The notes beneath the pieces were generated by a model. It had not been told where the DNA came from. It saw nothing but the letters and a program-made list of their open reading frames with translations, and did no database searches. From Candidatus Tayloriibacteriota bacterium (GTDB lineage Bacteria; Patescibacteriota; Minisyncoccia; Phycocordibacterales; PALSA-1337), in assembly GCA_016215455.1 (NCBI GenBank), contig JACRJP010000002.1, positions 2,809 to 66,808 of the forward strand: DNA of 64,000 bases. Reading direction: 5' to 3'. Position 1 is the stretch's first letter, and every line of letters begins with the position of its first letter. A program made the position numbers and the translations under genes. Below are positions 1 to 64,000 of the stretch, one piece after another.

Positions 1-516
1 TTTTGCATTAGGATCTCGTGGAGCTGAGTATAAAGCAAGAGACAAACTTGATTTTGATGTTGTGATTTCAGCAGACTTTGCTAGTAATCCCGACATGAGA
101 TTATCTTCTCCATACGGAGCGTGTGCAAACGGTCCTATCTTTTTAACATATGCGTACGCTGTACCACCAAGAATTCCTAGAATGACGATAATAAGTACGA
201 GCGTTGCTACCTTTCTCGTACCATGACCTTGTGGTGTTACAGAGGGAGCTATAGGTGCAGTCCCCCCAGTATTTCCCGCAAAAGAAGTGATCGGAAAACC
301 CCTAGGAGATACTGGATTGGCCACCGGATCAGTCATTGGTTGTGGTGAAGGAATCATGCCTGGAGTTGATGGGTTTGCTGCAAATGAAGCAAAGGCTGCG
401 TTAATGTCTGCAGTAGTCCATCCAGCAGCTACAGCATCTTGTCGAATCTTTTCATCGGGAATTCCTGCCTTACGCGCTTGCGCAAATGCATTATCGAGAT
501 CAGGATGAATAGACAT
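1..516 (-). CDS. hypothetical membrane-anchored protein; 5' partial at the window edge (start ATG at 516, ORF runs off the window start)
   Basis: Open minus-strand frame from the ATG at 514-516 to position 1. My translation begins MSIHPDLDNAFAQARKAGIPDEKIRQ... and includes a hydrophobic helix (VATLVLIIVILGILGG). The ORF track omits it because it is truncated by the window edge. Confidence 0.4.
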   Translation of the reverse strand, partial: MSIHPDLDNAFAQARKAGIPDEKIRQDAVAAGWTTADINAAFASFAANPSTPGMIPSPQPMTDPVANPVSPRGFPITSFAGNTGGTAPIAPSVTPQGHGTRKVATLVLIIVILGILGGTAYAYVKKIGPFAHAPYGEDNLMSGLLAKSAEITTSKSSLSLALYSAPRDPNAK

Positions 517-618
517 AATATAAAGTACGTAAAATAATAATTAAACAAATTATATCTTGCGTCTATACATACCACAATGAACATTGTCCCCACCGACACA
601 ATAATAAACCTCCTAATG

Positions 619-692
619 CGCAGCTGACGGGGCTCGAACCCGCAACCTCTCCCGTGACAGGGGAGTGCTCTAACCAATTGAGCTACAGCTGC
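619..692 (-). tRNA. tRNA-Asp (anticodon GTC)
   Basis: 74-nt cloverleaf on the minus strand. Acceptor GCAGCTG/CAGCTGC, D-arm GCTC..GAGC, anticodon stem CTCCC/GGGAG with loop CTGTCAC, T-arm GCGGG TTCGAGC CCCGT, discriminator G. CCA is not encoded. Confidence 0.85.
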
Positions 693-783
693 ATGTGGCA
701 AAAATATAGCAAATTTGGCTAGTATAAGCAAACAAGATAACACTCTTCCCTTTCTAATAAAAATTAGTGAACTCCGCCTGAGG

Positions 784-1293
784 TCACCATTTCCAGGGAA
801 AAAATCGTGCAGAAAGCCCGACCGTAAATCCCTTTTCTTCAAACGAGGTGTGAAATCCACCTGGATACCGCGACTGAACGGAGAAAGAAATCTCAAGCCT
901 TTCCAATCGTTCAACCGGAATCTCCCCGACAAGCTCGTAAGTGTCGAGGCCATATCCACCGGACGCACTGCTCATGAAATACCGTTCGGTATTGAAGAGT
1001 GGTCCTTTGTAGCGCCACAGATCTCCCTCACGGAAACGAGGAGATTGCGAAGAAGAAAATTCTCCTCCTGAAGGCATGAATCGATCAACCCAAAAATCTT
1101 CGGTCGCCGGACACGACTTCGGGCACACAATGTGGCAACAAACTTGTTCGGAAATCCGATTCAAGGGAGTTGCTGGTAGGGTCGGTAACCCAAGAGCAGG
1201 ATCGTCCACATCGTGGTCATCTGCAGCTGCAGGAACACACGAAAGCGGAATGGCAGTAATGGCGAGGAGCAGGAGAGATCGGATGTAACACAT
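784..1293 (-). CDS. hypothetical secreted protein with N-terminal signal peptide; GC-rich islet
   Basis: 169-aa ORF with a hydrophobic N-terminus (MCYIRSLLLLAITAIPLSCVPAAA) and a Cys cluster (CCHIVCPKSCP). Local GC is visibly higher than the flanks. It abuts tRNA-Asp. Confidence 0.45.
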   Translation of the reverse strand: MCYIRSLLLLAITAIPLSCVPAAADDHDVDDPALGLPTLPATPLNRISEQVCCHIVCPKSCPATEDFWVDRFMPSGGEFSSSQSPRFREGDLWRYKGPLFNTERYFMSSASGGYGLDTYELVGEIPVERLERLEISFSVQSRYPGGFHTSFEEKGFTVGLSARFFPWKW

Positions 1294-1375
1294 AACAGAG
1301 TGAGTGGAGAGTGCTGCCGACAGAAAACTTCTGGCACAATTATACCCTTGCCATTTTTCTCACGCCACAGTCATG

Positions 1376-2668
1376 TTATGGATTCAAACGCTTTACATCT
1401 CGAGGTAAGTATGTTGCTTCGCGAACATTCGGAAGGTCAAGAATCTTCATAATAAGGCGTCCTGGCCCCATTCCAGCGCCACCGTGCGGAGGACAACCAA
1501 ATCTAAAGAAATTCAAATAATCTTTGAGAGCCTCGAGGTCCATACCTTTATCCACAGCCTGCTTTTCAAGAATTTCGATACGATGCTCACGCTGAGCGAG
1601 TGTAGTAACCTCAATTCCTCGGTACAAAAGATCGGCTCGGCGTGATCGATCTGAACCTTCAGTCAATCGCATATGATAGAACGCGCTCTTTGATTTATGG
1701 TATTCAGTGATGAATACAAAATCGTGATTCTTTGTCTTCTTTACATAGTCACATATCGCTCGTTCTTCTTCTGGAGAAAGATCATGTTCCTCACCAGAAG
1801 CTACACCCTCTTTAGCAAGAATTTCTTTTGCTTCAAGCATAGTGATACGAGGAAATGGTCGTGATGGTACTTCAATATTAAGTTCTGGAAAATCATTTTT
1901 AAGTTGCTCAAAAGCACTCACCAAAGCACCCTCCTCAGAATCCATGACATCCGCATGACTTTCGATATTTGAAATTTCAAAGTCAAAACCAGTAAATTCA
2001 GTAAGGTGTCGTGTTGTGAAAGAAAGTTCGGCACGAAATACAGGTCCAACCATAAACACCTTATCGAAACCTGACGCCATCGCCATTTGTTTATAAAACT
2101 GAGGTGACTGAGCAAGATATGCCTTACGATCAAAGTAATTAACCTCGAAAACCTCAGCCCCCGTTTCACTCGGTGTACTCATGAAAGACGGTGTATAGAT
2201 CTGAATATAGTCATTCTTGGCCCAATAAGCACGAAGACCTCTTTCGAATGATGTCCAGACCTTAAATATCTTTGTCTTTTCTGGCTTACGGAGATCAATC
2301 CAACGATAGTCAAAACGAGTTGTTGCTTCAGTCTCCTCCCCACCCTTAATCGTCACAACAGGAATTGGAAGTTCGGGAGCGGCGGCACCAAGTACTTCAA
2401 ATCCCGACACTTGAATTTCAACACCATTTGGAGCCTGTTTTGCAGTGACAAGTTTACCTCGCACAGAAATATATGACTCAAGAGTTAATTTTTTGAGTTC
2501 AGTAATAAGGGCTTCACCGAGAAACACACACTGTAAAATCCCTGAAACATTTCGAAGTGTAACAAATCCAATCTTTCCCTGATTACGGAGAAGATGAATA
2601 AAGCCGGCAACCTCTACTTCTTGATCAAGATGAGCTGGAAGTTCACTAATTTTTAATTGATGTTTCAT
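1376..2668 (-). CDS. aspS: aspartyl-tRNA synthetase, class II, archaeal/eukaryotic-type (short, no GAD insertion); likely non-discriminating
   Basis: 430 aa. Has the flipping-loop motif LAQSPQFYKQ, motif 2 (FRAE) and motif 3 (GGAGMGPGRL). The short length fits type-2 AspRS. gatC and gatA lie just upstream on the same strand. Confidence 0.85.
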   Translation of the reverse strand: MKHQLKISELPAHLDQEVEVAGFIHLLRNQGKIGFVTLRNVSGILQCVFLGEALITELKKLTLESYISVRGKLVTAKQAPNGVEIQVSGFEVLGAAAPELPIPVVTIKGGEETEATTRFDYRWIDLRKPEKTKIFKVWTSFERGLRAYWAKNDYIQIYTPSFMSTPSETGAEVFEVNYFDRKAYLAQSPQFYKQMAMASGFDKVFMVGPVFRAELSFTTRHLTEFTGFDFEISNIESHADVMDSEEGALVSAFEQLKNDFPELNIEVPSRPFPRITMLEAKEILAKEGVASGEEHDLSPEEERAICDYVKKTKNHDFVFITEYHKSKSAFYHMRLTEGSDRSRRADLLYRGIEVTTLAQREHRIEILEKQAVDKGMDLEALKDYLNFFRFGCPPHGGAGMGPGRLIMKILDLPNVREATYLPRDVKRLNP

Positions 2669-2691
2669 GGGATTGTTTATAATAAGTTTCT

Positions 2692-2749
2692 AATAAAAAC
2701 ACTCGTCCGTACAAAGTCGCTCAGAGAGTAACTTTGTACGGACGAGTGT
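2692..2749 (-). terminator. rho-independent terminator (19-bp perfect stem, 13-nt loop, T-run on the minus strand) between the CAT tRNAs and aspS
   Basis: ACACTCGTCCGTACAAAGT (2699-2717) pairs exactly with ACTTTGTACGGACGAGTGT (2731-2749). On the minus strand the hairpin is followed by TTTTTATTAG. Confidence 0.55.
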
Positions 2750-2893
2750 CATCGTGGTGCCACCGTACTTTATCGGCTCAACAGAATGTTGCCCGACCTC
2801 ATTCTACAAATTGTAAGCTCATCTGCTGTCACGGCAGGATCATTGCTTGTGTAGTAAGCGTAACATACCTCTATCGAAGTTTCAAACAATTTG

Positions 2894-2966
2894 TGTCGGG
2901 GGCGAGGATCGAACTCGCGACCCCAGGCTTATGAGTCCTGTGCTCTACCAACTGAGCTACCCCGAC
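2894..2966 (-). tRNA. tRNA with anticodon CAT (elongator Met or lysidine-type Ile2; cannot distinguish)
   Basis: 73-nt cloverleaf GTCGGGG..CCCCGAC+A. Anticodon loop CTCATAA, T-loop TTCGATC. G1-C72 argues against a bacterial initiator. Confidence 0.8.
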
Positions 2967-3105
2967 ATACCTTCCACCATTTACTGCGTCAGTCTAGCAA
3001 ATTTGTCAAAAATATCAAAATATCATCTCTGGACCAAAGACCAAAACAAAACGGCATTAAGCCGTTTTGTTTATAACTCCTCTATGGTAATCACACAATA
3101 CTTGT

Positions 3106-3175
3106 TGCGGAGGCCGGAGTTGAACCGGCAGTTTTCAGGTTATGAGCCTGACGGGTTACCGTTACCCTACCCCGC
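3106..3175 (-). tRNA. tRNA with anticodon CAT (Met/Ile2 type), short D-loop
   Basis: 70-nt cloverleaf GCGGGG..CCTCCGC+A. Anticodon stem TCAGG/CCTGA with loop CTCATAA. T-arm CCGG TTCAACT CCGG. Confidence 0.75.
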
Positions 3176-3244
3176 TGTGTAACAATAATATTACCACTAT
3201 TTTAAACTTTTGCAAGGCCACCTTTCCCCATACCCACTTTCTTG

Positions 3245-3832
3245 CTAAATATAATAAAACTCAGAAAATACCTGTTTGTAGAGGTTAATAATTCGTCGGG
3301 CTTCGTATTTATTAAGTTCGTAACTAGCACCATCGTGAGCAATGCGATTACGAACGAGGTGTGCTTCCCATGCAGAATCAAGAGTTGCAAAATCAGCCTT
3401 CTCAACACGTTTTAATTTTTCACCAATAGATTCTCCTTTATATCCTTGTTTTGTAAGAATTTCATCGAGAATAATATCAGCTTCGATAACAGCCTGACGC
3501 CAATCATTTTGATTTTCAGTTTCAAGGTGTTCAAGAATTTTTCTCCAACGATCTCCGAGTGCTGGATCAGCTTGTGTCACTACATCATGAGCAACAACTT
3601 CTTTAGGTGTGTCATATATCAATTCCTCTCTCTTTCGAATGCGCTTTAGACGTTCTACTGAGAGTACGATACCGATAATGAGAAGCAGTGAGACAGGTAT
3701 AGCAATGATCGTCAAATACGACATCGATACAATAAATCCATGTGCAACATCATCACGGTGTGCAAAGATAAACTTTACTACACGCTCTATGTAAGGAAGT
3801 ATGTCGAGTGATGGGGGTGATACGACGTCCAT
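3245..3832 (-). CDS. hypothetical membrane-anchored protein
   Basis: 195-aa ORF with one TM helix (YLTIIAIPVSLLLIIGIVL) followed by a charged soluble domain. No motif recognised. Confidence 0.5.
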   Translation of the reverse strand: MDVVSPPSLDILPYIERVVKFIFAHRDDVAHGFIVSMSYLTIIAIPVSLLLIIGIVLSVERLKRIRKREELIYDTPKEVVAHDVVTQADPALGDRWRKILEHLETENQNDWRQAVIEADIILDEILTKQGYKGESIGEKLKRVEKADFATLDSAWEAHLVRNRIAHDGASYELNKYEARRIINLYKQVFSEFYYI

Positions 3833-3850
3833 ATTGTAACTAAAGTAAAC

Positions 3851-5305
3851 TTACTTCTCTCCAAGGAATATCTTACCTGCTTCAAAAAGAGTCTTTTCGT
3901 CACCGTGACGAGCAACCATCTGAATACCAAGTGGTAACTTCTTTCCTTCTATCTCAGAAAAGCCTGAAGGAATCGACATTGCTGGCATACCTATCAAGTT
4001 TGGTGTCACAGTGAAAATATCCTCAAGGTACATGGCTAACGGATTTGATACTTTCTCACCAATCTTAAAGGCTGGGGCCGGAGTCGTCGGTGTGATAATT
4101 ATATCAACTTTCTCAAACGCTGTGTGAAAGTCATTGGTGATAAGTGTACGTGCAGCATTTGCTTTGTTGTAATACGCATCATAATAGCCTGACGATAATA
4201 CATATGTTCCAAGAAGAATTCGACGCCGAGCTTCTGTACCAAAACCAGCAGCGCGAGTTTTGAAATATTCATCTTTGAAATCTTTTCCTTCCTTATTAAA
4301 ACCGTATTTCACCCCATCATATCGAGCAAGATTTGAAGAAACCTCAGCAAAGTTCAAAATATAGTATACCGGCAGACAATTTGAAATATTCGGTAAGGAA
4401 ATATCTTTGACTTCAAATCCAAGCTTCTTAAAATGTTCGATACTCTGATTGAAATTCTCGAGAACATCTCGATCAATACCACTTTCCCCTTCACTACCAG
4501 AATTTGCTTTCAAGAATTCATACGGTACACCAATCACTGGCTTCGTTTTCCCCACTCGTTGCGGAGTATATGTTGTCTCAGAAATAGAAGTACCATCATG
4601 CTCATCTTTACCATGAATAGCTGTGAAGATAATCTCAGCATCAGTCACTGTCTTTGTAATTGGTCCAATTTGATCAAAAGAAGAAACCGCTGCCATGAGA
4701 CCATACCGAGAAACTCCACCATACGTAGGTTTTAATCCTACCAACCCACAGAATGATGCTGGCTGACGAATAGAGCCTCCTGTGTCTGATCCAAGAGCTA
4801 CCAAGGCCATGTCTGCGGCAACAGCAGCAGCTGAACCTCCTGATGTACCACCAGGAACACGAGTTATATCGTGAGGGTTTTTAGTTGCTCCATACGCTGA
4901 GTTTTCAGTAGAACCCCCCATCGCAAACTCATCCATATTCGTACGACCTATAAAGACAGCACCTTCTTTCTTGAGACGTGCAACTGCAGTGGCGTCATAT
5001 GTCGCATGATAGTTTTCCAACATCTTCGATCCCGAACTTGCAATCTTACCCTTCAATAAAATATTGTCTTTCAATGCAAAAGGTATTCCTGTGAGGAGCG
5101 TACTCTTTCCACTCTTAATTATTTCTTGAGCGAGATCTGCTTGCTGTAGAGCATCGGCATATACCTCAAGGTACGCATGAATGTCACCATCACGAGACTG
5201 TATTACATTAAGATATGCTTCAACAAGTTCTCGTACGGTAAAATCACCACGAACAAGTGCTTCGTGAGTATTTTGTATTGTGAGATTTTTAAGATCAATA
5301 GTCAT
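3851..5305 (-). CDS. gatA: Asp/Glu-tRNA amidotransferase subunit A (amidase signature family)
   Basis: 484 aa. Amidase signature GGSSGGSAAAVA with the catalytic Ser-cisSer-Lys context. Typical GatA length. gatC is adjacent. Confidence 0.9.
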   Translation of the reverse strand: MTIDLKNLTIQNTHEALVRGDFTVRELVEAYLNVIQSRDGDIHAYLEVYADALQQADLAQEIIKSGKSTLLTGIPFALKDNILLKGKIASSGSKMLENYHATYDATAVARLKKEGAVFIGRTNMDEFAMGGSTENSAYGATKNPHDITRVPGGTSGGSAAAVAADMALVALGSDTGGSIRQPASFCGLVGLKPTYGGVSRYGLMAAVSSFDQIGPITKTVTDAEIIFTAIHGKDEHDGTSISETTYTPQRVGKTKPVIGVPYEFLKANSGSEGESGIDRDVLENFNQSIEHFKKLGFEVKDISLPNISNCLPVYYILNFAEVSSNLARYDGVKYGFNKEGKDFKDEYFKTRAAGFGTEARRRILLGTYVLSSGYYDAYYNKANAARTLITNDFHTAFEKVDIIITPTTPAPAFKIGEKVSNPLAMYLEDIFTVTPNLIGMPAMSIPSGFSEIEGKKLPLGIQMVARHGDEKTLFEAGKIFLGEK

Positions 5306-5317
5306 ATCAAAGAATAA

Positions 5318-5608
5318 TTATTGAGCAATAATCTTCTGAACCGTAACATAGTCTCCTTCTCGATGTGGTGCCTCTGCCAAAATATCTTGAGTATGGCTAC
5401 TTGGCTCATTAAGAGCAATATCGGTACGAATGATATTTTTGACTGCTCCAAGTACTGGTTGAGTTTCGGTGTTTGATGAGATTTTTTGAATCTGAGCAAC
5501 ATACCCAAGAATTGCATCAATTTCTGGTGCAAGCTTCTGTTTCTCCTCTTCAGTAAGCTCAATACGAGCAAGTTGAGCGAGTTTTTCGATGTCAGATTGA
5601 CTAATCAT
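5318..5608 (-). CDS. gatC: Asp/Glu-tRNA amidotransferase subunit C
   Basis: 96-aa protein beginning MISQSDIEKLAQLARIELTEEEK, the canonical GatC N-terminus. It sits immediately upstream of gatA. Confidence 0.85.
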   Translation of the reverse strand: MISQSDIEKLAQLARIELTEEEKQKLAPEIDAILGYVAQIQKISSNTETQPVLGAVKNIIRTDIALNEPSSHTQDILAEAPHREGDYVTVQKIIAQ

Positions 5609-5629
5609 ATATGGGACGATTGTAGCATA

Positions 5630-7684
<2,055 letters not shown>

Positions 7685-7689
7685 CTAAA

Positions 7690-8304
7690 TTAGAGTTTGA
7701 GACGAATTGCGCGTTCCACCTTCTTTGGACTTGAACCTGTACAACTACCACTACCGGTTGTCACCCAACCCGCACTATATCCTCGCGATTCAACTACTAT
7801 ATTTTCGTAATTAGTATTACTTGTTCCATCCCATGCGTATCCTCGAGTGATAGAAACCTTTGCACATGTTGTTTCAGCTTTTCCTGTGTTTGTAGAAGAA
7901 AGATTTATATCAAAATCATATTTATATGCGGGAGTCACACTAAAAGTACCGTTCGAACTTGTTTGTACATTTCGAGTAAATCCTTTCCCTGTCACGGTAT
8001 ACCCTAAACCTCCGCAAAAGAAATTAGAAGTTTGAACATCAGCTGGTTGTGATGGTGATGGGAGTGTTGGTAGTGCTTGAGATGCTGTAGAGAACGCTCC
8101 AGCTTGATATTGATACACGACACATTCAATTCCTGTATCAGCTGCATAGATTGCAGATTGCGACTCTCGAGCAGCGCTCGCAAGAATACTTTCTTTACGT
8201 GTGATGTTGAGAATAGAGACGGCTACAGAAAGAACGAGAGAAGTCACCAACACCGCAAAAAGAAGTGTATAGCCATTTTTTTGTTGAGGGAAAATATTTT
8301 TCAT
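7690..8304 (-). CDS. type IV pilus minor pilin/pseudopilin (PilX-like), prepilin-type N-terminus
   Basis: N-terminus ...KNGYTLLFAVLVTSLVLSVAV resembles a class III signal with a hydrophobic helix. It is the first gene of the pilus cluster. Confidence 0.6.
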   Translation of the reverse strand: MKNIFPQQKNGYTLLFAVLVTSLVLSVAVSILNITRKESILASAARESQSAIYAADTGIECVVYQYQAGAFSTASQALPTLPSPSQPADVQTSNFFCGGLGYTVTGKGFTRNVQTSSNGTFSVTPAYKYDFDINLSSTNTGKAETTCAKVSITRGYAWDGTSNTNYENIVVESRGYSAGWVTTGSGSCTGSSPKKVERAIRLKL

Positions 8305-8307
8305 ATA

Positions 8308-8838
8308 TTATCGTATGGCATTATATATAGAACCATATAACACTTCTTCTGAAACAACTCCTCCAGGTCCATCCCAATACACTCGTATTTTTACAGAATA
8401 TTCATTGTCGTTAGTCGAAGCTTTTGTAAACTCCATAGTTCGACTAAACATTGTTCGAGTATTTGCTGCCGCACCGTTATGTGTAAACTTCCCTTCAGGA
8501 GTAAGATATAGTCGTGCTGGATCAGAGCTTTCTGCTCCGTTAGCACTCGAAATGCTTGGAGAATCACTTGCTGTATCTATTTTACAAACTGAATTCTTAC
8601 AACCATTTAGTGAAAGAGGAAGCCATACCGCACTGTCCTCTAAATATCCGTTATCTCGAATATTCTTAACCACTTCCAGAGCATCTTGTGCGAGATAGTT
8701 AGCAACAATCTGATCGCGTGCATACAAAGCAGACTTAAGAGATTTACTTGCAATTGTAAGTGGTCCTGCAATAGCGATCATAAGGACGGTGATCGCGACA
8801 AGAGTTTCTACAAGTGTAAATGCTCGTTGGGTATTCAT
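8308..8838 (-). CDS. prepilin-type pseudopilin (GspH/PilV-like)
   Basis: N-terminus RAFTLVETLVAITVLMIAIAGPL carries the prepilin cleavage/methylation motif. Its stop overlaps the start of the upstream gene. Confidence 0.65.
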   Translation of the reverse strand: MNTQRAFTLVETLVAITVLMIAIAGPLTIASKSLKSALYARDQIVANYLAQDALEVVKNIRDNGYLEDSAVWLPLSLNGCKNSVCKIDTASDSPSISSANGAESSDPARLYLTPEGKFTHNGAAANTRTMFSRTMEFTKASTNDNEYSVKIRVYWDGPGGVVSEEVLYGSIYNAIR

Positions 8839-8839
8839 A

Positions 8840-9463
8840 TTAGTTATTCATAAGACGAGGAGATACCGACGTCTGAAGTGAAAATGTTGTCTTTATTTTT
8901 TCTTTCGACCCTGAATATCCTTGAAGATTTATCTTGGCATATGGCTGACCTGGCATTCCCTTCACCGTAGGTATTATTACCGAAAAAGGATTGGTAGTTG
9001 TAATAACAATATCTTTTGCTGTGACATCGTCATATGTAGGAGTACTACCGCAACTAGTCTGTTCAGCTTTTTGAATCTTTCCTACCAAAGGATTTGCGCT
9101 CGTAACAAGCTTGTATACGTAAATCAAATTACATGTACCACCTGATCCATCAGGTGCTGCTACCGATGAACGAAAAGCCATGACACTACCTCCAGAACAA
9201 GCAGTCTTTGTGAAGGCTGTCCAACTTGGATCACTATTTCCACAGTAATAATCAGTTCCTACTCGCATTTCACGAGACATTGATTCAAGAGTGAAATTGA
9301 GATTATTAATAGCAGTTTTAAGAGCTTGGGCTTTTTTATTAGCATCAATGATTTTAATAAAAGCACCGAGCGCAACAACTGATACGAGTGCAAAAATACC
9401 CAATGAAACAATCATCTCAACGAGAGAGAAACCTTTTTTGTAATGATGTATAGAAAGTTTCAT
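8840..9463 (-). CDS. prepilin-type pseudopilin (PilW/GspJ-like)
   Basis: N-terminus KKGFSLVEMIVSLGIFALVSVVALG (G-F-x-x-x-E prepilin motif). Confidence 0.6.
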   Translation of the reverse strand: MKLSIHHYKKGFSLVEMIVSLGIFALVSVVALGAFIKIIDANKKAQALKTAINNLNFTLESMSREMRVGTDYYCGNSDPSWTAFTKTACSGGSVMAFRSSVAAPDGSGGTCNLIYVYKLVTSANPLVGKIQKAEQTSCGSTPTYDDVTAKDIVITTTNPFSVIIPTVKGMPGQPYAKINLQGYSGSKEKIKTTFSLQTSVSPRLMNN

Positions 9464-9466
9464 ATA

Positions 9467-10075
9467 TTAATCTTCAATAGAGATTTGTCCTGTTTTACGA
9501 ACTACAATATTTTTAAGATTACCTTGAGGAGACACCAATACTATTTTAACATACGACAACACCCCACTATTACCTGTGATAATAGCATCGGGATCAGGAC
9601 GTCGAAACGCAATACTCACATTTGGTGTGGTACTTGTACATCCTGAATTGGTACATATTTTCTGAACCACAATTCCTCTCTTGAGAACATACTTTGAAAT
9701 TGCTTCATCTACTGGAGTAGATGTATATATAGAGTTATTTTCAGTTGAATCAACAAAGAAGATAAACTGAGAGTTAGAACCACCTGTTGAACTTAGATAC
9801 ACACCGTATGCACACTGAAAGGTATCCGTACTGTTCACAGAGGAACAACTCGAAGGTGCTTCCTTTACGTTTAATCCGTACGTCTGTGCCTGACGAATTG
9901 TGAGAGCTACATCATATGCAAGATTTGTCACAATAATCCCCTGAGTCGCGTTTCCGTATTTAACAGCAAGAAATGCGGTCACAAAAGCAAAAATAGCAAC
10001 TGTGACCATGAGTTCAATCAAAGTGAACCCTCGAGATACCACAGACTGTGTTTTTTTATTGGAAAAAAAGCGCAT
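9467..10075 (-). CDS. prepilin-type pseudopilin (FimT/GspH-like)
   Basis: Motif SRGFTLIELMVTVAIFAF. I trimmed the start to the internal ATG at 10075 so that the overlap with pilD is only about 19 nt. Confidence 0.6.
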   Translation of the reverse strand: MRFFSNKKTQSVVSRGFTLIELMVTVAIFAFVTAFLAVKYGNATQGIIVTNLAYDVALTIRQAQTYGLNVKEAPSSCSSVNSTDTFQCAYGVYLSSTGGSNSQFIFFVDSTENNSIYTSTPVDEAISKYVLKRGIVVQKICTNSGCTSTTPNVSIAFRRPDPDAIITGNSGVLSYVKIVLVSPQGNLKNIVVRKTGQISIED

Positions 10076-10847
10076 TGAGGAACAAGAAATCAAGATGTCC
10101 AAACCATGCAATATACATGCCGAGAATGAGGTATGGAGCAAACGGAACCTCGACATTCCTAATTGTACGCTTTTTCTTGAGTATCACCAAGTAGATAACA
10201 CTGAAGACTGCCCCGAGCCAGAACGCCATAAAAATCCCTGATACACCGAAGACAAGTCCGGCAAGCCACCCAAGACTTACCACAAGTTTTGCATCACCAA
10301 ATCCAATCCATCGGCCTTTTGAAACAAACCAAAGTCCACCAAATACAGCAAAGAAGATAATACCCGACAAGAAATCAATGAGTTGAGGGAGATGGAGAAG
10401 TGACTCCCCTCCAACGAATAAACCTATGAATGAAACTGCCATGAGAGTAAATGAGAGGCTATCGGGAATAATCTTATGTCGTAGATCGTACACAAAAATA
10501 ACAATAAGAATAGCAGCAGCTATGGCATGAATAACAAAATACAGCATTGCGGGAAGTGTAAAAGGTTCGATACTGTAATACAGCAGTACAAAGAGAACTG
10601 CAGTAGCAGTTTCTACCATTGGATATTGATACGAGATATCACTTCGACAACTCCTACAACGTCCTCGGAGAAAAACAAAACTTACTAACGGTAGTAGTTC
10701 ATACCACTCGAGTTTTTTTGCACAAGAAAAGCATTGTGATCGTCCTCCTATCCCCTTACTACTGTTGTATCTTAAAATAACAACATTCAAAAAACTTCCG
10801 ATGATCAGACCAAATATTGCTACAAATACTCCGATAATGACCAGCAT
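10056..10847 (-). CDS. pilD: prepilin peptidase / N-methyltransferase (A24 family)
   Basis: 263-aa polytopic membrane protein. Has the N-terminal Zn tetracysteine (QCFSCAKK...RGRCRSCRSD) and the conserved catalytic aspartates of peptidase A24. Confidence 0.85.
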   Translation of the reverse strand: MLVIIGVFVAIFGLIIGSFLNVVILRYNSSKGIGGRSQCFSCAKKLEWYELLPLVSFVFLRGRCRSCRSDISYQYPMVETATAVLFVLLYYSIEPFTLPAMLYFVIHAIAAAILIVIFVYDLRHKIIPDSLSFTLMAVSFIGLFVGGESLLHLPQLIDFLSGIIFFAVFGGLWFVSKGRWIGFGDAKLVVSLGWLAGLVFGVSGIFMAFWLGAVFSVIYLVILKKKRTIRNVEVPFAPYLILGMYIAWFGHLDFLFLNALFFQ

Positions 10848-11369
10848 TTATTTTGAGGTAACTGCGTACGTGTTTGCACCAATAGTAATAGTAGTTCCAC
10901 TTATCAAGCCGCCTGTACCATTGGTACCGAACCAACCACTACCTCCAGCTACTCCACCTACGCCCTTATAACTATCAGCCAGAACACCATTTGTATTCTC
11001 AAGTGTTGTAGCGAGAACAAAGTCAGAACCCGCAGCATTTACAATATAGATATATTTTGTCTCAGATGTTCCACTAGGCGGATTTGGAATTTGTGAAATA
11101 AATGTCCCTCGATTTATCCCTGTAGGACACCCTGTGTTTACAAGAACATCAGACCCTACGATAAATAGACTTGTCGGGTACTGTCCACACTTATCAAAAT
11201 AAAGCTGTGCAACAAGCTGAAGCTGGTTGAGATCAGAAATACGTTTTGCATCACGAGACTTTGATTTTGCGGTATTAAGATTAGCAAGAACAACCGCAGA
11301 AATAATGGCAATAATAGCAATGACTACAAGAAGCTCGATAAGTGTGAATGCTTTTTTAGACTGTATCAT
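10848..11369 (-). CDS. type IV pilin (major-pilin-like)
   Basis: Motif KKAFTLIELLVVIAIIAIISAVVLANL, then a variable Gly/Thr-rich C-terminal domain containing a Cys pair. Confidence 0.75.
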   Translation of the reverse strand: MIQSKKAFTLIELLVVIAIIAIISAVVLANLNTAKSKSRDAKRISDLNQLQLVAQLYFDKCGQYPTSLFIVGSDVLVNTGCPTGINRGTFISQIPNPPSGTSETKYIYIVNAAGSDFVLATTLENTNGVLADSYKGVGGVAGGSGWFGTNGTGGLISGTTITIGANTYAVTSK

Positions 11370-11407
11370 AATGATGGGTAATATTATACCTATAGTATAT
11401 CATAGCC

Positions 11408-12496
11408 ATGTGCTACGATAATGATACCTACAATCTCATGAAAAAGATTCCCCTAGAAATTCTAATCGTATTCCTCCCTTGTGTCATTTTTCTCATACTC
11501 TCTCTGCTCTTTTTCCCAAAATTTCTGATCCTTATAACCCTCAACATACTTGATTTGAGTGGTTTCCAACTCATTATCGAAGGAGGAATACTCAAGGTAC
11601 TTGGAATAAGCTTCCTTATACTATCTATAAGCAGTATCCTATCTTTAATTTTTCTAAAAAAACAGTACTCTCTCAAAGACCTTACAAAAAGTTTCTGTTA
11701 CTTTTTACTTCTTGTTGGTGTGCCCGGATTCTTTTATTCATCATTAGCGTTTTACTTATTTACACATGCTGATATTCCTAAAGTAATAGAATACAGCAAA
11801 CTTTTTTCTCATTATGACAAAGTCATGTTCGGTACTGATATTTTCTTTACAATGCGACCTCTAGAAAAAATTCCTTTATTTGAATTTTTTGTTCTCCATA
11901 GCTATAGCTTATTAGTTCCTATATGTTCAGTATGTGCTCTTGGTATGTATATCTTCAAACCTCTTATATTTAGAAGATTCATTGCAAGCTTCTTTCTTGC
12001 TATGGCACTCGGCATCCCTATGTGGCATTACTTTCCAGCGGTAGCGCCAGCATCATTGTATCTCACTAATATTTTTAGACTCCACCTTGAACCAGAAGAT
12101 CAACAAGCTATCAACAATGACCGTATATCACCTCTTTTGCGAGAAAAACTAACCGAACAAAATAATCTGTATTTTGATCCTACCCTACGAAATATTAATA
12201 CGAGTAGTAATCCATCCATGCACGCAGCGTGGGGATTTATCATATTCTTCTATCTCTATATGTACTCAAAAAGATTGGTATACATCGCTGGAATCTATAG
12301 TATCCTCAATGTACTCGGGGCTCTCTATGTCGGACAACACTTTGGAATCGATATACTCACAGGTATATGTATTGCTATATTGAGTATATATACAGTCGAA
12401 AAAATCTTTACCCGATATGGTAAAGATTTTTTGGAAACACCGTATTATACAGTTAGCTACGCGATCAGAGGGATTATATACAAACTCCGTTATTGA
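11408..12496 (+). CDS. PAP2 (phosphatidic acid phosphatase type 2)-like polytopic membrane protein
   Basis: 362 aa with about 9 TM helices. Contains PSMHAAWG (like PSGH) and YVGQHFGIDILTG (like SRxxxxxHxxxD). It is the only plus-strand gene inside the pilus cluster. Confidence 0.45.
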   Translation: MCYDNDTYNLMKKIPLEILIVFLPCVIFLILSLLFFPKFLILITLNILDLSGFQLIIEGGILKVLGISFLILSISSILSLIFLKKQYSLKDLTKSFCYFLLLVGVPGFFYSSLAFYLFTHADIPKVIEYSKLFSHYDKVMFGTDIFFTMRPLEKIPLFEFFVLHSYSLLVPICSVCALGMYIFKPLIFRRFIASFFLAMALGIPMWHYFPAVAPASLYLTNIFRLHLEPEDQQAINNDRISPLLREKLTEQNNLYFDPTLRNINTSSNPSMHAAWGFIIFFYLYMYSKRLVYIAGIYSILNVLGALYVGQHFGIDILTGICIAILSIYTVEKIFTRYGKDFLETPYYTVSYAIRGIIYKLRY

Positions 12497-12980
12497 TCTG
12501 TGATGTTGTAATTGACGCTGCTGATGTAATAGATGGCCAAACTTTATTATTCCCTGAACTATCAACACACACAGTTCCAGATCCATCAGGTAAAACAGCT
12601 GCAACTGCCCACTTTGTTGCAGGACTTGTTGCACTCGAAACATCAAATGAACATATATAGTCAGTCGCAGCAGATAAGTTGTTAGTCAAACCAGTTCTGA
12701 TTGGTGTAACTGAAGTTGCAGCAAATGCACCGTTTGCACAACCTGTAGTATCACCCTTGCCAATAGCATAGTTTGTTGTTGCACCATATCCAGTTCCATC
12801 TGAATTGATTTCAAGCTGACTTCGAAGACTATTGAGAGTAGCTTTCACTGACGTAGCCTTACTTCTACTTCGAGCTGTACCAAGTGAGGCGAGTACAACT
12901 GAAGACAAAATACCAATAATAGCGATGACCACGAGCAATTCAATCAATGTGAAACCTTTTGAAAAACGATTATATTCCAT
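12474..12980 (-). CDS. type IV pilin (tandem paralog A)
   Basis: Motif SKGFTLIELLVVIAIIGILSSVVLASLGTARS followed by a Gly/Ser/Thr-rich domain with two Cys pairs. Confidence 0.75.
   Translation of the reverse strand: MEYNRFSKGFTLIELLVVIAIIGILSSVVLASLGTARSRSKATSVKATLNSLRSQLEINSDGTGYGATTNYAIGKGDTTGCANGAFAATSVTPIRTGLTNNLSAATDYICSFDVSSATSPATKWAVAAVLPDGSGTVCVDSSGNNKVWPSITSAASITTSQINNGVCI
12869..12957. repeat. 89-bp perfect direct repeat, copy 1 (5' end of pilin paralog A)
   Basis: Identical nucleotide string TTCGAGCTGTACCAAGTGAGGCGAGTACAACTGAAGAC...AATGTGAAACCT occurs again at 13424-13512. Confidence 0.8.
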
Positions 12981-13031
12981 GAGTAAATATTATTTTTTAA
13001 TACACTAAGTATATCATGCTTGAATAAAATC

Positions 13032-13068
13032 AAAAAAAACACCCGCCATACGACGGGTGTTTTTTTTG
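13032..13068. terminator. bidirectional rho-independent terminator
   Basis: A8 run, stem ACACCCG/CGGGTGT with an 8-nt loop, then T8 run. Confidence 0.7.
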
Positions 13069-13088
13069 ACAACAAACTAATTGAAATA

Positions 13089-13529
13089 TTAGTTACAGCC
13101 AGCTGATGCTACAACACCACTGATTGACTTAGCTGCACCTAAACTATCAACACACCAATTATTTCCTCCCTTGAGAGGTACTGACACTGCCCAATATGAA
13201 GCTGATGCTCCACAAGTAGCAGCACCTGCAGCGTTTGATGTTGTTGCTGAATTCAAAATATTCTTAACGGTAGCATCACCAAAGAGACCGAGAGTCTGGC
13301 AGTTCGCAGTTGAAGTTCCAGCTGTTCCAGAAGGCATATATGAATTATTTGAATCATAATAAAGTTCTGCCTGTGAACGAACCTGAGCGAGAGCTCCCTT
13401 AATTGCTGTGTCAGCAGCCTTAGTTCGAGCTGTACCAAGTGAGGCGAGTACAACTGAAGACAAAATACCAATAATAGCGATGACCACGAGCAATTCAATC
13501 AATGTGAAACCTGATGTCTTAATTTTCAT
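13089..13529 (-). CDS. type IV pilin (tandem paralog B)
   Basis: Motif TSGFTLIELLVVIAIIGILSSVVLASLGTART. The C-terminal domain carries Cys pairs. Confidence 0.75.
   Translation of the reverse strand: MKIKTSGFTLIELLVVIAIIGILSSVVLASLGTARTKAADTAIKGALAQVRSQAELYYDSNNSYMPSGTAGTSTANCQTLGLFGDATVKNILNSATTSNAAGAATCGASASYWAVSVPLKGGNNWCVDSLGAAKSISGVVASAGCN
13424..13512. repeat. 89-bp perfect direct repeat, copy 2 (5' end of pilin paralog B)
   Basis: Identical to 12869-12957 by direct comparison of the nucleotide string. Confidence 0.8.
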
Positions 13530-13688
13530 ATGTATTACTAATTTTAATATCTAAAGTGTAAGTCTACCTTACCTTTGTTCATAATTATAGCAAGATTAAC
13601 GGCCATTAATAGTAAAAAAGCTGTATTCTGTGGATAACTAGGGATTTCACCATATTTTATGGTGCATCGTCATCTTTTTTCTAACAAA

Positions 13689-14897
13689 CTACTGAGCAGC
13701 TGAGATGTTATAGATAGGAACAAGCACAGCAGCAAGAAGGAATGCTACACCGAGACCGAGCATAACAATCATAAGTGGCTCAATAAGATCAACAAGTGCA
13801 TCAACAGCCGTCTCTACTTCACGTGCATAGAATTTAGCGAGAGTCTTTAGGATGTTACCGAGTTCTCCTGTTTCTTCACCCACCTTAATCATTTGAATCA
13901 TGATACCTGGGATTTGATCGTTACCTGACAATGCCTCAGAAACAGGTTTACCTCCCTTCACTGCCTCTACGGCGCCTGCAATAATAGAGTTATATATCTT
14001 GTTATCAATCACTGATGAGGTGAGTTCAAGAGCTCGGATCATAGGAATACCCGATACAAGCATAGTATTCATGTTATCTGACAAACGTGAGAGATATAGC
14101 TTCTTATAAAGAGTACTGATATATGGAACAGAAAGCTTAAATCGATCAAACGCAATACTTCCTTCTGGAGTCTTCACAAAACGATAGATAAGGTACCCTA
14201 TAATCGCTGCAATACCAACAATAACGAAACCGTAGTGTACCAAACCGTTACTAATAGCGAGAACGACTTTGGTGTAGATAGGAATCTCCTGACCTGATTC
14301 AACAATAATTGCACTGATCTTTGGAATCACAACAGTAAACATGAGTACCATCACAGTAACGAATGTAAATACCACGAAAGCTGGGTAAATAAGAGCGCTC
14401 TTTGCCTTTGAGGTAAGTTCATATGAACGATCAAGGTAGTCAGCAAGATAATTGAATGTTTCATCAAGACGTCCTGATTCTTCACCTGCCTTTACCATAC
14501 TGATATAAAATTCAGAGAACACTGTTGGATGTTTTCCAAGAGAAGTTGAGATAGAACTACCACCCTGAAGATCATCTGCAATAGTTGCGAGTTTTACTCG
14601 AAGGAGTTTGTTCTCTGTTTCCTCCCCAAGAAGACGGAAGACTCGAAGCGCAGAGACCTGCGCCTGAAAAAGTGTTGAGAGTTGTCGTGACAAGATAACA
14701 ACATCCTTATTTGACACTCGCTCAAACCACGAAATATTTACATCAAAAATAGACTTCTTTCCTCCTGTTTCGTGAATATTTGTGATGACAAAGCCTCGTC
14801 GCTGGAGTGATGCAATAGCAATGTCGACATTAACAGCATCAATTGATCCTGTTTTTTTCTCTCCTTGAGCATCGACAGCTTGGTAAGTAAAAAGCAT
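13689..14897 (-). CDS. pilC: type IV pilus inner-membrane platform protein (GspF/PilC family)
   Basis: 402 aa with two GspF-like repeats and three TM segments. Confidence 0.85.
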   Translation of the reverse strand: MLFTYQAVDAQGEKKTGSIDAVNVDIAIASLQRRGFVITNIHETGGKKSIFDVNISWFERVSNKDVVILSRQLSTLFQAQVSALRVFRLLGEETENKLLRVKLATIADDLQGGSSISTSLGKHPTVFSEFYISMVKAGEESGRLDETFNYLADYLDRSYELTSKAKSALIYPAFVVFTFVTVMVLMFTVVIPKISAIIVESGQEIPIYTKVVLAISNGLVHYGFVIVGIAAIIGYLIYRFVKTPEGSIAFDRFKLSVPYISTLYKKLYLSRLSDNMNTMLVSGIPMIRALELTSSVIDNKIYNSIIAGAVEAVKGGKPVSEALSGNDQIPGIMIQMIKVGEETGELGNILKTLAKFYAREVETAVDALVDLIEPLMIVMLGLGVAFLLAAVLVPIYNISAAQ

Positions 14898-14902
14898 GGT
14901 GT

Positions 14903-15964
14903 TTATAACATTCTATCAAGAGTCTTAGGATTGAGCGAGTGTTGATATGCACTTTCTGCCGTAATTTCCCCTGCTCGAACAAGATCAGCGAGACATCGGT
15001 TCATATCGATCATACCTTCATTCGAACTTGTTTCAACAATAGTATTGATTTCATGAATACGTTTTTCACGAATGAGATTTGAAACAGCATTATTTGCAAT
15101 CAAAAGTTCGTATGCAGGGATAAGACCTCCTGATACTCGTGGAATAAGTCGTTGTGAAAAGATACCCGTAAGACTTCCTGCGAGCTGTACTCGAATCTGA
15201 TCCTGTTGTCCTGGTGGGAATGAGTCAATGATACGGTTAATGGTTTGTGAAGCATTATTCGTATGGAGTGTTGAGAAAATGAGGTGGCCAGTTTCAGCAG
15301 CTGTTACCGCTGTTGCCATAGTTTCGATATCTCGCATTTCACCAATAAGAGCAACGTTCACATCCTGACGAAGCATTCCAACAAGAGCTGTATGAAAATC
15401 CGGTGTATCAAAACGAACTTCTCGTTGATCGATAATCGACTTCTTTGATTCGTACATATACTCAACAGGATCTTCAATAGTAATGATATGCTCAGCTCGT
15501 GTCTGATTAATCATTTCAAGCATAGCTGCCAATGTGGTCGTCTTTCCTTGACCGATAGGTCCTACCACAAGAAAGAATCCCTGCTGTTTACGAGTGAATG
15601 TTTCAAGAATTGGAGGAAGATTAAGATCTTGAAGTGTCTTAATTGTTTTAGGAATCAAACGAAGTGCGACAGAAATAGCACCCTGACGATAAAAAGCATT
15701 TCCTCGAAAACGAGCGACACTCCCTACCGCATATGAGAAGTCCACTTCACGAAGCTCTTCAAATCGAGCTTTATTTTCTTTTGAAAGGAGCACATCGAGA
15801 AATCCATGAATATCCTTTTGAGTTAATTCAGTCTTTTTCACTAATGGCAAAAGTTGACTTGATACTCGAATGACTGGATGACGTCCTTCAGCAATGTGGA
15901 GATCAGAAGCCCCTTCTTTGAGCACCATATCTACCATTTCTTCAAGTTCTCTTTTGTAGTCCAT
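14903..15964 (-). CDS. pilT: type IV pilus retraction ATPase (PilT family)
   Basis: 353 aa. Walker A GPIGQGKTTT, Asp box, Walker B and a His box (TLHTN). Length is typical of PilT. Confidence 0.85.
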   Translation of the reverse strand: MDYKRELEEMVDMVLKEGASDLHIAEGRHPVIRVSSQLLPLVKKTELTQKDIHGFLDVLLSKENKARFEELREVDFSYAVGSVARFRGNAFYRQGAISVALRLIPKTIKTLQDLNLPPILETFTRKQQGFFLVVGPIGQGKTTTLAAMLEMINQTRAEHIITIEDPVEYMYESKKSIIDQREVRFDTPDFHTALVGMLRQDVNVALIGEMRDIETMATAVTAAETGHLIFSTLHTNNASQTINRIIDSFPPGQQDQIRVQLAGSLTGIFSQRLIPRVSGGLIPAYELLIANNAVSNLIREKRIHEINTIVETSSNEGMIDMNRCLADLVRAGEITAESAYQHSLNPKTLDRML

Positions 15965-15968
15965 ATGA

Positions 15969-16364
15969 TTAACCTTTTATTTTCTTATAAATCTTATTCA
16001 CCTCTTCAAGCACCTCCGATGGAATGGTTGAGGCTTTGATGATATATCCATCAACATGTAATTTCTGAGCTCGTTCAACATCAGAAGGAGCACTTTGATT
16101 AGTGAGCATGATCACCACAGCATTCGGAGCAAGTTTCTCTTTTCGAATTACCTCGAGAAGTTCAACCCCGTCCATTCCTGGCATTACCACATCAAGAAGA
16201 ATAATATCGGGTAACAAACCTCCATCTCGAAGTACTTTCAGTGTTTCTTCAGGCCCTGCTGCACAATGTACGTCATACCCATTCTTCGAAAACTTCAATG
16301 AGTACATATCAAGAAGGAATTTATCATCATCAACAAGAAGTAGAGAAATTGGTTTTGTAGACAT
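15969..16364 (-). CDS. single-domain response regulator (CheY-like receiver, PilH/PilG-like)
   Basis: 131 aa. Motifs LLVDDD, ...LLDVVMPGMDG, ...DGYIIK. Confidence 0.75.
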   Translation of the reverse strand: MSTKPISLLLVDDDKFLLDMYSLKFSKNGYDVHCAAGPEETLKVLRDGGLLPDIILLDVVMPGMDGVELLEVIRKEKLAPNAVVIMLTNQSAPSDVERAQKLHVDGYIIKASTIPSEVLEEVNKIYKKIKG

Positions 16365-16415
16365 AAAAGTTCTGAGTAATCTTATTATACTATAACTTCG
16401 ACCAAATTAATGACA

Positions 16416-18146
16416 TTACAGTGTATTAACTTCCTCAAATGGGATAAGTCCTTTAAATGCTTTTAACATAGCATCCTCTTTCATAGTAAGCATTCCCTTT
16501 TGACGAAGAATTTTTGAGATCTCAAGCTCTGTTGGACTTTTCATAAGAACTGATTCAATTTCTTTGTCCATCATAAACACTTCAAACACTGCCTGACGAC
16601 CTCGAGTTCCCTTTGGACATTCAGGAGTTGGTACCGCTTCATATACAGTCTTACCGATTTCAATTTGACTTCGAAATTCTGCAGGAAAATCACCGAATTG
16701 TTTGTCGACAATCGCTTTAATAGCACCTTCAACAGGAATAGGTTTTCCACCACCAGGACAGAGAGTACGAACGAGACGTTGAGCCATGGCACAGATAAGA
16801 GTTGGTGCAATAAGGTACGGATCAACTCCCATATCAATAAGACGAGGAATAACACCTGCAGCGTTATTGGTGTGAAGTGTAGAGAATACCAAGTGACCGG
16901 TAAGAGCAGCCTGTACAGCAAGCTGTGCAGTTTCTTTATCTCGAATTTCTCCCACCATGATCACATCAGGGTCCTGACGAAGTGTTGTACGGAGACCGGA
17001 CGCAAATGTATATCCAATTTCAGGGTGCACTTGTGACTGTGCAATTCCTTCCATGTTGTATTCCACTGGGTCTTCAAGTGAAAGTACGTTCATTGCCTCT
17101 TTATCAACCTCATTGAGCATGGAATATAGAGTTGTTGATTTACCGGAACCTGTTGGACCAGTAATCAAAATGAGACCGTACGGACGATGAATAGCGTCTC
17201 GAACACGAGCAAGATTGGTTGGAGTAAGCCCAACATCATCAAGTTTCTTTACCCCCTTATCAGGGTCAAGAATACGCATCACCACCTTTTCTCCGTAGTA
17301 TGCGGGGAATGTTGAGACTCGGAAGTCGATACGACGTCCTTCAATACGAGCAGAGAAACGTCCGTCTTGTGGCTTTCTCTTTTCATCAAGCTTCATGTTT
17401 GAAAGCACCTTAATACGAGCAACTACAGCGCTATGCACTTTCATTGGAAGAACAAGACTTGTATTAAGCACACCATCAACACGGAAACGAACTCGAAACT
17501 TATCATGCATTGGCTCAATATGCACATCGGATGCATTACCTTCTGTTGCATAACGAACAATCGTTGCCACAATTTTTACCACCGGAGCGTCTTCGATGAT
17601 AAGAGGTTCTGCTCCGCCAGCACTTCCAGGAATTGGCGCACCCTTTGGTGGAGTTACTGTTGAATCACTATCGACAGAGAGAACAGTTTCAAGTTCAGAG
17701 AGAGCTTTTGACACTTCCCCTGTAATACCTTTGTACATTTCAATGACCTTTTCAAAGTCTTGTGTACTGATAATAAAAATTTTATATGGAACATTTTTCT
17801 TTGCTGCAATAAAGTTCAAAGCATCACGTGCCTCAATGTTATCAGGATCAACAATACCAACTTCAAGTGCTCCATCTTTAAGAGCAAGTGGTACAAACTT
17901 ATAATGAATAGCTGATTCTTCAGGAATATACTCGAGAATTTCAAAAGGAATACTGATGTCTTGAAGAGCTCGAATTGGCACATTCATAAACTCCCCTTTT
18001 GCTATAAGAATATCTTCTGGTTTGACCCCACGATCAATCAAAGCTTTTTCAAGGGTAACATCCCCAGAGGCCGTCATCTTGCGGACCTCCTGCACATCTT
18101 CCTTTGTTATGACATTTTTCTTTAGCAGGATATCGACGACACTCAT
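16416..18146 (-). CDS. pilB: type IV pilus assembly ATPase (GspE/PilB family)
   Basis: 576 aa. N-terminal T2SSE_N-like domain, Walker A GPTGSGKSTT, His box TLHTNNA. Confidence 0.9.
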   Translation of the reverse strand: MSVVDILLKKNVITKEDVQEVRKMTASGDVTLEKALIDRGVKPEDILIAKGEFMNVPIRALQDISIPFEILEYIPEESAIHYKFVPLALKDGALEVGIVDPDNIEARDALNFIAAKKNVPYKIFIISTQDFEKVIEMYKGITGEVSKALSELETVLSVDSDSTVTPPKGAPIPGSAGGAEPLIIEDAPVVKIVATIVRYATEGNASDVHIEPMHDKFRVRFRVDGVLNTSLVLPMKVHSAVVARIKVLSNMKLDEKRKPQDGRFSARIEGRRIDFRVSTFPAYYGEKVVMRILDPDKGVKKLDDVGLTPTNLARVRDAIHRPYGLILITGPTGSGKSTTLYSMLNEVDKEAMNVLSLEDPVEYNMEGIAQSQVHPEIGYTFASGLRTTLRQDPDVIMVGEIRDKETAQLAVQAALTGHLVFSTLHTNNAAGVIPRLIDMGVDPYLIAPTLICAMAQRLVRTLCPGGGKPIPVEGAIKAIVDKQFGDFPAEFRSQIEIGKTVYEAVPTPECPKGTRGRQAVFEVFMMDKEIESVLMKSPTELEISKILRQKGMLTMKEDAMLKAFKGLIPFEEVNTL

Positions 18147-18157
18147 ATGTAGTTTAA

Positions 18158-18508
18158 TTATCTACCCGCAGCTGGAACACGTGGAGTTGAAGTAGTAGCA
18201 GAACGAGATGAAGATCCCAGTGGTGCGAATGGATTCACACGACCAATAGGGATTGCTGGAACTTCGATAGTATAGTCAACGAGTACCTTGTATTCGAGAG
18301 ATTCGAACAAAGAATTATCAATTTTAAGATTATTAAGTTGTACAAGAAGAGCTGCAATATCATCTCCTCCTGCAATAGAACCCTGAACCTCACCTGGAAT
18401 CATTGTGAAAGCTGGTTCATTGTTTCCAGAGAAACCAAAATAAGCGGCAACAGCTGCTGCTATCAGAATGACGATGATTATAATTGTTTTTGTATTTGAT
18501 CCGTTCAT
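18158..18508 (-). CDS. small signal-anchored protein in the pilus operon (possible PilP-like)
   Basis: 116 aa with one N-terminal TM helix. Located between the pilB and PilO-like genes. Confidence 0.4.
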   Translation of the reverse strand: MNGSNTKTIIIIVILIAAAVAAYFGFSGNNEPAFTMIPGEVQGSIAGGDDIAALLVQLNNLKIDNSLFESLEYKVLVDYTIEVPAIPIGRVNPFAPLGSSSRSATTSTPRVPAAGR

Positions 18509-18509
18509 G

Positions 18510-19112
18510 TTAGTTTTGGCGAAGCCAATATGTCTTAAGCTCTACAGAAAAGTCATACACATTTGAATCAGTTGGAGCAAATGAAATCTTTGTTATATCA
18601 AGAATACGAAGACTAAGTTCAAGATCGTGGAGAATATTAATAAAATTCTCATATGTCGTAGTGACATTAAAATTCATGGTCAAAGCATCATACTTTGAAA
18701 GAGATGCTGGGGCTTGCTGCTGAATACTTGGTGCTGGAGAACCAGACACACTTGCAGCACCTCCTGTTGCAGGTGCTGTCTTAGTTGAATTTCCTCCTCC
18801 TGTACGAACATTCTTGATCGAAACTCCTCGACGAGAAGTAATACCGTTGATATCGATAATCAAACGTATGTTATCAATATGATCAGGTAGCAATTTCTTG
18901 AGTCGTTCACGGTCCACCTCAGCAATACTGTTGTATGCATTAATAACTTGATCTCGTTTTTTGAGAAGCTCTTTTGAATCTTCAAGTGTCTTGCTGAATT
19001 GAGCATTTTCAGCCATGGCAGCACGCACCTTGTCATACTGACCGACAGTAAAGGTAAAGAAGATACCTATCGCGACTATTATGAGTACTAATGGAAGAAT
19101 GTTTCGGTTCAT
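18510..19112 (-). CDS. PilO-like pilus assembly protein
   Basis: 200-aa bitopic protein with a TM helix, a coiled-coil segment and a C-terminal domain. Its position follows the PilN-like gene. Confidence 0.55.
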   Translation of the reverse strand: MNRNILPLVLIIVAIGIFFTFTVGQYDKVRAAMAENAQFSKTLEDSKELLKKRDQVINAYNSIAEVDRERLKKLLPDHIDNIRLIIDINGITSRRGVSIKNVRTGGGNSTKTAPATGGAASVSGSPAPSIQQQAPASLSKYDALTMNFNVTTTYENFINILHDLELSLRILDITKISFAPTDSNVYDFSVELKTYWLRQN

Positions 19113-19117
19113 AATGG

Positions 19118-19837
19118 TTATTGACGAGTAGATGTTGCAGTTGTTGTTGCAGACGGAGTCGACACATCCGTAGGTGATGTTCCTCCACTCAAAGCACTTT
19201 CGATATATTTCTTAAATGAAATTTCTTGTGGATCAACTCCAGCACTGAAAGAAAATCCTACTGTCCCCTTATCATCGATACCGAAATCAGATACAACAGG
19301 ATCCTTGAGTACCTTACTTCCCCCGAAGACATCAGACTGGAATGCAAGCACAGGAAGAGATGTTCCTTCACCCTTCATACTCATAACAATTCTATCCTTA
19401 ACATTTGTTGGAAAAGTAACATCAAATGACTTAAATCGTACACTTGTTGTTGTTTCTCTCCCTATAACATCAAAGATATTCGCCACAGCGAGGTGGTTGT
19501 TGATTAATTCTCTCGAGAGATTTATTTTTGCATTGAAGCGCTCGAGAAACTTAATGTCTGTACCGAACTGTTCACGATTGTGTGTAATCTGTTTTTTATA
19601 ACTCTCCTGTTGCTTTTGTAATATTTTTGTCCAAGCAAATACTCCACCCGCCATAGCAACTGAGATAATGAAAACAAGAACACCAATGATACTAAAAAGA
19701 CTAACTGATTGGTGGATCTGTTGTCCTGTCTCCGGGACAAGTGGCTTTTTCGGTATGAATGATGTTTGAAATTTGGTTTCCATGGAAAAAAGGAACTGTA
19801 GTGAGTATATTATAGCCCAGAACAAACCTTCCGACAC
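19118..19837 (-). CDS. PilN-like pilus assembly protein (start may be the internal ATG near 19783)
   Basis: Bitopic protein with a Ser/Thr-rich tail. Lies immediately downstream of pilM. Confidence 0.55.
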   Translation of the reverse strand: MSEGLFWAIIYSLQFLFSMETKFQTSFIPKKPLVPETGQQIHQSVSLFSIIGVLVFIISVAMAGGVFAWTKILQKQQESYKKQITHNREQFGTDIKFLERFNAKINLSRELINNHLAVANIFDVIGRETTTSVRFKSFDVTFPTNVKDRIVMSMKGEGTSLPVLAFQSDVFGGSKVLKDPVVSDFGIDDKGTVGFSFSAGVDPQEISFKKYIESALSGGTSPTDVSTPSATTTATSTRQ

Positions 19838-19858
19838 TAGTAAAGTGTGTATATCTCG

Positions 19859-20980
19859 CTACTGAATTTCAGAAAGACGGCGTAGAGCAATACCTATAGC
19901 GACCGCGAATTCAGGACCGGCAGTTTTGAATTGTTCAGCAAGGAATGCAGGTGTTTCGAGCTTACCAAAAGGATCTGCGTATACAACATTGTTCTGGAAA
20001 CTCGTCTTAGCAAGTTCAGTAAAACCCTTAAGAAGTACTCCTCCCCCTGTAAGGATGATTTTACTGATATCTTTATTGTATTTTCTTTGATAGCCGAGCA
20101 TCACACGATTCGCTTCATAAAAAACATAGTCGAGAGTAAGACTAATAACGTCAGTTAATTCCTTATGTTCAGGTCCTCCCGTCAAACCATACACTCGCTT
20201 CATATTTTCTGCTTCAGTAACTGGAATACTCAGAGATTTTGAAATAGCTAATGTAATATCTTGTGATCCTCGATTAATAATATGAGATGTTCGCAAAAGC
20301 CCTCGCTCGATAATGTAGAGTTTTGTGGTACTTGCTCCCATATCTACCACCATATTTGCCTGAATACCTTGATCAAGTACTGCACGGAGTGAACTGAAGA
20401 GCTCTATCTCAAAGAATGATGATTGAAGTCCTGTCTTTGCCATAAGGCCTTGGTAGTTAGCGATAGATTCGTTGTGTATCGCAACAACAAGAACTTCACT
20501 TGTTCCTTTGTTGACTGGTGGTTGTGATCCAGCTGGAAGCGAAGTATCTTCAATTGCATCTTCTTTAGGAATTATTGACCAATCAAGGAGAACTTCAGTA
20601 ATTGGTACAGGAATATACTTTCGAGCTTCGAGAGTAATAATCTCTCCAATCTGTTTACTATCAGTAGCAGGGACATTAATAAAACTAATAAGGCTCGATG
20701 AGAGTGGTAATGCGGTACCACATGTCTTTGTTGTTGTTTTTGCTTCACGCAAAATATCAGTAAGCGCCTGAGCTGTTTTTTCGAGAGTAAGGTTAGTTGC
20801 ACGTCCAATTTCAGTGCCTCCATAAGGACCGAGAGCAAGTTCACCATAGGTTTCAAGAACAGCTCTTCCTTTCTTTTTCTTGATTTGTACAATCTTAATC
20901 GCTGACGAACCGATATCAATACCAAGAACACTTTGTTCCTTTTTGCCGAATATAGAAAAGATGTTCTTTAGAAAATCCAT
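19859..20980 (-). CDS. pilM: type IV pilus assembly protein PilM (actin-like ATPase fold)
   Basis: 373 aa. N-terminus GIDIGSSAIKIVQIKK... with FtsA/actin-like phosphate-binding motifs. Confidence 0.8.
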   Translation of the reverse strand: MDFLKNIFSIFGKKEQSVLGIDIGSSAIKIVQIKKKKGRAVLETYGELALGPYGGTEIGRATNLTLEKTAQALTDILREAKTTTKTCGTALPLSSSLISFINVPATDSKQIGEIITLEARKYIPVPITEVLLDWSIIPKEDAIEDTSLPAGSQPPVNKGTSEVLVVAIHNESIANYQGLMAKTGLQSSFFEIELFSSLRAVLDQGIQANMVVDMGASTTKLYIIERGLLRTSHIINRGSQDITLAISKSLSIPVTEAENMKRVYGLTGGPEHKELTDVISLTLDYVFYEANRVMLGYQRKYNKDISKIILTGGGVLLKGFTELAKTSFQNNVVYADPFGKLETPAFLAEQFKTAGPEFAVAIGIALRRLSEIQ

Positions 20981-21021
20981 ACAGAATATAGTCTAGTATA
21001 TCATAACTATTTGAGACTTTC

Positions 21022-21705
21022 TTGAGTATTCCTTCATGGTCAATATTTTATACTGCTCCCATGAAAAATATAGTGGCACATGTAGTAAACTTCATTTTCC
21101 CTAATAAAATCTCACAATGTGGTCTTACCATCAATACCCTACTTACCCAAGAACGCTATTGTTTTGAAGAACTATATCCCAAGATATACAGCATATGTCG
21201 TTACAAGAACACATTAATCCGCAACTTGATTCACCAAGTAAAGTTTAAGGGCGATGAAACGACAGCAGAAATCATAGCATCGTGCATAGCGCGACACATA
21301 GACACAATACTTGAGTCGCTATTAAGAAATCACCCTCCTGATCACAGATACAAAGTTATACTCATTCCCATACCTTCGAGTCATCGACGAAGAATGTCTC
21401 GTGGATGGAATCAGTGTGAGATAATTGCACGCCATATCCCCTCATGGAGCGTGTACCGCCCTCTCGTCGCTCTTCATATTCTCAAACGTTCTGAGACCAC
21501 CTCGTTTCAGAAAAAATTATCTCGCCACGAACGTCTCCAGGCTCAGAAAAATTCATTTACTGCATTTCCTCACCACTCTACTGATGAGACCATTGTAATT
21601 GTCATTGATGACATCGTCACAACTGGTGCGACACTTAGAGAAGCAATTACAACCTTAGAAAAAGGTGGCTATAGGAATGTATTCGGTATAGCGTTTGCTC
21701 ACTAA
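21022..21705 (+). CDS. comFC: ComF family protein (phosphoribosyltransferase-domain competence protein)
   Basis: C-terminal PRTase motif VIVIDDIVTTGATL. Transcribed divergently from pilM. Confidence 0.7.
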   Translation: MSIPSWSIFYTAPMKNIVAHVVNFIFPNKISQCGLTINTLLTQERYCFEELYPKIYSICRYKNTLIRNLIHQVKFKGDETTAEIIASCIARHIDTILESLLRNHPPDHRYKVILIPIPSSHRRRMSRGWNQCEIIARHIPSWSVYRPLVALHILKRSETTSFQKKLSRHERLQAQKNSFTAFPHHSTDETIVIVIDDIVTTGATLREAITTLEKGGYRNVFGIAFAH

Positions 21706-21709
21706 ACGA

Positions 21710-23122
21710 TTACTGAACACTGTCGACAATCGAAAAATAGTCATCACTTTGATCACACTTTGATGTACCAGCTAAACACACTTCAATCTTATAGTTGCCT
21801 TTAGGGATCGGTTTATTATCAATATCGGTACCGACGATCCAGTTATAGATTGTACTAACGGCTACATTCTTATCGAGAATTGCGGCTCGATACGTACAAT
21901 CGCGTGGTGGAAGTATCGTAAGTGAAGGTGACGTTACATCAGCAGTATCACTTTGCGTTGTAACACAGAGGGATGTGTTTAGGTACAAATCCAGTTTAGT
22001 TGTCGTAGTGGCATTCGTAGGAACCCAACTTATTTGAGGAGTAGACTTGAGAACCCACTGTTCACCACCATTCGGAGACGTAAGGCGTACTGATACAGGT
22101 TTTTCAGAGGTTCGCACATTTACCGTTGTGCTTGTTTGAGTAATAAGCCCTGAAGCATTACGTACTGTAAAAACAATCTTATACACACCCGCCTTTTCAT
22201 AGCTATGTGTAAATGTTGATGTTTGTACAAAAGGTTGAGGAGTTGGATTTGCAGCCGAGGTTCGAAGAAGTGTCGGAAGCGATACTGGTTCATCACCCCA
22301 TGTGACCATATAACTTAAGCTTGTATTTTGAGGATCAGAAGCATGAACAACCCATGTTCCTAATTGATCAACACTAAGCTCTACAGGAGCATCAAGACGA
22401 TCAATTACTGGAGATTTGATTGCGGTATTTGAACTAATAGTAAAAGGTCGACTTGTTGCACATACGGTAGATGTACCATTTTGACATATCTGAATTGTGT
22501 ACACACCATCAGATGGTGGAGTACCACCTAAGTTACTGATAAAGTCACCGACACGCCAATTATACAAATGCTGATCTACACTGATATTCTGAGCAATTAC
22601 GTATGAGACATTTGGCTGACATACATATCCTTGAGGACAAGCAGGAGCAACAGGAGCAAGAATAATATGGCCATAGGTCGCACGAACGAATGCAGGGGCA
22701 TTCCAAAGAATTGTTTCGGTTGAACCTCGTTTCCAATTCTCACCACCTCGAGGAGAAGTGATCTTAAAAGACATCTCCTGAGATTCATTATTTAACTTAG
22801 CTCGAGTAAGAGGACCGACGTATCCTGTACTCGCAACACCAACCGAAGCTTGGAATTTTTCAACTGCACGTTTTGTTTGTTCACCAAAGTACCCCTTTGG
22901 AGTAGCATTTGAACTCACCGAAGGTATATCGAATCCTTGATTAATAAGAAGAGTCTGTAATTCAGCTACATCAACATTTGATGAGCCAATCGACATGTCT
23001 TTTTCAAATACATAATTTCCTGCCGATACACTTGAGGTCAAAGAAAGAATTGCAGCCACCACAAATACCGGTAATAATTTTTTCATAGTCATACAGTAAG
23101 TATACACAAAAACGAACGACAC
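21710..23122 (-). CDS. secreted protein with an N-terminal peptidoglycan-binding-like domain and internal repeats
   Basis: Signal peptide. PG_binding_1-like motif (VDVAELQTLLINQGFDI...GYFGEQTKRAVEKFQ). Contains a repeated ~40-aa module (YNWRVGDF...YTIQICQNGTS and YNWIVGTD...YKIEVCLAGTS). Confidence 0.6.
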   Translation of the reverse strand: MSFVFVYTYCMTMKKLLPVFVVAAILSLTSSVSAGNYVFEKDMSIGSSNVDVAELQTLLINQGFDIPSVSSNATPKGYFGEQTKRAVEKFQASVGVASTGYVGPLTRAKLNNESQEMSFKITSPRGGENWKRGSTETILWNAPAFVRATYGHIILAPVAPACPQGYVCQPNVSYVIAQNISVDQHLYNWRVGDFISNLGGTPPSDGVYTIQICQNGTSTVCATSRPFTISSNTAIKSPVIDRLDAPVELSVDQLGTWVVHASDPQNTSLSYMVTWGDEPVSLPTLLRTSAANPTPQPFVQTSTFTHSYEKAGVYKIVFTVRNASGLITQTSTTVNVRTSEKPVSVRLTSPNGGEQWVLKSTPQISWVPTNATTTTKLDLYLNTSLCVTTQSDTADVTSPSLTILPPRDCTYRAAILDKNVAVSTIYNWIVGTDIDNKPIPKGNYKIEVCLAGTSKCDQSDDYFSIVDSVQ

Positions 23123-23185
23123 ACATATTTTCTACTTCCCCACTTTTTCATACAAAGACCGAACATTCGAGTCTCATTTCTTTAA

Positions 23186-23274
23186 GGCGGAGAGAGCGAG
23201 ATTCGAACTCGCGGTTCCAATTAAGGAACGGCGGTTTAGTAAACCGCTGGTTTAAACCACTCACCCATCTCTCC
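23186..23274 (-). tRNA. class II (long variable arm) Ser-like tRNA; the anticodon reads ACT by my parse
   Basis: Acceptor GGAGAGA/TCTCTCC with discriminator G. Anticodon stem GCGGT/ACCGC with loop TTACTAA. Variable arm GTTCC-TTAATT-GGAAC. T-arm GCGAG TTCGAAT CTCGC. A partial CC 3' end is encoded. Confidence 0.6.
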
Positions 23275-23347
23275 ATGTACGCTATCCTACAACATACTGA
23301 GATTTTTTGCGATAGTACATGAGTACAATCAACCAAAATAAAAACCA

Positions 23348-23384
23348 CCTCATCAATGATGAAGTGGTTTTTATTTGACTTACA
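23348..23384. terminator. rho-independent terminator downstream of the SWIB gene
   Basis: Stem of about 14 bp (AAAACCACCTCATCA / TGATGAAGTGGTTTT, one mismatch) followed by TTTTTATTT. Confidence 0.55.
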
Positions 23385-23390
23385 ACTTAT

Positions 23391-23639
23391 TTATGAAAGG
23401 TGTCCAGAAACAAGCTTTGTCATTTCAAACATGTTTACCATAGACTTTCCTCCAAAAACTTTCTTAAGCTTTTCATCAGCATTGATGTTTCGCTTATTCT
23501 TTTCGTCCTGGAGCTTATTTTCCTTGATGTAAACCCAGATCTGCTTAACTACCTCACCTCGTGACATAGGTCCTGCACCGATAACAGCCGCTAATTCCGG
23601 ACTGATCTTCATTGGCTTCGAAAGTGCTGCATTTGGCAT
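23391..23639 (-). CDS. SWIB/MDM2-domain protein
   Basis: LSPELAAVIG...MSRGEVVKQIWVYIKENKLQDEKNKRNINADEKLKKVFG...MFEMTKLVSGHL tracks the SWIB consensus closely. I trimmed the start to the internal ATG at 23639. Confidence 0.7.
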   Translation of the reverse strand: MPNAALSKPMKISPELAAVIGAGPMSRGEVVKQIWVYIKENKLQDEKNKRNINADEKLKKVFGGKSMVNMFEMTKLVSGHLS

Positions 23640-23761
23640 TGTCTTTATGATATTTACTTGTATGGGGTATAGTATAGCGCTTTTAAGGGATTTTGGAAGG
23701 AGGGCAAATAAACTACTCAATATCCAGACCTGAAGTTAAGATGTACGGACCATAACTCTAC

Positions 23762-24190
23762 CTACGCATCCCAATAATTCTTACCGGTCTTGTATGCTTC
23801 TATATAACTAGGAATTGAACTAAAGAGTGGCTCGGGTAATTCATTGATATCATACCAATTCCATTCTTCAATTTTTTCTGGTTCCATAATCTCCGGTTCA
23901 CCGCTTTTCCAATCTGCAATGAGACCAATATCTACGTAGTGTTTTGGTGCATACGTTTTGAGATTCATGAGTCGTAGAAAACGAACATTGTGAATCTGTA
24001 TTCCAGTCTCTTCTAGAGTCTCTCGCTTAGCACAGTCTTGAAAGGATTCCATATACTCCATATGACCGCCCGGCCAAGCATACTCTCCTTCTCCGTGAGA
24101 ACCCTTACGTTTTCCGAGCAAGACCTTGTTATCTTTAATAATCATTACACCAATACCAACTTTTGGTCTTTCCTCGTGTGACATAGTCAA
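23762..24190 (-). CDS. NUDIX hydrolase
   Basis: Nudix box GGHMEYMESFQDCAKRETLEETGI. Confidence 0.8.
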   Translation of the reverse strand: MTMSHEERPKVGIGVMIIKDNKVLLGKRKGSHGEGEYAWPGGHMEYMESFQDCAKRETLEETGIQIHNVRFLRLMNLKTYAPKHYVDIGLIADWKSGEPEIMEPEKIEEWNWYDINELPEPLFSSIPSYIEAYKTGKNYWDA

Positions 24191-24255
24191 ATTATAACCT
24201 AATCACTATTTCTTAGATACTTGAATCTACCAATAACAACCACCTCATCTTTAAT

Positions 24256-24882
24256 TTAACAAATATACTCACATCTAAGGATTTCCATAGCATCCTGGAC
24301 CTGACCAAACAGTGGAAACAGTCCCTGTCGTTTTGGCTCCTTCTGTTCCAGGTGGAATATCAATATTCGCAGCAGCTGAAGAAACACCGATGCTTGTTCT
24401 GCCACTACTACCAATACAAAAAATCCGTTTTTCCCTGGGAGATAGGCCATAATTGACCAAACTTTTGTGGAGTCCCAGTTTGTTCCATTCACTCCATTAT
24501 ATAAAATATCATTTCGTACTGATCCAACTGTATTTACAATACTCTTACACAAATCTATACCCTGGTTTGCAAAATTTGAAGCTGAAGATACAAATGGAGA
24601 TACTGTCGTATCAACTGATGTCTCTCCAGTACAAAGACGATACCCACTACCAACACCTGTTGTATTCCTCCATGCTCCCCGATTAAAATTTGAGTATGTA
24701 TTTTTTTCTGAAAACTCTAGAGCATGGAGGGTTGCTAATTGTCTCACTTCTTGCATAATTTTTGCATCTTTTGCTTTATCACGAGCCGAGTTCAGACCTG
24801 CAAGGACTATACTACTAAACAGTCCGATGATTGATATAACTACCAATAATTCGATGAGAGTAAAACCTTTGTTTAAATTCAT
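24256..24882 (-). CDS. prepilin-type protein, probably frameshifted near 24418-24432
   Basis: N-terminus KGFTLIELLVVISIIGLFSSIVLAGL. The last ~55 aa of the main frame look non-proteinaceous. An alternative frame (ORF 24275..24460) encodes a pilin-like Gly/Thr-rich tail with a Cys pair. Confidence 0.55.
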   Translation of the reverse strand: MNLNKGFTLIELLVVISIIGLFSSIVLAGLNSARDKAKDAKIMQEVRQLATLHALEFSEKNTYSNFNRGAWRNTTGVGSGYRLCTGETSVDTTVSPFVSSASNFANQGIDLCKSIVNTVGSVRNDILYNGVNGTNWDSTKVWSIMAYLPGKNGFFVLVVVAEQASVFLQLLRILIFHLEQKEPKRQGLFPLFGQVQDAMEILRCEYIC

Positions 24883-24930
24883 TCTAAAATTGTAACATAC
24901 TAAATACTACATCTGTATCATTTTGGATAA

Positions 24931-25545
24931 TTAAAGTGAAGTGTGTAGGTTGGAAGCATAAATATCAAACGTCATAATATTATCGCTATAATTGACATGT
25001 TTACTAATTTTGCTTCCTTCTGTCACAATAACATCTTTAAATATTCCTTTTAGTAATTTCTCTATTTGTTCTATCGGGTATGAGTATCTCGGTACATCAA
25101 TTTCTTTCCTATTGAAAATCCCACCCTTAGTATTGTAGCTAAGCAACAGGAATCCATCTGACCTAAGTCCTTCTTTTATTTTTTGAATAAGGAAAGATAA
25201 TTCCTCTGGATTAAGATACTGGATTACTCTTGAGACAATAATTGCCTGATATTGTGAAGCTTTATAGTGATATTCAAGGATATCTGATTTTTGAAAATAG
25301 ATTTTGTTTTGTAAATGAATTGGTAGTTTTTCTTTCCACTTTAAATCTGTCACATCGAAACATGCTATTTCACATCCTCGCTCAGCAAGAAAAATCGAGT
25401 TTCTTCCACTTCCACAGCCGACGTCAAGTACCCAATCTCCTGGCTGTAGTCTACCTATATATTTTGAAACCAAAATACTTGGAATGAGTGTTTTAATCTC
25501 AAATTTCTTCTCTTTCCACACTTGTTCCCACTTGTGTTTTTTCAT
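24931..25545 (-). CDS. class I SAM-dependent methyltransferase
   Basis: Motif I LDVGCGSGRNSIFLAERG plus an acidic-loop motif. Confidence 0.75.
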   Translation of the reverse strand: MKKHKWEQVWKEKKFEIKTLIPSILVSKYIGRLQPGDWVLDVGCGSGRNSIFLAERGCEIACFDVTDLKWKEKLPIHLQNKIYFQKSDILEYHYKASQYQAIIVSRVIQYLNPEELSFLIQKIKEGLRSDGFLLLSYNTKGGIFNRKEIDVPRYSYPIEQIEKLLKGIFKDVIVTEGSKISKHVNYSDNIMTFDIYASNLHTSL

Positions 25546-25585
25546 ACGAAATTAGGTACCCGGATCATGTCGATACTTTATTTTT

Positions 25586-25675
25586 TGGCGGAATCGGAGG
25601 GATTCGAACCCTCGAGACCTGTTAGGGCCTGCCTCTTTAGCAAAGAGGTATGTTAGACCACTCCACCACGATTCC
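25586..25675 (-). tRNA. tRNA-Ser (anticodon GCT), class II, CCA encoded
   Basis: Acceptor GGAATCG/CGATTCC with discriminator G. Anticodon stem CCTCT/AGAGG with loop TTGCTAA. Long variable arm. T-loop TTCGAAT. 3' CCA present. Confidence 0.85.
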
Positions 25676-26561
25676 AGATGAACGCATTCTTGCATATTTT
25701 GCCCTTTTTATCAAAAATAAGGCTATACTCAATACCGTGAAAAATTCTACCTTTATCAAAAAAATTTGGGATTACTCTGCTCAACATCGTCGTGATATGA
25801 GTTGGAGAAAAAACATTACCCCATATCGTATTGTTGTCTCTGAAATCATGCTGCAACAAACTCAAGCTGATCGAGTTGCTAAAAAGTTTGATGGATTTAT
25901 TCGACGTTTCCCTTCATGGAAAGCTCTTGCACTTGCTCCAACTAAAGATGTTCTCGAGGAATGGCAAGGACTCGGATATAATAGACGTGCACTCAATCTA
26001 CAAAAATGCGCACGTGCTGTTGTAGAGCAACATAAAGGTAAACTTCCCCAAACACCCGAAGAACTCATCGAACTTCCAAGTATCGGACCGAATACTGCTG
26101 GTTCGATCCTAGCCTTTGCATTCAACATTCCCCACCCTTTTATAGAAACAAATATTCGTTCGGTATATATCCATCATTTCTTTAGCAAGAAATCTACAAC
26201 TACAAAAATATCTGACAAAGAAATTCTTCAAAAGGTTACCGAAACACTCGATCAAGAAAACCCTCGAGAATGGTACTACGCTCTCATGGACTATGGTACT
26301 CATCTCAAAAAACTACACATAAATCCAAGTCGTAAGAGTAAGCATCACAAATCCCAATCAAAATTTAAAGGTTCGCATCGAGAATTACGCGCGCACATCC
26401 TTAAATTACTCATTAAAGAACCCTATTCATATACCAATCTCATCACCACCCTTCAGACATGGAGAAAAACTTTATCAATCGATGAATCCGAGCTTGCAAT
26501 TTCAGAACTTGAACAAGAAGGTTTTATTATGTTAAATAAAAATTTATATACTATCGTCTAG
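25650..26561 (+). CDS. HhH-GPD DNA glycosylase (MutY/Nth-like); the C-terminus has no 4Fe-4S cysteine cluster; the start is probably downstream of 25675
   Basis: LQQTQADRV..., the HhH-GPD motif LPSIGPNTAGSILAFAF and a catalytic-Asp context. The first ATG overlaps tRNA-Ser on the opposite strand. Confidence 0.75.
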   Translation: MLDHSTTIPDERILAYFALFIKNKAILNTVKNSTFIKKIWDYSAQHRRDMSWRKNITPYRIVVSEIMLQQTQADRVAKKFDGFIRRFPSWKALALAPTKDVLEEWQGLGYNRRALNLQKCARAVVEQHKGKLPQTPEELIELPSIGPNTAGSILAFAFNIPHPFIETNIRSVYIHHFFSKKSTTTKISDKEILQKVTETLDQENPREWYYALMDYGTHLKKLHINPSRKSKHHKSQSKFKGSHRELRAHILKLLIKEPYSYTNLITTLQTWRKTLSIDESELAISELEQEGFIMLNKNLYTIV

Positions 26562-26583
26562 AGAAATAACGTATAATGGGAAC

Positions 26584-27195
26584 ATGTCACCAACAATCAA
26601 ACAGCACAAGGTAGGTATCGCTGCTTTAGTCTTACTCCTTATTCTCGGATGTATATATGTAAGTCTACGTGATACAGCACAAAACAACGCGGTCTTCTGT
26701 ACTATGGATGCAAAGCAGTGTCCTGATGGTTCATACGTCGGTCGTGTTGGACCTTCGTGTGAATTCTCTCCTTGTCCTACCCCACCTCAAGTAACACAAA
26801 AGAAGATCGAGGCCGTACACCTTTCGGATGTTGTACCTGTCGCGACATCGTCTCTTCAAATATTTACTCCGGTACAACTCCCTAAAGCATCAGCAACAGT
26901 TCGCTATAGTGAGTTGGGTTTTCTTGCAGCTACAACAACTATCAAGCAATATCAAACTGTTGATTTTATTAATACATCAAATCATTCATTCTGGCCCGCT
27001 TCAAATGATCATCCTGGCCACACACTCTATCCAGAATTTGATGCACGTACCCCTATCACCACAGGAAACAAATTCACCTTCACCTTCAATGTTCCAGGTG
27101 TATGGAATTATCACAACCACCTCAAACCATCACAACACGGTGTCATTATTGTCACCCCTGTTCCAACAGCAACAAGTACAGGTGGCACCCTCTAA
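26584..27195 (+). CDS. hypothetical signal-anchored protein (possibly a cupredoxin-like beta domain)
   Basis: N-terminal TM helix followed by a His-rich beta-type C-terminal segment (HPGHTLYPEFD...NYHNHLKPSQHGVIIV). No defining motif. Confidence 0.45.
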   Translation: MSPTIKQHKVGIAALVLLLILGCIYVSLRDTAQNNAVFCTMDAKQCPDGSYVGRVGPSCEFSPCPTPPQVTQKKIEAVHLSDVVPVATSSLQIFTPVQLPKASATVRYSELGFLAATTTIKQYQTVDFINTSNHSFWPASNDHPGHTLYPEFDARTPITTGNKFTFTFNVPGVWNYHNHLKPSQHGVIIVTPVPTATSTGGTL

Positions 27196-27204
27196 CATTA
27201 CCCT

Positions 27205-29445
27205 ATGACATTCGAGACTCCTCTTCAGGACATCGTTCGTACTACGGAAGTCCAGAAGAAGGCTTTGGCTCGACTTGGTATTATCACTATTCGTGATATT
27301 CTCTATCACTTCCCTGTACGCTATGGTAATACATCTGAGACACAAAACATCGCCTCTCTAACAAAAAGCATTCCTGCTGTTATTTTTGGAAAAATATCCT
27401 CACTCAAAACAAGTAAAGGATTTCGATCAAAAATCCCAATGTCGACAGCGACCATTACCGATGATAGCGGGAGTATCAAAGTAGTATGGTTCAACCAACC
27501 CTACATTGCAAAGATGATAGCCGACAACAGTCTAGTACGTATTGAAGGTAAAGTAAGTCAACGACGACCTAAGGCACGTACATCGACTAATGAAACAGAA
27601 GATGTGGTCGAAGCACCTCAAGGTGAACTATATTTTTCAAACCCGAAAATAGAAAAGGTTGATACCGTACCAATTGGAGTTGGAGCATCACTGTTTGGTG
27701 ATCAAAGCATCGAACACACTCTCTATCCTGTATACCCAGAAACAAAAGGTATTACTTCAAATTGGCTCTACCATGCCCTGCAGAGAGTTTTGAAAACGGG
27801 AGTTCTCGAAACACTCACTGACCCTATTCCTGACGATATTCTTAAAAAATATAACCTCCCATCAATTACCACAGCATTCATTTGGATTCACACACCACTC
27901 AAGGAAAGTGATGCACTTGCCGCACGTAAACGTTTTGCATTTGAAGAAGTCTTTTTTATACAACTCGAAAAACAGCGGGCTCGAGCAGAGTATCAACAAA
28001 CAAAAGCATTCATCATTACACCCGATCAAAAACATGTTGATGATTTCATCAAACGGTTTCCCTTTGATGCAACCGATGCACAGAGAAAAGCAATTCACAC
28101 TATTGTTGCTGATTTCAAAAAAGGCTATGCCATGTCACGACTCCTTGAAGGTGATGTAGGATCAGGTAAAACAGCTGTTGCAGCAGCAACCGTTCATAGT
28201 GTTGCAACAACTCGTCCTAAGGGACAAAATTTTGGTAGTCTTCAAACAGCATACATGTGCCCCACTGAAATACTTGCAACTCAACATTTTGAATCATTTA
28301 TTCAATATTTTTCATATCTTGGTATTAATATTGGACTCATGACAGGTTCAGGGTGTCGTAAGTTTCCTTCAAAAATAAATCCAAAGGGTTGGACAAATAT
28401 TTCTCGTGCACAATTACTCAAATGGGTCGCTAATGGCGAGATTCCAATCCTCATTGGAACTCATGCACTCATCCAAAAAACAGTGAAGTTTAAAAACCTT
28501 GCATACGTCATCATTGATGAACAACATCGTTTTGGTACCGCACAACGTGCAAAATTAGTACGCAAAGATACTGATGGTCAGACTCGTGCACCTCACCTTC
28601 TTTCAATGACCGCAACCCCTATTCCTCGTACATTGGCCCTCACTGTATACGGAGACCTCGATCTCACCCTTCTTGATGTCATGCCCCATGGTCGTAAACC
28701 AATTATTACAGAAATCGTCGCCCCAAATACCGATCGAAAAGAAGTGTATGAAAAAGTACGCGCGCAACTCCGCGAAGGTCGACAAGCATATATTATTTGT
28801 CCACGTATCGATGAACCTGATCCTGACAAAGAATTACGAGTTGAAGCTCGATCAGTCACTGAGGAAGCAAAGCGACTCAAAAAAGAAGTCTTCAAGGAAT
28901 ATGAGATTGGAATTCTTCATAGCAAAATGACTCCTGCTGAAAAAGATAAAGCTATGATGGCATTCAAAAATGGTAAGACTCATATTCTCTGTGCAACATC
29001 TGTCGTTGAAGTTGGTGTGAATGTTCCTAATGCCAATACCATCATCATTGAAGGTGGTGAACGATTTGGTCTTGCTCAACTACATCAACTCCGTGGACGT
29101 GTCATTCGAGGAAATCATCAGCCCTACTGTTTTGTGTTTGCAGAAAGTATGAGTGATAAGACTCGTGATCGTCTCACTGCATTGAAGACTGCTAAAAATG
29201 GTTTCGAACTAGCCGAATATGACCTACAGTTCCGTGGTGCTGGAGTTTTGTACAGTGGTAAACAATGGGGTATCTCAGATGTTGCTATGGAAGCCCTCAA
29301 AAATATTAAAATGGTAGAAGCAGCACGATTCGAAGCAACAACCATTATCGAATCAGAAAAAACACCTGATAGTGCACTCGCTCTCTTCCCCTTCATTAAA
29401 GCTGAACTCGCACGTCGTGCCAACGATCAGATTCACTTTGAGTAA
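27205..29445 (+). CDS. recG: ATP-dependent DNA helicase RecG
   Basis: 746 aa. N-terminal wedge/OB domain, helicase motif I DVGSGKTAVAAA, motif II IIDEQHRFG, motif VI QLRGRVIRG. Confidence 0.9.
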   Translation: MTFETPLQDIVRTTEVQKKALARLGIITIRDILYHFPVRYGNTSETQNIASLTKSIPAVIFGKISSLKTSKGFRSKIPMSTATITDDSGSIKVVWFNQPYIAKMIADNSLVRIEGKVSQRRPKARTSTNETEDVVEAPQGELYFSNPKIEKVDTVPIGVGASLFGDQSIEHTLYPVYPETKGITSNWLYHALQRVLKTGVLETLTDPIPDDILKKYNLPSITTAFIWIHTPLKESDALAARKRFAFEEVFFIQLEKQRARAEYQQTKAFIITPDQKHVDDFIKRFPFDATDAQRKAIHTIVADFKKGYAMSRLLEGDVGSGKTAVAAATVHSVATTRPKGQNFGSLQTAYMCPTEILATQHFESFIQYFSYLGINIGLMTGSGCRKFPSKINPKGWTNISRAQLLKWVANGEIPILIGTHALIQKTVKFKNLAYVIIDEQHRFGTAQRAKLVRKDTDGQTRAPHLLSMTATPIPRTLALTVYGDLDLTLLDVMPHGRKPIITEIVAPNTDRKEVYEKVRAQLREGRQAYIICPRIDEPDPDKELRVEARSVTEEAKRLKKEVFKEYEIGILHSKMTPAEKDKAMMAFKNGKTHILCATSVVEVGVNVPNANTIIIEGGERFGLAQLHQLRGRVIRGNHQPYCFVFAESMSDKTRDRLTALKTAKNGFELAEYDLQFRGAGVLYSGKQWGISDVAMEALKNIKMVEAARFEATTIIESEKTPDSALALFPFIKAELARRANDQIHFE

Positions 29446-29449
29446 ATTG

Positions 29450-29523
29450 TGCGCCTGCTTGGATTCGAACCAAGGACCCCAAAGGTATAAGCTTTGTGCT
29501 CTAACCAACTGAGCTACAGGCGC
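29450..29523 (-). tRNA. tRNA-Ile (anticodon TAT, reads AUA)
   Basis: Cloverleaf GCGCCTG..CAGGCGC+A. Anticodon stem CAAAG/CTTTG with loop CTTATAC. T-loop TTCGAAT. Confidence 0.8.
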
Positions 29524-29662
29524 ATATTAAATTTTGCAAACTAACTAATACAACCACAATACTAGTTGAAATTTAACTAAACATCAACTCATTCTACAGT
29601 AGACTTGATTATATTGATAATATGTGGTACGGTATTTTCAGTCCCTCATTTACAGGAAGATT

Positions 29663-30127
29663 ATGGCTACTGTTTGCTTTCTCGCTCCTCGCGACAACCA
29701 CGAATCAACAGCTCAAGCGGTTGGCACATTTGGTCGTGCCTTCATCGACTTCGGACACTTTAGCAATGACGAAGCCGGTTGGCTTGAGTGTGCAAAAAAA
29801 CATGGAGAACACAAGATCGGTGATGTTCTCTTTGTCGATGTTACCGATCACAGCAAAGAGTTGGTGGAAAAACCTCCCATGCTTTCATTCATGGAACAAT
29901 ACCCGTTCGCACCGTGTGCGATCGTCTACGTCATGTTTGAGGCTCCGGACGGAAGCAAGGTTATCTCGTTTTACCACCGTCCACAACGGACTTTCATCAG
30001 ACTTCATAGGTTCACCGATGATCCTGACTGGAAGACTATCTTTGAGAAGTTGATCGACCTCTTCGGAGAAATGGAGCCGGCGTCAACTTTGCGGCAACTG
30101 TTACAAAAAGCCTCTACGGCACGTTAG
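29663..30127 (+). CDS. hypothetical protein in a GC-rich islet next to tRNA-Ile
   Basis: ATG at 29663 is preceded by AGGAAG. 154 aa with no recognised motif. GC rises sharply at about 29650. Confidence 0.45.
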   Translation: MATVCFLAPRDNHESTAQAVGTFGRAFIDFGHFSNDEAGWLECAKKHGEHKIGDVLFVDVTDHSKELVEKPPMLSFMEQYPFAPCAIVYVMFEAPDGSKVISFYHRPQRTFIRLHRFTDDPDWKTIFEKLIDLFGEMEPASTLRQLLQKASTAR

Positions 30128-30191
30128 TCATTCATGCTCAGCAATGTTCCCGGAACATTTGCTCGAGCTTTTTATTTAATCCATCTCTTCT

Positions 30192-32204
30192 CTAGGCTTG
30201 ATGTTCTATATCAAGTTTCTTTTTTGGTTGAATTCCGTGAGCGATGATTATTTTTTCATACTCATCTCGTTCGATTGTTTCAACTTCAATGAGTCGCTTC
30301 GCGATAGCATCAAGGGCAGCTTTGTGTTCAGTAACTACCTTTTCAGCCCGAGCAAATGCTTCTGACATAATTCGAGAGACTTCAGCGTCAATATCAGCGC
30401 TTACTTTCTCAGAATACTCTTTATCCTCAAGTCCTTTACCGAACATTGCACGGCCCCCATTCCCTTCAAACGCAAGAGCCCCCAACTTATCAGACATACC
30501 GTATTTCGTGACCATATCACGTGCGAGTGCAGTTGAAACTTGGAGATCATTTGATGGACCAGTTGTTACATCACCGAATGTTTGCTTTTCGACAACATAT
30601 CCTCCGAGTGACACAGCAATGTCATCAAGAAATTCTTTCTTCGATTGCATTTTTCGATCTTCAAGTGGTAGATGAAGTGTATACCCTGCAGCACGACCTC
30701 GAGAGATAATTGATATCTTATGAACAGGATCAGCATACATGAGGACTGAAGATACTAGAGCATGTCCTGCTTCGTGGTATGCCGTAATTTCTTTTTCTTT
30801 CTTTGAAAGAATGTGACTCTTTCGTTCAGGGCCGAGCATGACTTTTTCAATTGCACGAATGAGATCAAACTGAGCAACTTTCACTCGACTTTCTCGAGCG
30901 GCAAGAATCGCACCCTCGTTCATGAGAGAATACAGATCAGCACCTGAGAAACCTGGAGTTCTCTCAGCTATCACCACAAGATTCACATCCTCAGCAAGAG
31001 GTTTTTTCTGAGAATGAATCTTCAAGATTTCTTCACGATCATGTCGATCAGGAAGATCAATAGTTACCCGTCGATCAAAACGACCTGGACGAAGTAGTGC
31101 TGGATCAAGAACGTCAGGACGATTCGTTGCAGCCATGACAATTACTTTTTCTGTTGGTTCAAAACCATCCATTTCCACAAGAATCTGGTTGAGTGTTTGT
31201 TCGCGTTCATCATTTCCCCCTCCAACGCCTCCCCCTCGTACACGTCCCACCGCATCAATTTCGTCAACGAATATAATGGCAGGAGATGCCTCTTTTGCCA
31301 TCTTGAAAAGATCACGCACTCGAGATGCACCAACACCCACAAACATCTCAACGAATTCAGATCCAGAAATTGAAAAGAAAGCGACACCTGCTTCACCTGC
31401 AACCGCTCGTGCAAGTAGTGTTTTACCTGTTCCTGGAGCACCCATGAGAAGTACACCCTTTGGAATCTGTGCGCCGATTTCAATAAACTTTTTAGGATTA
31501 CGGAGGAAGTCAACAATTTCGAGAAGTTCTTGCTTAGCTTCTTTCGCACCAGCAACATCCTTAAATGTCACTTTTTGTTTTGTATCTTCTGGAAGAATGA
31601 TACGAGCTTTTGACTGACCAAATGATAGAGCTTGCACACCTGCCCCCTTCACCTGACGTGTGAGAAACCAAATGATGAGTCCAATAAAAAGAAGTGGAAC
31701 AAGAAATGGTGTGAGCTGAGCGAGCCAATACACAAATCCACCTGGACCTTGAATATCAATTTGTACAAGTGAAAGTTTTTCAGAAGAAACACCGTATCGC
31801 ACTAGAGTTTCAGTGAGTGAAGAGTCTGATTCTTTTGTTGAATGCTTTGTTAAAAGTTCAAGAGTTGCAGGAGATGTTGAAGAAAGAGTTCCTGTTCCAA
31901 GGCTTGCTGTAATAGGTGTCGTTAATACAGGTGTTGTTGATGCAAGACTTGGTTTGTATGTAATGGTAAGATCATCACCTTGTACAACAATCTTTGCTAC
32001 CTTTGACTGATTTACATCCTGAGCAAGCTGCGACAGACTCACTTCAGGTGTACTACCTGAAATATCTGAAATGAGTGAGTACGTACCTGTCACAAAAATG
32101 AGAGCAAGAATAATACCACTCAATGTATTGAGAATTGCAAAGCGTCCCTTTCGTGGCCCTCCACCATTCTTATTCGATTCTTTAGGATTCTTTTGTTTCT
32201 TCAT
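30192..32204 (-). CDS. ftsH: ATP-dependent zinc metalloprotease FtsH
   Basis: 670 aa. Two N-terminal TM helices, AAA Walker [15 protein letters not shown], and the Zn site HEAGHAL. Confidence 0.9.
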
Positions 32205-32239
32205 ATATTATGTGATGATATAAGGGATTATATAGAATC

Positions 32240-32704
32240 GTGAGAAAAGCGCCAGTCATGAGTACATATATTACGAATAAAAAAATAGGGCTCGACTATG
32301 AAATTCTCGAACGATTCGAGGCTGGTATTAAGCTATCAGGAATTGAGGTAAAGTCAGTCCGTCAGAATCAAGGCAATCTTCTTGGTGCACACATAACAGT
32401 TCGTGGAGGTGAAGCGTATCTCATGAATGCTTTTATCCCTCCCTATCAAGAAAAGAACACTCCTGCATCATATGACCCGTATCGCAAACGTATTCTTCTT
32501 CTCAAAAAATCAGAGCTCAAAAGCCTTGCGACACAGGAGTCCCAGAGAGGTTTGACAGTAGTGCCGATTTCAATGTATAATAAAGGAAGGGTTATCAAAG
32601 TGGATATCGCAATTGTTCGTGGAAAGAAAAAACATGACAAACGCGAAACCCTAAAAAAGCGACAATCAGACCGTGACGTCGCTCGTGAGTTTCGAGATCG
32701 TTAA
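32240..32704 (+). CDS. smpB: SsrA-binding protein
   Basis: 154-aa protein that matches the SmpB consensus throughout. It lies immediately upstream of the tmRNA. Confidence 0.9.
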   Translation: MRKAPVMSTYITNKKIGLDYEILERFEAGIKLSGIEVKSVRQNQGNLLGAHITVRGGEAYLMNAFIPPYQEKNTPASYDPYRKRILLLKKSELKSLATQESQRGLTVVPISMYNKGRVIKVDIAIVRGKKKHDKRETLKKRQSDRDVAREFRDR

Positions 32705-32710
32705 AAATAT

Positions 32711-33123
32711 GGGGATGATTGGCTTCGACGTATGATTCCCTTGTACATATGCACTGGAGAGCTCCATTAACTCTTAAATCTGATGGAAATCGCAACTGCA
32801 AAAAATTCAGTCGCAAAGGCAGTTCGTTCACCGTTTTTCACGGCTAACGATTTTGCTTTCGCTTACGCACGAGCTTAAACACTCTGCCTAATCGACACTT
32901 CTTCCCTATGATCCTGTAGTTGGGCTGAAGTGATATATCCTCAGGATAGGATGTGTACTGTCTCATTACACCTCCGAAACTTAGAGACTCGTATCATGAT
33001 CATTTAGTCCGTTTATAGTTCATGATATTAAAGTGTCACGCAAGTGACACACGAAGCGTACTAACCAGCGTAGAAATATATACAAAGATTATATGCACCC
33101 GGGTTCGATTCCCGGCATCTCCA
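32711..33123 (+). ncRNA. ssrA: transfer-messenger RNA (tmRNA, SsrA)
   Basis: 5' GGGGATGATTGGCTTCGACG... The 3' tRNA-like end is ...GGGTTCGATTCCCGGCATCTCCA. The internal tag ORF ends GCT AAC GAT TTT GCT TTC GCT TAC GCA CGA GCT TAA. The context AAAAAUUCAGUC GCA resembles the E. coli resume-codon context. Confidence 0.8.
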
Positions 33124-33227
33124 CAACTTTATAACAAAAGCACCCATGAGGGTGCTTTTGTGTTTATGGTTGATTTTTTCCACCACCTAATCTAAGCTAG
33201 CCACAGACAACATCGATACTTACTGCT

Positions 33228-33683
33228 ATGTATAGCATCCCTGCAATTAGCCCTGCTGACCTGCTCAGCCGTATTCAACACATTGTCCAGGCGTTGGGTG
33301 GAAAACTGTTCTGGTTCGAAAGTCCTCGAAACTACCACTATCCGTTCAGAGAACCTTCTGGACACATCAGCACTCATCTCGGTGAACGACACGAGAATTA
33401 CAGCTTTTCAAATGGAGAATGTGGGGTCGCAGTTCATGCATCAGATGACAAAGTGGATACGGCACATGGAGTTTTCCTTTTGGTGAATCTCTACCTACTT
33501 CAGCCTGAGAAAGGTAAGATCAAAATCGCTGAAGTTGCGTATTTCACACACCCCACACAAGGAACCTTCAGATCAATTCGCAACAGCGATATCACCAACG
33601 AATTTGAATCTGTTGAAGAACTTCGACGGGTAACCGAAAAGGTTGTCGAGTTTGCAGAAGCTATAACTCGAGCTATTGAATAG
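33228..33683 (+). CDS. hypothetical protein (first gene after the tmRNA)
   Basis: 151-aa ORF with no recognised motif. Lies inside the candidate island at the tmRNA 3' end. Confidence 0.4.
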   Translation: MYSIPAISPADLLSRIQHIVQALGGKLFWFESPRNYHYPFREPSGHISTHLGERHENYSFSNGECGVAVHASDDKVDTAHGVFLLVNLYLLQPEKGKIKIAEVAYFTHPTQGTFRSIRNSDITNEFESVEELRRVTEKVVEFAEAITRAIE

Positions 33684-33698
33684 CGTGTTCTTCAGTTT

Positions 33699-33756
33699 CC
33701 TTTTTATTACCCACCTCTTCTCTACATCTCCCATGAGACTTTTTACAAACTCTTTT
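33699..33756. repeat. imperfect ~58-bp direct repeat, copy 1 (remnant of a gene 3' end)
   Basis: TTTTTATTACCCACCTCTTCTCTACATCTCCCATGAGACTTTTTACAAACTCTTTTA matches 34345-34404 with about 4 differences. Both copies encode ...KEFVKSLMG(D/G)VEK on the minus strand. Confidence 0.6.
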
Positions 33757-33778
33757 AATATGCTAGGGTGTACGATGG

Positions 33779-34330
33779 ATGAACACACTGGCACAATTAA
33801 TTCAAGAATATCTTGAGGCTAAAGACAAAAGTGAGTCCGGTCTAGCAAGAGTAGCTCGGGTCAACGAGCTACTCTTGAGACTCATCACTAACGTCGAAAA
33901 GAAACCGTTCATACATGGTAAGAAACTTATCCATGTCTTAACCAGGAGTATCCGCTACATCGCCTACATCAAGATGCAGGAGGATGTCGCAGAATTACGA
34001 GAATTACTCGCAGACTATGATCGGGTGAGTAACTGGAGTCGAGGACAAGAAAATCTCCAAGTGATCAAAGACCTTCACCAAAAATGGTCTTTGAAAGTAA
34101 AGCTCCCATTACTTTTGTCTCCATTCGCGTACGCAGCTCATTTTGAAGAAGCTACATATGCGAGTATTCCGTCCGCAAGACGCGACGAAGCTACCACCGA
34201 AATCACCATAGAGGTGGCACGTATCATTGCGCTTGAAACCACACATAGTCTCTTAAGTGACGACATGGACAAAAATCTTGAATACGTAGAGACTCTCAAC
34301 GATGTTCTCTTACGAGCGCTCTTAGAATAA
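33779..34330 (+). CDS. hypothetical protein bracketed by the direct repeats
   Basis: 183-aa ORF with no recognised motif. Confidence 0.4.
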   Translation: MNTLAQLIQEYLEAKDKSESGLARVARVNELLLRLITNVEKKPFIHGKKLIHVLTRSIRYIAYIKMQEDVAELRELLADYDRVSNWSRGQENLQVIKDLHQKWSLKVKLPLLLSPFAYAAHFEEATYASIPSARRDEATTEITIEVARIIALETTHSLLSDDMDKNLEYVETLNDVLLRALLE

Positions 34331-34344
34331 CTAAAAGTGAGCAT

Positions 34345-34404
34345 TTTTATTACCTACCCTTTCTTCTCTACACCTCCCATGAGACTTTTTACAAATTCTT
34401 TTAC
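34345..34404. repeat. imperfect ~58-bp direct repeat, copy 2 (true 3' end of gene 34354..35061)
   Basis: See copy 1. Confidence 0.6.
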
Positions 34405-35061
34405 CTTTGAACTATAGTACGTATAATTTCCTTTTTCAGCAGAGAATGTAATCTTAGCTGTCTTACCTGTCCCATCAAGGAAAAATAGTGCGTGTATATC
34501 ATTACCGAGATTCTGCTTTTCAATATGATAGATTCTCATGCCGGTTTCTTCGTTAAGAATCACCTCTGAGTTGAGTATGGTCATCCCCGACTTTAACTCA
34601 CTTTCATAGAGCCACTGTGCATTAAAGTTTTCATCGGTAGCTTGAGTGTATATAACAATATCAGAAAAATCTTTCGTATCACTTGTTGGTGTGCGAGGTG
34701 TAACAACTATAGTGTTTCCATCTTCACTATCAGTCATCATCCAATTTTGAACAATCCATTCTGGAATACTTAGAGTAAAGGCTCCTCCAGCAATATACCC
34801 GACAACATTACTAATATTTGAAGCACGAGGTGTGGAACCAAACACATGAGATGGAGGTAACGATAGTATCGGAGGATTTATTTCAGAGACCTCAAGAATA
34901 GTTACTTCGCCATCAAATTCACTTATACGAGAATTATCTTCAGTCTGCTGTACAGTAGAACCGTGATACTTTTGACTCAATGTATATCCACTCAAAGCAG
35001 CAAGAACAACTACCCCGATAACGAGAACAGGAATCCACGTACGAGAATGGTAAGGATTCAT
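34354..35061 (-). CDS. hypothetical signal-anchored or secreted protein
   Basis: 235 aa with an N-terminal TM/signal sequence (WIPVLVIGVVVLAALSGYTL). Confidence 0.45.
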   Translation of the reverse strand: MNPYHSRTWIPVLVIGVVVLAALSGYTLSQKYHGSTVQQTEDNSRISEFDGEVTILEVSEINPPILSLPPSHVFGSTPRASNISNVVGYIAGGAFTLSIPEWIVQNWMMTDSEDGNTIVVTPRTPTSDTKDFSDIVIYTQATDENFNAQWLYESELKSGMTILNSEVILNEETGMRIYHIEKQNLGNDIHALFFLDGTGKTAKITFSAEKGNYTYYSSKVKEFVKSLMGGVEKKG

Positions 35062-35339
35062 ATATTATTTTGAATCACCACCTCCTTTTTTCTGATCAAA
35101 TTTACCATCACCTTTTGAATCTTTCTTCTTTGATCGAGTATGTGGACCGAGTAATACATAGAGCACCACTATGACACCTGCAGCAATGAGTATATCCATA
35201 AATAATACGTTATGCGTGTAATTATAAACCTAACTTGTATAAAAAGAAACGGATGATCATATATATCTTCCCTACCTTTTCTCATATATAATTATGATAA
35301 AGGTCGCACAACTTTAATAAAAATAATTGTACTACGATT

Positions 35340-35417
35340 ATGGCAATATGCGTTGGATGCGGTCACGAACACACAGGTCCTAATGGGACATGCACATGTG
35401 GATGTGAGACAAAATAA
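35340..35417 (+). CDS. candidate small Cys-rich peptide (25 aa: MAICVGCGHEHTGPNGTCTCGCETK)
   Basis: Short ORF directly followed by a strong terminator at 35427-35456. No clear Shine-Dalgarno sequence. Confidence 0.3.
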   Translation: MAICVGCGHEHTGPNGTCTCGCETK

Positions 35418-35426
35418 ATAACCTAT

Positions 35427-35456
35427 AAAAAATCACTCGTATGAGTGATTTTTTAT
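35427..35456. terminator. bidirectional rho-independent terminator
   Basis: A6 run, stem ATCACTC/GAGTGAT with loop GTAT, then T7 run. Confidence 0.6.
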
Positions 35457-36373
35457 TTCTCTTGCACCACCAACCTCTTAACAACAGGTGCTTCAGCGAG
35501 ATACATTGATCGAATCTGAGAATCAGCTAAAGCATTACTATAGATATGTACTTCATCAATTACCCCAAGAAAATTATTCCAATCAGCAGTCGAGTCCTGT
35601 TGTCCTAATATAATCGTAGCACCCGAAAGATCACCTGCTTCAGTGTACTGTGCCTCAGAAATTTTTGTTCCATTTAAATAACCTTTCATAGTTTGTGTAC
35701 TTCCTGATGCACCACCTGTCCATGAAAGTGCTACGTTAGTCCATTCCCCAACTTTAGCTTCACCTATATTTAGATTAGTCGCACTCGAGCCCCTCACCAC
35801 TGATACTGTACTTCCAAGTATTCGTAAATAAATTCGATTTGATCCAGACCCTACTGCAAAAAAGAGAATTCTCTGTCCCTGACCAGCTGCACTCAAGTCA
35901 CTAGGCTTAAACCACAAAGATACAGTTCCTCCTTTACTGGTAATACCTGAAAGAGCTGAGGTCGCAGGAACTGTTATCGATAATCTATCTGCACTTGATT
36001 GAAAATTGATCGCATTACCTAAAATCCCTGATACAACCTGAGGAGCACCCGCAACACTGAGGTTGAGTAAATTCCCTGAAAGGTCACTCACCCTTGTTGG
36101 ACTCGTATCAATTGCATCCATACTCCAATAGACAGGTGCATCAGCGCCGTACGCATGATACGTACTTGCATCAAATTGTTTACCCGCCGCAAGTTTAGCT
36201 TTCGTTCGAGTTGTAGTAAGACTTGCAAGTACCACCGAAGAAAGTAGTCCAATGATTGATATAACTACAAGTAGCTCAATGAGCGTAAAGGCTTTTGTAG
36301 AAAATACAGAGAATGATTTCATGTACGTAAATAATAACACACTCAATAAAATGATTACCACTTTTTTATCCAT
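35453..36373 (-). CDS. prepilin-type N-terminus fused to a LamG/concanavalin-A-like lectin domain (candidate adhesive tip pilin)
   Basis: Motif KAFTLIELLVVISIIGLLSSVVLASL. The C-terminus shows the LamG_3-type signature ...GEWTNVALSW...LGVIDEVHIYSNALADSQI. An alternative start lies at the internal ATG near 36322. Confidence 0.65.
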   Translation of the reverse strand: MDKKVVIILLSVLLFTYMKSFSVFSTKAFTLIELLVVISIIGLLSSVVLASLTTTRTKAKLAAGKQFDASTYHAYGADAPVYWSMDAIDTSPTRVSDLSGNLLNLSVAGAPQVVSGILGNAINFQSSADRLSITVPATSALSGITSKGGTVSLWFKPSDLSAAGQGQRILFFAVGSGSNRIYLRILGSTVSVVRGSSATNLNIGEAKVGEWTNVALSWTGGASGSTQTMKGYLNGTKISEAQYTEAGDLSGATIILGQQDSTADWNNFLGVIDEVHIYSNALADSQIRSMYLAEAPVVKRLVVQEK

Positions 36374-36379
36374 ACTTTG

Positions 36380-36680
36380 ACAGATTCAAAAATATACGAT
36401 ATCGTATTGTCATGACACATTTGTCAAATATACAGCTTCATACAGTTTGGATGCCGGTGTTTGCCGGGTACCAGAAGACCGACCTTATCTCACGAGGTCT
36501 CTTTATGCTTATGTCTAGCCGAAATATTTGTAGTATGTAATCTTTAATCTCATACAAACATAGAAATATCCCGGCTGAATGTAAGTCGGGATTTTCTTTT
36601 TCTAACATTCAGTAGACGTACTCATTGTGCGCAATTCGGGTATGTACCCGTAAGTTCTTTACAACCAACTCCCTACTACT
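36380..36680 (+). promoter_or_regulatory. 300-nt structured non-coding leader upstream of the MFS transporter, with a terminator-like hairpin (candidate riboswitch or attenuator)
   Basis: Hairpins CCGG-TGTTTG-CCGG and AGACC...GGTCT. Near 36581-36615, ATCCCGGCT..AGTCGGGAT is followed by TTTCTTTTTC. No upstream plus-strand gene is present for that hairpin to terminate. Confidence 0.25.
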
Positions 36681-37874
36681 ATGAATCGACAGTATCGCAA
36701 TGCGGCACTCTACATTCCCTTTGCTATCTTCAGTGAACCTCTATTCTGGGGACCAATCCTCACAAAAACAGTTGTGGAACTCGGCAAACTCAGTCTTTCA
36801 GAAATGTATTTTCAAGAAGCTGTGTGTGTTGTCCTCATGTTTCTCATCGATATTCCCACAGGAGCTATCGCAGATATAATTGGACGAAAACGCACACTGA
36901 TTATTGGTCAATCATTTCTCCTTGTAAGCTACATTCTGTTTGCACTCATGAGCGAACCTCTGCACACATGGCTCGCAAATATCTGTTGGGCTATTGGAGC
37001 AGCATTTCGTTCAGGTGCTGATAGTTCACTTATCTACGAATCACTGCCTCTCGAAAATCGTGATGCGGTCTATCATAAGCTTGAGTCAAAAGTTCAAGGT
37101 TGGAAACTTGCACTTATGGCGATAGGGGCTCTGGCATCAGGCTGGATGGCACATATTGATTTACGCCTCCCTCTCTTGGTATCAGTTCCTTTTGTCGGCA
37201 TCTCATTCATCACGACATTCTTTCTTGTTGAAGAACACTCTCATCACACATTACGAGAAGTGAAATATTCTTTTCGTGAACACCTTCATAAAATGTATGA
37301 GGGATTGATGTATACAGTTCATATCAAAAAGATTTTGTGGCTCATGTGTTTCTCTGCACTTCTCAGTGCGGCAGGTAAATTATGGTTCTTCACCTACAAC
37401 CCCTACTTTGAAAAAGTCGGTCTGGATGTGCAAGAATTTGGGTATATATTTTTCATGCTCAACATTGTTGGATGGGCCGCAAGCCACTTCAATCAAAAGA
37501 TGCTTGAAAAATTAGGAGAACGAACCATGCTCATCACATTACTTCTCTCTACTGCTATTCCCATTATGATCATGGGTATATTCCCTCTCAAGATTATGGC
37601 GCTCGGGGTATTCTTCCAGAATATTACCCGAGGTGGTTTACCACCACTATTTTTGGCAATGTCCCAAAAATACATCACGAATAATGCAATTCGAGCAACG
37701 ACATTGTCGGTAAAGTCATCTATTGGTGCTTTGGCGGGTGCAGGATCACAGATAGTTTTTGGTTATGCACTTACTCAAGCTGGTTTCCTTTCAACACTTA
37801 CCGGACTGGGAGTAGTGACCTTAATTCTTGGACTACTATGCATGACATGGTATGGAAAGTTGTTCAAAAAATAA
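36681..37874 (+). CDS. MFS transporter
   Basis: 397 aa with about 12 TM helices. MFS motif A DIPTGAIADIIGRKRTLIIG. Confidence 0.75.
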   Translation: MNRQYRNAALYIPFAIFSEPLFWGPILTKTVVELGKLSLSEMYFQEAVCVVLMFLIDIPTGAIADIIGRKRTLIIGQSFLLVSYILFALMSEPLHTWLANICWAIGAAFRSGADSSLIYESLPLENRDAVYHKLESKVQGWKLALMAIGALASGWMAHIDLRLPLLVSVPFVGISFITTFFLVEEHSHHTLREVKYSFREHLHKMYEGLMYTVHIKKILWLMCFSALLSAAGKLWFFTYNPYFEKVGLDVQEFGYIFFMLNIVGWAASHFNQKMLEKLGERTMLITLLLSTAIPIMIMGIFPLKIMALGVFFQNITRGGLPPLFLAMSQKYITNNAIRATTLSVKSSIGALAGAGSQIVFGYALTQAGFLSTLTGLGVVTLILGLLCMTWYGKLFKK

Positions 37875-37997
37875 CATCATCGCTCGTCGTATGACGGGTG
37901 ATTTTTTATTGGACTTTTTTGAATAAAACAGTAGTATAGAAATACCACGAAAGACGTGGTTGTCCTTCACATCAATCCTCAATCCCTCGAACAAACC

Positions 37998-38810
37998 ATG
38001 AAACGTTTGCTCCAATGGCTCGCTGCTTTTGCAGTGATCTTGTCCACCAATGCCGCCATCAATATCGAGGTGAGCTACGCGCTCGCTCCGAATGCATTCG
38101 GAAGTCCGAATTACGCTGCGTGGGTTGGTAACACCACCTACGCCGTCGAAAACGGCCTCACCAGCTATGGTGCTCCTGGCCCCGGACAATACAACCGTGT
38201 GGCGGGGAATCTCGACTACAACCAGATCGTCGTCACGGGGTTCCCCTCGTGGCTCGGCAATGCTGACCCGGCAGGGACATTCGGTCCCGCCTACGCAGCT
38301 GAACTCGGCAATCGTCTTCACGCACCCCTGCACATTGTGGGGACAGGTGGAACGACATTCTCGATCGACAAGCTGTCATTCACCATGACATCTTCAGATC
38401 CCGGAAACGGGCTAGGATTTTCCTTCGCCGCTGGAAGTTACACTTACAGCAGTCAGTATTATGGCATTCAATATGGTCTCAATGGAGTCAAAGGCGGAGG
38501 TGACGATGTCATCATCACCTCCGGACCGAGCTCAGTGCTCGTAAACGAGATCATCGGTCGTGGGAGTGGCAATGCTTATGCCGCCTACTCCACTGATCCT
38601 GGTGCCAGCAATCAGGACAAGATTTTCAATCTGATCGCGAACTTCAGCGACGATGGTCCGTTCACCGTGACCGCTACTTACAGCCTTGAAGACTCGAGTG
38701 GCTCCGCGGAAGTCCTCATCGGGACAGAAGTCCCTGAAAATTCGACATGGGCAGCTATTGCGTTTCTCACTCTCCCTGTCGGATGGGTTGTCCTTCGGCG
38801 ACGAAAGTGA
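37998..38810 (+). CDS. secreted protein with a PEP-CTERM-like C-terminal sorting signal; GC-rich islet
   Basis: Signal peptide MKRLLQWLAAFAVILSTNAA. The C-terminus reads ...EVPENSTWAAIAFLTLPVGWVVLRRRK (VPE, then a TM helix, then RRRK). Local GC is much higher than the flanks. Confidence 0.5.
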   Translation: MKRLLQWLAAFAVILSTNAAINIEVSYALAPNAFGSPNYAAWVGNTTYAVENGLTSYGAPGPGQYNRVAGNLDYNQIVVTGFPSWLGNADPAGTFGPAYAAELGNRLHAPLHIVGTGGTTFSIDKLSFTMTSSDPGNGLGFSFAAGSYTYSSQYYGIQYGLNGVKGGGDDVIITSGPSSVLVNEIIGRGSGNAYAAYSTDPGASNQDKIFNLIANFSDDGPFTVTATYSLEDSSGSAEVLIGTEVPENSTWAAIAFLTLPVGWVVLRRRK

Positions 38811-38899
38811 TTGATCACGAACTTTGATACGGCGCACACGTGGCGCTATTTTTATTTCACACAAACACAAAGATACTCCTTTAGGTTCCAAAATATGCT

Positions 38900-40009
38900 A
38901 TGATGATCCATCATATGACAACATCGACTACCGCTCCGAGCGAGACTCGCTGGTCACTCTACACCTCCCCTACAACTACATGGGAAGCAATATTTGCAGC
39001 ATGCGAACAAGCGACACAAAGTATTGATTTAGAACAATTTATTTTCGTCGATGACGAAATCGGAAGAAAACTTCTTGATATTTGTGCAACAAAGGCACAA
39101 CAAGGAGTGCGTGTACGTTTACTATGGGACGGTGCAGGAAGTTTTAATCTTTTTGGAAATTTCTTAATCTCAGAACTAAGTCAGAAACATATTCAAGTTG
39201 CCTTTTTTAACACAATACTTCCTCGAGCATTCCACAATCATCGTTGGTGGTTTTTTAGAAATCATCGACGTTCTATTGTAATCGACAAAACTATTGCTTT
39301 TACTGGTAGTTTCTCAATATGGGAAAAAACAAAAGAATGGCGTGATACAACCGTTAGAATTGAAGGGAGTATTGTTGCAAGTATTGAAGCTTCATTTGAG
39401 GTGATGTGGGCACGTGCGCATAATATAAAAACAGATTGGAGTGCACGTGCAGTCTCATCTGAAGATGGTTTCAGTTATGTTACCAATAGTCCTGTTCCTG
39501 GAAAACAGTTCCTCTACCACCGTATCATCGATGCTATTCGTAATGCACGTTCATATATTTGTATCACTACTCCCTATTTTGTCCCCGATCGACGACTTAT
39601 ACGCGTACTCCGACTTGCAGCACGTCGCAATGTCCTCGTACAAATTATTATTCCAGAATCTTCTGATCATCCCGTTGTCGACCTTGGTGCAGAATCATAT
39701 TTCCATGTCTTATTAACCGCTGGTGTCAAAATATTTAGAATTAAACAACCTCTCATTCACAGTAAATCAATTGTTATCGATGATGACTGGGCAACAATTG
39801 GAACAATGAACCTCGATAGTGTGAGTCTCCACTACAATTTCGAAGCAAATATCGTTAGTAACAAGCGTGAATTTGTAGAAGAAATAAAAACAATATTCTA
39901 TCAAGATCTTGAGATCGCAACTGAGGTACAACCACATATTTGGGAATCACGCCCCTTTACCCAAAAATGGCTCGAATTTCTCGTTAGGTTTGTTCGTACT
40001 TTTCTATAA
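38900..40009 (+). CDS. phospholipase D / cardiolipin synthase family protein (two HKD motifs)
   Basis: HRRSIVIDKTIAFTGSFSI and HSKSIVIDDDWATIGTMNLD. Both fit the HxKxxxxD consensus. Confidence 0.8.
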   Translation: MMIHHMTTSTTAPSETRWSLYTSPTTTWEAIFAACEQATQSIDLEQFIFVDDEIGRKLLDICATKAQQGVRVRLLWDGAGSFNLFGNFLISELSQKHIQVAFFNTILPRAFHNHRWWFFRNHRRSIVIDKTIAFTGSFSIWEKTKEWRDTTVRIEGSIVASIEASFEVMWARAHNIKTDWSARAVSSEDGFSYVTNSPVPGKQFLYHRIIDAIRNARSYICITTPYFVPDRRLIRVLRLAARRNVLVQIIIPESSDHPVVDLGAESYFHVLLTAGVKIFRIKQPLIHSKSIVIDDDWATIGTMNLDSVSLHYNFEANIVSNKREFVEEIKTIFYQDLEIATEVQPHIWESRPFTQKWLEFLVRFVRTFL

Positions 40010-40052
40010 AATATAGACAATTAAACCAAATTATGCTTAAATATAACAACAA

Positions 40053-40565
40053 ATGAGCACCCCTAAGGTTCGTATCAATCATCAGATCAAAGCCCCTGAA
40101 CTCCGTGTTATAGGAAGTGAGGGACAAAACTATGGTGTTATCCCTCTTTCTGAGGCTCTTAAGCATGCAGAAGAGGCTCACCTTGATCTTATTGAAATTT
40201 CCCCTACCGCAGTCCCTCCGGTTGCAAAAATCATGGATTATGGTAAATTTCAGTACGACGAGAAGAAGAAACAAAAGGTGGCAAAAGCTCGTACACAGAC
40301 CACTGAACTCAAGAATATTCAGGTAAAAATCGGCACTGGAGAGCACGATCTCGAGCTCAAAGCCAAAAAAGCCTCAGAATGGCTTGCCGAAGGTCATCGT
40401 GTAAAAATCGACCTGTTCCTCATTGGGCGCTCAAAATATATGGATTTTAAATTCCTTAAGGAACGTATGGATCGTATATTTCGTCTCATAACTACTGAAT
40501 ACAAGGTATCAGAAGAACCAAAGAAAGGTCCCAAAGGTCTCACCGCCGTTATTGAAAAGAAGTAA
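40053..40565 (+). CDS. infC: translation initiation factor IF-3
   Basis: 170 aa that matches the IF-3 N- and C-domain consensus. Followed by rpmI and rplT. Confidence 0.9.
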   Translation: MSTPKVRINHQIKAPELRVIGSEGQNYGVIPLSEALKHAEEAHLDLIEISPTAVPPVAKIMDYGKFQYDEKKKQKVAKARTQTTELKNIQVKIGTGEHDLELKAKKASEWLAEGHRVKIDLFLIGRSKYMDFKFLKERMDRIFRLITTEYKVSEEPKKGPKGLTAVIEKK

Positions 40566-40592
40566 GTTAGAACTAGCTATAGCAAAAATTTT

Positions 40593-40781
40593 ATGATGAA
40601 AACAAACAAATCTTATATGAAGCGGCTTAAGATCACTAAGAACAAGAAGATCTTAGCTCGAGCACCTGGACAGAACCATTTTAATTCAAAAGAAAGTCGC
40701 CGAAGTCAGCTCAATAAGAAGCGAATGGGTAACTTCCCTATCAGTAACAAGGCAAAGACACGACTTTTGGTGAATGCTTAA
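40593..40781 (+). CDS. rpmI: 50S ribosomal protein L35
   Basis: 62-aa basic protein (MKTNKSYMKRLKITKNKKI...). Confidence 0.85.
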   Translation: MMKTNKSYMKRLKITKNKKILARAPGQNHFNSKESRRSQLNKKRMGNFPISNKAKTRLLVNA

Positions 40782-40807
40782 TTAATCAGAACTATTAGAA
40801 AACTAAC

Positions 40808-41152
40808 ATGGTACGAGTAAAGAAAGGTGTTAACGCACTTAAAACACGAAGAAATATATTAAAGCAGGTAAAAGGCTATCGTTTTCGTCGAAGTAAGACT
40901 GAACGAGCTGCATACGAAGCTATCTCACACGCTGGTGCATATGCTTTTGCACACCGACGAGACAAGAAGGGTGACTTCCGCCGAGTATGGAATGTGAAGA
41001 TCAACGCAGCCCTACGACCATTGGGTATGTCATACAGTAAGTTCATGGGAGCAGTAAAGAAGAATAAGATTGAACTCGATCGAAAATCTCTCGCAACTCT
41101 CGCTGAATTCCACCCAAAGACATTCGAAGCAGTAGCAAAGAAGGTTGCGTAA
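40808..41152 (+). CDS. rplT: 50S ribosomal protein L20
   Basis: N-terminus MVRVKKGVNALKTRRNILKQVKGYRFRRSK... Confidence 0.9.
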   Translation: MVRVKKGVNALKTRRNILKQVKGYRFRRSKTERAAYEAISHAGAYAFAHRRDKKGDFRRVWNVKINAALRPLGMSYSKFMGAVKKNKIELDRKSLATLAEFHPKTFEAVAKKVA

Positions 41153-41167
41153 TATCTACAAGACCAA

Positions 41168-41205
41168 ACAAAAAAACTACCGCAAGGTAGTTTTTTTGTT
41201 TGTAA
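41168..41205 (+). terminator. rho-independent terminator after rplT
   Basis: A7 run, stem CTACC/GGTAG with loop GCAA, then T7 run. Confidence 0.7.
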
Positions 41206-41238
41206 TTAAAAAGGGTTAGTCGAATCAAAGGAGGCTGA

Positions 41239-41577
41239 TTACGCCAACTGTTCCTGGAGCACAGCGGCTCGAGAAAGCGCTGCGTAGTCATTCTCCATTG
41301 GTTCTGTTTCGACCGCACCGCCGAACCAAGGCAAACCGAAATGAGCGAAGGCAAGCTTCAATGTCTCGATGGCGTCCTCATAAGCGAGGCGCACAAGATC
41401 ACCGATTTCAGACAATTCCTGACGACAGAACTCAGCAATTTCGCCACCGAACATCTCCGAGACCCGAGAAAGGAAGGTTCCTTTCGCCGGACGGTAGAGA
41501 CGGTGGTCCAATTGATGATGAAGGATCGTCTTCTTGTTGGAATGATGACGTGCTGAGGATTTGCGGTGAGCACTCAT
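41239..41577 (-). CDS. hypothetical protein in a GC-rich islet
   Basis: The open frame has visibly higher GC than its surroundings. I trimmed the start to the ATG at 41577 to avoid overlapping the stop of the upstream gene. No recognised motif. Confidence 0.35.
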   Translation of the reverse strand: MSAHRKSSARHHSNKKTILHHQLDHRLYRPAKGTFLSRVSEMFGGEIAEFCRQELSEIGDLVRLAYEDAIETLKLAFAHFGLPWFGGAVETEPMENDYAALSRAAVLQEQLA

Positions 41578-41660
41578 GACTTCGGGGGGTGTAATATTTG
41601 AGAGAACACCAGTTATGGTAACTGGATAATTCACGAGGACATCTGGATAGGGATTATACA

Positions 41661-43034
41661 CTAAATCAGTTCATATGTCACCCCCTTCTCAGGACACACG
41701 GTGGATATCCCTATCTCATCATGAAGACGCTGGGCAAGGAATAATGCGGACTTTGGCTCCCCCATTGCAATGAATACCTTCTTCAAACTCGAAGCTCCTG
41801 TTGCAACAAACTTCACAAGATTATCAGAATCCTTATGAGCTGAATATCCAAATATTTCTTCGATATGAGCACGCACCGGAACTTTCTCTCCATCAATACT
41901 TACTTTCTTTTCTCCGTTCTGAAGAAGTCTTCCGAGAGTTCCAAGTGGTTGGTATCCAACAAGAAGAATTGTATTTTTTGCTTCAGGAAGATATGCAGAT
42001 TCATGTTGGCGCACACGACCACCGGAAGACATTCCTGAACCAGCGATGATAATCTTCGCATCCATATTTCGATCAATCGACTGAGAATCCTTACTATTCG
42101 CTACAAATTTTAATCGAGGAAAGGCAAACACATCATCCCCTCCCTTAATACGCTTCTGTGTTTCTTCATTAAATACATGAGTATTTGATCGATACACTTC
42201 AGTTACTTTTGTTGCAAGTGGTGAGTCGATATATACAGGTAATTCAGGAACAGCCCCTGATTCAACAACGTCATTAAGCTCATACAACAATACTTGTGTT
42301 CGTTCTACTGAAAAAGCAGGGATCACAAGAGTACCTCCCCGCGAAAATGTATCCTGAATAACCTTAATTAATTTAGCTCGACGCTCATCCTTTGATTCAT
42401 GGTTACGATCACCATAGACACTTTCCATAATAAGATACTCAGCACCTTCGATTGACTCAGTATCACGAAGTAATGGACTTGGAGAATTTCCAAGATCTCC
42501 TGTAAACACAACCTTTGTAATTCCCTTCTCCACTGTAAAAGAACACTCAAACATTGATGAACCGAGAATATGTCCCGCGTCTTTTGCATACAGAGAAAAA
42601 CCTTCGTACAACATAACTGGTGTATGGTATTCAATGGTCTTCCACATAGTTAGAGCCTTAGCCACATCTTCCTTATCATATATAGTAAGTACTCCTTTCT
42701 GACGGGCATCTTTTTCAAGTAATATCACCGCATCTTCCATGATGTATTGAGCAATAGCAAATGTTTGTGAGGTTGAATAAATAACACCCTTAAATCCATC
42801 CTTCACCAATTTTCCAATACGACCAACATGATCGAGATGACCATGAGTAACAAGCAGGATGTCTATCCCTGCAGGATCATACGCAAATGGCTTATGATTT
42901 TCAGCATCAGCTTCCGGACTTCCTTGAGCTAAACCACAATCAACAAGAACTTTTTTACCACCATACTCAATCATGAAGTTTGCTCCAGTAACGCTCCCTA
43001 CCCCTCCGTAGCATGTGAGTTTAGGATTAGACAT
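41661..43034 (-). CDS. MBL-fold beta-CASP family hydrolase (RNase J/CPSF-like RNA-metabolising nuclease)
   Basis: Metallo-beta-lactamase motifs (LVTHGHLDHVG plus downstream His/Asp ligands). The ~450-aa length fits beta-CASP enzymes. Confidence 0.65.
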   Translation of the reverse strand: MSNPKLTCYGGVGSVTGANFMIEYGGKKVLVDCGLAQGSPEADAENHKPFAYDPAGIDILLVTHGHLDHVGRIGKLVKDGFKGVIYSTSQTFAIAQYIMEDAVILLEKDARQKGVLTIYDKEDVAKALTMWKTIEYHTPVMLYEGFSLYAKDAGHILGSSMFECSFTVEKGITKVVFTGDLGNSPSPLLRDTESIEGAEYLIMESVYGDRNHESKDERRAKLIKVIQDTFSRGGTLVIPAFSVERTQVLLYELNDVVESGAVPELPVYIDSPLATKVTEVYRSNTHVFNEETQKRIKGGDDVFAFPRLKFVANSKDSQSIDRNMDAKIIIAGSGMSSGGRVRQHESAYLPEAKNTILLVGYQPLGTLGRLLQNGEKKVSIDGEKVPVRAHIEEIFGYSAHKDSDNLVKFVATGASSLKKVFIAMGEPKSALFLAQRLHDEIGISTVCPEKGVTYELI

Positions 43035-43422
43035 TTTTTCGAGAAATTAACCATGCACCTGCTCCACCAATTATATCGAGAACAATATCAGTCATTGTAT
43101 CTGGCCAATATGATTGACCTGGTAGGACAGCAATATCCGCAATATATTCAAATACCTCCCACACAACACCTATAGCTATAACACCCAAAATGACCACCCA
43201 AAACTTTCGAGTAAATGTAAACCTTGGAAAAATACGTGAGCACAAGACAACACAGAACCCTATAGCAACACCTCCTAAAAAATGGACAAGACTATCGTAT
43301 CCATAAATAGATGCATATGCTCCCTGCATTCCATAAAAATGCGCACCACACACAACTATTGCTCCTAAAAGTGCCACGATATACATTCGCATGTGCTCCA
43401 GTATAGCAGGAAATAGAATCAT
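43027..43422 (-). CDS. small polytopic membrane protein (VanZ-like)
   Basis: 131 aa with 4 TM helices. Conserved E and D residues in WEVFEYI...DIVLDIIGG. Confidence 0.4.
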   Translation of the reverse strand: MILFPAILEHMRMYIVALLGAIVVCGAHFYGMQGAYASIYGYDSLVHFLGGVAIGFCVVLCSRIFPRFTFTRKFWVVILGVIAIGVVWEVFEYIADIAVLPGQSYWPDTMTDIVLDIIGGAGAWLISRKNV

Positions 43423-43660
43423 TCAAAAATATAAAAACACCTCCCTTAGAGGAGGCGTTCTTATGCGGTTACTTGTGTGTTACGACCTAGAGTTGTACTA
43501 GGTGGGTTTCTTCACGGCAAACGCCAAGGCGCGGCCGAATATGAATGCTTCTAGGTTCGTCAGAATCCCGTTAAATTGTTATAGAGGTAACACACGAGCA
43601 ACCTATTTATTATTATATTCTCCCCCGCAAGCAAAACAAGAGTGCATAACTAGTGCGAAA

Positions 43661-44269
43661 CTATTCAAGAATTCCGTCGAGATTGACATCATACAAAATC
43701 TTTTCTTGAACAAGAGTGTAGTTCACAAGCTCTTCAGCCGTGAACCAGTGTTTAATCTCATCTTCTGCTTCTTTTGGAGAGCCTGATGCATGGACGAGAT
43801 TACGTACTGAACGACCATCGGTATCAGTCATCTGGTACGAATCGAGCACAAAGTCACCACGAATTGTCCCGACATCTGATGTGAGAGGTTCAGTACCACC
43901 AGTGATTTTGCGAATGATTTTTACCGCATGCGCACCCTCCCAGACCATAGCAATGACAGGACCAGCGGTGATATATTTTACCAATTTCTTGAGTAGTACT
44001 TCAGTAATCTTAAGAGGATCACTTTCAGGAACAGGAAGACCTTTGTCGATATAACCTTTGATCGTCTTCTCCCCTGTTACACGACGCCACTCTGGATCAA
44101 GAGTATAGTGTTGCTCAACAAGTTCAGCTGTTGGTACCAACATCTTTATTGCCACAAGCTTGAGCCCTACTCTTTCATATCTACCGATAATTTCACCAAT
44201 GAGTGATCGCTGAATTCCATCTGGTTTGATAATGACAAGTGATCGTTCGTATTTGTGGTGTTGTTTCAT
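43661..44269 (-). CDS. ndk: nucleoside diphosphate kinase with a ~50-aa C-terminal extension
   Basis: RSLVIIKPDGIQRSLIGEIIGRYERVGLKLVAIK... and the catalytic-His context NLVHASGSPKEAEDEIKHWF. 202 aa, compared with about 140 typical. Confidence 0.8.
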   Translation of the reverse strand: MKQHHKYERSLVIIKPDGIQRSLIGEIIGRYERVGLKLVAIKMLVPTAELVEQHYTLDPEWRRVTGEKTIKGYIDKGLPVPESDPLKITEVLLKKLVKYITAGPVIAMVWEGAHAVKIIRKITGGTEPLTSDVGTIRGDFVLDSYQMTDTDGRSVRNLVHASGSPKEAEDEIKHWFTAEELVNYTLVQEKILYDVNLDGILE

Positions 44270-44310
44270 AAAGTCATTATACAGAATATGCTTCAGAATT
44301 TACATACCTC

Positions 44311-44991
44311 CTACTTCGGAGGTTCTTTCTCTAAAAGTCCCTGCTTATAAAGTTTTCGTTCTGCATCATTAAACTCTTTTACAGTTTTCTTGATCTGAGG
44401 GTTAATATAGAAATAATGACGTGCTTCAATTTCTGCTGAAGCTGCATCAATAGCTGTGATGTAGAACGATTCACCGTATCGTTCATCTCGCATGACATAT
44501 GATTGAGGTGAATCTTGCATGCTAAATAATTTCATTTCACCGTCTTCAACAATAACTGTCTTACCTGTTGGATTAAATCCTTCTTGTACTTGTCTCTTCA
44601 TCTTTGCTTGGTGATCCTCAAGATTAAGCCATTTAAAAAGCCACCTATGATCCTTCACCTCTTGTGCTGTTGGGTGCATATCATCAAATTCACGACTAAT
44701 ATATCGTGCAATATCCTCATCGGAATATCCGACATCATGAAGATCGGTACTCAATCGAAACAACTTCGCCTCAGAACCCTCATTTGCAAACGTATCAATC
44801 TCCACACGAGCTTTGGTTGGCGAATCAACTCCAGACTGACGATACGTGTCTGATGCTTGTAAAGTATCAGGTGACATATACCCCATTGCAATTGCAGCGG
44901 CTAGACTTACCGTCTTCTTTATTGAATGCATGAATCCTTTTTCAGGTTTTTCCTCTACAGACTCTTCATGAGACTGAATAAATTTTTCCAT
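44311..44991 (-). CDS. hypothetical signal-anchored protein in the ATPase operon
   Basis: 226 aa with an N-terminal TM helix (VSLAAAIAMGYM) and an acidic soluble domain. Confidence 0.45.
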   Translation of the reverse strand: MEKFIQSHEESVEEKPEKGFMHSIKKTVSLAAAIAMGYMSPDTLQASDTYRQSGVDSPTKARVEIDTFANEGSEAKLFRLSTDLHDVGYSDEDIARYISREFDDMHPTAQEVKDHRWLFKWLNLEDHQAKMKRQVQEGFNPTGKTVIVEDGEMKLFSMQDSPQSYVMRDERYGESFYITAIDAASAEIEARHYFYINPQIKKTVKEFNDAERKLYKQGLLEKEPPK

Positions 44992-44995
44992 AGGA

Positions 44996-47902
44996 TTAGA
45001 TTGGGAGATTTACAGGAGGTTGTTGTGTAGGTTTCGATACCGGAACATCAGAGGTTCGTGATACTGGTGGGGTATCCACAACGAAGCGTGGAGTCGTATT
45101 AAGTGGGGTGCGAGGTACTGTCGGAGTCGCAGATGGTAGTTTTGGACGTTCATACTTCTTCATGACCTCACTTTCAACAATACTTCGTTCACGACCATAC
45201 TTCAAATATGAGAGTTCCTTAAGATTTGGAACAATTCCCTTGTCACCCGCTACTGGAGCGATAGTTTCAATATCAAAGGGTTTAATTGGTTGACCATTTG
45301 AGAGGATCTTGAGATACGCATGACGGTTCTCAATATTCATGAGGTCTTTTGCAGTAAAGACTGGTGAGAACTGCTTTTCAAGATATTCAGCATCGTCAGC
45401 ACCTACACGAAATACTGCCATTGAACCGACGTTACCGAACACTGAATCACGAATACCCTCTTCAAGTTGGGCGATAAACTGATGCGCGATATTAAGTGAC
45501 AACTTATACTTTCGAGCTTCAGACAAAATGGTTGAAATAGAATTTGTTGTAACATTCTGGAATTCATCGATATACAAATAGAATGATGGCAAATTCTGAC
45601 CGAGTGAATCAACACGTGAAAGTGCTGCCATAAGAATTTTACCCACAAGAATGAGACCAATGAGATTAGCATTGATATCTCCAAGACGTCCCTTTGAAAG
45701 ATTAACCAAAAGAATCTTCTTTGAGTCCATGATCTCACGGAAATTAAACGTCGATTTCTCTTGAGCAACAATCGGACGCATAATATCATTCGACAAAAAC
45801 ACATCGAATTTACTTGTGATATACGGCACAATATTTGAAAGAGATGCTTCCCCTCCCGCCTTCTCAGCGACATCTCTCCAGAACTGAACAACAATTGGAT
45901 TCTTACATCGTGAAAGTTTAAGTTCACGATATTGTTTCTGAGCAAGAACGCGTGATACATCAAGGAGTGTATTTCCTGATTCAGGATCTTCCATGACAAG
46001 AAGTACTGCGTTACGGAAATACTGCTCAAACATTGGACCTCCTGCCGTCTTCATATCAAACAACTTATTAAATATCGACAACATCTCATTCACCACGAAT
46101 GTTTTTTGTTCAGGATATCGAGCATCAAACTCAAGCATGTTGAGTCCCATCGGGCGATCGGTGTATCCAGGATCAAAATAAATAACGTCTTCATATCGAT
46201 GTCGTGGAATCGCAGCTAGAATATCCTGGATGTCAGAGCCGTGAGGGTCAATCATACACACACCGTCTCCCCTCTCAATATCCTGAATGATCATGTTCTT
46301 GAGAAGTGTTGTCTTACCGGTACCTGTCTGACCAATAGCGTAGAAGTGGCGTAGACGATCTTCATCAGTAAGGAATATTTTTGTTGTGATATTTCGATGG
46401 TGATTAAGACCGAGCACAGTACCTTGCTGTGGCAAATCGATTGGTGCAGGAGCACCACCAGCCTTTGATATTTTGAGTTGAGGAGCTGTTCGTATAACCG
46501 TTGATGGAAAATGGACCATACTTGTAAGTTCTCGGAAACTTAGAGGAATCTTCTGATCCTCATCAAAAAGACGGAAAGTAAAATCATGAATACCGTGTGC
46601 TAGACCATTACCAATCAAACGATTAAATCGAATTCGATTTCCGGTTGGATTATCAAATTGATTAAATGCAGATTCAATCTCCCCCAACACATTACTTGCA
46701 GTCATTTCATCTTTAGCTGATGCGACAATACGAATATTCGCCAAGACAATTGGACTTGAAATTTTATTCTTAATATTCTCAACTGCAATCGCATCAACAG
46801 GAACAGTTTCTTCCTCCTTCTTTTCAGAAAAAGTTTTTACAATATCCTTACCAAATGCCCATATATGTTCAAACTTAGACTCAGGTATATCAATCGCTTC
46901 TTTAACCTTTGTTCCTTTATTAATCTTATCAATTGCCTTCTTGTACGCTCCTGTGTACTTATCACCACAAGGATTAAATATCATCTGAAGAGCTGCCCCC
47001 TGACCATCCTTAGCTATCTTTGAAAATGAATTGAGAATAACATTGAGTGGATCATGATCAAATTGTTCATATGTCTTGAGAGAAAATATCGGCTTACGAC
47101 CTGACATAGCATACGACATTTTGGTAACACCCTTTTCAGAAAAGATATTATAATCATCTTTTTTCTCAACTATCTTTGCATTATGGAAGATAGAGAGAAT
47201 CTGTTTTTCAAGAAGATTCCTTTTTGTATCATGGACAGCGACATAGAAAACAAACTCATCGCTATGATTCGCTACTGCAATTTCAAAAGCAAAAAAATTG
47301 GTACCATCCTGATTATCATCATTAACCGACAACATACCTGCATAGAATTGTTCCATTGATGAGACAAGTTCTTTGAGATTCTTTTGCTCAGCATCCTTGC
47401 CCGCTTCAGGAAGTGTCACTTCATAGAGAGTTACTTTCAATGCACGATACAAAGAGTCGCTTTCTTTAAGACCTGGAATAGGAAAACCTGCCTTAATATA
47501 CTGCACAAGAAAACGTTCGAAGTCATCCTCAATATGTGGATCCTTCAGATTTTTTACAATTGTAAGAGCGTTTTTAAAACCTTTTTCTCGAAAGATTCCA
47601 ACAAGTTCAGCCATCGTATCATCATGCGTCTCGGGAGTAAGTTCAAGAACAATAGCCTCGGTTTCGCGTGCTGAAGCAGCATACTCCGGATGCAACACTT
47701 CCCCTGGATGAACTTGACCGTACTCTTTAATAACCTCACGTGCAATATGAGACTGTTCAGAAGAAGAGATGTTGGCAAGTTTACCTTCAACTTTACGCGA
47801 TGCTAGTTCACGTTCTTTTTCAGCAACTTGAGCACGTAGATATGCAAGCTCCTGTTCAGGATTACGAAGACCCGCTTGAATATCAAGAGAAAACTTTTCC
47901 AT
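44996..47902 (-). CDS. large soluble P-loop ATPase of the FtsK/HerA/T4CP (TraG-VirD4)/VirB4-like class, with a ~480-aa N-terminal domain and a Pro-rich tail
   Basis: 968 aa. Walker A HFYAIGQTGTGKTT. About 260 aa downstream is a Walker B-like motif YLYIDEFQN, followed by AHQ. No TM helix. The C-terminal ~60 aa are Pro/Thr-rich. Confidence 0.6.
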   Translation of the reverse strand: MEKFSLDIQAGLRNPEQELAYLRAQVAEKERELASRKVEGKLANISSSEQSHIAREVIKEYGQVHPGEVLHPEYAASARETEAIVLELTPETHDDTMAELVGIFREKGFKNALTIVKNLKDPHIEDDFERFLVQYIKAGFPIPGLKESDSLYRALKVTLYEVTLPEAGKDAEQKNLKELVSSMEQFYAGMLSVNDDNQDGTNFFAFEIAVANHSDEFVFYVAVHDTKRNLLEKQILSIFHNAKIVEKKDDYNIFSEKGVTKMSYAMSGRKPIFSLKTYEQFDHDPLNVILNSFSKIAKDGQGAALQMIFNPCGDKYTGAYKKAIDKINKGTKVKEAIDIPESKFEHIWAFGKDIVKTFSEKKEEETVPVDAIAVENIKNKISSPIVLANIRIVASAKDEMTASNVLGEIESAFNQFDNPTGNRIRFNRLIGNGLAHGIHDFTFRLFDEDQKIPLSFRELTSMVHFPSTVIRTAPQLKISKAGGAPAPIDLPQQGTVLGLNHHRNITTKIFLTDEDRLRHFYAIGQTGTGKTTLLKNMIIQDIERGDGVCMIDPHGSDIQDILAAIPRHRYEDVIYFDPGYTDRPMGLNMLEFDARYPEQKTFVVNEMLSIFNKLFDMKTAGGPMFEQYFRNAVLLVMEDPESGNTLLDVSRVLAQKQYRELKLSRCKNPIVVQFWRDVAEKAGGEASLSNIVPYITSKFDVFLSNDIMRPIVAQEKSTFNFREIMDSKKILLVNLSKGRLGDINANLIGLILVGKILMAALSRVDSLGQNLPSFYLYIDEFQNVTTNSISTILSEARKYKLSLNIAHQFIAQLEEGIRDSVFGNVGSMAVFRVGADDAEYLEKQFSPVFTAKDLMNIENRHAYLKILSNGQPIKPFDIETIAPVAGDKGIVPNLKELSYLKYGRERSIVESEVMKKYERPKLPSATPTVPRTPLNTTPRFVVDTPPVSRTSDVPVSKPTQQPPVNLPI

Positions 47903-47983
47903 GTCCTCTATTATACCCTACCTATATCAAACAAAAATTGCCCTCAGAGCAATTTTTGTTGATAACAAATATAACTCGAGTGG

Positions 47984-48271
47984 TTATTTTGCAAGCTTCC
48001 CTCGCACACCCATGAGATTGATCTTATCATCAGCTTCGGTACTTGCTTTTTTAAGTTCCCGAAGTCCCTCTACTACATTCTCAAGCACAGCCTTATATCT
48101 TCGGTTAATTGCGTTATCGAGCTTAAGCTTTGCAACAGCAAGTTGTGTATACACTGCCCCTTGTTCTGCTTCAGATAAGTCTGCCGCAAACATTTCAGCA
48201 ATCATTGCTTTTGCTTCATCAATTTTCTTTGCCTCGAGAAGAGCTTCGAATTTTTCAGTATTAAATGTCAT
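47984..48271 (-). CDS. small alpha-helical protein (95 aa) in the ATPase operon
   Basis: Charged, helical and probably coiled-coil. Positioned between the 424-aa and 968-aa genes. Confidence 0.4.
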   Translation of the reverse strand: MTFNTEKFEALLEAKKIDEAKAMIAEMFAADLSEAEQGAVYTQLAVAKLKLDNAINRRYKAVLENVVEGLRELKKASTEADDKINLMGVRGKLAK

Positions 48272-48276
48272 GGTGA

Positions 48277-49551
48277 TTATTTAGTTATTTTAGAAAGCTT
48301 TCGACGAGCAGCGGCGATAAGAATCTTTTTTGTATTCGTCTCTGGAGAGTCAGGCATTGTCGCTTGTATTTCATCAAGAGTTGCCAGAACAAACCACTTC
48401 ACATTCCCTCCCTTAGTTGCACCAAGTTTTTCTCGGTTGATAAGCTCACTAAGACCAGCAACCATTTCATCAAGCGGCTTACTTCCTACGGTTGTAGTAT
48501 CGATCACGGCCTCGAGTTGATTAGTCACCGCAACCTCTACCATAGCACTGATCTTATCGGCAAAAGCCTTTTGATCGGCTCCGATATCTGACTTTGTATC
48601 CTCCTCAAACTGTTCAAGCTTTTCTAAAAAATTACTTGCTTCATCAACTGCAGGAAGATCGTACCCCTTAGCAAGCGCCTCCATCTTTTTTGTAACGGCA
48701 GCAAGAGCAACATTTTTGATCGCCTCCTCTGACATTAATGTACCAAGAAGTTTTTCATTAACTTTTTTCAATGAAGTATCCTTATCAGCTTTTAGAGAGT
48801 TAAGTTCATCAACACTTGCAAGTTTTTCTTGAATTTTTGCAATAGAAGCTTCGATATTTTTAATTTCATCTTTAATACCGAAAGAAGGTACGATCGGAGC
48901 TTTATCAAAAAAACCTACATCATACCCATACTGAGCCTTAAGAGCAGCTCGAGAATCTTTGTATTCTTTAAATGCTTGTTTTCCTGCACGAAAAGCTCCA
49001 ATGATATCACCTCCCCCGATCCAAAATGAAGAAAGCGGAGCTTTGATAATATTCATACTCGAAGCTTTTTCAAAAGTATCTTTTTTCTGCTCGAGTTGAC
49101 CTATAGTTGCCATGTGCTGCTCAATACCACCAAGATCTTTCACTTGTTGTTCTAGTCCAGCAATATCAGCGGATAAAGTTTCCGCTTCTTCAAAAGTTTT
49201 AATGATATCAAAAACATAATCAGGATTTTCTACCAACTGATCAGTTACATGCTCACGAATACCATTTATTGCTTTTTCAGGAATTTTTACACCCAACCGT
49301 TCACTAAACTCAGTGGTAATAAAACCATTCAACTTATCAATTGCTATAGTACCTTTATCAAACAATTCTTTTTTCTCAAGAATTTTCTCTGGATTTTTAT
49401 CAACATCTTTTACAAGATTTGCTTCAGCAGGATACTTACCAAGAAAAGCAACGAACTGAGGATCATTCAGGGCTTCAAATAATTTTTCTTCATTACTTGC
49501 TTTCTCTGCAGCAATAGCCTCTGGATCTCCGGTTGGTACTTTTGGTGTCAT
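48277..49551 (-). CDS. acidic coiled-coil protein (424 aa), first gene of the ATPase operon
   Basis: Long heptad-like stretches (LEQQVKDLGGIEQHMATIGQLEQKKD...). No enzymatic motif. Confidence 0.45.
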   Translation of the reverse strand: MTPKVPTGDPEAIAAEKASNEEKLFEALNDPQFVAFLGKYPAEANLVKDVDKNPEKILEKKELFDKGTIAIDKLNGFITTEFSERLGVKIPEKAINGIREHVTDQLVENPDYVFDIIKTFEEAETLSADIAGLEQQVKDLGGIEQHMATIGQLEQKKDTFEKASSMNIIKAPLSSFWIGGGDIIGAFRAGKQAFKEYKDSRAALKAQYGYDVGFFDKAPIVPSFGIKDEIKNIEASIAKIQEKLASVDELNSLKADKDTSLKKVNEKLLGTLMSEEAIKNVALAAVTKKMEALAKGYDLPAVDEASNFLEKLEQFEEDTKSDIGADQKAFADKISAMVEVAVTNQLEAVIDTTTVGSKPLDEMVAGLSELINREKLGATKGGNVKWFVLATLDEIQATMPDSPETNTKKILIAAARRKLSKITK

Positions 49552-49590
49552 AATTATCTGCTTAAGTATATGCAGAAATTATATCACAAT

Positions 49591-50355
49591 CTATACAGTC
49601 AATATCTCAGCATCACCCTTTGTAATCAGGATAGTATGTTCAAAATGAGCACTTGGCTTACCATCTTTTGTCTTATAGGTATAACCATCCTTATCAAGAA
49701 ATACCTTATGAGTCCCTAAATTGAGCATAGGTTCAATAGCAAGCACCATACCAGGAACAAGCTTAGGACCTGTCTTTGGTTCACCATAGTTAGGTACATA
49801 TGGATCTTCGTGTACTTTATACCCCACACCATGACCCACAAGCTCTTCAATAAGGCCGTAACCATATGGCAATGCTGTTCGTTCAATAGCGGAACCAATA
49901 TCCCCTACAGTCTTTCCTGCTTTTGCTGCTTTGATACCAGCCATGAGTGCTGCTTTAGTAACACTGAGTAATCGTTCAACATCAGTACTAATTTTTCCAA
50001 CGGGAACGGTAACAGCAGCATCTGTAAAAAGACCTCCGTGAATAAGTCCGAGATCAATACTTACAATATCCCCCTCTTTCAAAATATGCTCTGTTCCTGG
50101 AAGACCGTGAACTACTTCGTCATTAATCGAAGTACAGATACTCGCAGGATATGGATAGGCTGCACCCTCTGGTTGATAGCCGAGAAATGATGAGGTATCG
50201 CCTCCTTCTTTGATGAGAGTAAACGCAAGATCATCAAGTTCTTTTGTTGAAACGCCCGGTGCTACTTTTGCAGTAATAGCCTTAAGAATTTCGGCATGAC
50301 GTTTACCACCCTCTCGTAGAATTCGTATATCGTCTTTTGTCTTAATAGTAATCAT
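49591..50355 (-). CDS. map: methionine aminopeptidase, type I
   Basis: 254 aa with the conserved metal-ligand D, D, H, E, E pattern and the MetAP-I consensus. Confidence 0.9.
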   Translation of the reverse strand: MITIKTKDDIRILREGGKRHAEILKAITAKVAPGVSTKELDDLAFTLIKEGGDTSSFLGYQPEGAAYPYPASICTSINDEVVHGLPGTEHILKEGDIVSIDLGLIHGGLFTDAAVTVPVGKISTDVERLLSVTKAALMAGIKAAKAGKTVGDIGSAIERTALPYGYGLIEELVGHGVGYKVHEDPYVPNYGEPKTGPKLVPGMVLAIEPMLNLGTHKVFLDKDGYTYKTKDGKPSAHFEHTILITKGDAEILTV

Positions 50356-50948
50356 GAGAATTTTGCGATATGTTCCACAATATCAGCATGCACTACATCA
50401 ATAGGTCGATCACCATTAATTTCTATAAAATTATAATGTGGATTATTACGATAATACTCAATAGTAGGAATCACATTAGAATCAAACCATGTCAGACGTT
50501 CTTCAATTTCCTCTTTATGATCATCACCACGACCTCGAGCAAGAAGTCGCTCGACTGAAGTGCTTTTTGGTACATTAATATACACAACAAAAGGTTTTGA
50601 AAGATTATAGAAACCAAATAGTGAATGAAGAACACCCGCTTCGTGCACTTTGCGTGGTGTACCATCAATAATGAGATGTTCTCCACCAGTATATGATTGA
50701 ATCATTCGATTTGCCCACATATAGATCATCAAAAATTCTGGTTCGAGATCCCCTCGATCATATATTTCTTTAGCAAAGCGTTGTGTCACACCATCATGGG
50801 CAATAAACTCACGAAGTTCACTTCCACTCTGTAAGTAAAGAACTCTCTTTTCGTTAGAATTTTTCTTGAGATACTCGGAAAGAAGCGTACCCTGCGTACC
50901 CTTCCCACACCCTGAACGACCCATAAGAATAATAGCTGTTTGATGCAT
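50352..50948 (-). CDS. adk: adenylate kinase
   Basis: P-loop GRSGCGKGTQG and LID/NMP-binding motifs. It overlaps the map start by 4 nt. Confidence 0.85.
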   Translation of the reverse strand: MHQTAIILMGRSGCGKGTQGTLLSEYLKKNSNEKRVLYLQSGSELREFIAHDGVTQRFAKEIYDRGDLEPEFLMIYMWANRMIQSYTGGEHLIIDGTPRKVHEAGVLHSLFGFYNLSKPFVVYINVPKSTSVERLLARGRGDDHKEEIEERLTWFDSNVIPTIEYYRNNPHYNFIEINGDRPIDVVHADIVEHIAKFS

Positions 50949-51182
50949 ACACCCTAGTATAGCCTAAATATATCAAAAAAGTAAGAAAATAGGCCTAAAA
51001 ATAGCCTCTTATATGAGTTTTCCACAGTATCCACATTGAGTGGATAAGTCTTTACTTGACGAGGGTAAGTATGGTATAATACGCCTAGACACGCAGAACT
51101 TCGAAAGTTCACCCGATTCGCACCTGTAGTGCGTCTTGACTGTGTCTTGTCTCAACCTCAACATAACGAAAGGACCGAAGCC

Positions 51183-52154
51183 ATGAAACGCTTCCTTCTC
51201 ATCGTGAGCCTCGCGCTCACACTCGGTATCGCTGGGGTTGCACAAACCCCTTCTAGCAACTCGGTCTCTCTCGCAACTCAGCTCCCTCTCGGGACCGCTG
51301 AGCGGCTTGAGGAGAATGCGCGTTCGCGCATTACTTACCTGACCGTATTCCTCTGGTTCACTGACTCGACCAAACTGATCAAGGAGTTCACTCCTGTGAG
51401 GTTTGATTCGACCAGTGAAGACCTCGAGACCTTTGTTCCTCGAGTCCTTGGAGAAAAGCTTGCGCTTCTCAACAGTCTCGCTATCACCAATACGGGGCGG
51501 CCTATACAGCTCGCCTACAAGTTTGTTGATAGTCGACTCATCATGCTGTTTTTTGGCACAGCTGAATTCACGTTGGAAAACCGCAACGGACAGTGCTCTG
51601 CACCGCTCGATGTGGAATACAACTGGCAGCTGCGCCCAGGATACGCTACTGGGTTTGGGATGCATGTCCCTGGGATTGTGAAGGCACATCTTGTTGCCCA
51701 AGACGGGACAAACACACTCTTTGACAAGGAGATCGATCGGAACACCAACGACAATGGGTTCGGAATCATGTCGACCATCGACTATCTCTTTCTCCCTCCT
51801 GAAGCCATCACCAATGGCTACAACGGAGAGTTGACGATATGGGTCAAGGACGGCAGTGACCCAAGTGGTCTCAGAATGGCGACCTACGACCTCCAAACAG
51901 GGGTTCGAACGTCTCCCATTCATCTGACCATGACCGCCTACTATCAAGGGGTCACGATCAAGATCACTGGGTCTCCAGGAAAGTCGGTAGCGCTTTGCCG
52001 CTCTACCACTCTTGGGGAGACACCTACAGTCTTTCAAACATTCATCTTGGACAGTGGTGGTGCCACCACTGTCCACATCAGCACAGAGGACACTGACTCT
52101 GTCACCGGATTCTTCAGCGCAAAGTATGTCGCAAGCGACAGTGCTAAGCGTTGA
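51183..52154 (+). CDS. hypothetical secreted protein in a GC-rich islet between adk and secY
   Basis: AAAGGA Shine-Dalgarno sequence before the ATG. Signal peptide MKRFLLIVSLALTLGIAGVAQ. Followed by a strong terminator. The antisense 355-aa ORF is treated as a shadow. Confidence 0.5.
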   Translation: MKRFLLIVSLALTLGIAGVAQTPSSNSVSLATQLPLGTAERLEENARSRITYLTVFLWFTDSTKLIKEFTPVRFDSTSEDLETFVPRVLGEKLALLNSLAITNTGRPIQLAYKFVDSRLIMLFFGTAEFTLENRNGQCSAPLDVEYNWQLRPGYATGFGMHVPGIVKAHLVAQDGTNTLFDKEIDRNTNDNGFGIMSTIDYLFLPPEAITNGYNGELTIWVKDGSDPSGLRMATYDLQTGVRTSPIHLTMTAYYQGVTIKITGSPGKSVALCRSTTLGETPTVFQTFILDSGGATTVHISTEDTDSVTGFFSAKYVASDSAKR

Positions 52155-52195
52155 ATCAGGGGGAAGCTATCGGAGCTGACCCTTTTTATTTTAAA

Positions 52196-52227
52196 CAAAA
52201 AAACAGACCTCTGGTCTGTTTTTTTAA
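52196..52227. terminator. bidirectional rho-independent terminator
   Basis: A8 run, stem ACAGACC/GGTCTGT with loop TCT, then T8 run. Confidence 0.65.
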
Positions 52228-52244
52228 CTCTATGTATTAATAGA

Positions 52245-54290
52245 TTAGAATTCTTCGATTGCCGGATCAACAGCTGTCACATCAATCGTCCTCCACACGT
52301 TACCACCCGCCCCAGCAGAATACTGGCATCGCATTTCATATCGAACCTGTCGAGCAGATTGTGTAATAGGTGTCTCTGCAGAATATACTGAGAAATCTTT
52401 ACTACTGTTATCCTGCCAAGCTGAATTTGATGTACTATTCCACACATTACATCCAAGGTTAAAACTACCAGACGAAGATGTCATCTCACCGAACAACTTA
52501 AATGGCTTATTCTTCTTCACTCTAAGAGTTCCTGTTGTTCCATTGAGTGAGTATTCAGACTTACCCTTAAGAACAAAGTTTGGAGTTGCAGAAGGACTTG
52601 TAACAGATATCGAACCACAAGCAAGTGATGAAGACTCTCCAGGTGTAGCTGATGTATCTCGTGCTTTAACCTGGAATGAGTGTGTTACTGGAGTCGAGTT
52701 AGTGTAGGTAAATATCTTTGATGGTGAAGACGTGTATGCACTCCATACCCCACTTTCATCTGTCCATGAATATTGATATGTACCATTACCTCCACTTGCT
52801 CCTGAAGCAGTTACCGTAACATCATACGGTGAACTCGATGTTGTACGTGTTGTTGGACTTACTGAACAAGAACCAACTGTTACAGATCTTAATCCTGTAC
52901 ATGGATTTTGCGGACCAGTGACGATAAACTCATTCGAAGAGAAAGAAGGATACTCAACATTTGAAATCACTGGAACAATCTTATATGTATATGGTGTACC
53001 AACAACAAGTGATGATGTATCGGTGTATGTCAGACCAGAAACACTCGCTAATGCTGTTGTTGGATATGTAGCGTCTGTTCCAAGCTTTCTATACACCTTA
53101 TATGTCGCAGTTCCTGAGTATGCATCCGTCCATGTTAATGTCACTGACGGCACAGCAGGACTCACACATTGATTTCCTCCAAGAGTTGAACCATTCAATT
53201 CAGGACCCTTAGATACTGTTACGTTAAATGTTGTTGTTTTAGTAATTGCAGGTGTACCGCCAGAAGTAGACGATGTACTTGAGCATGTAAAGCCTGTACT
53301 TGCATTTATCTCATTTCCCGTCAACGTCCAGTTATTAGTACCACACATAGCATTTGCTCGAGATCGTCGCCATTCTACAACAGTTCGTGATCCTGCGGAT
53401 GGATTGAGGTATGCATTTGAACCAACAACCTTACAATCCCCTTCATCGAAGTTAATACACTTTGTTGATTGAAAACCACCGGCTTCATAATCAGTTTTTG
53501 GATTAAACCCTGATTCGCTACTACAACCAAAGTAGAAACCGTCGTACTGATGATTTCCAGGATTACCATCAGAACCTGTCTGCCACACAATCGAACAAGG
53601 AGTAGTCGCTCCAGCGGTAACTGTAGTACCACTTGTAGCTGGCACAGTACCTGTAACAGTGACAGTGTACGTACCAAGTAGTGTATCTGACGAAGTGAGA
53701 AGCTTAAGATGCGAATTACTTGCTGGATTTGCCGGCAAGACTGGATTCGTACTGAAAGGTGCGACCAGAGGATCGATTTGTAATCCTGTTGTTGTATTCA
53801 AACGATTAGCACCTGATGTATCACCTACGAGCACAGCAGAGGTAACTGCTAGTGTAACGTTTTTTGATAGTGTTGAATCGGCGGATAGTAAGGTATTGAT
53901 CACTTCATCAATAGCATTCCCTGCTGTAACACTCTTATTTCCATCATTAGTTAAAGAGAAATCAAACACCGGTGTGGTAGTAACAACCTCAGACGTTGAA
54001 AAAGTAACAGACTGACAATAGAGACTGCCGACAGTACTGTAACTTCCTCCCATGTTGTATAAAGTAAAACCAACCATGACTGACCCAGAAGGACACGAAG
54101 AGTTTTGCTGGTATGTAGTGTTCGTTGTTCCTCCCCACGCACTTTCAACAACGGGCTTATTTTCATAACTCGTAACAGGACCTAGGATAAATGTCTGGCT
54201 CTGAGCTAAAACATGAGGTATCTGCGAACCACCCAACACACAAAGTGCCAAAGCTATAACAACCGACGAAAATATTTTTTTTAGTTTCAT
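52245..54290 (-). CDS. large secreted Ser/Thr-rich beta protein with an N-terminal ~60-aa Cys-pair domain
   Basis: Signal peptide. Domain ...VVESAWGGTTNTTYQQNSSCPSGSVMVGFTLYNMGGSYSTVGSLYC..., then about 550 aa that are Thr/Ser/Gly-rich. Confidence 0.5.
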   Translation of the reverse strand: MKLKKIFSSVVIALALCVLGGSQIPHVLAQSQTFILGPVTSYENKPVVESAWGGTTNTTYQQNSSCPSGSVMVGFTLYNMGGSYSTVGSLYCQSVTFSTSEVVTTTPVFDFSLTNDGNKSVTAGNAIDEVINTLLSADSTLSKNVTLAVTSAVLVGDTSGANRLNTTTGLQIDPLVAPFSTNPVLPANPASNSHLKLLTSSDTLLGTYTVTVTGTVPATSGTTVTAGATTPCSIVWQTGSDGNPGNHQYDGFYFGCSSESGFNPKTDYEAGGFQSTKCINFDEGDCKVVGSNAYLNPSAGSRTVVEWRRSRANAMCGTNNWTLTGNEINASTGFTCSSTSSTSGGTPAITKTTTFNVTVSKGPELNGSTLGGNQCVSPAVPSVTLTWTDAYSGTATYKVYRKLGTDATYPTTALASVSGLTYTDTSSLVVGTPYTYKIVPVISNVEYPSFSSNEFIVTGPQNPCTGLRSVTVGSCSVSPTTRTTSSSPYDVTVTASGASGGNGTYQYSWTDESGVWSAYTSSPSKIFTYTNSTPVTHSFQVKARDTSATPGESSSLACGSISVTSPSATPNFVLKGKSEYSLNGTTGTLRVKKNKPFKLFGEMTSSSGSFNLGCNVWNSTSNSAWQDNSSKDFSVYSAETPITQSARQVRYEMRCQYSAGAGGNVWRTIDVTAVDPAIEEF

Positions 54291-54313
54291 AATAGTAATA
54301 TGTTATAGACGTA

Positions 54314-54952
54314 TTAAGGCTCTTGTGTATTTCTAAGTCGAGTTCTGTATCCATCGACATATCCAGAATCAGTCGAATTATCAATATAATCACCTGTTGT
54401 AGTTGTCTGGGGACTATCACCAACAGTACCCGTTGTACTACCTGTACCTGTAGCAGGAATTACATCTTTTGCTGACAATACTTCACGACAATACAACATT
54501 CCAGCTGTACTATAGTTGTCACCCATATTGATAAGATTAAAACCAACTAATACTGAACCATCAGAACATCTAGCATTTTGAATCTGCTCATCTGTCGTTG
54601 CAGGGCCACCCCATGGGTTTTCAATAACAAATTTCTGTTGAGCGACAATTGGTCCAAAATTTAATGCAACAGTCTTACAATACAAACTACCAACAACACT
54701 ATAATTTGAACCGACGTTAAGGAGGTTAAAGCCGACCAAGACTGATCCGTCAGGACAAGAAGACGCAGCTATCTGGGTTGTATTACCAGCAGCTCCCCAT
54801 GGACTTTCAATGACATTTTTATCATATCGAACAAGAGGACCAAAGTTCGTAGAACTTGTCTGAGCAATTGCATATGACGCACCAGTATAACTGGCAATAA
54901 AAACCCCTACCAATATCACTGCTTTGAAAATTTTTGTTGTATCGTGGCTCAT
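54314..54952 (-). CDS. secreted protein with two tandem copies of the same Cys-pair domain
   Basis: Signal peptide. ...ESPWGAAGNTTQIAASSCPDGSVLVGFNLLNVGSNYSVVGSLYC... and ...ENPWGGPATTDEQIQNARCSDGSVLVGFNLINMGDNYSTAGMLYC... Confidence 0.5.
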   Translation of the reverse strand: MSHDTTKIFKAVILVGVFIASYTGASYAIAQTSSTNFGPLVRYDKNVIESPWGAAGNTTQIAASSCPDGSVLVGFNLLNVGSNYSVVGSLYCKTVALNFGPIVAQQKFVIENPWGGPATTDEQIQNARCSDGSVLVGFNLINMGDNYSTAGMLYCREVLSAKDVIPATGTGSTTGTVGDSPQTTTTGDYIDNSTDSGYVDGYRTRLRNTQEP

Positions 54953-54971
54953 ATTTTTCTTGAATTAGTGA

Positions 54972-55331
54972 TTAATGTGTATTTAGAGCAGTGATAATCA
55001 AATGCTTCTCTGTATCATTGAGTACCCTAGAGAGGCTTGCATATGCATCCAATATAGCTCGACGTTCACTTGGATAGAGAGGTTGTTGACCAACAGTAGC
55101 TACACGCGCAAGTATAGCCGCCTTTGTATCAGCAGTCTTTTGTTGTGGAGTAATAGTTAACCACTTGAGATCAGGCCGTGGTGTTGCTGGTGGATAACTG
55201 ACTACCGGTCCAGTATCAAAACTATTTTCATCAGTTGAAAAATTCCAATAAGAGTACCCTGCCCCTATCAAACACGCTACGAGTAATATAACGAGTATAA
55301 CCAACCTATGGTGTAGTGAATGATCTTGCAT
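54972..55331 (-). CDS. hypothetical signal-anchored protein
   Basis: 119 aa with an N-terminal TM helix. Confidence 0.4.
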   Translation of the reverse strand: MQDHSLHHRLVILVILLVACLIGAGYSYWNFSTDENSFDTGPVVSYPPATPRPDLKWLTITPQQKTADTKAAILARVATVGQQPLYPSERRAILDAYASLSRVLNDTEKHLIITALNTH

Positions 55332-55403
55332 AAGAACATTGTAACAAAAATCCCCATTGACTGGGGATTTTTGTTTGTGGATAACAAGAGAAACGATGTG
55401 TTT

Positions 55404-56675
55404 CTAATATTCTCGCATTGACGCCTGAGCATCGATTCGCTTGATGAGATCAAGTACTACTGACACCACAATGAGAAGTGCTGTACCGCCAATATTGAGT
55501 GCAGTGTTACCTGTCACTCCCTGCATGATAACAGGAAGAATCGCAATAATACCGAGGAATAATGCACCAACAAGAGTGATTCTTGTTACGATCTTTCCAA
55601 GATATTCTGATGTAGCTTCACCTGGACGTACTCCTGGAATGAATGCACCTCCCTTCTGTAGGTTTGTTGAAATCTGTACTGGATCAAATGTTACTGCAGT
55701 ATAGAAGTAAGTAAACACAAACACAAAGAAGAAGTACACAATTCCATGGAACCACTGATTGTTTAAGAATACCGTTACCTGACTTGCGATATCAGCAATT
55801 TGAGTATTTGATGATTGAGCAAGGAAGTTGGTAATGATCTGTGGCAAAAGGAGGATTGAGAGTGCGAAGATAATCGGAATAACTCCTGATTGATTCAATC
55901 GAAGAGGAATGTATGTTGATACACCTCCGTACACTTTATTTCCTCGAACTTGCTTTGCATACGTAACAGGAATTGGTCGTTCAGCTTCAGTTACAATTAC
56001 CACTGCTGCGATAATCGCAACAGCTGCTACAAGGAAACCGAGGTACAAAGGAATTTGTCCTGGATCAAATGTACTCACGAACTGTGCAATGTGTGTTGGA
56101 AGTACCGCTACGATACCAGCAAAGATGATGAGTGAAACTCCGTTTCCGATGCCGAATTCAGAGATAAGTTCACCGATCCACATAAGGAGCACAGAACCTG
56201 CTGTAACAACGAATACGTTGACAAAGAATTCAAGACCGGTAAATGCTGGAATGATATTCTGATTTTGCAAAAGTGTAAGGAACCCAAATGCCTGAAGAAA
56301 AGCGAGGGGTACACTCAAGTATCGAGAGTATTGAGAGAACTTGAGACGTCCTGCCTCCCCTTCTTCTTGGTACATTGCCTTAAGCTTTGGTGACATCATC
56401 GTAAAGAGCTGCATGATAATCGATGCAGTAATGTACGGACTCACACCGAGCATAACGATTGAAAGTCGTGATATACCTCCTCCTGAGAAGATATCAAGAA
56501 GTCCAAGAAACTGGTTACCATCAAGCAATTGTCCAAGTCGTAATGCATCAATACTTGGAATTGGAATCGCTGACAGAAGTCGGAAACCGATAAGTGCAGC
56601 AACAGTGAAAATGATACGAAGTCGCATTGATCGATCATTGAGCACCACTCCAAGTTTTTGGAAAAAGTTTTTCAT
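55404..56675 (-). CDS. secY: preprotein translocase subunit SecY
   Basis: 423 aa with 10 TM helices. Matches the SecY consensus. Confidence 0.9.
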   Translation of the reverse strand: MKNFFQKLGVVLNDRSMRLRIIFTVAALIGFRLLSAIPIPSIDALRLGQLLDGNQFLGLLDIFSGGGISRLSIVMLGVSPYITASIIMQLFTMMSPKLKAMYQEEGEAGRLKFSQYSRYLSVPLAFLQAFGFLTLLQNQNIIPAFTGLEFFVNVFVVTAGSVLLMWIGELISEFGIGNGVSLIIFAGIVAVLPTHIAQFVSTFDPGQIPLYLGFLVAAVAIIAAVVIVTEAERPIPVTYAKQVRGNKVYGGVSTYIPLRLNQSGVIPIIFALSILLLPQIITNFLAQSSNTQIADIASQVTVFLNNQWFHGIVYFFFVFVFTYFYTAVTFDPVQISTNLQKGGAFIPGVRPGEATSEYLGKIVTRITLVGALFLGIIAILPVIMQGVTGNTALNIGGTALLIVVSVVLDLIKRIDAQASMREY

Positions 56676-57118
56676 TATTTTTTAACTGAACCACCTGCTT
56701 TTTCAATTTTTGCTTGTACTGCCTTTGAAACGAGGCATCCAGTTACAGTTAATTTCTTTGTAAGATCTCCTGTTCCCAAGAGTTTAATCTGTGGAACTTT
56801 ACCTTTGACGGTACTAACAAGTTTCTTTTCGATGAGTGTTGCTGGAGATACAGTATCCCCTGCTGCGAATGTTGCTTCGAGATCACCAATGTTGATAACG
56901 AATGGCTTTATTTCAAAACCTTTCAAACTGTTTACTCCTCGGCCTCGAAGCTTAGGAATTCGTTTGATAAAGTCTCGCATTTCTGGACGCTTCTTGTGTC
57001 CAGCTCGAGCGTTCTGACCTTTTGTTCCTCGGCCAGCTGTCTTTCCTCGACGACCACCACGACCCACAATCATCTTTGGCTTATTTTTTGTAACAGGTTT
57101 AAGAGTATGAAGTTGCAT
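56675..57118 (-). CDS. rplO: 50S ribosomal protein L15
   Basis: MQLHTLKP...GRGGRRGKTAGRGTKGQ..., a Gly/Arg-rich L15 N-terminus. Confidence 0.9.
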   Translation of the reverse strand: MQLHTLKPVTKNKPKMIVGRGGRRGKTAGRGTKGQNARAGHKKRPEMRDFIKRIPKLRGRGVNSLKGFEIKPFVINIGDLEATFAAGDTVSPATLIEKKLVSTVKGKVPQIKLLGTGDLTKKLTVTGCLVSKAVQAKIEKAGGSVKK

Positions 57119-57123
57119 GGTAG

Positions 57124-57783
57124 TTATTTAGTCACTGACTTATCCGTTGCTAATGTAGCGACCTTTGAATGTTTTGTGATTTTGCCGAGAGCAAGAACGG
57201 CTGCTCGAGCATTGTTAACTTTATTTTTACTTCCTGAGAAGAGTTTTGCACATACATCCTTAACTCCTCCGAGTTCAAGAACGTTTCGTACAGAACTTCC
57301 AGCAATGACTCCTCGTCCCTTAGCTGGCATGATCATTACTCGAGCTGAGGTGAATTTTGCTTCAACTGCATGTGCAATTGAACCTGATGGGGTTGTAACA
57401 ACCTTAATCATATTCTTCTTAGCATCTCGAGTTGCCTTATCAATAGCAAGAGATGTATCCCCTGCCTTTCCAAGACCAACACCTACGCGACCCTTTCGAT
57501 CACCAGCAACGACAGCAACACTGAAACTAAATCGTCGTCCTCCTGATGCAACTCGAGTCACTCGGCGAATACTGATAATCTTTGAATCGAACTCTGGCTT
57601 TACTCGTTCTTTATCTCCACGGCCTGTGCCTGGCTTTCGAGGACCTCGGCGAAAACCGCCCTGTCCATCACGAGGTGCACCATATGAACCACGGCCTGCT
57701 GGAGCTGCTGTAGTCGCTACAGGTGCTACTGGAGCCTTTGTTTCTGCACTCTCTACTGTATTTGGTGTAGTATTTGTATCCAT
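57124..57783 (-). CDS. rpsE: 30S ribosomal protein S5 (with an N-terminal low-complexity extension)
   Basis: S5 core ...IISIRRVTRVASGGRRFSFSVAVVAGDRKGRVGVGLGKA... Confidence 0.9.
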   Translation of the reverse strand: MDTNTTPNTVESAETKAPVAPVATTAAPAGRGSYGAPRDGQGGFRRGPRKPGTGRGDKERVKPEFDSKIISIRRVTRVASGGRRFSFSVAVVAGDRKGRVGVGLGKAGDTSLAIDKATRDAKKNMIKVVTTPSGSIAHAVEAKFTSARVMIMPAKGRGVIAGSSVRNVLELGGVKDVCAKLFSGSKNKVNNARAAVLALGKITKHSKVATLATDKSVTK

Positions 57784-57788
57784 AATAG

Positions 57789-58139
57789 TTAGAATTTAAG
57801 GCCGCCCTCACGTGCTCCGTCAGCGACAGCTTTAATTTTACCTGTATAAAGATAGCCTCCTCGATCGAAGACGACCTTCTCGATCTTTGCTGCGAGACCC
57901 TTCTTTGCAATATTCACACCTACTTCTTTTGCTTGTTCTGCTTTACCCTTCAACTTTGAATCGATTGAAGAAGCTGCTGCAAGAGTGTTTCCCTTCTCAT
58001 CGTCGATAAGCTGAGCATACACATATTTGTTTGATTTAAATACTGACAATCGAGGGATTGCTGCAGTACCTGAAATCACTGAACGAATACGTCGGTGACG
58101 TCGCTCAATGTTTGTTAGTTTTTTTATAAGATTACTCAT
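57789..58139 (-). CDS. rplR: 50S ribosomal protein L18
   Basis: Motif ...[22 protein letters not shown]... Confidence 0.9.
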
Positions 58140-58164
58140 GATAGTTAATTAGGTTATATAAGGA

Positions 58165-58698
58165 TTAGACCGATTTCTTACCCTGCTTTCGGCGGATAAC
58201 CTCACCATCATATCGAATACCCTTACCCTTATATGGTTCAGGCTTCTTTTGTGAGCGGACCTTTGCAACAAACTGTCCAACAACTTCGATATCGAGACCT
58301 GATACAGTGATAACGTTCTTATCTGCTGTAACTTTAAGAGTTTCAGGAATTGTGAGTTTTACTGGATGTGAAAAACCAAGTGACATGTGGAGTTCCTTAC
58401 CCTTCACATCTGACTTGTATCCAATACCTTCAACAATCAATTTCTTTTCAAATGGCTTATGTACACCAGCAATCATATTTCGGAGGTGTGCTGCATATGT
58501 ACCCCAGAGAGCAAGTGTCTCAAGAGTCTGGTTATGAGGAGTGAGTACAACACCTTCAGGTGTTACTTCAATTCCGATGACCGGTTTGAAATATCGTGTA
58601 AGAGTTCCAAGAGGACCCTTCACTGTAACAGTACCGTTTGCATTGGTGATCTCTGTCTTTTCTGGAACTACGAGTGGTTTTTTTGCGATTCGTGACAT
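58165..58698 (-). CDS. rplF: 50S ribosomal protein L6
   Basis: N-terminus MSRIAKKPLVVPEKTEITNANGTVTVKGPLGTL... Confidence 0.9.
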   Translation of the reverse strand: MSRIAKKPLVVPEKTEITNANGTVTVKGPLGTLTRYFKPVIGIEVTPEGVVLTPHNQTLETLALWGTYAAHLRNMIAGVHKPFEKKLIVEGIGYKSDVKGKELHMSLGFSHPVKLTIPETLKVTADKNVITVSGLDIEVVGQFVAKVRSQKKPEPYKGKGIRYDGEVIRRKQGKKSV

Positions 58699-58708
58699 AG
58701 TAGTAGAT

Positions 58709-59101
58709 TTACCAAATTTTAAATAGTACTTCTCCTCCGACCTTGAGCTTCTTTGCTTCGACGTCGCTCAATATACCCTTTGGGGTTGAAAAGATGTACG
58801 CACCGAATCCACTCTTGAATGAACGGATATCTCGTGCTCGCTGATAAATACGGCGAGAAGACTTAGAAATTCTTTCTACTCCGTGAACTCGAGGCTCATC
58901 ACCAATGTAGATAAGCTCAATATCAAGAGTCTTAATTAATTTCTTTCCTTTCTTTGCCACTGATTTTACAAATCCACTCTTTTCGAGAGAATGTGCAATT
59001 GATTCCTTAAGTTGTGAATAAGGAATAGATACTGTTGCCTTCCGTGCAGCACTAGCATTAGTGATGCGTGTTATGAAATCTGAAATAGGATCTGTTACCA
59101 T
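58709..59101 (-). CDS. rpsH: 30S ribosomal protein S8
   Basis: N-terminus [27 protein letters not shown]... Confidence 0.9.
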
Positions 59102-59280
59102 GATGATTTTTTAATACCTGGAATATTTCCCTCGTTTGCATGTTCGCGGAAGCAGATTCGACAAAGATCAAAATCTCGCATGTATCCACGCTTTCGACCA
59201 CATCGAAAACATCGTCGAACCACTCGGCTCGCGAATTTCGGCTTTTTCTCTGACCGCACAATAACTGATGTTTTTGCCAT
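59095..59280 (-). CDS. rpsZ: 30S ribosomal protein S14, Zn-binding type Z
   Basis: 61 aa with the motif [23 protein letters not shown]. Confidence 0.9.
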
Positions 59281-59482
59281 AGAATATATTACTAATAATT
59301 AACCTCCCATATAACAAAAAGAGTGTTGGTGAGCTTCCCTGCACCTTTGGGATATATCCCTCGAGTTACGGTATCGCTTCCAACCTGTTTTTGTGTATAT
59401 TTTCAATCAAACACACACCTTTTTCGCACTACTACTCACTCCTGCGAATATCCACAGACTACCAAAATAGACCCTATAAGTC

Positions 59483-59506
59483 AAACAAAAAAGGGCCGCA
59501 GCCCTT
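59483..59506 (-). terminator. terminator-like hairpin immediately after the rplE stop, inside the ribosomal-protein cluster
   Basis: Stem AAGGGC/GCCCTT with loop CGCA, followed by a T6 run on the minus strand. After it comes a ~200-nt untranslated gap before rpsZ, which contains the palindrome GGGATATATCCC. Confidence 0.45.
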
Positions 59507-59511
59507 ATTTG

Positions 59512-60063
59512 TTATTTCTTCCCTTTTTCTTCTTTCTTAAATGGGAAATTGAGAGCTTCGAGGAAAGCGAGCGTATGCTCTGGCTTCTTTGAAGTTGTCA
59601 CGAATGTAATACCAACTCCGAATACATCCTTGAGTTCTTCATCAGTATTTTCTGGGAAAATAGTATTTTCCTTGATACCGAGACTGTAGTTACCCATATT
59701 GTCGATACCGTTTCGAGAAATACCTCGGAAGTCCTTTGTTCGAGGAAGAGCAATGTTCAAGAGTTTATCAATGAAATCATACATTCGCTCACCACGGAGA
59801 GTTACCTGGTATCCTACTGGATCACCCTGGCGAACCTTAAATGAAGCAATAGACTTCTTACTTCCTCGAAGAGCTGCCTTCTGGCCAGTAATACGTGCCA
59901 TACGATCAGCGATGAGTTCAAGCTTTTTCTTATCCTTCACTGAACCTACACCAGTACTCACGACAACCTTAGTGAAGCGAGGAGATTGCATGACACTTGT
60001 AAAGCCGAACTTCTTTTTGAGAACTTCGCCTGCAAGCTTTTGATTTTCTTTAATCGTTTTCAT
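59512..60063 (-). CDS. rplE: 50S ribosomal protein L5
   Basis: 183 aa that matches the L5 consensus. Confidence 0.9.
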   Translation of the reverse strand: MKTIKENQKLAGEVLKKKFGFTSVMQSPRFTKVVVSTGVGSVKDKKKLELIADRMARITGQKAALRGSKKSIASFKVRQGDPVGYQVTLRGERMYDFIDKLLNIALPRTKDFRGISRNGIDNMGNYSLGIKENTIFPENTDEELKDVFGVGITFVTTSKKPEHTLAFLEALNFPFKKEEKGKK

Positions 60064-60082
60064 GGGTTGTTATTAAAAATTA

Positions 60083-60364
60083 CTACTTTGTCTCCTCTTT
60101 CTTCTTAGCTGCTACCTTCTTTGGAGATTTCTTAGCTTCACTCGCAAGTTTAACATTTGAAATATGCATAGGAAGAGAAACCTCTACAACCTGACCCTTC
60201 TGACCACTCTTTCGAGGTCGCTGGTGCTTCTTAACTGTATTCACTCCTTCAACAAGGACTCGAGACTCCTTAGGAAAAACCTTAAGAACCTTTGCTGTCT
60301 TACCCTTATCTCGGCCAGTGAGTACTGTTACACTGTCATTTTTTTTAATAGTCTGTTTTGCCAT
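60083..60364 (-). CDS. rplX: 50S ribosomal protein L24 (Lys-rich C-terminal tail)
   Basis: KOW motif ...DSVTVLTGRDKGKTAKVLKV... Confidence 0.9.
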   Translation of the reverse strand: MAKQTIKKNDSVTVLTGRDKGKTAKVLKVFPKESRVLVEGVNTVKKHQRPRKSGQKGQVVEVSLPMHISNVKLASEAKKSPKKVAAKKKEETK

Positions 60365-60381
60365 GGTGGTGATGTTAGAAG

Positions 60382-60753
60382 TTATACGATTTCAGGAGCT
60401 TTTGACGCAATTGTCTGGAAGCCTTTTTCACCAATTTCTCGTGGGATTGGACCGAAGATACGACCAGCAAGAGGCTCTCCCTTTCCTTTGTCGAGAATAA
60501 CTACTGCGTTCTCATCAAATCGAATATATGAACCATCCTTTCGTCGGAAAGGTTTTACTGTACGTACAACAACTGCCTGAAGAACGTCTTTCTTCTTGAT
60601 AGATTTTCGTGGTTCTGCCTTCTGTACTGAAAGAATAACAAGATCACCAAGCTCTGCATAGCGCTTCTTTGAACTGCCGAGCACCTTGAAAATACGGCCA
60701 ATCTTTGCGCCTGTGTTATCTGTTATTCGTACTATTGAGCGTGGTTGAATCAT
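60382..60753 (-). CDS. rplN: 50S ribosomal protein L14
   Basis: N-terminus MIQPRSIVRITDNTGAK... Confidence 0.9.
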   Translation of the reverse strand: MIQPRSIVRITDNTGAKIGRIFKVLGSSKKRYAELGDLVILSVQKAEPRKSIKKKDVLQAVVVRTVKPFRRKDGSYIRFDENAVVILDKGKGEPLAGRIFGPIPREIGEKGFQTIASKAPEIV

Positions 60754-60759
60754 GGTAGT

Positions 60760-61023
60760 TTATTTTTCGACAATCTGGAAGAACTTATGTCGTGAGATAG
60801 GTCGGCATGACTCAATAGTCACCTTCTCCCCCACTTTCTTAGTATTTCCAGGATTATGCACCTTATAGCGCTTTCGAAGATTCAAGAACTTCTGGTACTT
60901 AGTATCTTTGACGTAACGCTCAACGAGAACAACGACCGTGTCCTTCATTTTATCAGACACAACAACACCCGAAAGAGTCTTTCGTTGTGCGGCTGTATTC
61001 TTTTGTTCGGTCTTTGTTGTCAT
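60760..61023 (-). CDS. rpsQ: 30S ribosomal protein S17
   Basis: Motif ...LSGVVVSDKMKDTVVVLVERYVK... Confidence 0.9.
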   Translation of the reverse strand: MTTKTEQKNTAAQRKTLSGVVVSDKMKDTVVVLVERYVKDTKYQKFLNLRKRYKVHNPGNTKKVGEKVTIESCRPISRHKFFQIVEK

Positions 61024-61031
61024 ATGATTGC

Positions 61032-61223
61032 TTATTTCTTATTCTGCTTGCGAAGTGATACTTCTGTCAAGATCTGTGCTATTTCTTTTCGAGTCTTCTT
61101 TCCTACCTTAACATCTCGAGTCTTACTTCCTGCCATTCCGAATCGAAAGTCTCGGAGGACTGTCTGCTTCTCACTGAGAAGCTTTGCCAATTCTTGTTCT
61201 GATTTATTTTTGAGTTCTTTCAT
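61032..61223 (-). CDS. rpmC: 50S ribosomal protein L29
   Basis: N-terminus MKELKNKSEQELAKLLSEKQTVL... Confidence 0.85.
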   Translation of the reverse strand: MKELKNKSEQELAKLLSEKQTVLRDFRFGMAGSKTRDVKVGKKTRKEIAQILTEVSLRKQNKK

Positions 61224-61233
61224 GGTAATAAAT

Positions 61234-61659
61234 TTAGAACAATTCTCGACTAATAACCTTTGTCTTTACTGGAAGCTTTGCTCCTGCTTTCTTGAGAGCT
61301 TCGATAGCAACAGTCCCTTCAACACCGTCCACTTCAAAGAGAATGCGACCTGGCTTAACAATTGCCACGAATCCTACTGGATCACCCTTTCCCTTTCCCA
61401 TCTTTACTTCTGCAGGTTTCTGAGTGAAAGGTCGATCAGGGAAAATTCGAATCCAAACCTTTCCTGACTTTGATGCGTAGCGAGCTACCACCTTTCGTGC
61501 AGCTTCAATTTGGTTTGAAGTAACTCGATCATGAGTGATTGCCTTGAGTCCATATGAACCGAAAGCAAGTTTTGTACCACGAGTTGCAACACCAACCTTA
61601 TCAGGATGTTCTCGGCCGGTAAACCACTTTCGAAATTTAACTTTTTTAGGGAAAAGCAT
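61234..61659 (-). CDS. rplP: 50S ribosomal protein L16 (start trimmed to the internal ATG)
   Basis: MLFPKKVKFRKWFTGR... is the canonical L16 N-terminus. The longer ORF would overlap rpsC. Confidence 0.9.
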   Translation of the reverse strand: MLFPKKVKFRKWFTGREHPDKVGVATRGTKLAFGSYGLKAITHDRVTSNQIEAARKVVARYASKSGKVWIRIFPDRPFTQKPAEVKMGKGKGDPVGFVAIVKPGRILFEVDGVEGTVAIEALKKAGAKLPVKTKVISRELF

Positions 61660-61669
61660 GATAGTGTAA

Positions 61670-62353
61670 TTATTTCTGCTGAGCAGCTTTAAGATCCTTT
61701 GCAAAGACCTGTCCCTTATAAATCCACACCTTAATACCAATATCACCGTATGTCATGTGAGCCTTCTCACGAGCGAAGTCGATATTTGCACGAAGTGTCT
61801 GAAGAGGAATTTGTCCCTTTTTGAGGTCTTCCTGGCGTGCCATTTCAGCACCTCCAAGTCGTCCTGAAAGCTTAATCTTCACTCCAAGAACATCTCGATT
61901 AGCAACAACTTTTTCAATTGTCTGCTTGAGTACTCGTCGGAATGGAAGACGCTTCTCAAGTGCTTCAGCAACCATCATACCGACAACAGCAGCATCAGTT
62001 TCAGGAGCTTTAATTTCTTCAACATCAATCTTGAGTTCTTGCTTACCAAGAACGAGTTTGTTTCGGGCAATAACCTTAAGGAGTTTTTCACGAAGCTTTA
62101 CTACCCCATCACCTGATCGGCCGATAAGCATACCCGGTCGTGAAGTCTTGATGATGATTCGAAGGAATTTCTGATTTCGTTCGATTTCAATACCACCAAT
62201 AAAAAATGGTCGAAGTTCTTTTGTAAGGAATTCTCGGAGTGTAATGTCTGCCTTAAGAAACTTTCGGTATTCTGAAGGTGCACCAAACCAACGACTCTTC
62301 CAGTCGCGAATGATTCCAAGTCTATGTGAATATGGGTGTACTGAATGTGACAT
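61670..62353 (-). CDS. rpsC: 30S ribosomal protein S3
   Basis: N-terminus MSHSVHPYSHRLGIIRDWKSRWFG..., with KH and S3-C domains. Confidence 0.9.
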   Translation of the reverse strand: MSHSVHPYSHRLGIIRDWKSRWFGAPSEYRKFLKADITLREFLTKELRPFFIGGIEIERNQKFLRIIIKTSRPGMLIGRSGDGVVKLREKLLKVIARNKLVLGKQELKIDVEEIKAPETDAAVVGMMVAEALEKRLPFRRVLKQTIEKVVANRDVLGVKIKLSGRLGGAEMARQEDLKKGQIPLQTLRANIDFAREKAHMTYGDIGIKVWIYKGQVFAKDLKAAQQK

Positions 62354-62354
62354 A

Positions 62355-62705
62355 TTATTTCTTTGGTTCTTTTACTGCTTTTGGAGCAAGTACAAGTGAT
62401 ACATGACTTGTTCGCTTATTGATTGGAAACGCACTTCCCCGAGCTCGAGGCATACGTCGCTTCAAAATCTGACCACCATCAACACGAATCTCTTTTACAA
62501 ACAATGCATCCTTTTCAATATTAAAATTATGCTTTGCATTTGCGACTGCTGATGCAATGAGTGTTTGGAGTGGACTTGTTGCTCGCTTTGTAACGTTCTC
62601 GAGAATAGCGAGAGCTTGAACAACATTCTTACCACGAACAAGAGCTGCTACAAGGCGAACCTTTCGTGGAGACTGTCGATAATTGTTGAGAGTTGCAGTA
62701 ATCAT
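62355..62705 (-). CDS. rplV: 50S ribosomal protein L22
   Basis: 116 aa that matches the L22 consensus. Confidence 0.9.
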   Translation of the reverse strand: MITATLNNYRQSPRKVRLVAALVRGKNVVQALAILENVTKRATSPLQTLIASAVANAKHNFNIEKDALFVKEIRVDGGQILKRRMPRARGSAFPINKRTSHVSLVLAPKAVKEPKK

Positions 62706-62714
62706 GATCGTCTA

Positions 62715-63065
62715 TTATTTCTTTGCTGCTGGAGCGGCAGTATCAGCCTTAGCAGATTTAGCTGCTGAGATTTCTGCTTCCTTCTTCTTAAGTTCAAGCT
62801 CCTTCTGCATCTTACCTCCGTGTCGGATAAACTTACGTGTTGGAGAGAACTCACCAAGACGATGTCCTACCATTTCTTCAGCAACAAGAACTTCTACGTG
62901 TTCACGACCGTTGTATACACCAAACTTAAAACCTACCATTTCTGGAGAGATTTGACTTCGGCGGTACCATGTCTTAATAAGACCTGTTTCTTGAGGCTTC
63001 TTTCCGGCGATCTTTTTGATGAGTCGCTCTTCGACGTATGGTCCTTTTTTAAGTGATCGTGTCAT
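62715..63065 (-). CDS. rpsS: 30S ribosomal protein S19 (with a Lys/Ala-rich C-terminal extension)
   Basis: Motif ...[14 protein letters not shown]...[26 protein letters not shown]... Confidence 0.9.
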
Positions 63066-63146
63066 GTTTCTAAAAAAATAGCTCTTGGTGAGAGCGTGCG
63101 TTCCATACTAACGAAACGCAGCCCTAAAGTCAAGAAATTACTTGGT

Positions 63147-63998
63147 TTACTCGGCCTTTTTCTGCTTACCAACTCGTCGGCGTGAGACGATGAAGACATT
63201 TGAGTACTTCTTTGGAGTACGTGTCTTCTGTCCCTTGCCTGTTGGCTTTCCCCATCGACTCTTCGCACGTCGAAGACCTCGACCTTGTCGACCTTCACCT
63301 CCTCCGTGTGGGTGATCCACTGGGTTCTGTGCAGTACCTCGAACAGTTGGTCGAATACCCAACCATCGACTACGGCCAGCCTTTCCAATGTTTACGAGAC
63401 GAGATTCTTCATTTGAAACAGCACCGACAGATGCCCATGCAGTATCGATGATCTTTCGCACTTCTGTTGAAGGCATCTTTACGTGAGTATATCCAGAATC
63501 ATTTGCAATTACCTGAGCAAAACTACCTGCTGATCGAACGAGTCGAGCACCATTACCTGGTTTAATTTCAACGTTGTACACGAATGTACCTACAGGGATT
63601 TTTCGAAGAGGAAGTCGGTTACCTGGAGTAACTGGGGCTGTTTCAGAAACAATGAATGTATGACCCACCTTCACAGACTGAGGAAGAAGAACGTAACGCT
63701 TCTGTCCATCTAGATATTGAACAAGAGCAATGAAACCAGTTCGGAATGGATCGTATTCAACGGTAAGCACCTTTGCTACCATATCCTTCTTGTCATAGAC
63801 AAAGTCAACAAGTCGGTACAACTTTCGATGTCCACCTCCCTTGTGTCGAACAGTAATGCGACCCTGAGAGTTGCGTCCCATGTCACGCTTGAAGCCAACA
63901 GTGAGAGCCTTGTGTGGTTCAGACACCGTAAGATGATCTCGATACGAGATCGTTGTCATATGGCGTCGTGATTTTGTATGTGGGTGGTATCGTTTCAT
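63147..63998 (-). CDS. rplB: 50S ribosomal protein L2
   Basis: 283 aa. Motif ...GRNSQGRITVRHKGGGHRKLYRLVDF... Confidence 0.9.
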   Translation of the reverse strand: MKRYHPHTKSRRHMTTISYRDHLTVSEPHKALTVGFKRDMGRNSQGRITVRHKGGGHRKLYRLVDFVYDKKDMVAKVLTVEYDPFRTGFIALVQYLDGQKRYVLLPQSVKVGHTFIVSETAPVTPGNRLPLRKIPVGTFVYNVEIKPGNGARLVRSAGSFAQVIANDSGYTHVKMPSTEVRKIIDTAWASVGAVSNEESRLVNIGKAGRSRWLGIRPTVRGTAQNPVDHPHGGGEGRQGRGLRRAKSRWGKPTGKGQKTRTPKKYSNVFIVSRRRVGKQKKAE

Positions 63999-64000
63999 GG

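Follow-up and report, generated by a model that had tools for sequence, protein, structure and literature searches.

The window, by which we mean the entire 64,000-nucleotide stretch analysed, belongs to a contig of Candidatus Taylorbacteria (CPR/Patescibacteria) and has a GC content of 0.410. Five single coding sequences in this 41% GC contig have a GC of 49-55% and a GC3 of 0.46-0.60, and these are referred to below as islets I1 to I5. They are located at 784-1293 on the minus strand (I1; GC.506, z 4.4; GC3.46, z 2.9), 29663-30127 on the plus strand (I2; GC.488, z 3.6; GC3.52, z 4.1), 37998-38810 on the plus strand (I3; GC.549, z 6.3; GC3.59, z 5.3), 41239-41577 on the minus strand (I4; GC.525, z 5.2; GC3.55, z 4.6) and 51183-52154 on the plus strand (I5; GC.528, z 5.4; GC3.60, z 5.5). 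Each gene was scored against the 66 other ORFs (GC 0.407±0.023, GC3 0.303±0.053), and the starts of I2 (29663) and I4 (41577) are those of the NCBI annotation rather than of the longest ORFs.

When GC was profiled in 400-nt windows, the top GC3-driven peaks fell at 801-1400 (0.50), 29601-30200 (0.47), 38001-38800 (0.53-0.57), 41201-41600 (0.51) and 51001-52200 (0.51-0.535). A boundary scan in 50-nt steps places the limits of the GC-rich tracts at those of the coding sequences, with the intergenic flanks dropping to 0.24-0.36. The initial annotation had described five GC-rich islets in AT-rich surroundings, each holding one ORF without a recognised motif, and this description is borne out at all five places: the excursions are real, each tract coincides with a single CDS, and no Pfam, NCBIfam, PHROG or PADLOC family scores above threshold for any islet protein. 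Two other GC bumps, at 57401-58000 and 63001-63600, correspond to ribosomal-protein genes, and in the former (rpsE) the excess comes from GC1 and GC2, not from GC3. Two mildly GC-elevated ORFans of 151 and 183 amino acids (33228-34330, plus strand; GC3.41 and.45), which lie directly 3' of the tmRNA gene and were absent from the initial annotation, belong to the same class as the islets.

The islets are genuine protein-coding accessory genes, given that their junctions are reproduced by independent assemblies and that strain SNPs fall mainly at third codon positions. Four independent Logan assemblies contain identical or near-identical islet junctions; one of them, built from another run, matches at 100% through a 21.3-kb segment that includes I3 to I5, and assemblies from other samples also contain I3 together with I5 (98.7%) and I2 (99%). 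The third-position skew is evident in I2, I3 and I5, and in I5 the strain SNPs are distributed as 10, 8 and 21 over the three codon positions of the annotated frame. Long ORFs are present on both strands in I3 and I5. The antisense frame of I5 was considered as a coding sequence and rejected, as it would carry 2 synonymous versus 26 non-synonymous strain changes.

I1, which encodes a 169-amino-acid ORFan (MBI5126152), is located between the AspRS gene (1376-2668) and tRNA-Asp(GTC) (618-692, minus strand). Its protein has a hydrophobic stretch resembling a signal sequence at the N-terminus, together with a conserved 'PLSC' motif. The product of I2 is a 154-amino-acid ORFan (MBI5126184) whose gene lies between tRNA-Ile(TAT) (29449-29523, minus strand) and ftsH. 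Both tRNA genes were found by ARAGORN and Rfam, and thus two islets do abut tRNA genes, each on the 5' side of its tRNA. Comparison of I2 with its counterpart in the independent assembly L089 (99% identity) places seven of ten SNPs at third positions and gives a divergence of 2.15%, versus 0.79% in ftsH; no relatives of I2 turned up when metagenome or viral contigs were scanned by pattern.

I4 encodes a 112-amino-acid ORFan (MBI5126197) directly downstream of a beta-CASP/MBL hydrolase gene; like that of I2, its small product is cytoplasmic. I4 sits in a strain-variable cassette of ~430 nt (about 41212-41639), the conserved left border of which is a perfect 17-bp inverted repeat (41165-41202) resembling the terminator hairpin of rplT. 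In a sister strain that is 98.7% identical overall, the interval that runs from the rplT terminator to the end of the beta-CASP gene is occupied by unalignable GC-rich (.51) sequence with a 116-amino-acid ORF, and the two ORFs have only an 8/21-residue motif in common. I4 alone shows recent turnover, its cassette having been swapped outright between strains.

I5 is predicted to encode a secreted, beta-rich, lineage-restricted protein of 323 amino acids, for which the AF2 model (pLDDT 70.6) suggests an Ig/FN3-like fold. It had been described as a terminator-flanked insertion between secY and adk, and this is indeed its setting: the interval between adk (50352-50948) and secY (55404-56675, assigned through a Pfam match on the corresponding gene of the sister-strain contig) holds I5 and three Pfam-less genes, and I5 has hairpin/T-run sites on one side (50991-51046) and, on the other, a perfect inverted repeat of 13 bp with A/T runs (52197-52225). 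The latter forms a bidirectional terminator-like hairpin between I5 and a convergent gene for a Pfam-less protein of 681 amino acids (52245-54290, minus strand; GC3.27). This gene is a conserved neighbour, as its homolog adjoins the I5 homolog in locus L085; in L086, a sequence that by eye resembles it also adjoins the I5 homolog. A search of 1.84 billion representatives yielded no more than two homologs of I5, each on a low-GC contig, and the three family members have GC3 values of.60,.49 and.43 versus.24-.36 for their neighbours.

I3 is the islet for which ancestry is best documented. It encodes a putative secreted beta-sandwich protein of 270 amino acids that is a member of a PEP-CTERM surface-protein family, and it is flanked by genes for an MFS transporter and a PLD-like protein. 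The protein ends in a decayed sorting motif, with VPEN, a transmembrane helix and RRRK. Its family comprises 160 homologs, many of them with PF07589, and is native to Acidobacteria, Verrucomicrobia, Planctomycetes and Proteobacteria. Among the 80 genome loci surveyed, homologs in these four non-CPR phyla have a gene GC within about 0.05 of their flanks, whereas at 13 low-GC CPR-like loci the gene is a GC-rich singleton, 0.05-0.19 above its flanks. All CPR copies were monophyletic in 0 of 100 bootstraps, and one of them (L020) pairs with an acidobacterial gene in 97 of 100. Judging from these compositions and this tree, the ancestry of I3 is foreign and lies among GC-rich diderm bacteria, and the family has made its way into CPR genomes on several occasions, with different phyla as sources.

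The initial annotation also reported signal peptides at the starts of I1, I3 and I5, in agreement with the hydrophobic, signal-like N-termini seen in the translations and conserved in homologs. I1 and I5 are probably secreted, lineage-restricted proteins, and display at the cell surface would be a plausible consequence. I3 would be exported through the Sec pathway and, in a monoderm-like cell, probably tethered to the membrane by its surviving C-terminal helix and Arg/Lys cluster. Mere tethering is proposed in view of the decay from PEP to PEN in the motif that an exosortase would recognise. The PEP motif is gone in 6 of the 13 CPR-like copies versus about one in ten of the others, while the transmembrane helix and basic tail are retained.

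The age of the islets was assessed against one genus-level relative, in which the loci of I1, I3 and I5 are covered and which shares 72% amino-acid identity with the window in adk, 85% in map and 86% in SmpB. All three islets have homologs there at the same loci and with the same GC contrast, and thus are not recent. The I1 homolog (24% identity, E 3e-15; GC.505, GC3.53) occupies the same slot between the AspRS and tRNA-Asp genes, the I3 homolog has a GC3 of.58, and the I5 homolog (37% identity, GC3.49) is likewise adjacent to adk. Islet proteins are 24-52% identical between the two species, versus 72-92% for housekeeping proteins. In I5, four-fold sites are as well conserved between the two species (r=0.24) as those of housekeeping genes (r=0.21), a sign of vertical descent since the species split. 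The corresponding sites of I3 are saturated (r=0.01, with an upper confidence bound of 0.14 that is below the housekeeping range; 28% identical vs 27% by chance), and its copies in the window and the relative were grouped in just 30 of 100 bootstraps, which falls short of proof that I3 was inherited vertically.

Strain comparisons reveal a further regularity. Across 25 genes, divergence between strains correlates with GC3 (rho.55, p=.004). The 151-amino-acid ORFan differs by 19% between genomes that are 98.7% identical overall, the region adjacent to the tmRNA gene is variable, and this ORFan, I5 and the 681-amino-acid gene are several-fold to ~20-fold more diverged than their neighbours.

The explanation we favour, with confidence and doubt in about equal measure, is that the five islets are accessory genes inserted singly among housekeeping genes and that they are mostly long-standing residents whose foreign-type GC has partly decayed. 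Most of them would have arrived by about the time of the split from the genus-level relative, or earlier, after which the proteins evolved very fast and the foreign-type GC was only partly lost. Their sites would act as small 'flexible' loci, where the GC-elevated genes differ most between strains. Entry and allele exchange most likely proceeded through DNA uptake by a type IV pilus/competence system followed by recombination, and not through a mobile element. The original proposal of single-gene horizontal acquisition stands in so far as the islets are single, foreign-looking genes and I3 came from GC-rich bacteria, but a foreign origin is demonstrated for I3 only; for I1, I2, I4 and I5 we infer it. 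Several observations run against this explanation, among them that the 681-amino-acid gene is strain-variable (3.0% divergence) but not GC-rich, and that the search of 1.84 billion representatives placed I5 homologs in low-GC CPR-like contigs only.

A less likely but credible reading takes the islets, I1 and I5 at least and perhaps also I2 and I4, as CPR genes specific to their lineage, in which GC3 stays high at a steady state and is not a relic of a donor. GC-biased gene conversion at often-recombining loci in a naturally competent cell, or selection on codon or mRNA composition, are candidate causes. Such maintenance would account for an I5 family limited to low-GC contigs in which every member is GC-elevated, for the GC-rich alleles on both sides of the I4 exchange, for the tracking of strain divergence or replacement by GC3 and for further GC-rich singletons at loci of related MAGs. 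It would also account for a contrast shared by two species at a distance where the four-fold sites of housekeeping genes are ~80% randomised. A neutral-relaxation model calibrated with 1,112 such sites implies a GC4 at the species split of ~0.77 for I3 and ~0.88 for I5. Since values of 0.8-0.9 would be needed in several genes together, GC may be actively maintained; under neutral decay, all these genes would be new arrivals right at the split, from donors with a GC of 65% or more, a coincidence that active maintenance, or repeated replacement, fits better. However, a donor explanation is directly supported for I3, whose four-fold sites lack site-specific conservation, and its CPR copies tend to have a higher GC3 the more they resemble their closest homolog outside CPR (rho.47, n=13, p=.10), as decay predicts. 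The 681-amino-acid gene and other surface genes, namely a pseudopilin gene and a 424-amino-acid gene, evolve fast and yet have GC3 values of.25-.29. In addition, reported effects of GC-biased gene conversion in bacteria are far below a doubling of GC3.

The initial annotation had instead envisaged five recent, independent gains of single genes, plausibly via pilus and competence machinery and, more speculatively, from a GC-rich host, which we now consider improbable. Pilus machinery is present, with PilB, PilT, PilC and PilM encoded by a type IV pilus cluster in the window, and natural competence has been shown experimentally in Saccharibacteria (PMC10633639). The complete replacement of I4 between near-identical strains and the repeated entry of the I3 family into CPR genomes also agree with this proposal. 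Against it, I1, I3 and I5 are syntenic in the relative with their contrast unchanged, the four-fold sites of I5 point to vertical descent, and the GC excess ends with each CDS, with no donor-derived flanking DNA. Recency is therefore not supported for I1, I3 and I5, strain-level turnover is seen at I4 only, and a GC-rich donor is supported for I3 by family GC pattern and tree but not for I5, which lacks a GC-rich homolog.

There is little to recommend the view that the islets are integrase, integron or phage cassettes, carried by small elements that target tRNA genes or attC-like sites. Proximity of two islets to tRNA genes, strain variation beside the tmRNA gene and exchange of the I4 cassette between fixed borders might suggest such elements. 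However, both tRNA-linked islets lie on the 5' side, the islet borders are free of direct repeats, duplicated att sites and shared inverted repeats, and the flanking genes are housekeeping genes rather than integrases (AspRS, RecG, FtsH, MFS, PLD, beta-CASP and adk), so the tRNA adjacency is not supported as an integration signal. No islet has a PHROG match, tblastn with I1, I2 and I4 was negative for 50,697 phage and 72,556 plasmid records, and the viral structural matches of the I5 model are generic FN3 domains (TM-score <=0.2).

Chimeric assembly, contamination or structured RNAs, whose known signature is GC-rich intergenic tracts within AT-rich genomes and which the double-stranded ORFs of I3 and I5 might also recall, can be dismissed as a most improbable source of the islets, and are already refuted for I2, I3 and I5, by the reproduced junctions, the third-position bias, homologs that align over their full length and an Rfam search without a match at gathering or E<=1 thresholds.

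Among the closest known systems are the transferred regions of groundwater Patescibacteria (mSystems 2025, PMC12455944), where hundreds of islands and common, mostly not recent single transferred genes were attributed to diverse donors, with pili and competence as the proposed route. The islet genes are likewise mostly not recent, but they are strictly single coding sequences without island hallmarks, their GC contrast persists at syntenic loci in species separated at the genus level, and the I3 family turns up repeatedly as a singleton among many CPR lineages.

I3 also resembles PEP-CTERM/exosortase-sorted proteins (TIGR02595, PF07589), sharing 40-55% identity over the whole ectodomain with PF07589 carriers and the layout of signal peptide, ~220-amino-acid domain, C-terminal motif, transmembrane helix and Arg cluster. 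It differs in reading VPEN instead of VPEP, in scoring under the TIGR02595 cut-off (13.8 bits vs 16), and in residing in a CPR genome; our literature search returned no paper treating CPR and exosortases together.

Replacement-type flexible genomic islands, reportedly described by Rodriguez-Valera and colleagues, are said to hold divergent alleles of surface genes at the same locus in closely related strains. The swap of I4 between fixed borders, the hyper-divergence of I5 and of the 681- and 151-amino-acid genes, and the secreted appearance of three of the five islet proteins are reminiscent of these islands. Unlike such islands, with their multi-gene clusters for glycosylation or O-antigen, the islets are single genes with a GC above rather than below that of the genome, and I4 itself is cytoplasmic. 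The amelioration model of horizontally acquired genes, reportedly due to Lawrence and Ochman, predicts more decay than is observed unless GC4 was near 0.8-0.9 at the species split, as judged from housekeeping four-fold sites. It is nonetheless consistent with the weak trend for copies nearer to donors to be GC-richer, and with islet GC3 values that lie between those of the donor type (.7-.9) and that of the genome (.30).

Five single-gene islets differ in composition from the remainder of the window, which has an overall GC content of 0.410. These are I1 (positions 784-1293, minus strand), I2 (29663-30127, plus strand), I3 (37998-38810, plus strand), I4 (41239-41577, minus strand) and I5 (51183-52154, plus strand). 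The initial annotation had named these places as GC-rich, and calculation in 400-nt windows revealed that they are the five strongest GC3-driven excursions. Measured against the 66 other ORFs of the window (GC3 of 0.303±0.053), all five are atypical, with z-scores of +3.6 to +6.3 for GC and +2.9 to +5.5 for GC3. The GC excess begins and ends at the limits of the coding sequences, and the intergenic flanks have only 24-36% GC. Mild elevation (GC3 of.41 and.45) is also seen in two ORFs at 33228-34330, just 3' of the tmRNA gene; these belong to the islet set. GC further rises mildly at 57.4-58.0 kb and at 63.0-63.6 kb, in both cases inside ribosomal-protein genes; in the first of these (rpsE), the excess resides in GC1 and GC2, and GC3 is ordinary. 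An opposite, AT-rich excursion at 24800-25400 (GC of.30-.32) covers a 204-aa ORF (24931-25545, GC of.33) and adjoins a normal tRNA-Ser(GCT) gene (25586-25675) identified by ARAGORN. Low-GC contigs (41-44% GC) from related Taylorbacteria-type genomes contain other single ORFs with GC3 values of.49-.78 (L004:9987-10331, L004:13045-13629 and L003:4171-5793), and therefore GC-rich singletons seem to be general to the group.

The window belongs to a Candidatus Taylorbacteria genome (CPR/Patescibacteria) assembled from a metagenome, in which it lies on a contig of 244,953 bp, and it encodes proteins MBI5126152-MBI5126210. Its genes include a block for ribosomal proteins, secY, adk and map, as well as those for AspRS, GatCA, LigA, RecG, FtsH and SmpB, and there are seven tRNA and tmRNA genes. 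ARAGORN also reports a tRNA-Ser with the anticodon ACT (23186-23274, loop TTACTAA) and a tRNA-Ile with the anticodon TAT (29449-29523), both of which are unusual for bacteria. A 968-aa protein (44996-47902) has weak matches to TrwB/TraG (type IV coupling protein) and DUF8128, and may be part of the conjugation-like T4SS described for Patescibacteria (PMC12102498). Cumulative GC skew falls monotonically over positions 1-64000, to -26.8. The minus strand carries most genes, and I2, I3 and I5 are located on the minority (plus) strand, whose genes in general apparently have somewhat higher GC3.

The islets are real genes rather than artefacts. A Logan assembly of SRR12113407 (L090, considered as a third strain) matches the window at 100% identity from 31661 to 52974, which spans I3, I4 and I5. 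In contigs of a sister strain (SRR22388193, 98.7% identical), I3 and I5 have the junctions seen in the window, and I2 is found on a contig from SRR21713533 (99.0% identical). Read in the annotated frames, strain differences fall mostly at third codon positions, with 7 of 10 there in I2; the three positions have 2, 1 and 6 differences in I3, and 10, 8 and 21 in I5. A long ORF antisense to I5 was ruled out as a coding sequence by 2 synonymous versus 26 non-synonymous changes. The idea that the islets are structured RNAs was dropped once Rfam searches of the whole window at gathering thresholds, and of 37800-41800 at E<=1, returned no match inside the islets. Searches with Pfam, NCBIfam, PHROGs and PADLOC gave no match above threshold for any islet protein.

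Mobile-element explanations for the islets fare little better. The neighbouring tRNA genes, the interruption between secY and adk and the flanking hairpins are all as first described. However, reading the tRNA neighbours as a sign of integration finds no support, and a tRNA-targeted integrative island was rejected, because I1 and I2 lie on the 5' side of tRNA-Asp and tRNA-Ile, respectively, with no att repeat. Indeed, the islet borders carry no target-site duplications, att repeats, direct repeats or shared border motifs, and the islet neighbours are housekeeping genes rather than integrases, with AspRS, RecG and FtsH adjoining the tRNA-adjacent islets. An integron gene cassette, judged by the islet flanks, was dismissed in the same way, given that the hairpins are ordinary terminators, that no inverted repeat is common to the borders, and that the islets are scattered rather than arrayed. 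PHROGs profiles gave no phage match, and tblastn searches of phage and plasmid records with I1, I2, I4 and the alternative I4 allele described below were also empty. The most economical route would be DNA uptake by a pilus or competence apparatus, followed by recombination. This proposal draws on the type IV pilus cluster of the window, composed of PilC (13689-14897), PilT (14903-15964), PilB (16416-18146), PilM (19859-20980) and pseudopilins, on the natural competence experimentally demonstrated in Saccharibacteria (PMC10633639), and on the same route having been proposed for Patescibacteria generally (PMC12455944).

I3 is of foreign origin. Its 270-aa product has 160 homologs with 40-55% identity and E-values down to 1e-74. 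Many of these homologs carry the PEP-CTERM domain PF07589, and some, in Acidobacteria, are named PEP-CTERM proteins, a name that NCBI gives to one of the homologs. Along the family alignment, a signal peptide precedes a conserved domain of ~220 aa, and the C-terminal signal reads VPEP-TM-RRR. As read from the translation and aligned with the family, the I3 product begins with the signal peptide-like sequence MKRLLQWLAAFAVILSTNA and ends with STWAAIAFLTLPVGWVVL-RRRK, in which a hydrophobic transmembrane segment leads into a basic cluster; AF2 predicts helices at the termini. The copy in the window has VPEN in place of the Pro-Glu-Pro motif, scores 13.8 bits with TIGR02595 (cut-off of 16), and has no Pfam match, including to PF07589. 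The syntenic copy (P0019) in a relative represented by SRR33465437 passes TIGR02595 with 18.2 bits. Thus, the window protein resembles PEP-CTERM proteins in passenger homology and in its putative signal peptide, transmembrane segment and basic tail, and departs from them in the motif.

Scanning a single genome for each species gave 80 loci of the I3 family. In Acidobacteria, Verrucomicrobia, Planctomycetes, Proteobacteria and Armatimonadota, the GC content of the gene equals that of its flanks (differences of -0.05 to +0.03). At 13 low-GC loci, whose labels are Taylorbacteria, Moranbacteria, 'Saccharibacteria' or uncultured, the GC of the gene exceeds that of the flanks by 0.05-0.19, in most cases as a spike of one gene. 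Bootstrapped neighbour-joining trees never unite these CPR-like copies in a clade of their own (0/100): one copy joins an acidobacterial gene (97/100), and Phycisphaerae are the partners of another (69/100). The composition relative to flanks and the scattering of the CPR-like copies argue that the direction of transfer was from diderms to CPR, several times, and I3, which is placed among genes of unrelated taxa, is foreign. The tree and the flank comparison therefore uphold the proposed horizontal acquisition for I3. For I5 the proposal has no such support: every homolog lies in a low-GC, CPR-like contig.

When 1.84 billion representatives were scanned exhaustively with HMMER, just two I5 relatives emerged (38% and 26% identity); a word-indexed search of 5.8 billion proteins uncovered none. 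Both homologs reside in low-GC contigs (L085 and L086), one of them at the same adk-adjacent position. In the window, the convergent neighbour of I5 is a gene for a 681-aa protein (52245-54290, minus strand); the L085 homolog of I5 has a convergent partner with confirmed homology to this protein, and the partner in L086 resembles it by eye only. The 681-aa protein gene has a GC2 of.55 and is one of three genes without a Pfam match (119, 212 and 681 aa; 52245-55331) that break the secY-adk junction. All three known I5 family members have elevated GC relative to their neighbours. When a third strain was considered for polarising the strain differences, its I5 sequence clustered with that of the second strain, and most changes thus fall on the unrooted branch. 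The I5 structure model is Ig/FN3-like (pLDDT of 70.6), and comparison with the BFVD viral structure library yielded TM-scores of <=0.2. For I1, a homolog in the SRR33465437 relative (24% identity, E of 3e-15) occupies the same position between AspRS and tRNA-Asp, has a GC of.505, and keeps the signal segment and a 'PLSC' motif; a pattern-based scan of JGI metagenome contigs with the I1 alignment found no relatives.

The products of I2 and I4 are small and lack signal peptides. Pattern-based scans, which are of limited reach, found no relatives of I2 among JGI metagenome contigs and viral contigs, or of I4 among viral contigs. A PDB sequence search with the set of I1, I2 and I4 reached a best E-value of only about 0.6.

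The acquisitions had also been described as recent, and on this point the relative is informative. Its proteins share 72% (adk), 85% (map), 86% (SmpB), 79% (PLD) and 92% (FtsH) identity with those of the window, a genus-level difference. At the loci of I1, I3 and I5 it has homologs of all three, whose GC3 values are.53,.58 and.49, respectively. Retention of the same loci together with the GC contrast had been set beforehand as contradicting a recent origin, and by that standard recent acquisition is refuted for these three islets. I2, I3 and I5 are also present in sister strains. Recency survives only for I4, the sole islet with recent turnover: the strain of 98.7% identity has no alignable counterpart to the ~430 nt that run from the rplT terminator to the end of the beta-CASP gene, and its segment there holds a different GC-rich (.51) ORF of 116 aa, whose sole likeness to I4 is a motif with 8 of 21 residues shared.

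Four-fold-degenerate sites add detail, through r, the identity between window and relative retained above chance. Nine housekeeping pairs, pooled (1,112 sites, GC4 of.24), give an r of 0.207 (CI of.167-.247). The I5 pair (67 sites, GC4 of.60 and.46) gives 0.244, which implies that I5 has descended vertically since the two lineages split. For I3 (80 sites, GC4 of.50 and.46), r is 0.01 (upper CI of.14), and this pair is more diverged than the housekeeping genes. Simple F81-type relaxation requires GC4 values at the split of ~0.77 for I3 and ~0.88 for I5, and under this model values that high presuppose a fresh arrival of the genes, at that time, from very GC-rich donors. Ordinary decay of a donor signature is favoured by the I3 copies in CPR, which tend to be GC-richer when they are nearer to a non-CPR homolog (rho of.47, p=.10).

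The islets are also sites of strain-level change. Most genes differ by 0.3-1.5% between sister strains, compared with 2.15% for I2, 3.0% for the 681-aa protein gene, 4.0% for I5 (15 synonymous and 15 non-synonymous codon changes), and outright replacement for I4. The gene for a 151-aa protein (33228-33683) differs by 19% in nucleotides and 22% in amino acids. Over 25 genes, strain divergence correlates with GC3 (rho of.55, p=.004). This link and the I4 cassette swap mark where the population-level variation of the lineage concentrates, and could serve as a strain marker. A strain-variable region lies directly 3' of the tmRNA gene (32711-33683), where the 98.7%-identical strain has a 4.3-kb insert (L001:945-5240) that is absent from the window and encodes a 348-aa protein, two Peripla_BP_6 proteins and TrmB (GC of.36-.40).

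The main unexplained point in the decay account is the coincidence of arrival with the split, together with the absence of a GC-rich I5 homolog, and this keeps active GC maintenance or repeated allele replacement alive as an explanation. In its fullest form, the explanation would treat the GC contrast as a maintained state, not a fading donor signature, in fast-evolving, mostly surface-exposed 'flexible' genes of naturally competent CPR cells, with CPR lineages repeatedly capturing one diderm PEP-CTERM family. The contrast would then be caused by GC-biased repair at recombination hot spots, or by continual allele replacement from a GC-rich pool, and the PEP-CTERM family might have been captured to engage host matrix or envelope. 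We consider this combined proposal unlikely. Even so, the GC contrast at syntenic loci outlasts a genus-level split, and neutral amelioration fits it only marginally. For this reason, small, competent, AT-rich genomes may suit tests of composition maintenance, perhaps as a clean system for asking whether recombination or selection holds composition off mutational equilibrium.

Our literature search found no paper linking PEP-CTERM or exosortase with CPR biology, and here low-GC CPR genomes that are unrelated to one another repeatedly carry one PEP-CTERM-type surface-protein family as a lone GC-rich gene, whose exosortase motif is decaying. The recurrent import of the I3 type is a concrete candidate for a surface factor that episymbionts derived from their hosts, and the nearest I3 donor clades hint at possible hosts. 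For Patescibacteria, single transferred genes and islands have already been described, and most of them are not recent (PMC12455944); the islets themselves are therefore not a new kind of element. Set against that earlier work, the parts that merit follow-up are the recurrent capture of the PEP-CTERM family and the lasting GC contrast.

Follow-up and report, generated by a model that had tools for sequence, protein, structure and literature searches.

A secretin-less type IV pilus locus with an embedded receiver gene in a Patescibacteria contig

In CPR bacteria the genes for PilB, PilT, PilC, PilM, PilN, PilO and PilD are co-localised and PilQ is absent (PMC6744442), and pilus-like appendages and twitching that depends on type IV pili (T4P) are documented in the phylum (PMC11623550). 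The Saccharibacteria are the only genetically tractable relatives; two reports (PMC10633639, PMC11623550) give their T4P genes as essential and comEC as dispensable for growth, and link the pili to twitching and host binding. These experimental data come from a different class than the Taylorbacteria.

The locus described here occupies 7690-21705 of a 64-kb window, which is the whole stretch of DNA that was analysed. The window belongs to a Candidatus Taylorbacteria MAG, and proteins 100% identical to its own carry that annotation. The analysis supports reading the locus as a complete type IV pilus machine that has no secretin but does have a retraction ATPase and an embedded receiver, next to a divergently transcribed ComF-family gene. 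The cluster has the usual layout of secretin-less retractile T4P loci in Patescibacteria, already known from the literature.

Gene inventory and order

Features are listed from the ComF end of the locus, with the supporting matches in brackets; the last two lie outside the cluster.

21022..21705, plus strand: ComF-family protein with PRTase fold, 227 aa, divergent (TIGR00201)
19859..20980, minus strand: PilM, cytoplasmic actin-like alignment protein, 373 aa (PilM_2, TIGR01175)
19118..19783, minus strand: PilN, 221 aa (profile/structure prediction)
18510..19112, minus strand: PilO, 200 aa (Pfam PilO and profile match)
18158..18508, minus strand: small bitopic GRxNPF protein in the PilP position, 116 aa (conserved family)
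16416..18146, minus strand: PilB extension ATPase, 576 aa (T2SSE and MshEN)
15969..16364, minus strand: stand-alone receiver between pilB and pilT, 131 aa (Response_reg)
14903..15964, minus strand: PilT retraction ATPase, 353 aa (TIGR01420)
13689..14897, minus strand: PilC platform protein, 402 aa (two T2SSF copies)
13089..13529, minus strand: pilin, probably the major one, 146 aa (N_methyl)
13029..13070, minus strand: intrinsic-terminator-like hairpin, 19-bp stem and T run, just 3′ of the probable major pilin gene
12474..12980, minus strand: second pilin, 168 aa (N_methyl)
11408..12496, plus strand: PAP2_3/PAP2 polytopic membrane protein, 362 aa (Pfam)
10848..11369, minus strand: third pilin, 173 aa (N_methyl, GspG-like match)
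10056..10847, minus strand: PilD prepilin peptidase/N-methyltransferase, 263 aa (A24_N_bact, Peptidase_A24)
9467..10075, minus strand: minor pilin 1, GspH/FimU-like (N_methyl, weak GspH match)
8840..9463, minus strand: minor pilin 2, GspJ/PilW/ComGE-like, 207 aa (N_methyl, ComGE/GspJ matches)
8308..8838, minus strand: minor pilin 3, PilV/GspI-like, 176 aa (N_methyl, PilV/GspI matches)
7690..8304, minus strand: minor pilin 4, PilX/GspK-like, 204 aa (weak HpsC match and orthologue position)
24256..24882, minus strand: orphan prepilin-type protein, 208 aa (N_methyl)
35453..36373, minus strand: orphan prepilin-type protein, 306 aa (N_methyl and Laminin_G_3)

The ORFs that a sequence-only reading had delimited at 7690-21705 are present with the same boundaries. 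It had counted eighteen consecutive pilus genes; those that it named add up to 17, and the eighteenth ORF is a PAP2_3 gene on the opposite strand that it did not mention. Profiles or structure prediction back PilM, PilN, PilO, PilB, the receiver, PilT, PilC, the three pilins, PilD and the four minor pilins, and Pfam or NCBIfam matches were obtained for each of its pilD, pilin, pilC, pilT, CheY-like receiver, pilB and pilM calls. PilM is the first gene of the minus-strand cluster, and 41 nt separate pilM from the diverging ComF-family gene.

Overlaps between adjacent genes had been taken to suggest translational coupling. At the junctions in question the genes are in fact separated, by 3 nt (8304/8308), 1 nt (8838/8840), 3 nt (9463/9467) and 5 nt (14897/14903), so that argument was built on overlaps that do not exist, though the genes are packed very tightly. 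The only candidate overlap is between pilD and minor pilin 1, 20 nt if the latter starts at ATG 10075 and none if at GTG 10042. One of these is probably its start, since the prepilin motif (N_methyl, 30 bits at ORF residues 41-63) begins only at residue 41 of an ORF that reaches 10156.

The PAP2 gene (Pfam PAP2_3, 65 bits; PAP2, 40 bits) splits the pilin genes on the strand opposite to the cluster. No homologue of its protein was found across 80 related loci, and a close relative (L084) has at this site an unrelated polytopic membrane protein, also on the opposite strand. The gene is outside the conserved cluster.

Synteny with CPR/Patescibacteria pilus loci, proposed earlier as a check, bore the cluster out. 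The order shared by 33 Patescibacteria loci is ComF (divergent), PilM, PilN, PilO, the small protein, PilB, in some the receiver, PilT, PilC, pilins, PilD, minor pilins, LigA and GatCA; it is conserved through LigA in these loci (L001-L033) and L084. In 21 of the 33 the ComF gene is divergently paired with pilM.

Assignment of the machine parts

PilB matches Pfam T2SSE (407 bits) and, at its N-terminus, MshEN (49 bits); its best NCBIfam model, type_IV_pilB, gives 497 bits and does not reach the equivalog cut-off of 676 bits. Other gene callers make it 553 aa, the ORF being 576 aa. PilT scores 412 bits with TIGR01420 (PilT/PilU family), above the cut-off of 319. PilC contains two T2SSF copies (Pfam, 191 bits) and has NCBIfam GspF/PilC matches. 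PilB, PilC and the pilins all fall under their NCBIfam equivalog cut-offs, as expected for a deep lineage.

PilM reaches 110 bits with Pfam PilM_2 and 146 bits with TIGR01175 (cut-off 133). PilN starts at ATG 19783, while the longest ORF begins at 19837; the protein is bitopic, with an N-terminal MExKFQTSFIPKKP motif, a TM helix, a long coiled coil and a ferredoxin-like domain. The Pfam match of PilO is weak (26 bits); a 15-sequence profile finds M. xanthus PilO (3jc8_Oa, E=1.4e-12) and P. aeruginosa PilO (2rjz, E=0.004). The alignment proteins of a type IVa pilus (PilM, PilN and PilO) are thus all present. A ComG-type pilus was considered and rejected: the ComGA model gives 264 bits (cut-off 300) and ComGB 121 bits (cut-off 240), both well under the PilB/PilC-type matches, and PilT and PilMNO are present.

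From a supposed trio of PilP/O/N-like proteins, the PilN and PilO assignments hold and the third protein has no PilP beta-domain. This 116-aa protein gave no Pfam, NCBIfam or PDB sequence match, PilP entries of the PDB included, and Pfam PilP was found in none of 72 members of its family. AF2 models it as a TM helix plus short helices and an extended tail. The model contains neither beta-strands nor a PilP beta-sandwich, and we rejected the protein as a true PilP since the C-terminal beta-sandwich (HR) domain, which binds the secretin N0 domain, is missing from it. An invariant GRxNPF(A)P motif lies near its C-terminus. M. xanthus PilP carries a motif like GRxNPF at its N-terminus, as do four proteins that hold the PilP position ahead of secretin genes; with hhalign, only 10 motif columns aligned (probability 1%, E=0.055), the motif itself being about 6 residues. 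In PilP, the N-terminal region contacts PilNO and the C-terminal beta-domain contacts PilQ (PMC5805733), and by analogy we infer from this work that [RK]x[DN]PF may be a PilNO-binding element.

The family comprises 1268 cluster representatives at E<=1e-3, mostly about 90-140 aa long among the best 150. It is encoded immediately upstream of PilB in at least 25 of the 33 Patescibacteria loci, after PilO where PilO is detected, and was found in none of the non-Patescibacteria loci searched, save two marginal matches (E~0.01). It is a large unannotated family and a minor novelty. Published accounts of CPR and Saccharibacteria T4P do not, in their available parts, name a GRxNPF protein upstream of pilB (PMC6744442, PMC11623550, PMC10633639).

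PilD matches A24_N_bact (103 bits) and Peptidase_A24 (41 bits), and Pfam detects the N_methyl prepilin motif in six cluster proteins. The 146-aa protein (N_methyl, 32.5 bits) is probably the major pilin. Its gene comes first after pilC, behind a 159-nt gap, and no terminator hairpin in the region is stronger than the one that lies just after it (13029..13070). The 168-aa pilin (36 bits) is its paralogue, the mature N-termini from GFTLIE being identical over ~29 residues. The 173-aa pilin (32 bits) has a GspG-like match (E=3.6e-8), and its gene abuts pilD with zero intergenic bases.

Four minor pseudopilins had been proposed, and three of these carry N_methyl: minor pilin 1, with a weak GspH match (E=1e-4); minor pilin 2 (29 bits), with ComGE (E=1e-7) and GspJ (E=2e-4) matches; and minor pilin 3 (28 bits), with PilV (E=2.4e-5) and GspI (E=3.6e-4) matches, all four of the latter matches being sub-cut-off. 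The fourth, at 7690-8304, gave nothing in the Pfam search, N_methyl included. Its more weakly based assignment draws on a weak HpsC pseudopilin match (E=1.7e-4), on a class-III-like N-terminus (G|YTLLF, without Glu5, then an AIYAADTGIE motif) and on position: its phmmer orthologues come last in the cluster in L001, L005, L009, L010, L018 and L027, directly preceding LigA wherever LigA falls inside the locus.

Of the two orphans, that at 24256..24882 (N_methyl, 33 bits; PilA/GspG-like N-terminus) is likely a PilD substrate, and that at 35453..36373 (N_methyl, 23.5 bits; lectin-like Laminin_G_3, 64.5 bits) is a candidate adhesive pilin.

Receiver, ComF neighbour and the role of the pilus

The receiver between pilT and pilB, 131 aa long, is as the sequence-only reading described it (Response_reg, 73 bits). 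Its DD/D/T/K phospho-acceptor set is intact in the alignment, and its top PDB matches are CheY and receiver structures. The signature K[AST]xxxP[ST]xV occurs only in pilus-embedded receiver orthologues. Eleven Patescibacteria loci, plus L084, have a receiver between PilB and PilT; that roughly one locus in three places it between the motor ATPases is a minor novelty. No histidine kinase domain was found in ORFs of at least 200 aa in the 64-kb window.

Secretin, ComEC, ComEA and DprA domains were likewise found in none of these ORFs. The same secretin search readily detects secretins in diderm loci, and the claim that the locus has no PilQ, fitting a monoderm envelope, is upheld for the 64 kb.

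The divergent gene does belong to the ComF family (TIGR00201, E=1.7e-25; 90 bits against a cut-off of 233.55, with model positions 17-184 of 190 covered). It has the PRPP loop DDIVTTGATL (ComFC pattern DDxxTTGxTL) and a Pribosyltran match of 26 bits; phmmer gave no match between it and ComFC in the PDB. Aligned with 18 Patescibacteria ComFs, it and those of L001, L002, L003 and L021 have lost the 4-Cys zinc finger (CxxC...CxxC), which more distant Patescibacteria ComFs keep. This N-terminal zinc finger is highly conserved in ComFC, and DNA internalisation in H. pylori requires it (PMC9005727). ComF is a conserved syntenic partner; with the zinc finger absent, its role here is putative.

In our view the region probably encodes the type IVa-like pilus machine that is standard for monoderm Patescibacteria, general-purpose rather than dedicated to DNA uptake. 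The sequence-only reading had preferred a DNA-uptake pilus over an adhesion-only pilus. On that account, which we hold to be unlikely, PilT retraction pulls DNA to the membrane, ComF hands it to ComEC and the receiver turns on competence. PilT is indeed present and the ComF-pilM pair recurs, but synteny alone carries little functional weight in reduced genomes, since the adjacency of housekeeping LigA and GatC/GatA is equally conserved. Genes for ComEC, DprA and ComFC are widespread among CPR bacteria, which are without nucleotide synthesis (PMC6744442, PMC10633639), and Saccharibacteria are naturally transformable, with ComEC needed for transformation (PMC10633639); against this, PMC10633639 and PMC11623550 report that in S. 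epibionticum T4P genes are essential and comEC is not, and that TM7x T4P-2 mutants keep wild-type competence. The machine is of T4aP rather than ComG type and its ComF lacks the zinc finger. The proposed search for comEC, comEA, dprA and a histidine kinase found none within the 64-kb window. Specialisation of the locus for DNA uptake is not supported, because the window is without comEC, comEA and dprA and because in Saccharibacteria the pilus is essential and comEC is not.

It is very improbable that the locus encodes a type II secretion-like pseudopilus exporting proteins instead of a long surface pilus. PilC, PilB and several pilins do match GspF, GspE, GspG and GspH-K models, and the four minor pilins resemble a GspH-I-J-K set, but the PilT/PilU-family ATPase is above its family cut-off, PilM/N/O are T4aP-type, the cell has neither an outer membrane nor a secretin through which export would have to pass, and the phylum has known pilus-like appendages and T4P-dependent twitching (PMC11623550). 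Least probable of all is partial decay, with the PAP2 insertion (which cuts the pilins off from pilD and the minor-pilin genes), the lost ComF zinc finger and a truncated PilP-like protein as signs of function loss, since every ORF is intact and tightly packed, identical proteins (100%) occur in three independent metagenome assemblies, the small protein family is conserved over its 1268 representatives and the zinc-finger-less ComF is common to a whole clade.

Proposed working and comparison with known systems

Part of the working follows from domain and fold assignment. PilD processes the window's prepilin-type proteins, at least nine in number; the cytoplasmic-membrane platform is made up of PilM, PilN, PilO and PilC; and PilB powers extension of the filament and PilT its retraction. 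The filament consists mainly of the 146-aa pilin, the probable major one, and is primed by the four minor pilins (H/J/I/K-like), and with no outer membrane a secretin is not needed. The GRxNPF protein probably uses its linear motif to dock on PilN/PilO, in the way that PilP uses its N-terminus, and may have lost, or never possessed, the secretin-binding beta-domain. The receiver may act as a CheY/PilG/PilH-style phospho-switch, contacting one motor ATPase or the platform and biasing extension versus retraction; its kinase would be encoded elsewhere in the genome. Judged from the genes, the pilus is a putative retractile appendage that serves in twitching and in attaching to a host or a surface, with DNA capture a possible extra task, neither demonstrated nor dedicated.

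The closest known loci are those of Patescibacteria/CPR, monoderm and ultra-small, where PilB/T/C/M/N/O/D and pilins lie together with no PilQ (Meheust et al. 2019, PMC6744442), and T4P locus 1 of the Saccharibacteria TM7x and S. epibionticum, with the same co-localised set and no PilQ (PMC11623550, PMC10633639). Compared with other CPR loci, the window's Taylorbacteria-like clade has the pilB-pilT receiver (~1/3 of loci) and a zinc-finger-less ComF beside pilM, while the PAP2 gene among the pilins is specific to this genome. With diderm T4aP (M. xanthus, P. aeruginosa PilMNOPQ/PilBTC) the locus shares the core parts, the PilN/PilO folds, the PilT family, four minor pilins and, in the PilP slot, a protein with PilP-like [RK]x[DN]PF; it differs in lacking the secretin PilQ, the PilF/Tgl pilotin and the PilP beta-domain, in having PilMNO and PilBTC in one operon-like array, and in that regulation would fall to a lone receiver, not PilS/PilR or Chp. 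Like the Bacillota ComG pilus (ComGA-GG, ComC) with ComFA/ComFC, it is a monoderm secretin-less filament with a ComF-family gene nearby, but it has PilT and PilM/N/O, absent from Com systems, no ComFA, and a ComF without the zinc finger. The receiver resembles PilG/PilH and CheY-type regulators of T4P motors in being receiver-only (131 aa) with a complete phospho-acceptor pocket. It differs from these regulators in that no CheA-type or other kinase lies within the window's 64 kb, in that its gene sits between those of the two motor ATPases and not in a Chp/Pix chemosensory operon, and in having K-[AST]-x-x-x-P-[ST]-x-V where Lys-Pro is usual.

Genes of the pilus cluster

Sixteen closely spaced minus-strand ORFs and two plus-strand ORFs, one inside (11408-12496) and one at the far end (21022-21705), make up the secretin-less type IV pilus (T4P) cluster at 7690-21705. 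PilN and the 116-aa protein at the PilP position match 'hypothetical proteins' of a Candidatus Taylorbacteria MAG at 100% identity, and three further metagenome assemblies contain the stretch as well. By profile search the core pilus genes are assigned unambiguously, and six proteins of the cluster show the N-terminal prepilin methylation motif.

Genes of the cluster and its downstream neighbours, with profile matches
21022-21705, plus: ComF-family PRTase-fold protein; TIGR00201, E=1.7e-25
PilM; PilM_2, 110 bits; TIGR01175, 146 bits, above the cut-off
19118-19783, minus: product accepted as PilN
18510-19112, minus: PilO
18158-18508, minus: 116-aa GRxNPF small protein at the PilP position
PilB; MshEN and T2SSE, 407 bits; 576 aa (553 aa per other gene callers)
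15969-16364, minus: receiver-only protein, 131 aa; Response_reg, 73 bits
PilT; TIGR01420, 412 bits, above the cut-off of 319
PilC; two T2SSF domains
11408-12496, plus: PAP2_3 polytopic membrane protein
PilD; A24_N_bact and Peptidase_A24
7690-8304, minus: candidate fourth minor pilin
5630-7666, minus: LigA
3851-5608, minus: GatC/GatA

The sequence-only reading counted 18 genes. The ORFs are all present, but the genes that it named total only 17; the eighteenth is the opposite-strand PAP2_3 protein, which it did not mention. Four junctions that it took for overlaps of 1-4 nt are gaps of 3, 1, 3 and 5 nt; on the minus strand the start codon lies at the higher coordinate and the stop at the lower. 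The sole possible overlap between neighbouring minus-strand genes of the cluster is that of pilD with the first minor pilin gene. The ORF of the latter extends to 10156 and its prepilin motif starts at residue 41, so the real start is probably ATG 10075 (20-nt overlap with pilD) or GTG 10042 (none). A promoter scan was uninformative, promoter-like sites being rarer than in shuffles.

PilO, PilN and the 7690-8304 product are the weakly assigned members of the cluster. The Pfam match of PilO is marginal, and a profile of 15 orthologues matches Myxococcus xanthus PilO (E=1.4e-12). For the putative PilN, sequence searches of Pfam, NCBIfam and PDB gave no match, and its database homologues are all annotated 'hypothetical'. 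We accept it as PilN since three features agree: the fold of its AlphaFold model (pLDDT 77; TM helix, long coiled coil and ferredoxin-like domain), its gene position, and an invariant N-terminal segment, MExKFQTSFIPKKP.

The 146-aa pilin is probably the major pilin, because the largest intergenic gap directly precedes its gene; a strong terminator hairpin (13070-13029) follows it. The 7690-8304 product gave no N_methyl match in the profile search. Its N-terminus is hydrophobic (G|YTLLF) and lacks Glu5, an AIYAADTGIE motif is also present, and there is a weak match to the HpsC pseudopilin. Orthologues, taken from first-round phmmer matches only (the iterated HMM drifted into all pilins by round 3-4), hold the same last cluster position in six related loci, right before LigA where the locus includes LigA. 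Taken together, these features fit a PilX/GspK-like fourth minor pilin. Outside the cluster there are two more prepilin-type genes, 24256-24882 (minus) and 35453-36373 (minus); the product of one, with a lectin-like Laminin_G_3 domain, is a candidate adhesive pilin.

Conserved order and neighbouring genes

A PilB scan of one genome per species yielded 80 loci, the closest 33 of which (L001-L033) have 39-65% PilB identity. These 33 are from Patescibacteria or unclassified 'bacterium' MAGs, except two records titled Gammaproteobacteria that have the same gene order. Gene order was compared by BLASTP of window proteins against the ORFs of these loci. The common order is ComF (divergent), PilM, PilN, PilO, small protein, PilB, optional receiver, PilT, PilC, pilins, PilD, minor pilins, LigA and GatC/GatA. 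In 21 of the 33 loci ComF and PilM form a pair. A receiver separates PilB from PilT in 11 loci of this set, as it does in L084, the closest relative (79% identical).

In the window LigA comes 23 nt after the last minor pilin gene on the same strand, and GatC/GatA are next. LigA follows the pilus cluster in eight related loci (L001, L005, L009, L014, L016, L018, L027 and L030); GatA follows LigA in four of the eight, with GatC as well in three. Housekeeping genes thus form part of the apparent operon.

The PAP2_3 gene splits the pilin genes from the opposite strand, converging on the 168-aa pilin gene with a 23-nt overlap. None of the 80 related loci has a homologue. After the first pilin of L084 there is likewise an opposite-strand gene for a polytopic membrane protein (14742-15683, minus); this protein is unrelated to PAP2_3 and has no Pfam match. 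We therefore rejected PAP2 as a conserved pilin-modifying accessory. Other bacteria encode pilin-modifying enzymes beside their pilins, and by analogy the site may be a variable 'accessory gene' slot.

Several further features of the window are recorded here. Adjoining the ComF gene, 21710-23122 (minus) encodes a secreted 470-aa protein with a PG_binding_1 peptidoglycan-binding domain and PKD repeats; it is consistent with a peptidoglycan-containing envelope, and we claim no link to the pilus. A tRNA-Ser at 23186-23274 (minus) is of type II with a long variable arm and has anticodon ACU; its A34 looks unmodified and belongs to a two-codon box. At a distance of 2.3 kb there is a normal tRNA-Ser(GCU) (25586-25675). 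A tRNA-Ile at 29449-29523 (minus) has anticodon UAU. The ACU and UAU anticodons were checked again on the ARAGORN cloverleaf. The 109-aa ORF at 23391-23720 (minus; 82 aa per other gene callers) is a SWIB/MDM2 domain (110 bits), whose fold is most familiar from chromatin remodellers of eukaryotes. Within the ribosomal-protein operon, four ORFs without Pfam match (51009-55331, minus) lie between secY (55404-56675) and adk (50352-50948); the N-termini of two, 52245-54290 and 54314-54952, resemble signal peptides and are clearly similar in sequence (…SCP(S/D)GSV(M/L)VGF…VGSL). A 968-aa protein (44996-47902, minus) has weak TrwB, TraG-D_C and DUF87 matches and resembles a VirD4-type coupling ATPase; its neighbours at 44311-44991 and 48277-49551 are unknown. 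Perhaps it is a component of the monoderm-type type IV secretion system that has been reported in Patescibacteria (PMC12102498).

The ComF-family gene and DNA uptake

Type IV pili are thought central to host finding, host holding and DNA uptake in ultra-small Patescibacteria. The sequence-only reading favoured a DNA-uptake pilus over an adhesion-only one, and the evidence does not support that preference. The window ComF retains the PRPP loop (DDIVTTGATL), and its 90 bits fall short of the family cut-off of 233; the sole matches among PDB sequences were designed helical-repeat proteins and are spurious. The N-terminal CxxC...CxxC zinc finger is missing from it, as from its closest relatives (L001, L002, L003 and L021); in the alignment, the ComFs of more distant Patescibacteria keep it. 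The four cysteines of Helicobacter pylori ComFC are strongly conserved, and mutation of two abolished complementation of transformation and lowered membrane association (PMC9005727). Profile searches find no ComEC, ComEA or DprA in the 64-kb window, and the pilus machine is T4aP-type, not ComG-type. The synteny of ComF with the pilus cluster is no stronger than that of LigA and GatCA.

For Saccharibacteria, PMC10633639 reports essential T4P genes but non-essential comEC, comF and dprA; transformation requires comEC, and the authors consider T4P essentiality unrelated to competence. For TM7x, PMC11623550 describes one pilus that promotes host binding, an essential PilT-containing locus linked to twitching, and competence retained in the pilus mutants tested. 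DNA uptake by the present pilus is possible; nothing in the locus, though, makes it preferable to attachment or motility.

The GRxNPF protein, the receiver and known pili

The 116-aa protein, called PilP-like in the sequence-only reading, could be assigned to no family. Searched exhaustively with HMMER, it reached 1268 representative clusters, the best 150 listed being mostly ~90-140 aa. Sampled members are annotated hypothetical (one is from Candidatus Vogelbacteria), and a Pfam scan of 72 members gave no PilP and no consistent family. By HMM, at least 25 of the 33 Patescibacteria loci have a family member directly upstream of PilB, and after PilO wherever PilO is detected; against non-Patescibacteria loci the HMM found nothing convincing. 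The predicted structure shows short helices besides a TM helix, and a conserved extended segment that ends with an invariant GRxNPF(A)P; it shows no beta-sandwich.

M. xanthus PilP (PDB 3jc8) has NPVGKRDPFRSP in its N-terminal region. The [RK]x[DN]PF motif occurs also in four PilP-slot proteins directly upstream of confirmed secretin genes, and these align with M. xanthus PilP across the C-terminal domain. PilP binds PilN/PilO through its unstructured N-terminal part and PilQ through its beta-domain (PMC5805733). On this evidence the 116-aa protein may be a PilP cut down to the part that docks on PilN/PilO. We do not claim homology: hhalign of the family against a PilP alignment aligned the 10-column motif alone, with a probability of 1%.

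The receiver retains the acidic pair, phospho-acceptor Asp, Thr and Lys. Pilus-embedded receivers have in common a K-[AST]-x-x-x-P-[ST]-x-V signature that is absent from other receivers of the same loci. Having no output domain, the protein must work through protein contact; from position we infer PilB, PilT or the platform as its likely targets. No histidine kinase is encoded within the 64-kb window. A search of the Parcubacteria literature turned up no paper on a receiver placed between pilB and pilT.

A tentative proposal, which we hold to be rather improbable as a whole, is that the two proteins are lineage-specific adaptations of a minimal pilus motor, the 116-aa protein as a secretin-less PilP and the receiver as a direct toggle of PilB/PilT. 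The former would be a membrane-anchored remnant that retains just the PilN/PilO-docking motif, and would give the alignment complex of Patescibacteria a fourth universal subunit, as yet without a name. The latter would be a one-protein extension/retraction switch, replacing the Chp/Pil-Chp chemosensory system in tiny cells.

A limited literature check found no description of the embedded receiver, the GRxNPF family or the loss of the ComF zinc finger across a clade; all three are modest features. Specialists may find modest use in three details: the PilP-like motif of a very large small-protein family that lacks annotation and lies between pilO and pilB phylum-wide, the receiver wedged between the genes of the two motor ATPases in some lineages, and, in one clade, a pilM-adjacent ComF without the zinc finger that characterised ComFC requires for DNA internalisation. 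The last is a warning not to take a comF gene beside pil genes for evidence of competence. At the level of architecture the locus adds nothing new, because the literature has described both the architecture and the absence of a secretin since 2019. According to Meheust et al. (2019, PMC6744442), PilB, PilT, PilC, PilO, PilN, PilM and PilD are co-localised in many CPR genomes, PilQ is absent, and ComEC and ComFC are widespread; compared with the pili described there, the window locus is a further member of that kind.

Follow-up and report, generated by a model that had tools for sequence, protein, structure and literature searches.

In Neisseria gonorrhoeae and N. meningitidis, type IV pilin paralogues with a conserved N-terminus and hypervariable globular parts undergo RecA-type non-reciprocal conversion (PMC4023411, PMC5485169), and the silent pilS copies that stand beside the expressed pilE have neither a promoter nor the constant region (PMC4023411; Cahoon and Seifert via PMC5485169). 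Here we analyzed two tandem pilin genes, P1 and P2, within a 64-kb window (the whole stretch of DNA under study). The likeness to Neisseria is clear, with one reversal: conversion there diversifies the variable part of one expressed gene (PMC4023411, PMC5485169), whereas conversion between P1 and P2 would homogenise the constant part. P1 and P2 also differ in being both complete, with no G4 element between 10 and 16 kb and no silent copies within the window. Tandem filament-subunit paralogues that are more alike within than between genomes, and that combine concerted evolution with diversifying exposed parts, have been reported for the Trw pilin arrays of Bartonella (Nystedt et al. 2008, cited in PMC12102498); that system belongs to type IV secretion, whereas the genes studied here encode type IV pili in a candidate phylum (CPR) and share a tract limited to a 5' segment of about 60-130 nt. 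More broadly, long-lasting concerted evolution in prokaryotes has been described (PMC6053082), in a paper whose text has no occurrence of the word "pilin". As a mechanistic model we consider tufA/tufB of Salmonella, in which conversion is homology-dependent and processive, produces contiguous tracts and is blocked by non-homologous sequence; the two tuf copies are nearly identical over their full length and far apart (PMC5485169), whereas P1 and P2 are convertible only in a short island.

Pairs of tandem major pilins with identical N-termini that use one machinery are known from Streptococcus sanguinis (PilE1/PilE2; PMC6497953, PMC10628169) and Legionella (PilA1/PilA2; PMC13170364). The two S. 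sanguinis pilins co-assemble into heteropolymeric pili and are functionally non-equivalent (PMC6497953, PMC10628169). They are highly similar throughout, unlike P1 and P2, which have globular domains that look unrelated and are separated by a strong terminator. Our search of the literature found nothing on pilin gene conversion in CPR bacteria, nor on N-termini of type IV pilins that evolve in concert. The archaellins of Halobacterium were considered as a further parallel, and set aside as irrelevant.

The pilA groups of Pseudomonas aeruginosa, with their accessory genes, and Dichelobacter fimA are hypervariable major-pilin loci of Proteobacteria subject to allele replacement. Like the loci analyzed here, they combine conserved flanks and a conserved N-terminus with bodies that are exchanged between close strains, and genes for accessory membrane proteins move together with the pilin. 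They usually hold one pilA, in contrast to the arrays of 1-4 pilins seen here, in which constant regions are homogenised within a genome. In Moraxella, tfpQ/tfpI form an invertible pilin switch based on inverted repeats and the Piv invertase. There too recombination takes place in a common N-terminal coding segment, and it places alternative C-terminal domains behind one promoter; the P1/P2 repeats, in contrast, are direct, and no invertase is encoded in the window. A site-specific invertible switch of the Piv or shufflon type was accordingly rejected for this locus, as no recombinase domain was found by Pfam among 39 window proteins, a set that is complete for ORFs of 110 aa or longer from about 3.2 to 23 kb. 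Among the related loci, an inverted pilin pair was present in L009 only.

The source of the DNA is an uncultured ultrasmall bacterium of Candidatus Taylorbacteria (Paceibacteria, Patescibacteria). P1 and P2 are located just after pilC within a complete type IV pilus cluster, which on the minus strand reads pilM, pilO, pilB, a response regulator gene, pilT, pilC, P1, P2, the PAP2 gene (on the opposite strand), P3, pilD and minor pilins. The variable pilin zone is bordered upstream by the conserved platform-protein gene pilC (13689..14897, minus strand; PF00482) and downstream by the prepilin peptidase gene pilD (10056..10847, minus strand; PF06750 and PF01478). Within it, the pilC-proximal gene P1 (13089..13529, minus strand; 146 aa, leader MKIKTS, NCBI MBI5126166.1) and P2 (12474..12980, minus strand; 168 aa, leader MEYNRFSK, NCBI MBI5126165.1) encode major-type type IV pilins. 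A gene for a PAP2-family membrane protein (11408..12496, plus strand; PF14378/PF01569) is inserted antisense into the array and overlaps the 3' end of P2 by 23 nt, an arrangement that is the same in the relative L168. P3 (10848..11369, minus strand), an "F-type" pilin of a type conserved across relatives, adjoins pilD; it is outside the tract shared by P1 and P2, and served as an internal control.

Both P1 and P2 have the short basic leader, Gly(-1), Phe+1, Glu+5 and ~20-residue hydrophobic helix of type IV pilins, and they scored above the curated cut-offs of PF07963 (32.5 bits for P1 and 36.4 for P2; cut-off 21.2) and TIGR02532 (31.9 and 35.5 bits; cut-off 16.3). Both genes are full length, running from the start codon and leader through Gly-1 and Glu+5 to a C-terminal Cys pair. 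Each protein has four Cys, including that pair (CVDS...GxC), and the motif WAV...CVDSxG is kept in both. Among solved structures, P1 comes closest to the T4a major pilins Thermus PilA (6xxd), aligned over residues 8-121, and Neisseria PilE, over residues 8-114; the best solved match of P2, again 6xxd, extends only to about residue 91, and most of its matches cover the helix alone. The globular domains of P1 and P2 are of different types.

Direct comparison of the sequences bore out the base-for-base identity that the first-pass annotation had read between positions 12869-12957 and 13424-13512: all 89 of 89 bases agree, and the flanks differ at once (12868 from 13423, and 12958 from 13513). Copy 1 (13424..13512, minus strand) is in P1 and copy 2 (12869..12957, minus strand) in P2, in direct orientation with a 555-nt spacing. 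No match of this length is expected by chance (0 in dinucleotide-preserving shuffles), and there is no third copy in the 64-kb window, even allowing up to 3 mismatches. The repeat spans from 1 base before the Gly(-1) codon to 1 base past the Arg(+29) codon; it thus takes in the final base of the last leader codon, then Gly(-1) and the codons from +1 to +29 (FTLIELLVVIAIIGILSSVVLASLGTAR), and lastly one base of codon +30, within the PF07963/TIGR02532 domain. What it encodes is the cleavage-site Gly and the mature alpha1-N helix, that is, the constant region of both pilins. It had been described as encoding the class-III signal together with the N-terminal helix; this is right for the helix, and wrong for the leader part of the signal, since the two leaders lie outside the repeat and differ. 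The repeat is the only block of at least 20 nt common to P1 and P2; a second shared stretch, of 14/14 nt, is found at the CVDS motif (12557-12570 and 13142-13155). An Rfam search returned tRNAs and tmRNA only, with no family in the repeat region.

An intrinsic-terminator hairpin follows P1 (13029..13070, minus strand), with an A-run before it, a T-run after it, and a folding energy of -31 kcal/mol (z = -8.6); its stem is perfect over 16 nt (up to 19 pairs). A bidirectional terminator had been proposed at 13032-13068: the hairpin is real, and, as the genes on either side of it have the same orientation, bidirectionality has no bearing here. Comparable hairpins with a T-rich tail were found in 50 of the 70 intergenic regions that follow the first pilin in relatives. 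The extended -10-like motif TGCTATAAT (13584..13592, minus strand), 54 nt ahead of the P1 start codon, is a putative P1 promoter; it is kept in the close relatives L161 and L163, and motifs of this type are enriched upstream of first pilins in relatives (30 of 127 cases, with 4.4 expected from shuffles). Similarly, the extended -10-like motif TGATATACT (13008..13016, minus strand), located after the terminator and ahead of P2, is a putative P2 promoter. The P2 orthologue of L168 has TGGTATACT past its own terminator, and a stricter motif, TGnTA[TAC]AAT, which the P2 site of the window does not match, occurs between first and second pilins in 19 of 67 cases (2.4 expected). A 17-nt inverted repeat (12396..12435), which directly follows the stop codon of P2 and falls within the 3'-terminal part of the convergent PAP2 gene, could act as the P2 terminator. 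With a strong terminator between the two genes and a promoter-like motif for each, the suggestion that P1 and P2 may be expressed independently appears sound.

Outside the repeat, the two pilins have little in common. BLASTP aligns P1 and P2 only up to about residue 53, and tblastn detected no similarity between their globular parts, so that the claim of complete divergence downstream is nearly right, with the exception of the four Cys and the WAV...CVDSxG motif. The bodies are closest to pilins of other species: that of P1 to L003_7823 and L132_7419, and that of P2 to L012_7393, L006_8670 and P0125 (65% identity over the whole protein). Yet within the repeat the same codon is used at 29 of 29 positions with the same amino acid. 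Against P3, from the same genome, P1 or P2 share the codon at 10 of 22-23 such positions, and the constant region of P3 has 65% DNA identity to the repeat. Other pilin pairs share codons at about 33-45% of positions with the same amino acid; across 9,177 between-genome pilin pairs, the shared-codon fraction had a median of 0.32-0.40, and none reached 0.95. The protein collection contained no near-identical P2 variants or chimeric leaders, its best match being 65% identical.

We gathered 160 related loci, with pilC as anchor. The PilC-anchored search of species-representative genomes and JGI metagenomes had best matches 75-76% identical, and thus sampled other species rather than a population of this one; closer relatives were found solely via a large protein collection. 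A mosaic, defined as an exact 5' run of at least 40 nt in a pair, was observed in 24 of the 97 loci with at least two major-size pilins, a count to be read with the proviso that the compared genomes include metagenome-assembled ones, that short-read assemblers can collapse near-identical repeats to identical, and that the true repeat identity in some of them could be slightly below 100%. The shared runs mostly begin 0-3 nt from the Gly codon; tract lengths range from 40 to 130 nt, and tract sequences are genome-specific. In this respect pairs within a genome exceeded pairs between genomes, whatever the divergence of their bodies (Mann-Whitney p 0.016 to 4e-7). In a clade of four species (L040, L048, L077 and L075; PilC 83-95% identical) the bodies cluster by orthologue class, whereas in the first 63 nt 11 variable sites have a concerted pattern, 0 an orthologue pattern and 2 a mixed one, and the identity matrices of tract and bodies disagree. 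The predominance of concerted over orthologue-pattern sites (11 to 0) indicates recurrent gene conversion. Overall, the relatives present the features of concerted evolution in several lineages: paralogues more similar than orthologues in the tract, synonymous homogenisation, and conflicting histories of tract and body.

The closest relatives allow the event in this genome to be placed in time. Compared with the orthologous segment of L161, whose PilC is 95% identical, the window has 11 differences in 88 sites. Every one is synonymous, and the 11 sites are the same for P1 as for P2, which between themselves have 0/88 differences. The corresponding segment of L163 differs from P1/P2 at 8 of 73 sites. 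From these comparisons it can be said that the event homogenising P1 and P2 is younger than the split from L161. No tract was found in L001 and L005, the nearest in the species-representative set (PilC 74-76% identical), which indicates that the process is not universal. A 50-mer from the repeat was absent from the JGI metagenome contigs.

We consider it likely that the 89-bp identity is a gene-conversion tract between complete, separately transcribed and long-diverged pilins, and that such conversion recurs in the lineage. P1 and P2 are complete major-type pilin genes, each probably with its own transcript, in the variable slot between pilC and pilD, and a non-reciprocal patch of homologous recombination, presumably of RecA type, would have copied the alpha1-N coding segment from one paralogue into the other. 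The tract would be limited to the sole part of both genes that purifying selection has kept similar enough for recombination, which would explain why its start at Gly(-1) coincides with the end of the unrelated leaders, and its other end, at codon 30, with the onset of divergence between the proteins. Since both flanks of the tract are non-homologous, a patch transfer is needed, and a single crossover is insufficient. The first-pass annotation had spoken of ongoing gene conversion. Conversion is supported by the bodies being nearer to other species, by the 29/29 shared codons and by the concerted relatives; only one event is strictly needed in the window genome, and one genome cannot show that the process is ongoing, though it may be currently active in this species. 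A transfer from P1 to P2 was considered from the different N-terminus of the L168 P2 orthologue, and dismissed as too weak, L168 being more distant. The recombination-related proteins encoded in the window are RecG and LigA only. In the lineage as a whole, recurrent conversion would subject the constant region to concerted evolution. The one PilD/PilC/PilB machinery would then be offered the same assembly helix by every major pilin of a genome, perhaps with some selective benefit. This region would also be a recombination junction for deletion or duplication of array members and for body replacement over evolutionary time, outcomes that are observed in relatives.

A simple recent tandem duplication, followed by very fast diversifying divergence past codon 30 with a constrained 5' end left identical, would account for the tandem layout with its 555-nt spacing. 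Pilin bodies do evolve fast in this lineage (40-75% amino-acid identity where PilC is at least 94.5% identical), and genuine whole-gene recent duplicates exist in relatives, such as L052, with copies identical over 429 nt. P1 and P2, however, are not such a duplication: no relationship is seen between their leaders, between their upstream regions or in the DNA that borders the tract on its 5' side, each body is nearer to the pilins of other species than to the other, and 0 synonymous changes in 29 codons stand beside saturated divergence of the remaining gene. Furthermore, the P2 orthologue of L168 is already placed behind its own terminator and promoter-like motif, before the same PAP2 and F-type pilin genes, indicating that the P2 slot is older than the split of the two lineages. 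The duplication scenario is thus largely refuted already, and very improbable. Still less credit can be given to selection on the 89 nucleotides themselves, for instance as the target of a regulatory RNA, as a signal for translation or targeting, or through genome-specific codon optimisation. The segment encodes a membrane-targeted hydrophobic helix, for which codon choice can matter, and codon sharing is slightly higher within a genome (~45%) than between genomes (~35%); but P3 and other prepilins of the same genome encode nearly the same peptide at only ~65% DNA identity, orthologues with PilC 88-95% identical carry 8-11 synonymous differences, and no Rfam family is present in the region.

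An assembly artefact, with a near-repeat merged or duplicated or with pilin alleles of different strains mis-joined into a false tandem, is suggested by the source being a metagenome-assembled genome, by the ability of k-mer assemblers to pop bubbles in near-identical repeats, and by the strain contig L165, which departs from the window exactly at the terminator. Independent assemblies make this explanation exceedingly doubtful. In three sequencing runs, the Logan contigs with this pilC all stop at 13483, 30 nt into copy 1, while the Logan contig L164, coming from the other side, begins at 12898, 30 nt into copy 2 from its 3' side. Assuming a Logan k-mer size of k=31, breaks k-1 nt into each copy are what a true exact repeat with these boundaries is expected to produce in the graph, as are the two distinct contexts seen on each side of the repeat. 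The same L165, from JGI, is independent evidence that pilC and the leader, repeat and body of P1 belong together; L168 independently has the slot-2 order of terminator, promoter-like motif and P2-type gene; and the same mosaic recurs in dozens of unrelated assemblies. Searching the contig index for exact copies of P1 and P2 gave no match, because both genes are interrupted by Logan contig ends. As k-mer assemblies are broken precisely at these pilin genes by exact repeats of 60-130 nt, pilin arrays will be under-represented or truncated in short-k assemblies. There remains the proposal, made in the first-pass annotation, of a cassette system for antigenic or adhesive variation. Programmed variation of the pilE/pilS type, in which one expressed pilin is rewritten at high frequency from silent cassettes, would fit identical DNA common to pilin paralogues and hypervariable pilin bodies among relatives, and the short 14-nt CVDS block could in principle flank a cassette. 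Against it, neither gene is truncated, P1 and P2 each have a promoter-like motif and a terminator to themselves, and the block that they share is the constant region, the very part that the silent copies of Neisseria lack. The second block of homology, of 14 nt only, is under the usual RecA minimum of ~25-30 nt, which leaves one block of RecA length. No truncated or promoterless pilin bodies were found in the 64-kb window (tblastn E<=10, blastn), nor any G-quadruplex (G3-tract) motif on either strand between 10 and 16 kb; as stated, no recombinase was detected either. A single direct repeat leads to deletion or duplication, not to reversible cassette swapping. Within the 64-kb window the cassette proposal thus finds no support, and programmed variation is a most improbable reading of this locus.

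The repeat had also been seen as a recombination substrate for the variable domains; this holds on an evolutionary scale and in relatives only, and not as cassette swapping. L161 (PilC 95% identical) carries a P2-type body behind the promoter and leader of P1. In the strain pairs L113/L114 and L118/L120, identity is 100% or nearly so across the upstream DNA and the constant region, and then drops abruptly. Where bodies have been replaced among close relatives, the breakpoint coincides with the border of the constant region. The number of pilin copies ranges from 1 to 4 or more among relatives. It is possible, though we hold it only tentatively, that the homogenised alpha1-N segment of Paceibacteria is a portable constant-region handle, kept recombinogenic by conversion, with bodies deleted, duplicated, moved between promoters of the array and replaced, via natural transformation, by alleles of other strains. 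The L161 fusion, the breakpoints in the two strain pairs and the variation in copy number partly favour this possibility, which, if true, would give host-dependent ultrasmall bacteria a modular way to change the binding targets of their pili.

Patescibacteria are naturally competent (PMC10633639), and type IV pili are the main known means by which their cultivated members find, bind and compete for hosts (PMC11623550). In Paceibacteria, major pilins appear to be maintained as arrays whose members have a single, homogenised assembly helix and surface domains that are exchanged rapidly, and these arrays point to a source of host-range or phage-escape variation in an uncultured group. For annotators and phylogeneticists, they also carry a warning: the N-termini of pilins in these genomes do not record the history of the genes.

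The two tandem major-type pilin genes P1 (13089-13529, minus strand, 146 aa, MBI5126166.1) and P2 (12474-12980, minus strand, 168 aa, MBI5126165.1) are part of a complete minus-strand type IV pilus cluster. The gene order is pilM, pilO-like, pilB, response regulator, pilT, pilC, P1, P2, a PAP2-family membrane protein gene (opposite strand), P3 (an F-type pilin), pilD, four to five minor pilins and ligA. Both P1 and P2 score above the curated cut-offs for the prepilin N-terminal methylation domain and show likeness to solved T4a major pilins. A self-comparison of the window bore out the perfect 89-bp identity reported in the first-pass annotation: 12869-12957 and 13424-13512 match at 89/89 positions, with abrupt edges, the adjoining bases mismatching immediately on each side. 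No third copy was found in the 64-kb window with up to 3 mismatches tolerated, and shuffled sequence gave 0 comparable matches. In gene orientation, the repeat spans from 1 base 5' of the Gly(-1) codon to 1 base 3' of the Arg(+29) codon, and encodes G|FTLIELLVVIAIIGILSSVVLASLGTAR, i.e. the prepilin cleavage site and the hydrophobic alpha1-N helix. The coding content proposed at first thus holds for the cleavage site and helix but not for the leader peptides, which fall outside the repeat and are unrelated (MKIKTS in P1, MEYNRFSK in P2). The only other DNA common to the two genes is a 14-nt exact match (12557-12570 and 13142-13155) at conserved C-V-D-S codons in the C-terminal disulfide region, which alone is too short to be a recombination block.

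The window comes from a Candidatus Taylorbacteria metagenome-assembled genome at NCBI, where PilC is MBI5126167.1 and the contig is 244,953 bp long. All comparison data are also metagenome assemblies, in which bubble-popping could turn near-identity into identity; however, it cannot make identity out of ~65-75% similarity. The Logan contigs carrying this pilC, from 3 different sequencing runs, all stop at window position 13483, and a Logan contig from the pilD side begins at 12898, so that each break lies exactly 30 nt into a repeat copy. A de Bruijn graph at k=31, as used by Logan, breaks in this way at a true exact repeat with two contexts per side. Independent linkage of pilC with the leader, repeat and body of P1 comes from L165, a JGI contig of a strain with 97.6% identity. 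L165 matches the window at this level across the pilC 3' end and P1; at ~13069 (compared with L165:1358-1483), exactly where the terminator hairpin 3' of P1 begins, all similarity is lost and an unrelated ORF (MFGNDKSREQ...) follows. This break could be a strain-level structural variant without P2 here, or a chimeric short contig.

As the first-pass annotation had noted, P1 and P2 diverge downstream of the repeat: their BLASTP alignment ends at about residue 53, and tblastn found no similarity between the globular parts. Pilins of other species (e.g., L003_7823 and L132_7419) match the P1 body best, with P2 outside its top matches, and the P2 body is nearest to L012_7393 and L006_8670. In a collection of 5.8 billion proteins, the nearest relative of the P2 body is P0125 (65% full-length), a P2-type pilin of the related locus L168. 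Since P0125 follows a terminator and a promoter-like motif and is itself followed by an antisense PAP2 gene and an F-type pilin, just as P2 is, the second slot is older than the split of those lineages. With bodies dissimilar and nearer to pilins of other species, we rejected a recent duplication of P1 and P2.

The identity also exceeds what protein constraint requires. Codon choice agrees between P1 and P2 at 29/29 positions, whereas either one matches P3 of the same genome at 10 of 22-23 same-amino-acid codons; at the 0.45 per codon computed from these P3 comparisons, the chance of 29/29 is ~1e-10. The median codon match was 0.32-0.40 in 9,177 between-genome pilin pairs, 0 of which reached 0.95. 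In the orthologous segment of two related loci, L161 (PilC 95% identical) and L163 (PilC 88% identical), 11/88 and 8/73 sites, respectively, differ from the window; L161 encodes the same peptide, and its 11 sites are the same for P1 and P2. The homogenising event therefore postdates those splits. Since the flanks of the tract are non-homologous on both sides, a single crossover is insufficient, and the transfer of a patch, that is gene conversion, is needed. Together with the codon match and the old bodies, this upholds gene conversion, previously proposed as ongoing, as the past event from which the identity arose.

We fetched 160 loci from species-representative genomes and metagenomes using PilC as anchor. 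Their layout is conserved: pilC, 1-4 or more major-size pilins, usually an F-type pilin, pilD and minor pilins. Two or more major-size pilins were present in 97 of the loci, and in 24 of these a pilin pair has an exact 5' run of at least 40 nt in common; examples are L024 (130 nt), L075 (119), L007 (110), L011 (94-98, three copies), L040 (95) and L128 (83). As a rule, these runs begin 0-3 nt from the Gly codon, with body identities mostly of just 25-50%. Codon match was higher within than between genomes at all levels of body divergence (Mann-Whitney p 0.016 to 4e-7). The clade L040/L048/L077/L075, with PilC identities of 83-95%, is the clearest example. By their bodies, its genes form a short P1 class and a long P2 class, each orthologous among the four species; of the variable sites within the first 63 nt, by contrast, 11 are common to both paralogs of each genome, 0 show the ortholog pattern and 2 are mixed. 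Such a pattern amounts to concerted evolution through recurrent gene conversion. The three pilin genes of L011 (7329-11300) have a ~2.7 kb insert between the first and the second. In L009 (7377-8422) two pilin genes are convergent, with an inverted repeat made up of their leaders (MNIVRQGA...) and constant regions and containing exact runs of 24 nt and then 62 nt, indicating that homogenisation operates on inverted copies too. By analogy with the Moraxella switch, an inversion there would exchange the two bodies between promoters.

Over evolutionary time, pilin bodies are exchanged at the 3' edge of the constant region. Where the PilC proteins of two loci share at least 94.5% identity, DNA identity of the leader and constant region in slot 1 is 87-100%, while the bodies of all non-identical pairs but L058/L126 (97%) share 40-75% amino acid identity. 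Between L113 and L114, identity is 100% through most of the 600-nt upstream stretch and 90-100% in the constant region, then falls sharply to 37-80%; L118 and L120 have the same breakpoint profile, with a body identity of 43%. Pilin copy number also differs between strains: L114 has an additional tandem pilin absent from L113 (one vs two, at about 7374-8480), with pilC and intergenic DNA identical. Some differences of the first L114 pilin from that of L113 agree with L114's own second pilin, which suggests paralog-to-paralog conversion within the variable body as well. In the window, a crossover at the repeat would place the P2 body behind the promoter and leader of P1. L161, the closest relative with usable context, is an existing example of this combination: its one pilin after pilC has a P1-type upstream region and leader (MKIKTR), and of all collected pilins, P2 of the window matches its body best (E = 2e-17), with P1 outside the top twelve. 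At ~45% identity, the two bodies are of the same type, not recent orthologs.

The first-pass annotation saw in the repeat an antigenic- or adhesive-variation cassette system. A single direct repeat can delete or duplicate the intervening DNA, without reversible cassette swapping. We found no truncated or promoterless pilin body copies in the window, no second homology block between P1 and P2 beyond the 14 nt, no G-quadruplex motif at 10-16 kb, and no invertase or recombinase in the cluster. In Neisseria pilE/pilS, moreover, the silent copies lack the constant region, whereas here it is the shared part. On the evidence of the 64-kb window, a pilE/pilS-type system, an invertible pilin switch and the cassette claim were thus all discarded.

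The hairpin proposed as a terminator between the two genes is real. Lying 3' of P1, it (13029-13070) has a perfect stem flanked by A and T runs (-31 kcal/mol, z = -8.6), and an extended -10-like motif precedes both P1 (13592-13584, minus strand, TGCTATAAT) and P2 (13016-13008, minus strand, TGATATACT). The P1 motif is kept in 2 close relatives, and the P2 ortholog of L168 has the terminator and then the motif, as in the window. Across related loci the motif is enriched upstream of both the first and the second pilin, and 50/70 have a terminator-like hairpin 3' of the first. On sequence grounds, independent transcription of P1 and P2, as first suggested, is therefore plausible.

The PAP2-family gene (11408-12496, plus strand) lies antisense in the pilin array, convergent with P2, and the two genes overlap by 23 nt. 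L168 likewise has PAP2 between the P2 ortholog and the F-type pilin; at the corresponding place L161 encodes a membrane protein that is different and unrecognised. PAP2 may be an accessory gene associated with the pilin, like those of Pseudomonas pilin islands. The stand-alone response-regulator receiver gene between pilB and pilT (15969-16364, minus strand), found at the same position in L161, L162, L166 and L169/L170, is a candidate regulator of pilus extension/retraction.

Proteobacteria offer familiar examples of hypervariable major-pilin loci. For gene conversion between paralogs there are well-known precedents in tuf genes (PMC5485169) and Neisseria pilins (PMC4023411) and, according to a citation in PMC12102498, in the Trw pilin arrays of Bartonella; Streptococcus sanguinis has co-assembling tandem major pilins with identical N-termini (PMC6497953). 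In Salmonella tuf, conversion tracts are contiguous and halted by non-homologous sequence (PMC5485169), which fits a tract limited to the sole conserved island of the gene. Our literature search found no paper on concerted evolution of the pilin constant region, nor on gene conversion among Patescibacteria type IV pilins. The gene-converted constant region is thus, on good support, a new case of a known phenomenon, unsurprising to a specialist, and it helps in understanding surface variation in host-dependent ultrasmall bacteria.

Two further prepilin genes lie outside the pilus cluster (35453-36373 and 24256-24882, both minus strand). Their constant regions have just 17-nt runs in common and fall outside the conversion network. 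The product of the former (306 aa) combines a pilin N-terminus with a Laminin_G_3/ConA-like lectin domain (PF13385, E = 1.6e-17), making it a candidate modular adhesin pilin. At 23186-23274 (minus strand) ARAGORN predicts a tRNA-Ser with anticodon ACT, and Rfam agrees on a tRNA (56.9 bits). This anticodon is unusual in bacteria, and could be a mis-assigned position or a real oddity. A tmRNA of ~415 nt (32711-33126, plus strand) has a long predicted tag peptide, AKNSVAKAVRSPFFTANDFAFAYARA. Finally, a 968-aa protein (44996-47902, minus strand) has weak matches to TrwB_AAD_bind and TraG-D_C, domains of type IV secretion coupling proteins, and may be part of the Patescibacteria T4SS of PMC12102498.

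Follow-up and report, generated by a model that had tools for sequence, protein, structure and literature searches.

A frameshifted type IV pilin allele in Candidatus Taylorbacteria, probably the product of ordinary slippage in a short T tract

Type IVa pilins such as Thermus thermophilus PilA4 (6xxd), Neisseria PilE (1ay2) and Pseudomonas PilA are made with a class III signal marked by Gly at -1, Phe at +1 and Glu at +5, fold as a long N-terminal helix laid on a beta sheet and carry a C-terminal pair of cysteines, with PilD, PilB, PilC, PilT, PilM and PilO encoded nearby. The pilin considered here has the same signal and, in its intact form, the same helix, sheet and cysteine pair, and it is accompanied by the same machinery genes. 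Frameshifted genes of insect endosymbionts were reportedly found by Tamas and colleagues in 2008 to be rescued by transcriptional slippage at poly(A) tracts, and the present organism is likewise a symbiont-type bacterium, AT-rich and of reduced genome, in which a frameshift falls within a homopolymer of A/T. Efficient transcriptional slippage, as in the poly(A) runs of Buchnera and Blochmannia and in Thermus dnaX, needs roughly 9 nt. At contingency loci (poly-G tracts of Neisseria pilC and of Campylobacter, the 7C tract of Mycobacterium tuberculosis glpK) a change of one base in either direction toggles the gene; a 7-nt (7C) tract phase-varies in M. tuberculosis glpK, and the frameshift rate of a 7G tract has been measured in M. 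smegmatis at 3.1e-8 per generation (PMC10334774). Gonococcal non-piliated pilE variants resemble the allele described below in combining an intact N-terminal domain with a defective C-terminal part, and pilin of this kind cannot assemble fibres (Obergfell & Seifert 2016, PMC4877100), with the N-terminal 38 residues of Neisseria gonorrhoeae pilin still supporting transformation (PMC4877100). Those variants arise mainly by pilE/pilS recombination and concern the major pilin, whereas the case at hand is a single-base slippage in a probable accessory paralogue. Within the Patescibacteria, type IV pili mediate host binding and competition in the one cultivated lineage studied, accessory pili of Saccharibacteria contributing to both (PMC11623550).

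We analysed a window (the whole stretch of DNA under study) of 64,000 nt from an uncultivated groundwater-type bacterium, Candidatus Taylorbacteria, in which type IV pilins are encoded by several genes. A full set of type IV pilus genes occupies ~8308-20980 of the window, comprising the prepilin peptidase PilD (10056..10847, minus strand), PilC (13689-14897), PilT (14903-15964), a response regulator (15969-16364), PilB (16416-18146), PilO (18510-19112), PilM (19859-20980) and six pilin-like genes between 8308 and 13529. Both the peptidase, which would process the pilin of interest, and the assembly machinery that go with a type IV pilin are thus present. The frameshifted pilin gene stands apart from this set, 3.3 kb from PilM, with a methyltransferase gene and a NUDIX gene as neighbours, and it is one of at least eight pilin-like genes, its product being probably an accessory rather than the major subunit. 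A scan for promoters and terminators around it gave nothing above shuffle expectation. Farther along, at 35453-36373, a 306-aa pilin with a LamG (Laminin_G_3 / concanavalin-like lectin) domain recalls the lectin-like minor pilins reported for Saccharibacteria.

As encoded in the window the pilin ORF (24256..24882, minus strand) has 208 codons, and its product is identical to NCBI MBI5126179.1. It begins with MNLNKG followed by FTLIELLVVISIIG (in an alternative excerpt, MNLNKG followed by FTLIELLVVISIIGLFSS), and residues 1-27 (24802..24882, minus strand) form a class III prepilin signal consisting of the leader MNLNKG, which ends in Gly, a Phe at +1, a Glu at +5 of the mature chain and the hydrophobic alpha1-N stretch; PilD cleavage is predicted before F7. 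The preliminary description had called this N-terminus canonical, and the profiles bear it out: residues 1-27 score 32.6 bits against Pfam PF07963 (N_methyl; curated cut-off 21.2), and the N-terminus scores 33.9 bits against NCBIfam TIGR02532 (curated cut-off 16.3). Conservation in an alignment of 119 homologues points the same way, F7, T8, L9, I10, E11 and L12 being invariant. Codons 1-155 (24418..24882, minus strand) are in the frame of the family and cover the alpha1 helix, an alpha-beta loop in which C84 and C112 are invariant, and the opening strands of the beta sheet, in keeping with the alpha/beta fold of type IV pilins in which a long N-terminal helix lies on an antiparallel sheet. Codons F154-F155 coincide with a T6 homopolymer (minus strand; A6 on the plus strand, 24418..24423), the site of a 1-nt deletion. 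Beyond it the main frame runs on for 53 codons and a stop (24256..24417, minus strand), reading VLVVVAEQASVFLQ...RCEYIC (from the run onwards, VLVVVAEQASVFLQLLRILIFHLEQ...RCEYIC), whilst residues 156-202 of the intact pilin and its stop lie in a displaced frame (24275..24417, minus strand). This frame reads CIGSSGRTS...WSGPGCYGNP, includes C156 and C198 and has four predicted beta strands; it belongs to an overlapping ORF listed at 24275-24460, which contains FCIGSSGRTSIGVSSAAANIDIPPGTEGAKTTGTVSTVWSGPGCYGNP (longer excerpt, ...FCIGSSGRTSIGVSS...WSGPGCYGNP). With C156 and C198 out of frame, the T6 allele lacks the C-terminal disulphide (D-region) of a type IV pilin. Opposite the gene, a 142-codon antisense ORF (24467-24895, plus strand) has no support and most likely arises as a side effect of codon usage on the other strand.

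To decide which frame is real we relied on homologues of the repaired pilin, that is, the protein obtained when one T is added after the T6 run and both frames fuse. The fused product has 202 residues rather than the ~205 anticipated by the preliminary description, which was otherwise right that a single extra T yields a full-length pilin with its Cys pair. A search of a collection of 5.8 billion proteins with this query gave 3,252 relatives, of which the best 121 are counted here. The best match (P0001, 202 aa), which comes from another, independently assembled sample, shows 100% identity to the query at 100% coverage, and the second best (P0002, 208 aa) is the frameshifted product itself, deposited from a Candidatus Taylorbacteria MAG as MBI5126179.1. 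Five relatives with 51-55% identity can be aligned over their whole length and share YFCIGSSGRTSI...W.SPGC..NP; C84, C112, C156 and C198 are invariant in the alignment of 119 homologues; and the Cys after 'LPG..' together with the C-terminal 'GC..NP' is kept in 119/121 of the best homologues, the exceptions being P0002, which is the T6 gene, and P0074. The alternative-frame tail is matched by 38 of the 121 retrieved homologues, as would be expected of the typical pilin C-terminus first proposed for that frame, and the 53-residue main-frame tail by none of them except P0002. The suspicion that the last ~55 residues were out of frame is thereby borne out, and judged from these alignments the conservation of the displaced C-terminus is far beyond chance. 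We considered P0074 (L170 915-1496) as a parallel frameshift and rejected it, the pilin C-terminus being found in neither alternative frame. Its sequence thus does not point to a site prone to repeated frameshifting; it departs from the family right after the conserved 'LPGK', is without the C-terminal cysteine motifs, and is not a simple frameshift, a rearrangement of the gene or a chimera in the contig being possible causes.

Exact-protein look-ups, by which orthologue DNA was also retrieved, found the locus in three samples only: SRR12113407, SRR22388193 (L001) and SRR21713533 (L003). A literature search on these run accessions and on the protein accession gave no result. The Logan contig of SRR12113407 is 100.000% identical to the window across 12,882 nt and carries T6, and evidently represents the same population, whereas L001 and L003 carry T7 in strains ~99% identical to those with T6; close relatives therefore show no truncation. 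In these intact alleles the T7 run spells Phe-Phe-Cys (TTT TTT TGT). Compared with the window, the L001 contig has 38 substitutions and a single gap in 6,250 nt, the gap being the missing T at 24423. Two further sister-strain contigs over the pilus machinery (9,708 nt with 119 substitutions; 4,136 nt with 46) contain 0 indels. For the SRR22388193 strain the total over 15,958 nt is 157 substitutions and a single indel, that in the pilin tract. The frameshift therefore lies where the preliminary description had placed it, in the T6 run; an A5 run at 24428-24432 was also considered as the shift site and rejected, since the alignment to L001 puts the gap in the T run. Within the comparable 16 kb (13483-29486) the pilin tract is the only one of 26 homopolymers of at least 6 nt to differ in length, and the second homopolymer of the gene, an A7 on the coding strand (24701..24707, minus strand), is of equal length in 3/3 strains.

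Once the T is restored, the window gene equals the L001 nucleotide sequence at 609/609 nt, where ~3.7 differences would be expected at the local divergence (Poisson P = 0.025). Three substitutions set the L003 gene apart from these two; one is non-synonymous, so that L003 encodes a 202-aa pilin with one amino-acid substitution. Comparison of the alleles indicates that the intact T7 state is ancestral and T6 derived, and that the lesion is very recent, because the repaired gene is nucleotide-identical to the sister allele. A 1.19-kb segment over the pilin gene and part of the methyltransferase gene (24119-25308) has 0 substitutions relative to the SRR22388193 strain, its 6-kb surroundings averaging one per 164 nt; the strains may have recombined here recently, or the pattern may be due to chance.

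Taken together, the evidence makes it probable that T6 is an ordinary, very recent, strain-specific slippage deletion that knocked out an accessory pilin, with no programmed device involved. Replication slippage would have taken one T from T7 in the sampled lineage, so that translation departs from the conserved frame after F155 and the last 47 residues, about a quarter of the protein, are exchanged for 53 unrelated, largely hydrophobic ones. With these 47 residues go four predicted beta strands of the head domain and the presumed disulphide C156-C198. Both the prepilin signal and the alpha1 helix are retained, and PilD cleavage and membrane insertion of the product could still take place for that reason; the product is most likely non-functional and degraded because the pilin head cannot fold. 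By analogy with the gonococcal N-terminal fragment, the T6 product might conceivably keep some comparable activity. The T6 allele is disrupted relative to intact orthologues, yet further lesions or signs of relaxed constraint are absent, with 0 extra differences from the L001 allele in 609 nt, and it is at most a nascent pseudogene. The preliminary description had left three causes side by side (error, a decaying pseudogene or a phase-variable tract), a set that we keep and refine towards ordinary slippage as the likeliest; the lack of other lesions in the gene and the ~1.19 kb free of SNPs relative to L001 are also what an error or a fast reversible switch would be expected to produce.

The alternative that survives best, though we regard it as unlikely, is slipped-strand phase variation, with T7/T6 acting as a reversible ON/OFF switch for the accessory pilin. 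ON (T7) and OFF (T6) forms both occur among strains ~99% identical, the tract is the sole indel in ~16 kb, the gene otherwise matches the ON allele, and a surface pilin is a typical kind of phase-varying gene product. Tracts of 7 nt are also accepted as phase-variable in M. tuberculosis glpK (PMC10334774). The pilin tract is short, however, and the low rate measured for 7G in M. smegmatis (PMC10334774) speaks against a switch. The possession of a frame-switching tract with both lengths among near-identical strains is the sole hallmark of contingency loci found here: the pilin tract differs from them in being of 6-7 nt and A/T, unconserved in orthologues and ordinary for its genome, and it is known from assembled alleles only. 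The orthologues at 51-55% identity are intact and single-framed, with TAT TTT TGT, TAT TTC TGT or TAT CTT TGT at this site, and a long T-run is absent from 4/4 of those examined with DNA. In the window, A/T runs number 22 of 7 nt and 4 of 8 nt, exceeding i.i.d. expectation, so T7 runs are common across the genome; by its sequence the T7 run is unremarkable there, neither unusually long nor kept across orthologues, and nothing marks it as a selected contingency repeat. The pilin gene does contain two runs of at least 7 nt within its 609 nt, where the background density is ~0.4 per kb, a mild excess that is not compelling. The locus is carried by three samples only, T5 or T8 alleles were not found in the protein collection, and assembled contigs pass unbroken through the tract in 3/3 samples, which shows only that one tract length dominates per sample.

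A working T6/T7 switch in a Candidatus Taylorbacteria population that toggles a disulphide-bonded accessory pilin, possibly helped by weak mismatch repair, is a rather doubtful proposition. No mismatch-repair genes were seen among the large ORFs of the 64-kb window, which is part of the genome, and among the papers searched none described phase variation for the Candidate Phyla Radiation. If phase variation did occur, populations of this episymbiont-type bacterium would mix cells with and without the pilin, by which, for example, host attachment might be varied or pilus-specific phage escaped; mixed tract lengths, if seen in reads, would offer an initial indication that phase variation occurs in the Patescibacteria radiation. 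By analogy, the pilus roles described for Saccharibacteria offer a plausible selective context for strain-level loss or switching.

A sequencing or consensus error, in which the true genome has T7, the gene is intact and a T was lost in base-calling, assembly or polishing, appears rather improbable. Loss of a single base from a homopolymer is the commonest technical indel, and the repaired gene does equal a sister-strain allele. T6 is nevertheless given by two different pipelines (NCBI MAG and Logan), and its reproduction in the second assembly means that it is no assembler quirk; both T6 assemblies were probably built from the same reads, however, since 12.9 kb of them match at 100% identity, and this speaks for an error. 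Against it, 0/25 of the other homopolymers of at least 6 nt differ in the 16 kb comparable with sister strains, so that systematic homopolymer error of the long-read type is excluded, there is no other broken gene among the ORFs checked, and the MAG contig is 244,953 bp long, implying good coverage. We infer that T6 is a true state of the cells and not an error of the consensus.

Recoding, by which T6 would still yield full-length pilin through a -1 ribosomal slip or RNA-polymerase slippage, is very improbable: a P-site tRNA-Phe slipping by -1 on the second UUU re-pairs perfectly and brings UGU (Cys156) into the A site, an AGGGAA motif lies 8 nt upstream and a hairpin with an 8-bp outer stem begins 9 nt downstream, but A UUU UUU (zero frame GGA UUU UUU GUA) is not a canonical X XXY YYZ heptamer and allows perfect re-pairing for a single-tRNA slip only, the hairpin (MFE -23.5 kcal/mol, z = -1.53) is not significant, with 17/200 shuffles folding equally well, relatives do not share the two-frame layout, one frame serving in the sister strains and in every orthologue examined, and a run of 6 nt falls far below the ~9 nt or more on which rescue in insect endosymbionts depends, nothing here indicating such rescue. 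Were it true, peptides spanning ...GKNGFFCIGSSGR would be implied from a T6-only population; it seems rather that no recoding rescues the T6 allele.

Reproduction of T6, the very recent date of the lesion and the lack of conservation of the tract in orthologues thus tip the balance towards a genuine slippage mutation of the ordinary kind and away from a dedicated phase-variation device. The finding itself is real and had been correctly read, and the phenomenon behind it is, on this balance, an ordinary slippage mutation. Its main practical consequence is one of annotation: the 208 aa of MBI5126179.1 are chimeric, 155 of them being genuine pilin and the other 53 out of frame, and the entry is best handled as a frameshifted allele of a 202-aa protein. 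It is publicly named 'prepilin-type N-terminal cleavage/methylation domain-containing protein', like any normal protein of this type. Ordinary slippage at this site would also mean strain-level presence/absence variation of a functional accessory pilin within one Patescibacteria species.

The orthologues at 51-55% identity in four other Patescibacteria contigs are divergently oriented beside a DsbA-like thioredoxin gene and a VKOR gene (L164 2841-4600; L165 2795-4639; L166 2841-4594; L167 521-2319), whereas the pilin of the window species is flanked by the methyltransferase and NUDIX genes. A neighbourhood with DsbA/VKOR, a disulphide-forming pair, fits the four invariant cysteines; DsbA and VKOR homologues were absent from the 64-kb window, which is part of the genome. 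A family-alignment scan of genome and metagenome contigs with a generic N-terminal pilin motif as pattern returned 0 orthologues among the 160 loci listed.

Elsewhere in the window, two tandem pilin genes (13089-13529 and 12474-12980, minus strand) are identical over 89 nt in the parts that encode their N-termini. In each of two samples a Logan contig stops exactly at window position 13483, within this repeat, and these ends look like a repeat-induced assembly break rather than biological variation. On the minus strand at 44996-47902, a 968-aa ORF matches the TrwB type IV secretion coupling-protein domain weakly (E = 9e-6); its neighbours, the large ORFs at 48277-49551 and 52245-54290, have no Pfam match, and the region may be part of a Patescibacteria conjugation-like type IV secretion system.
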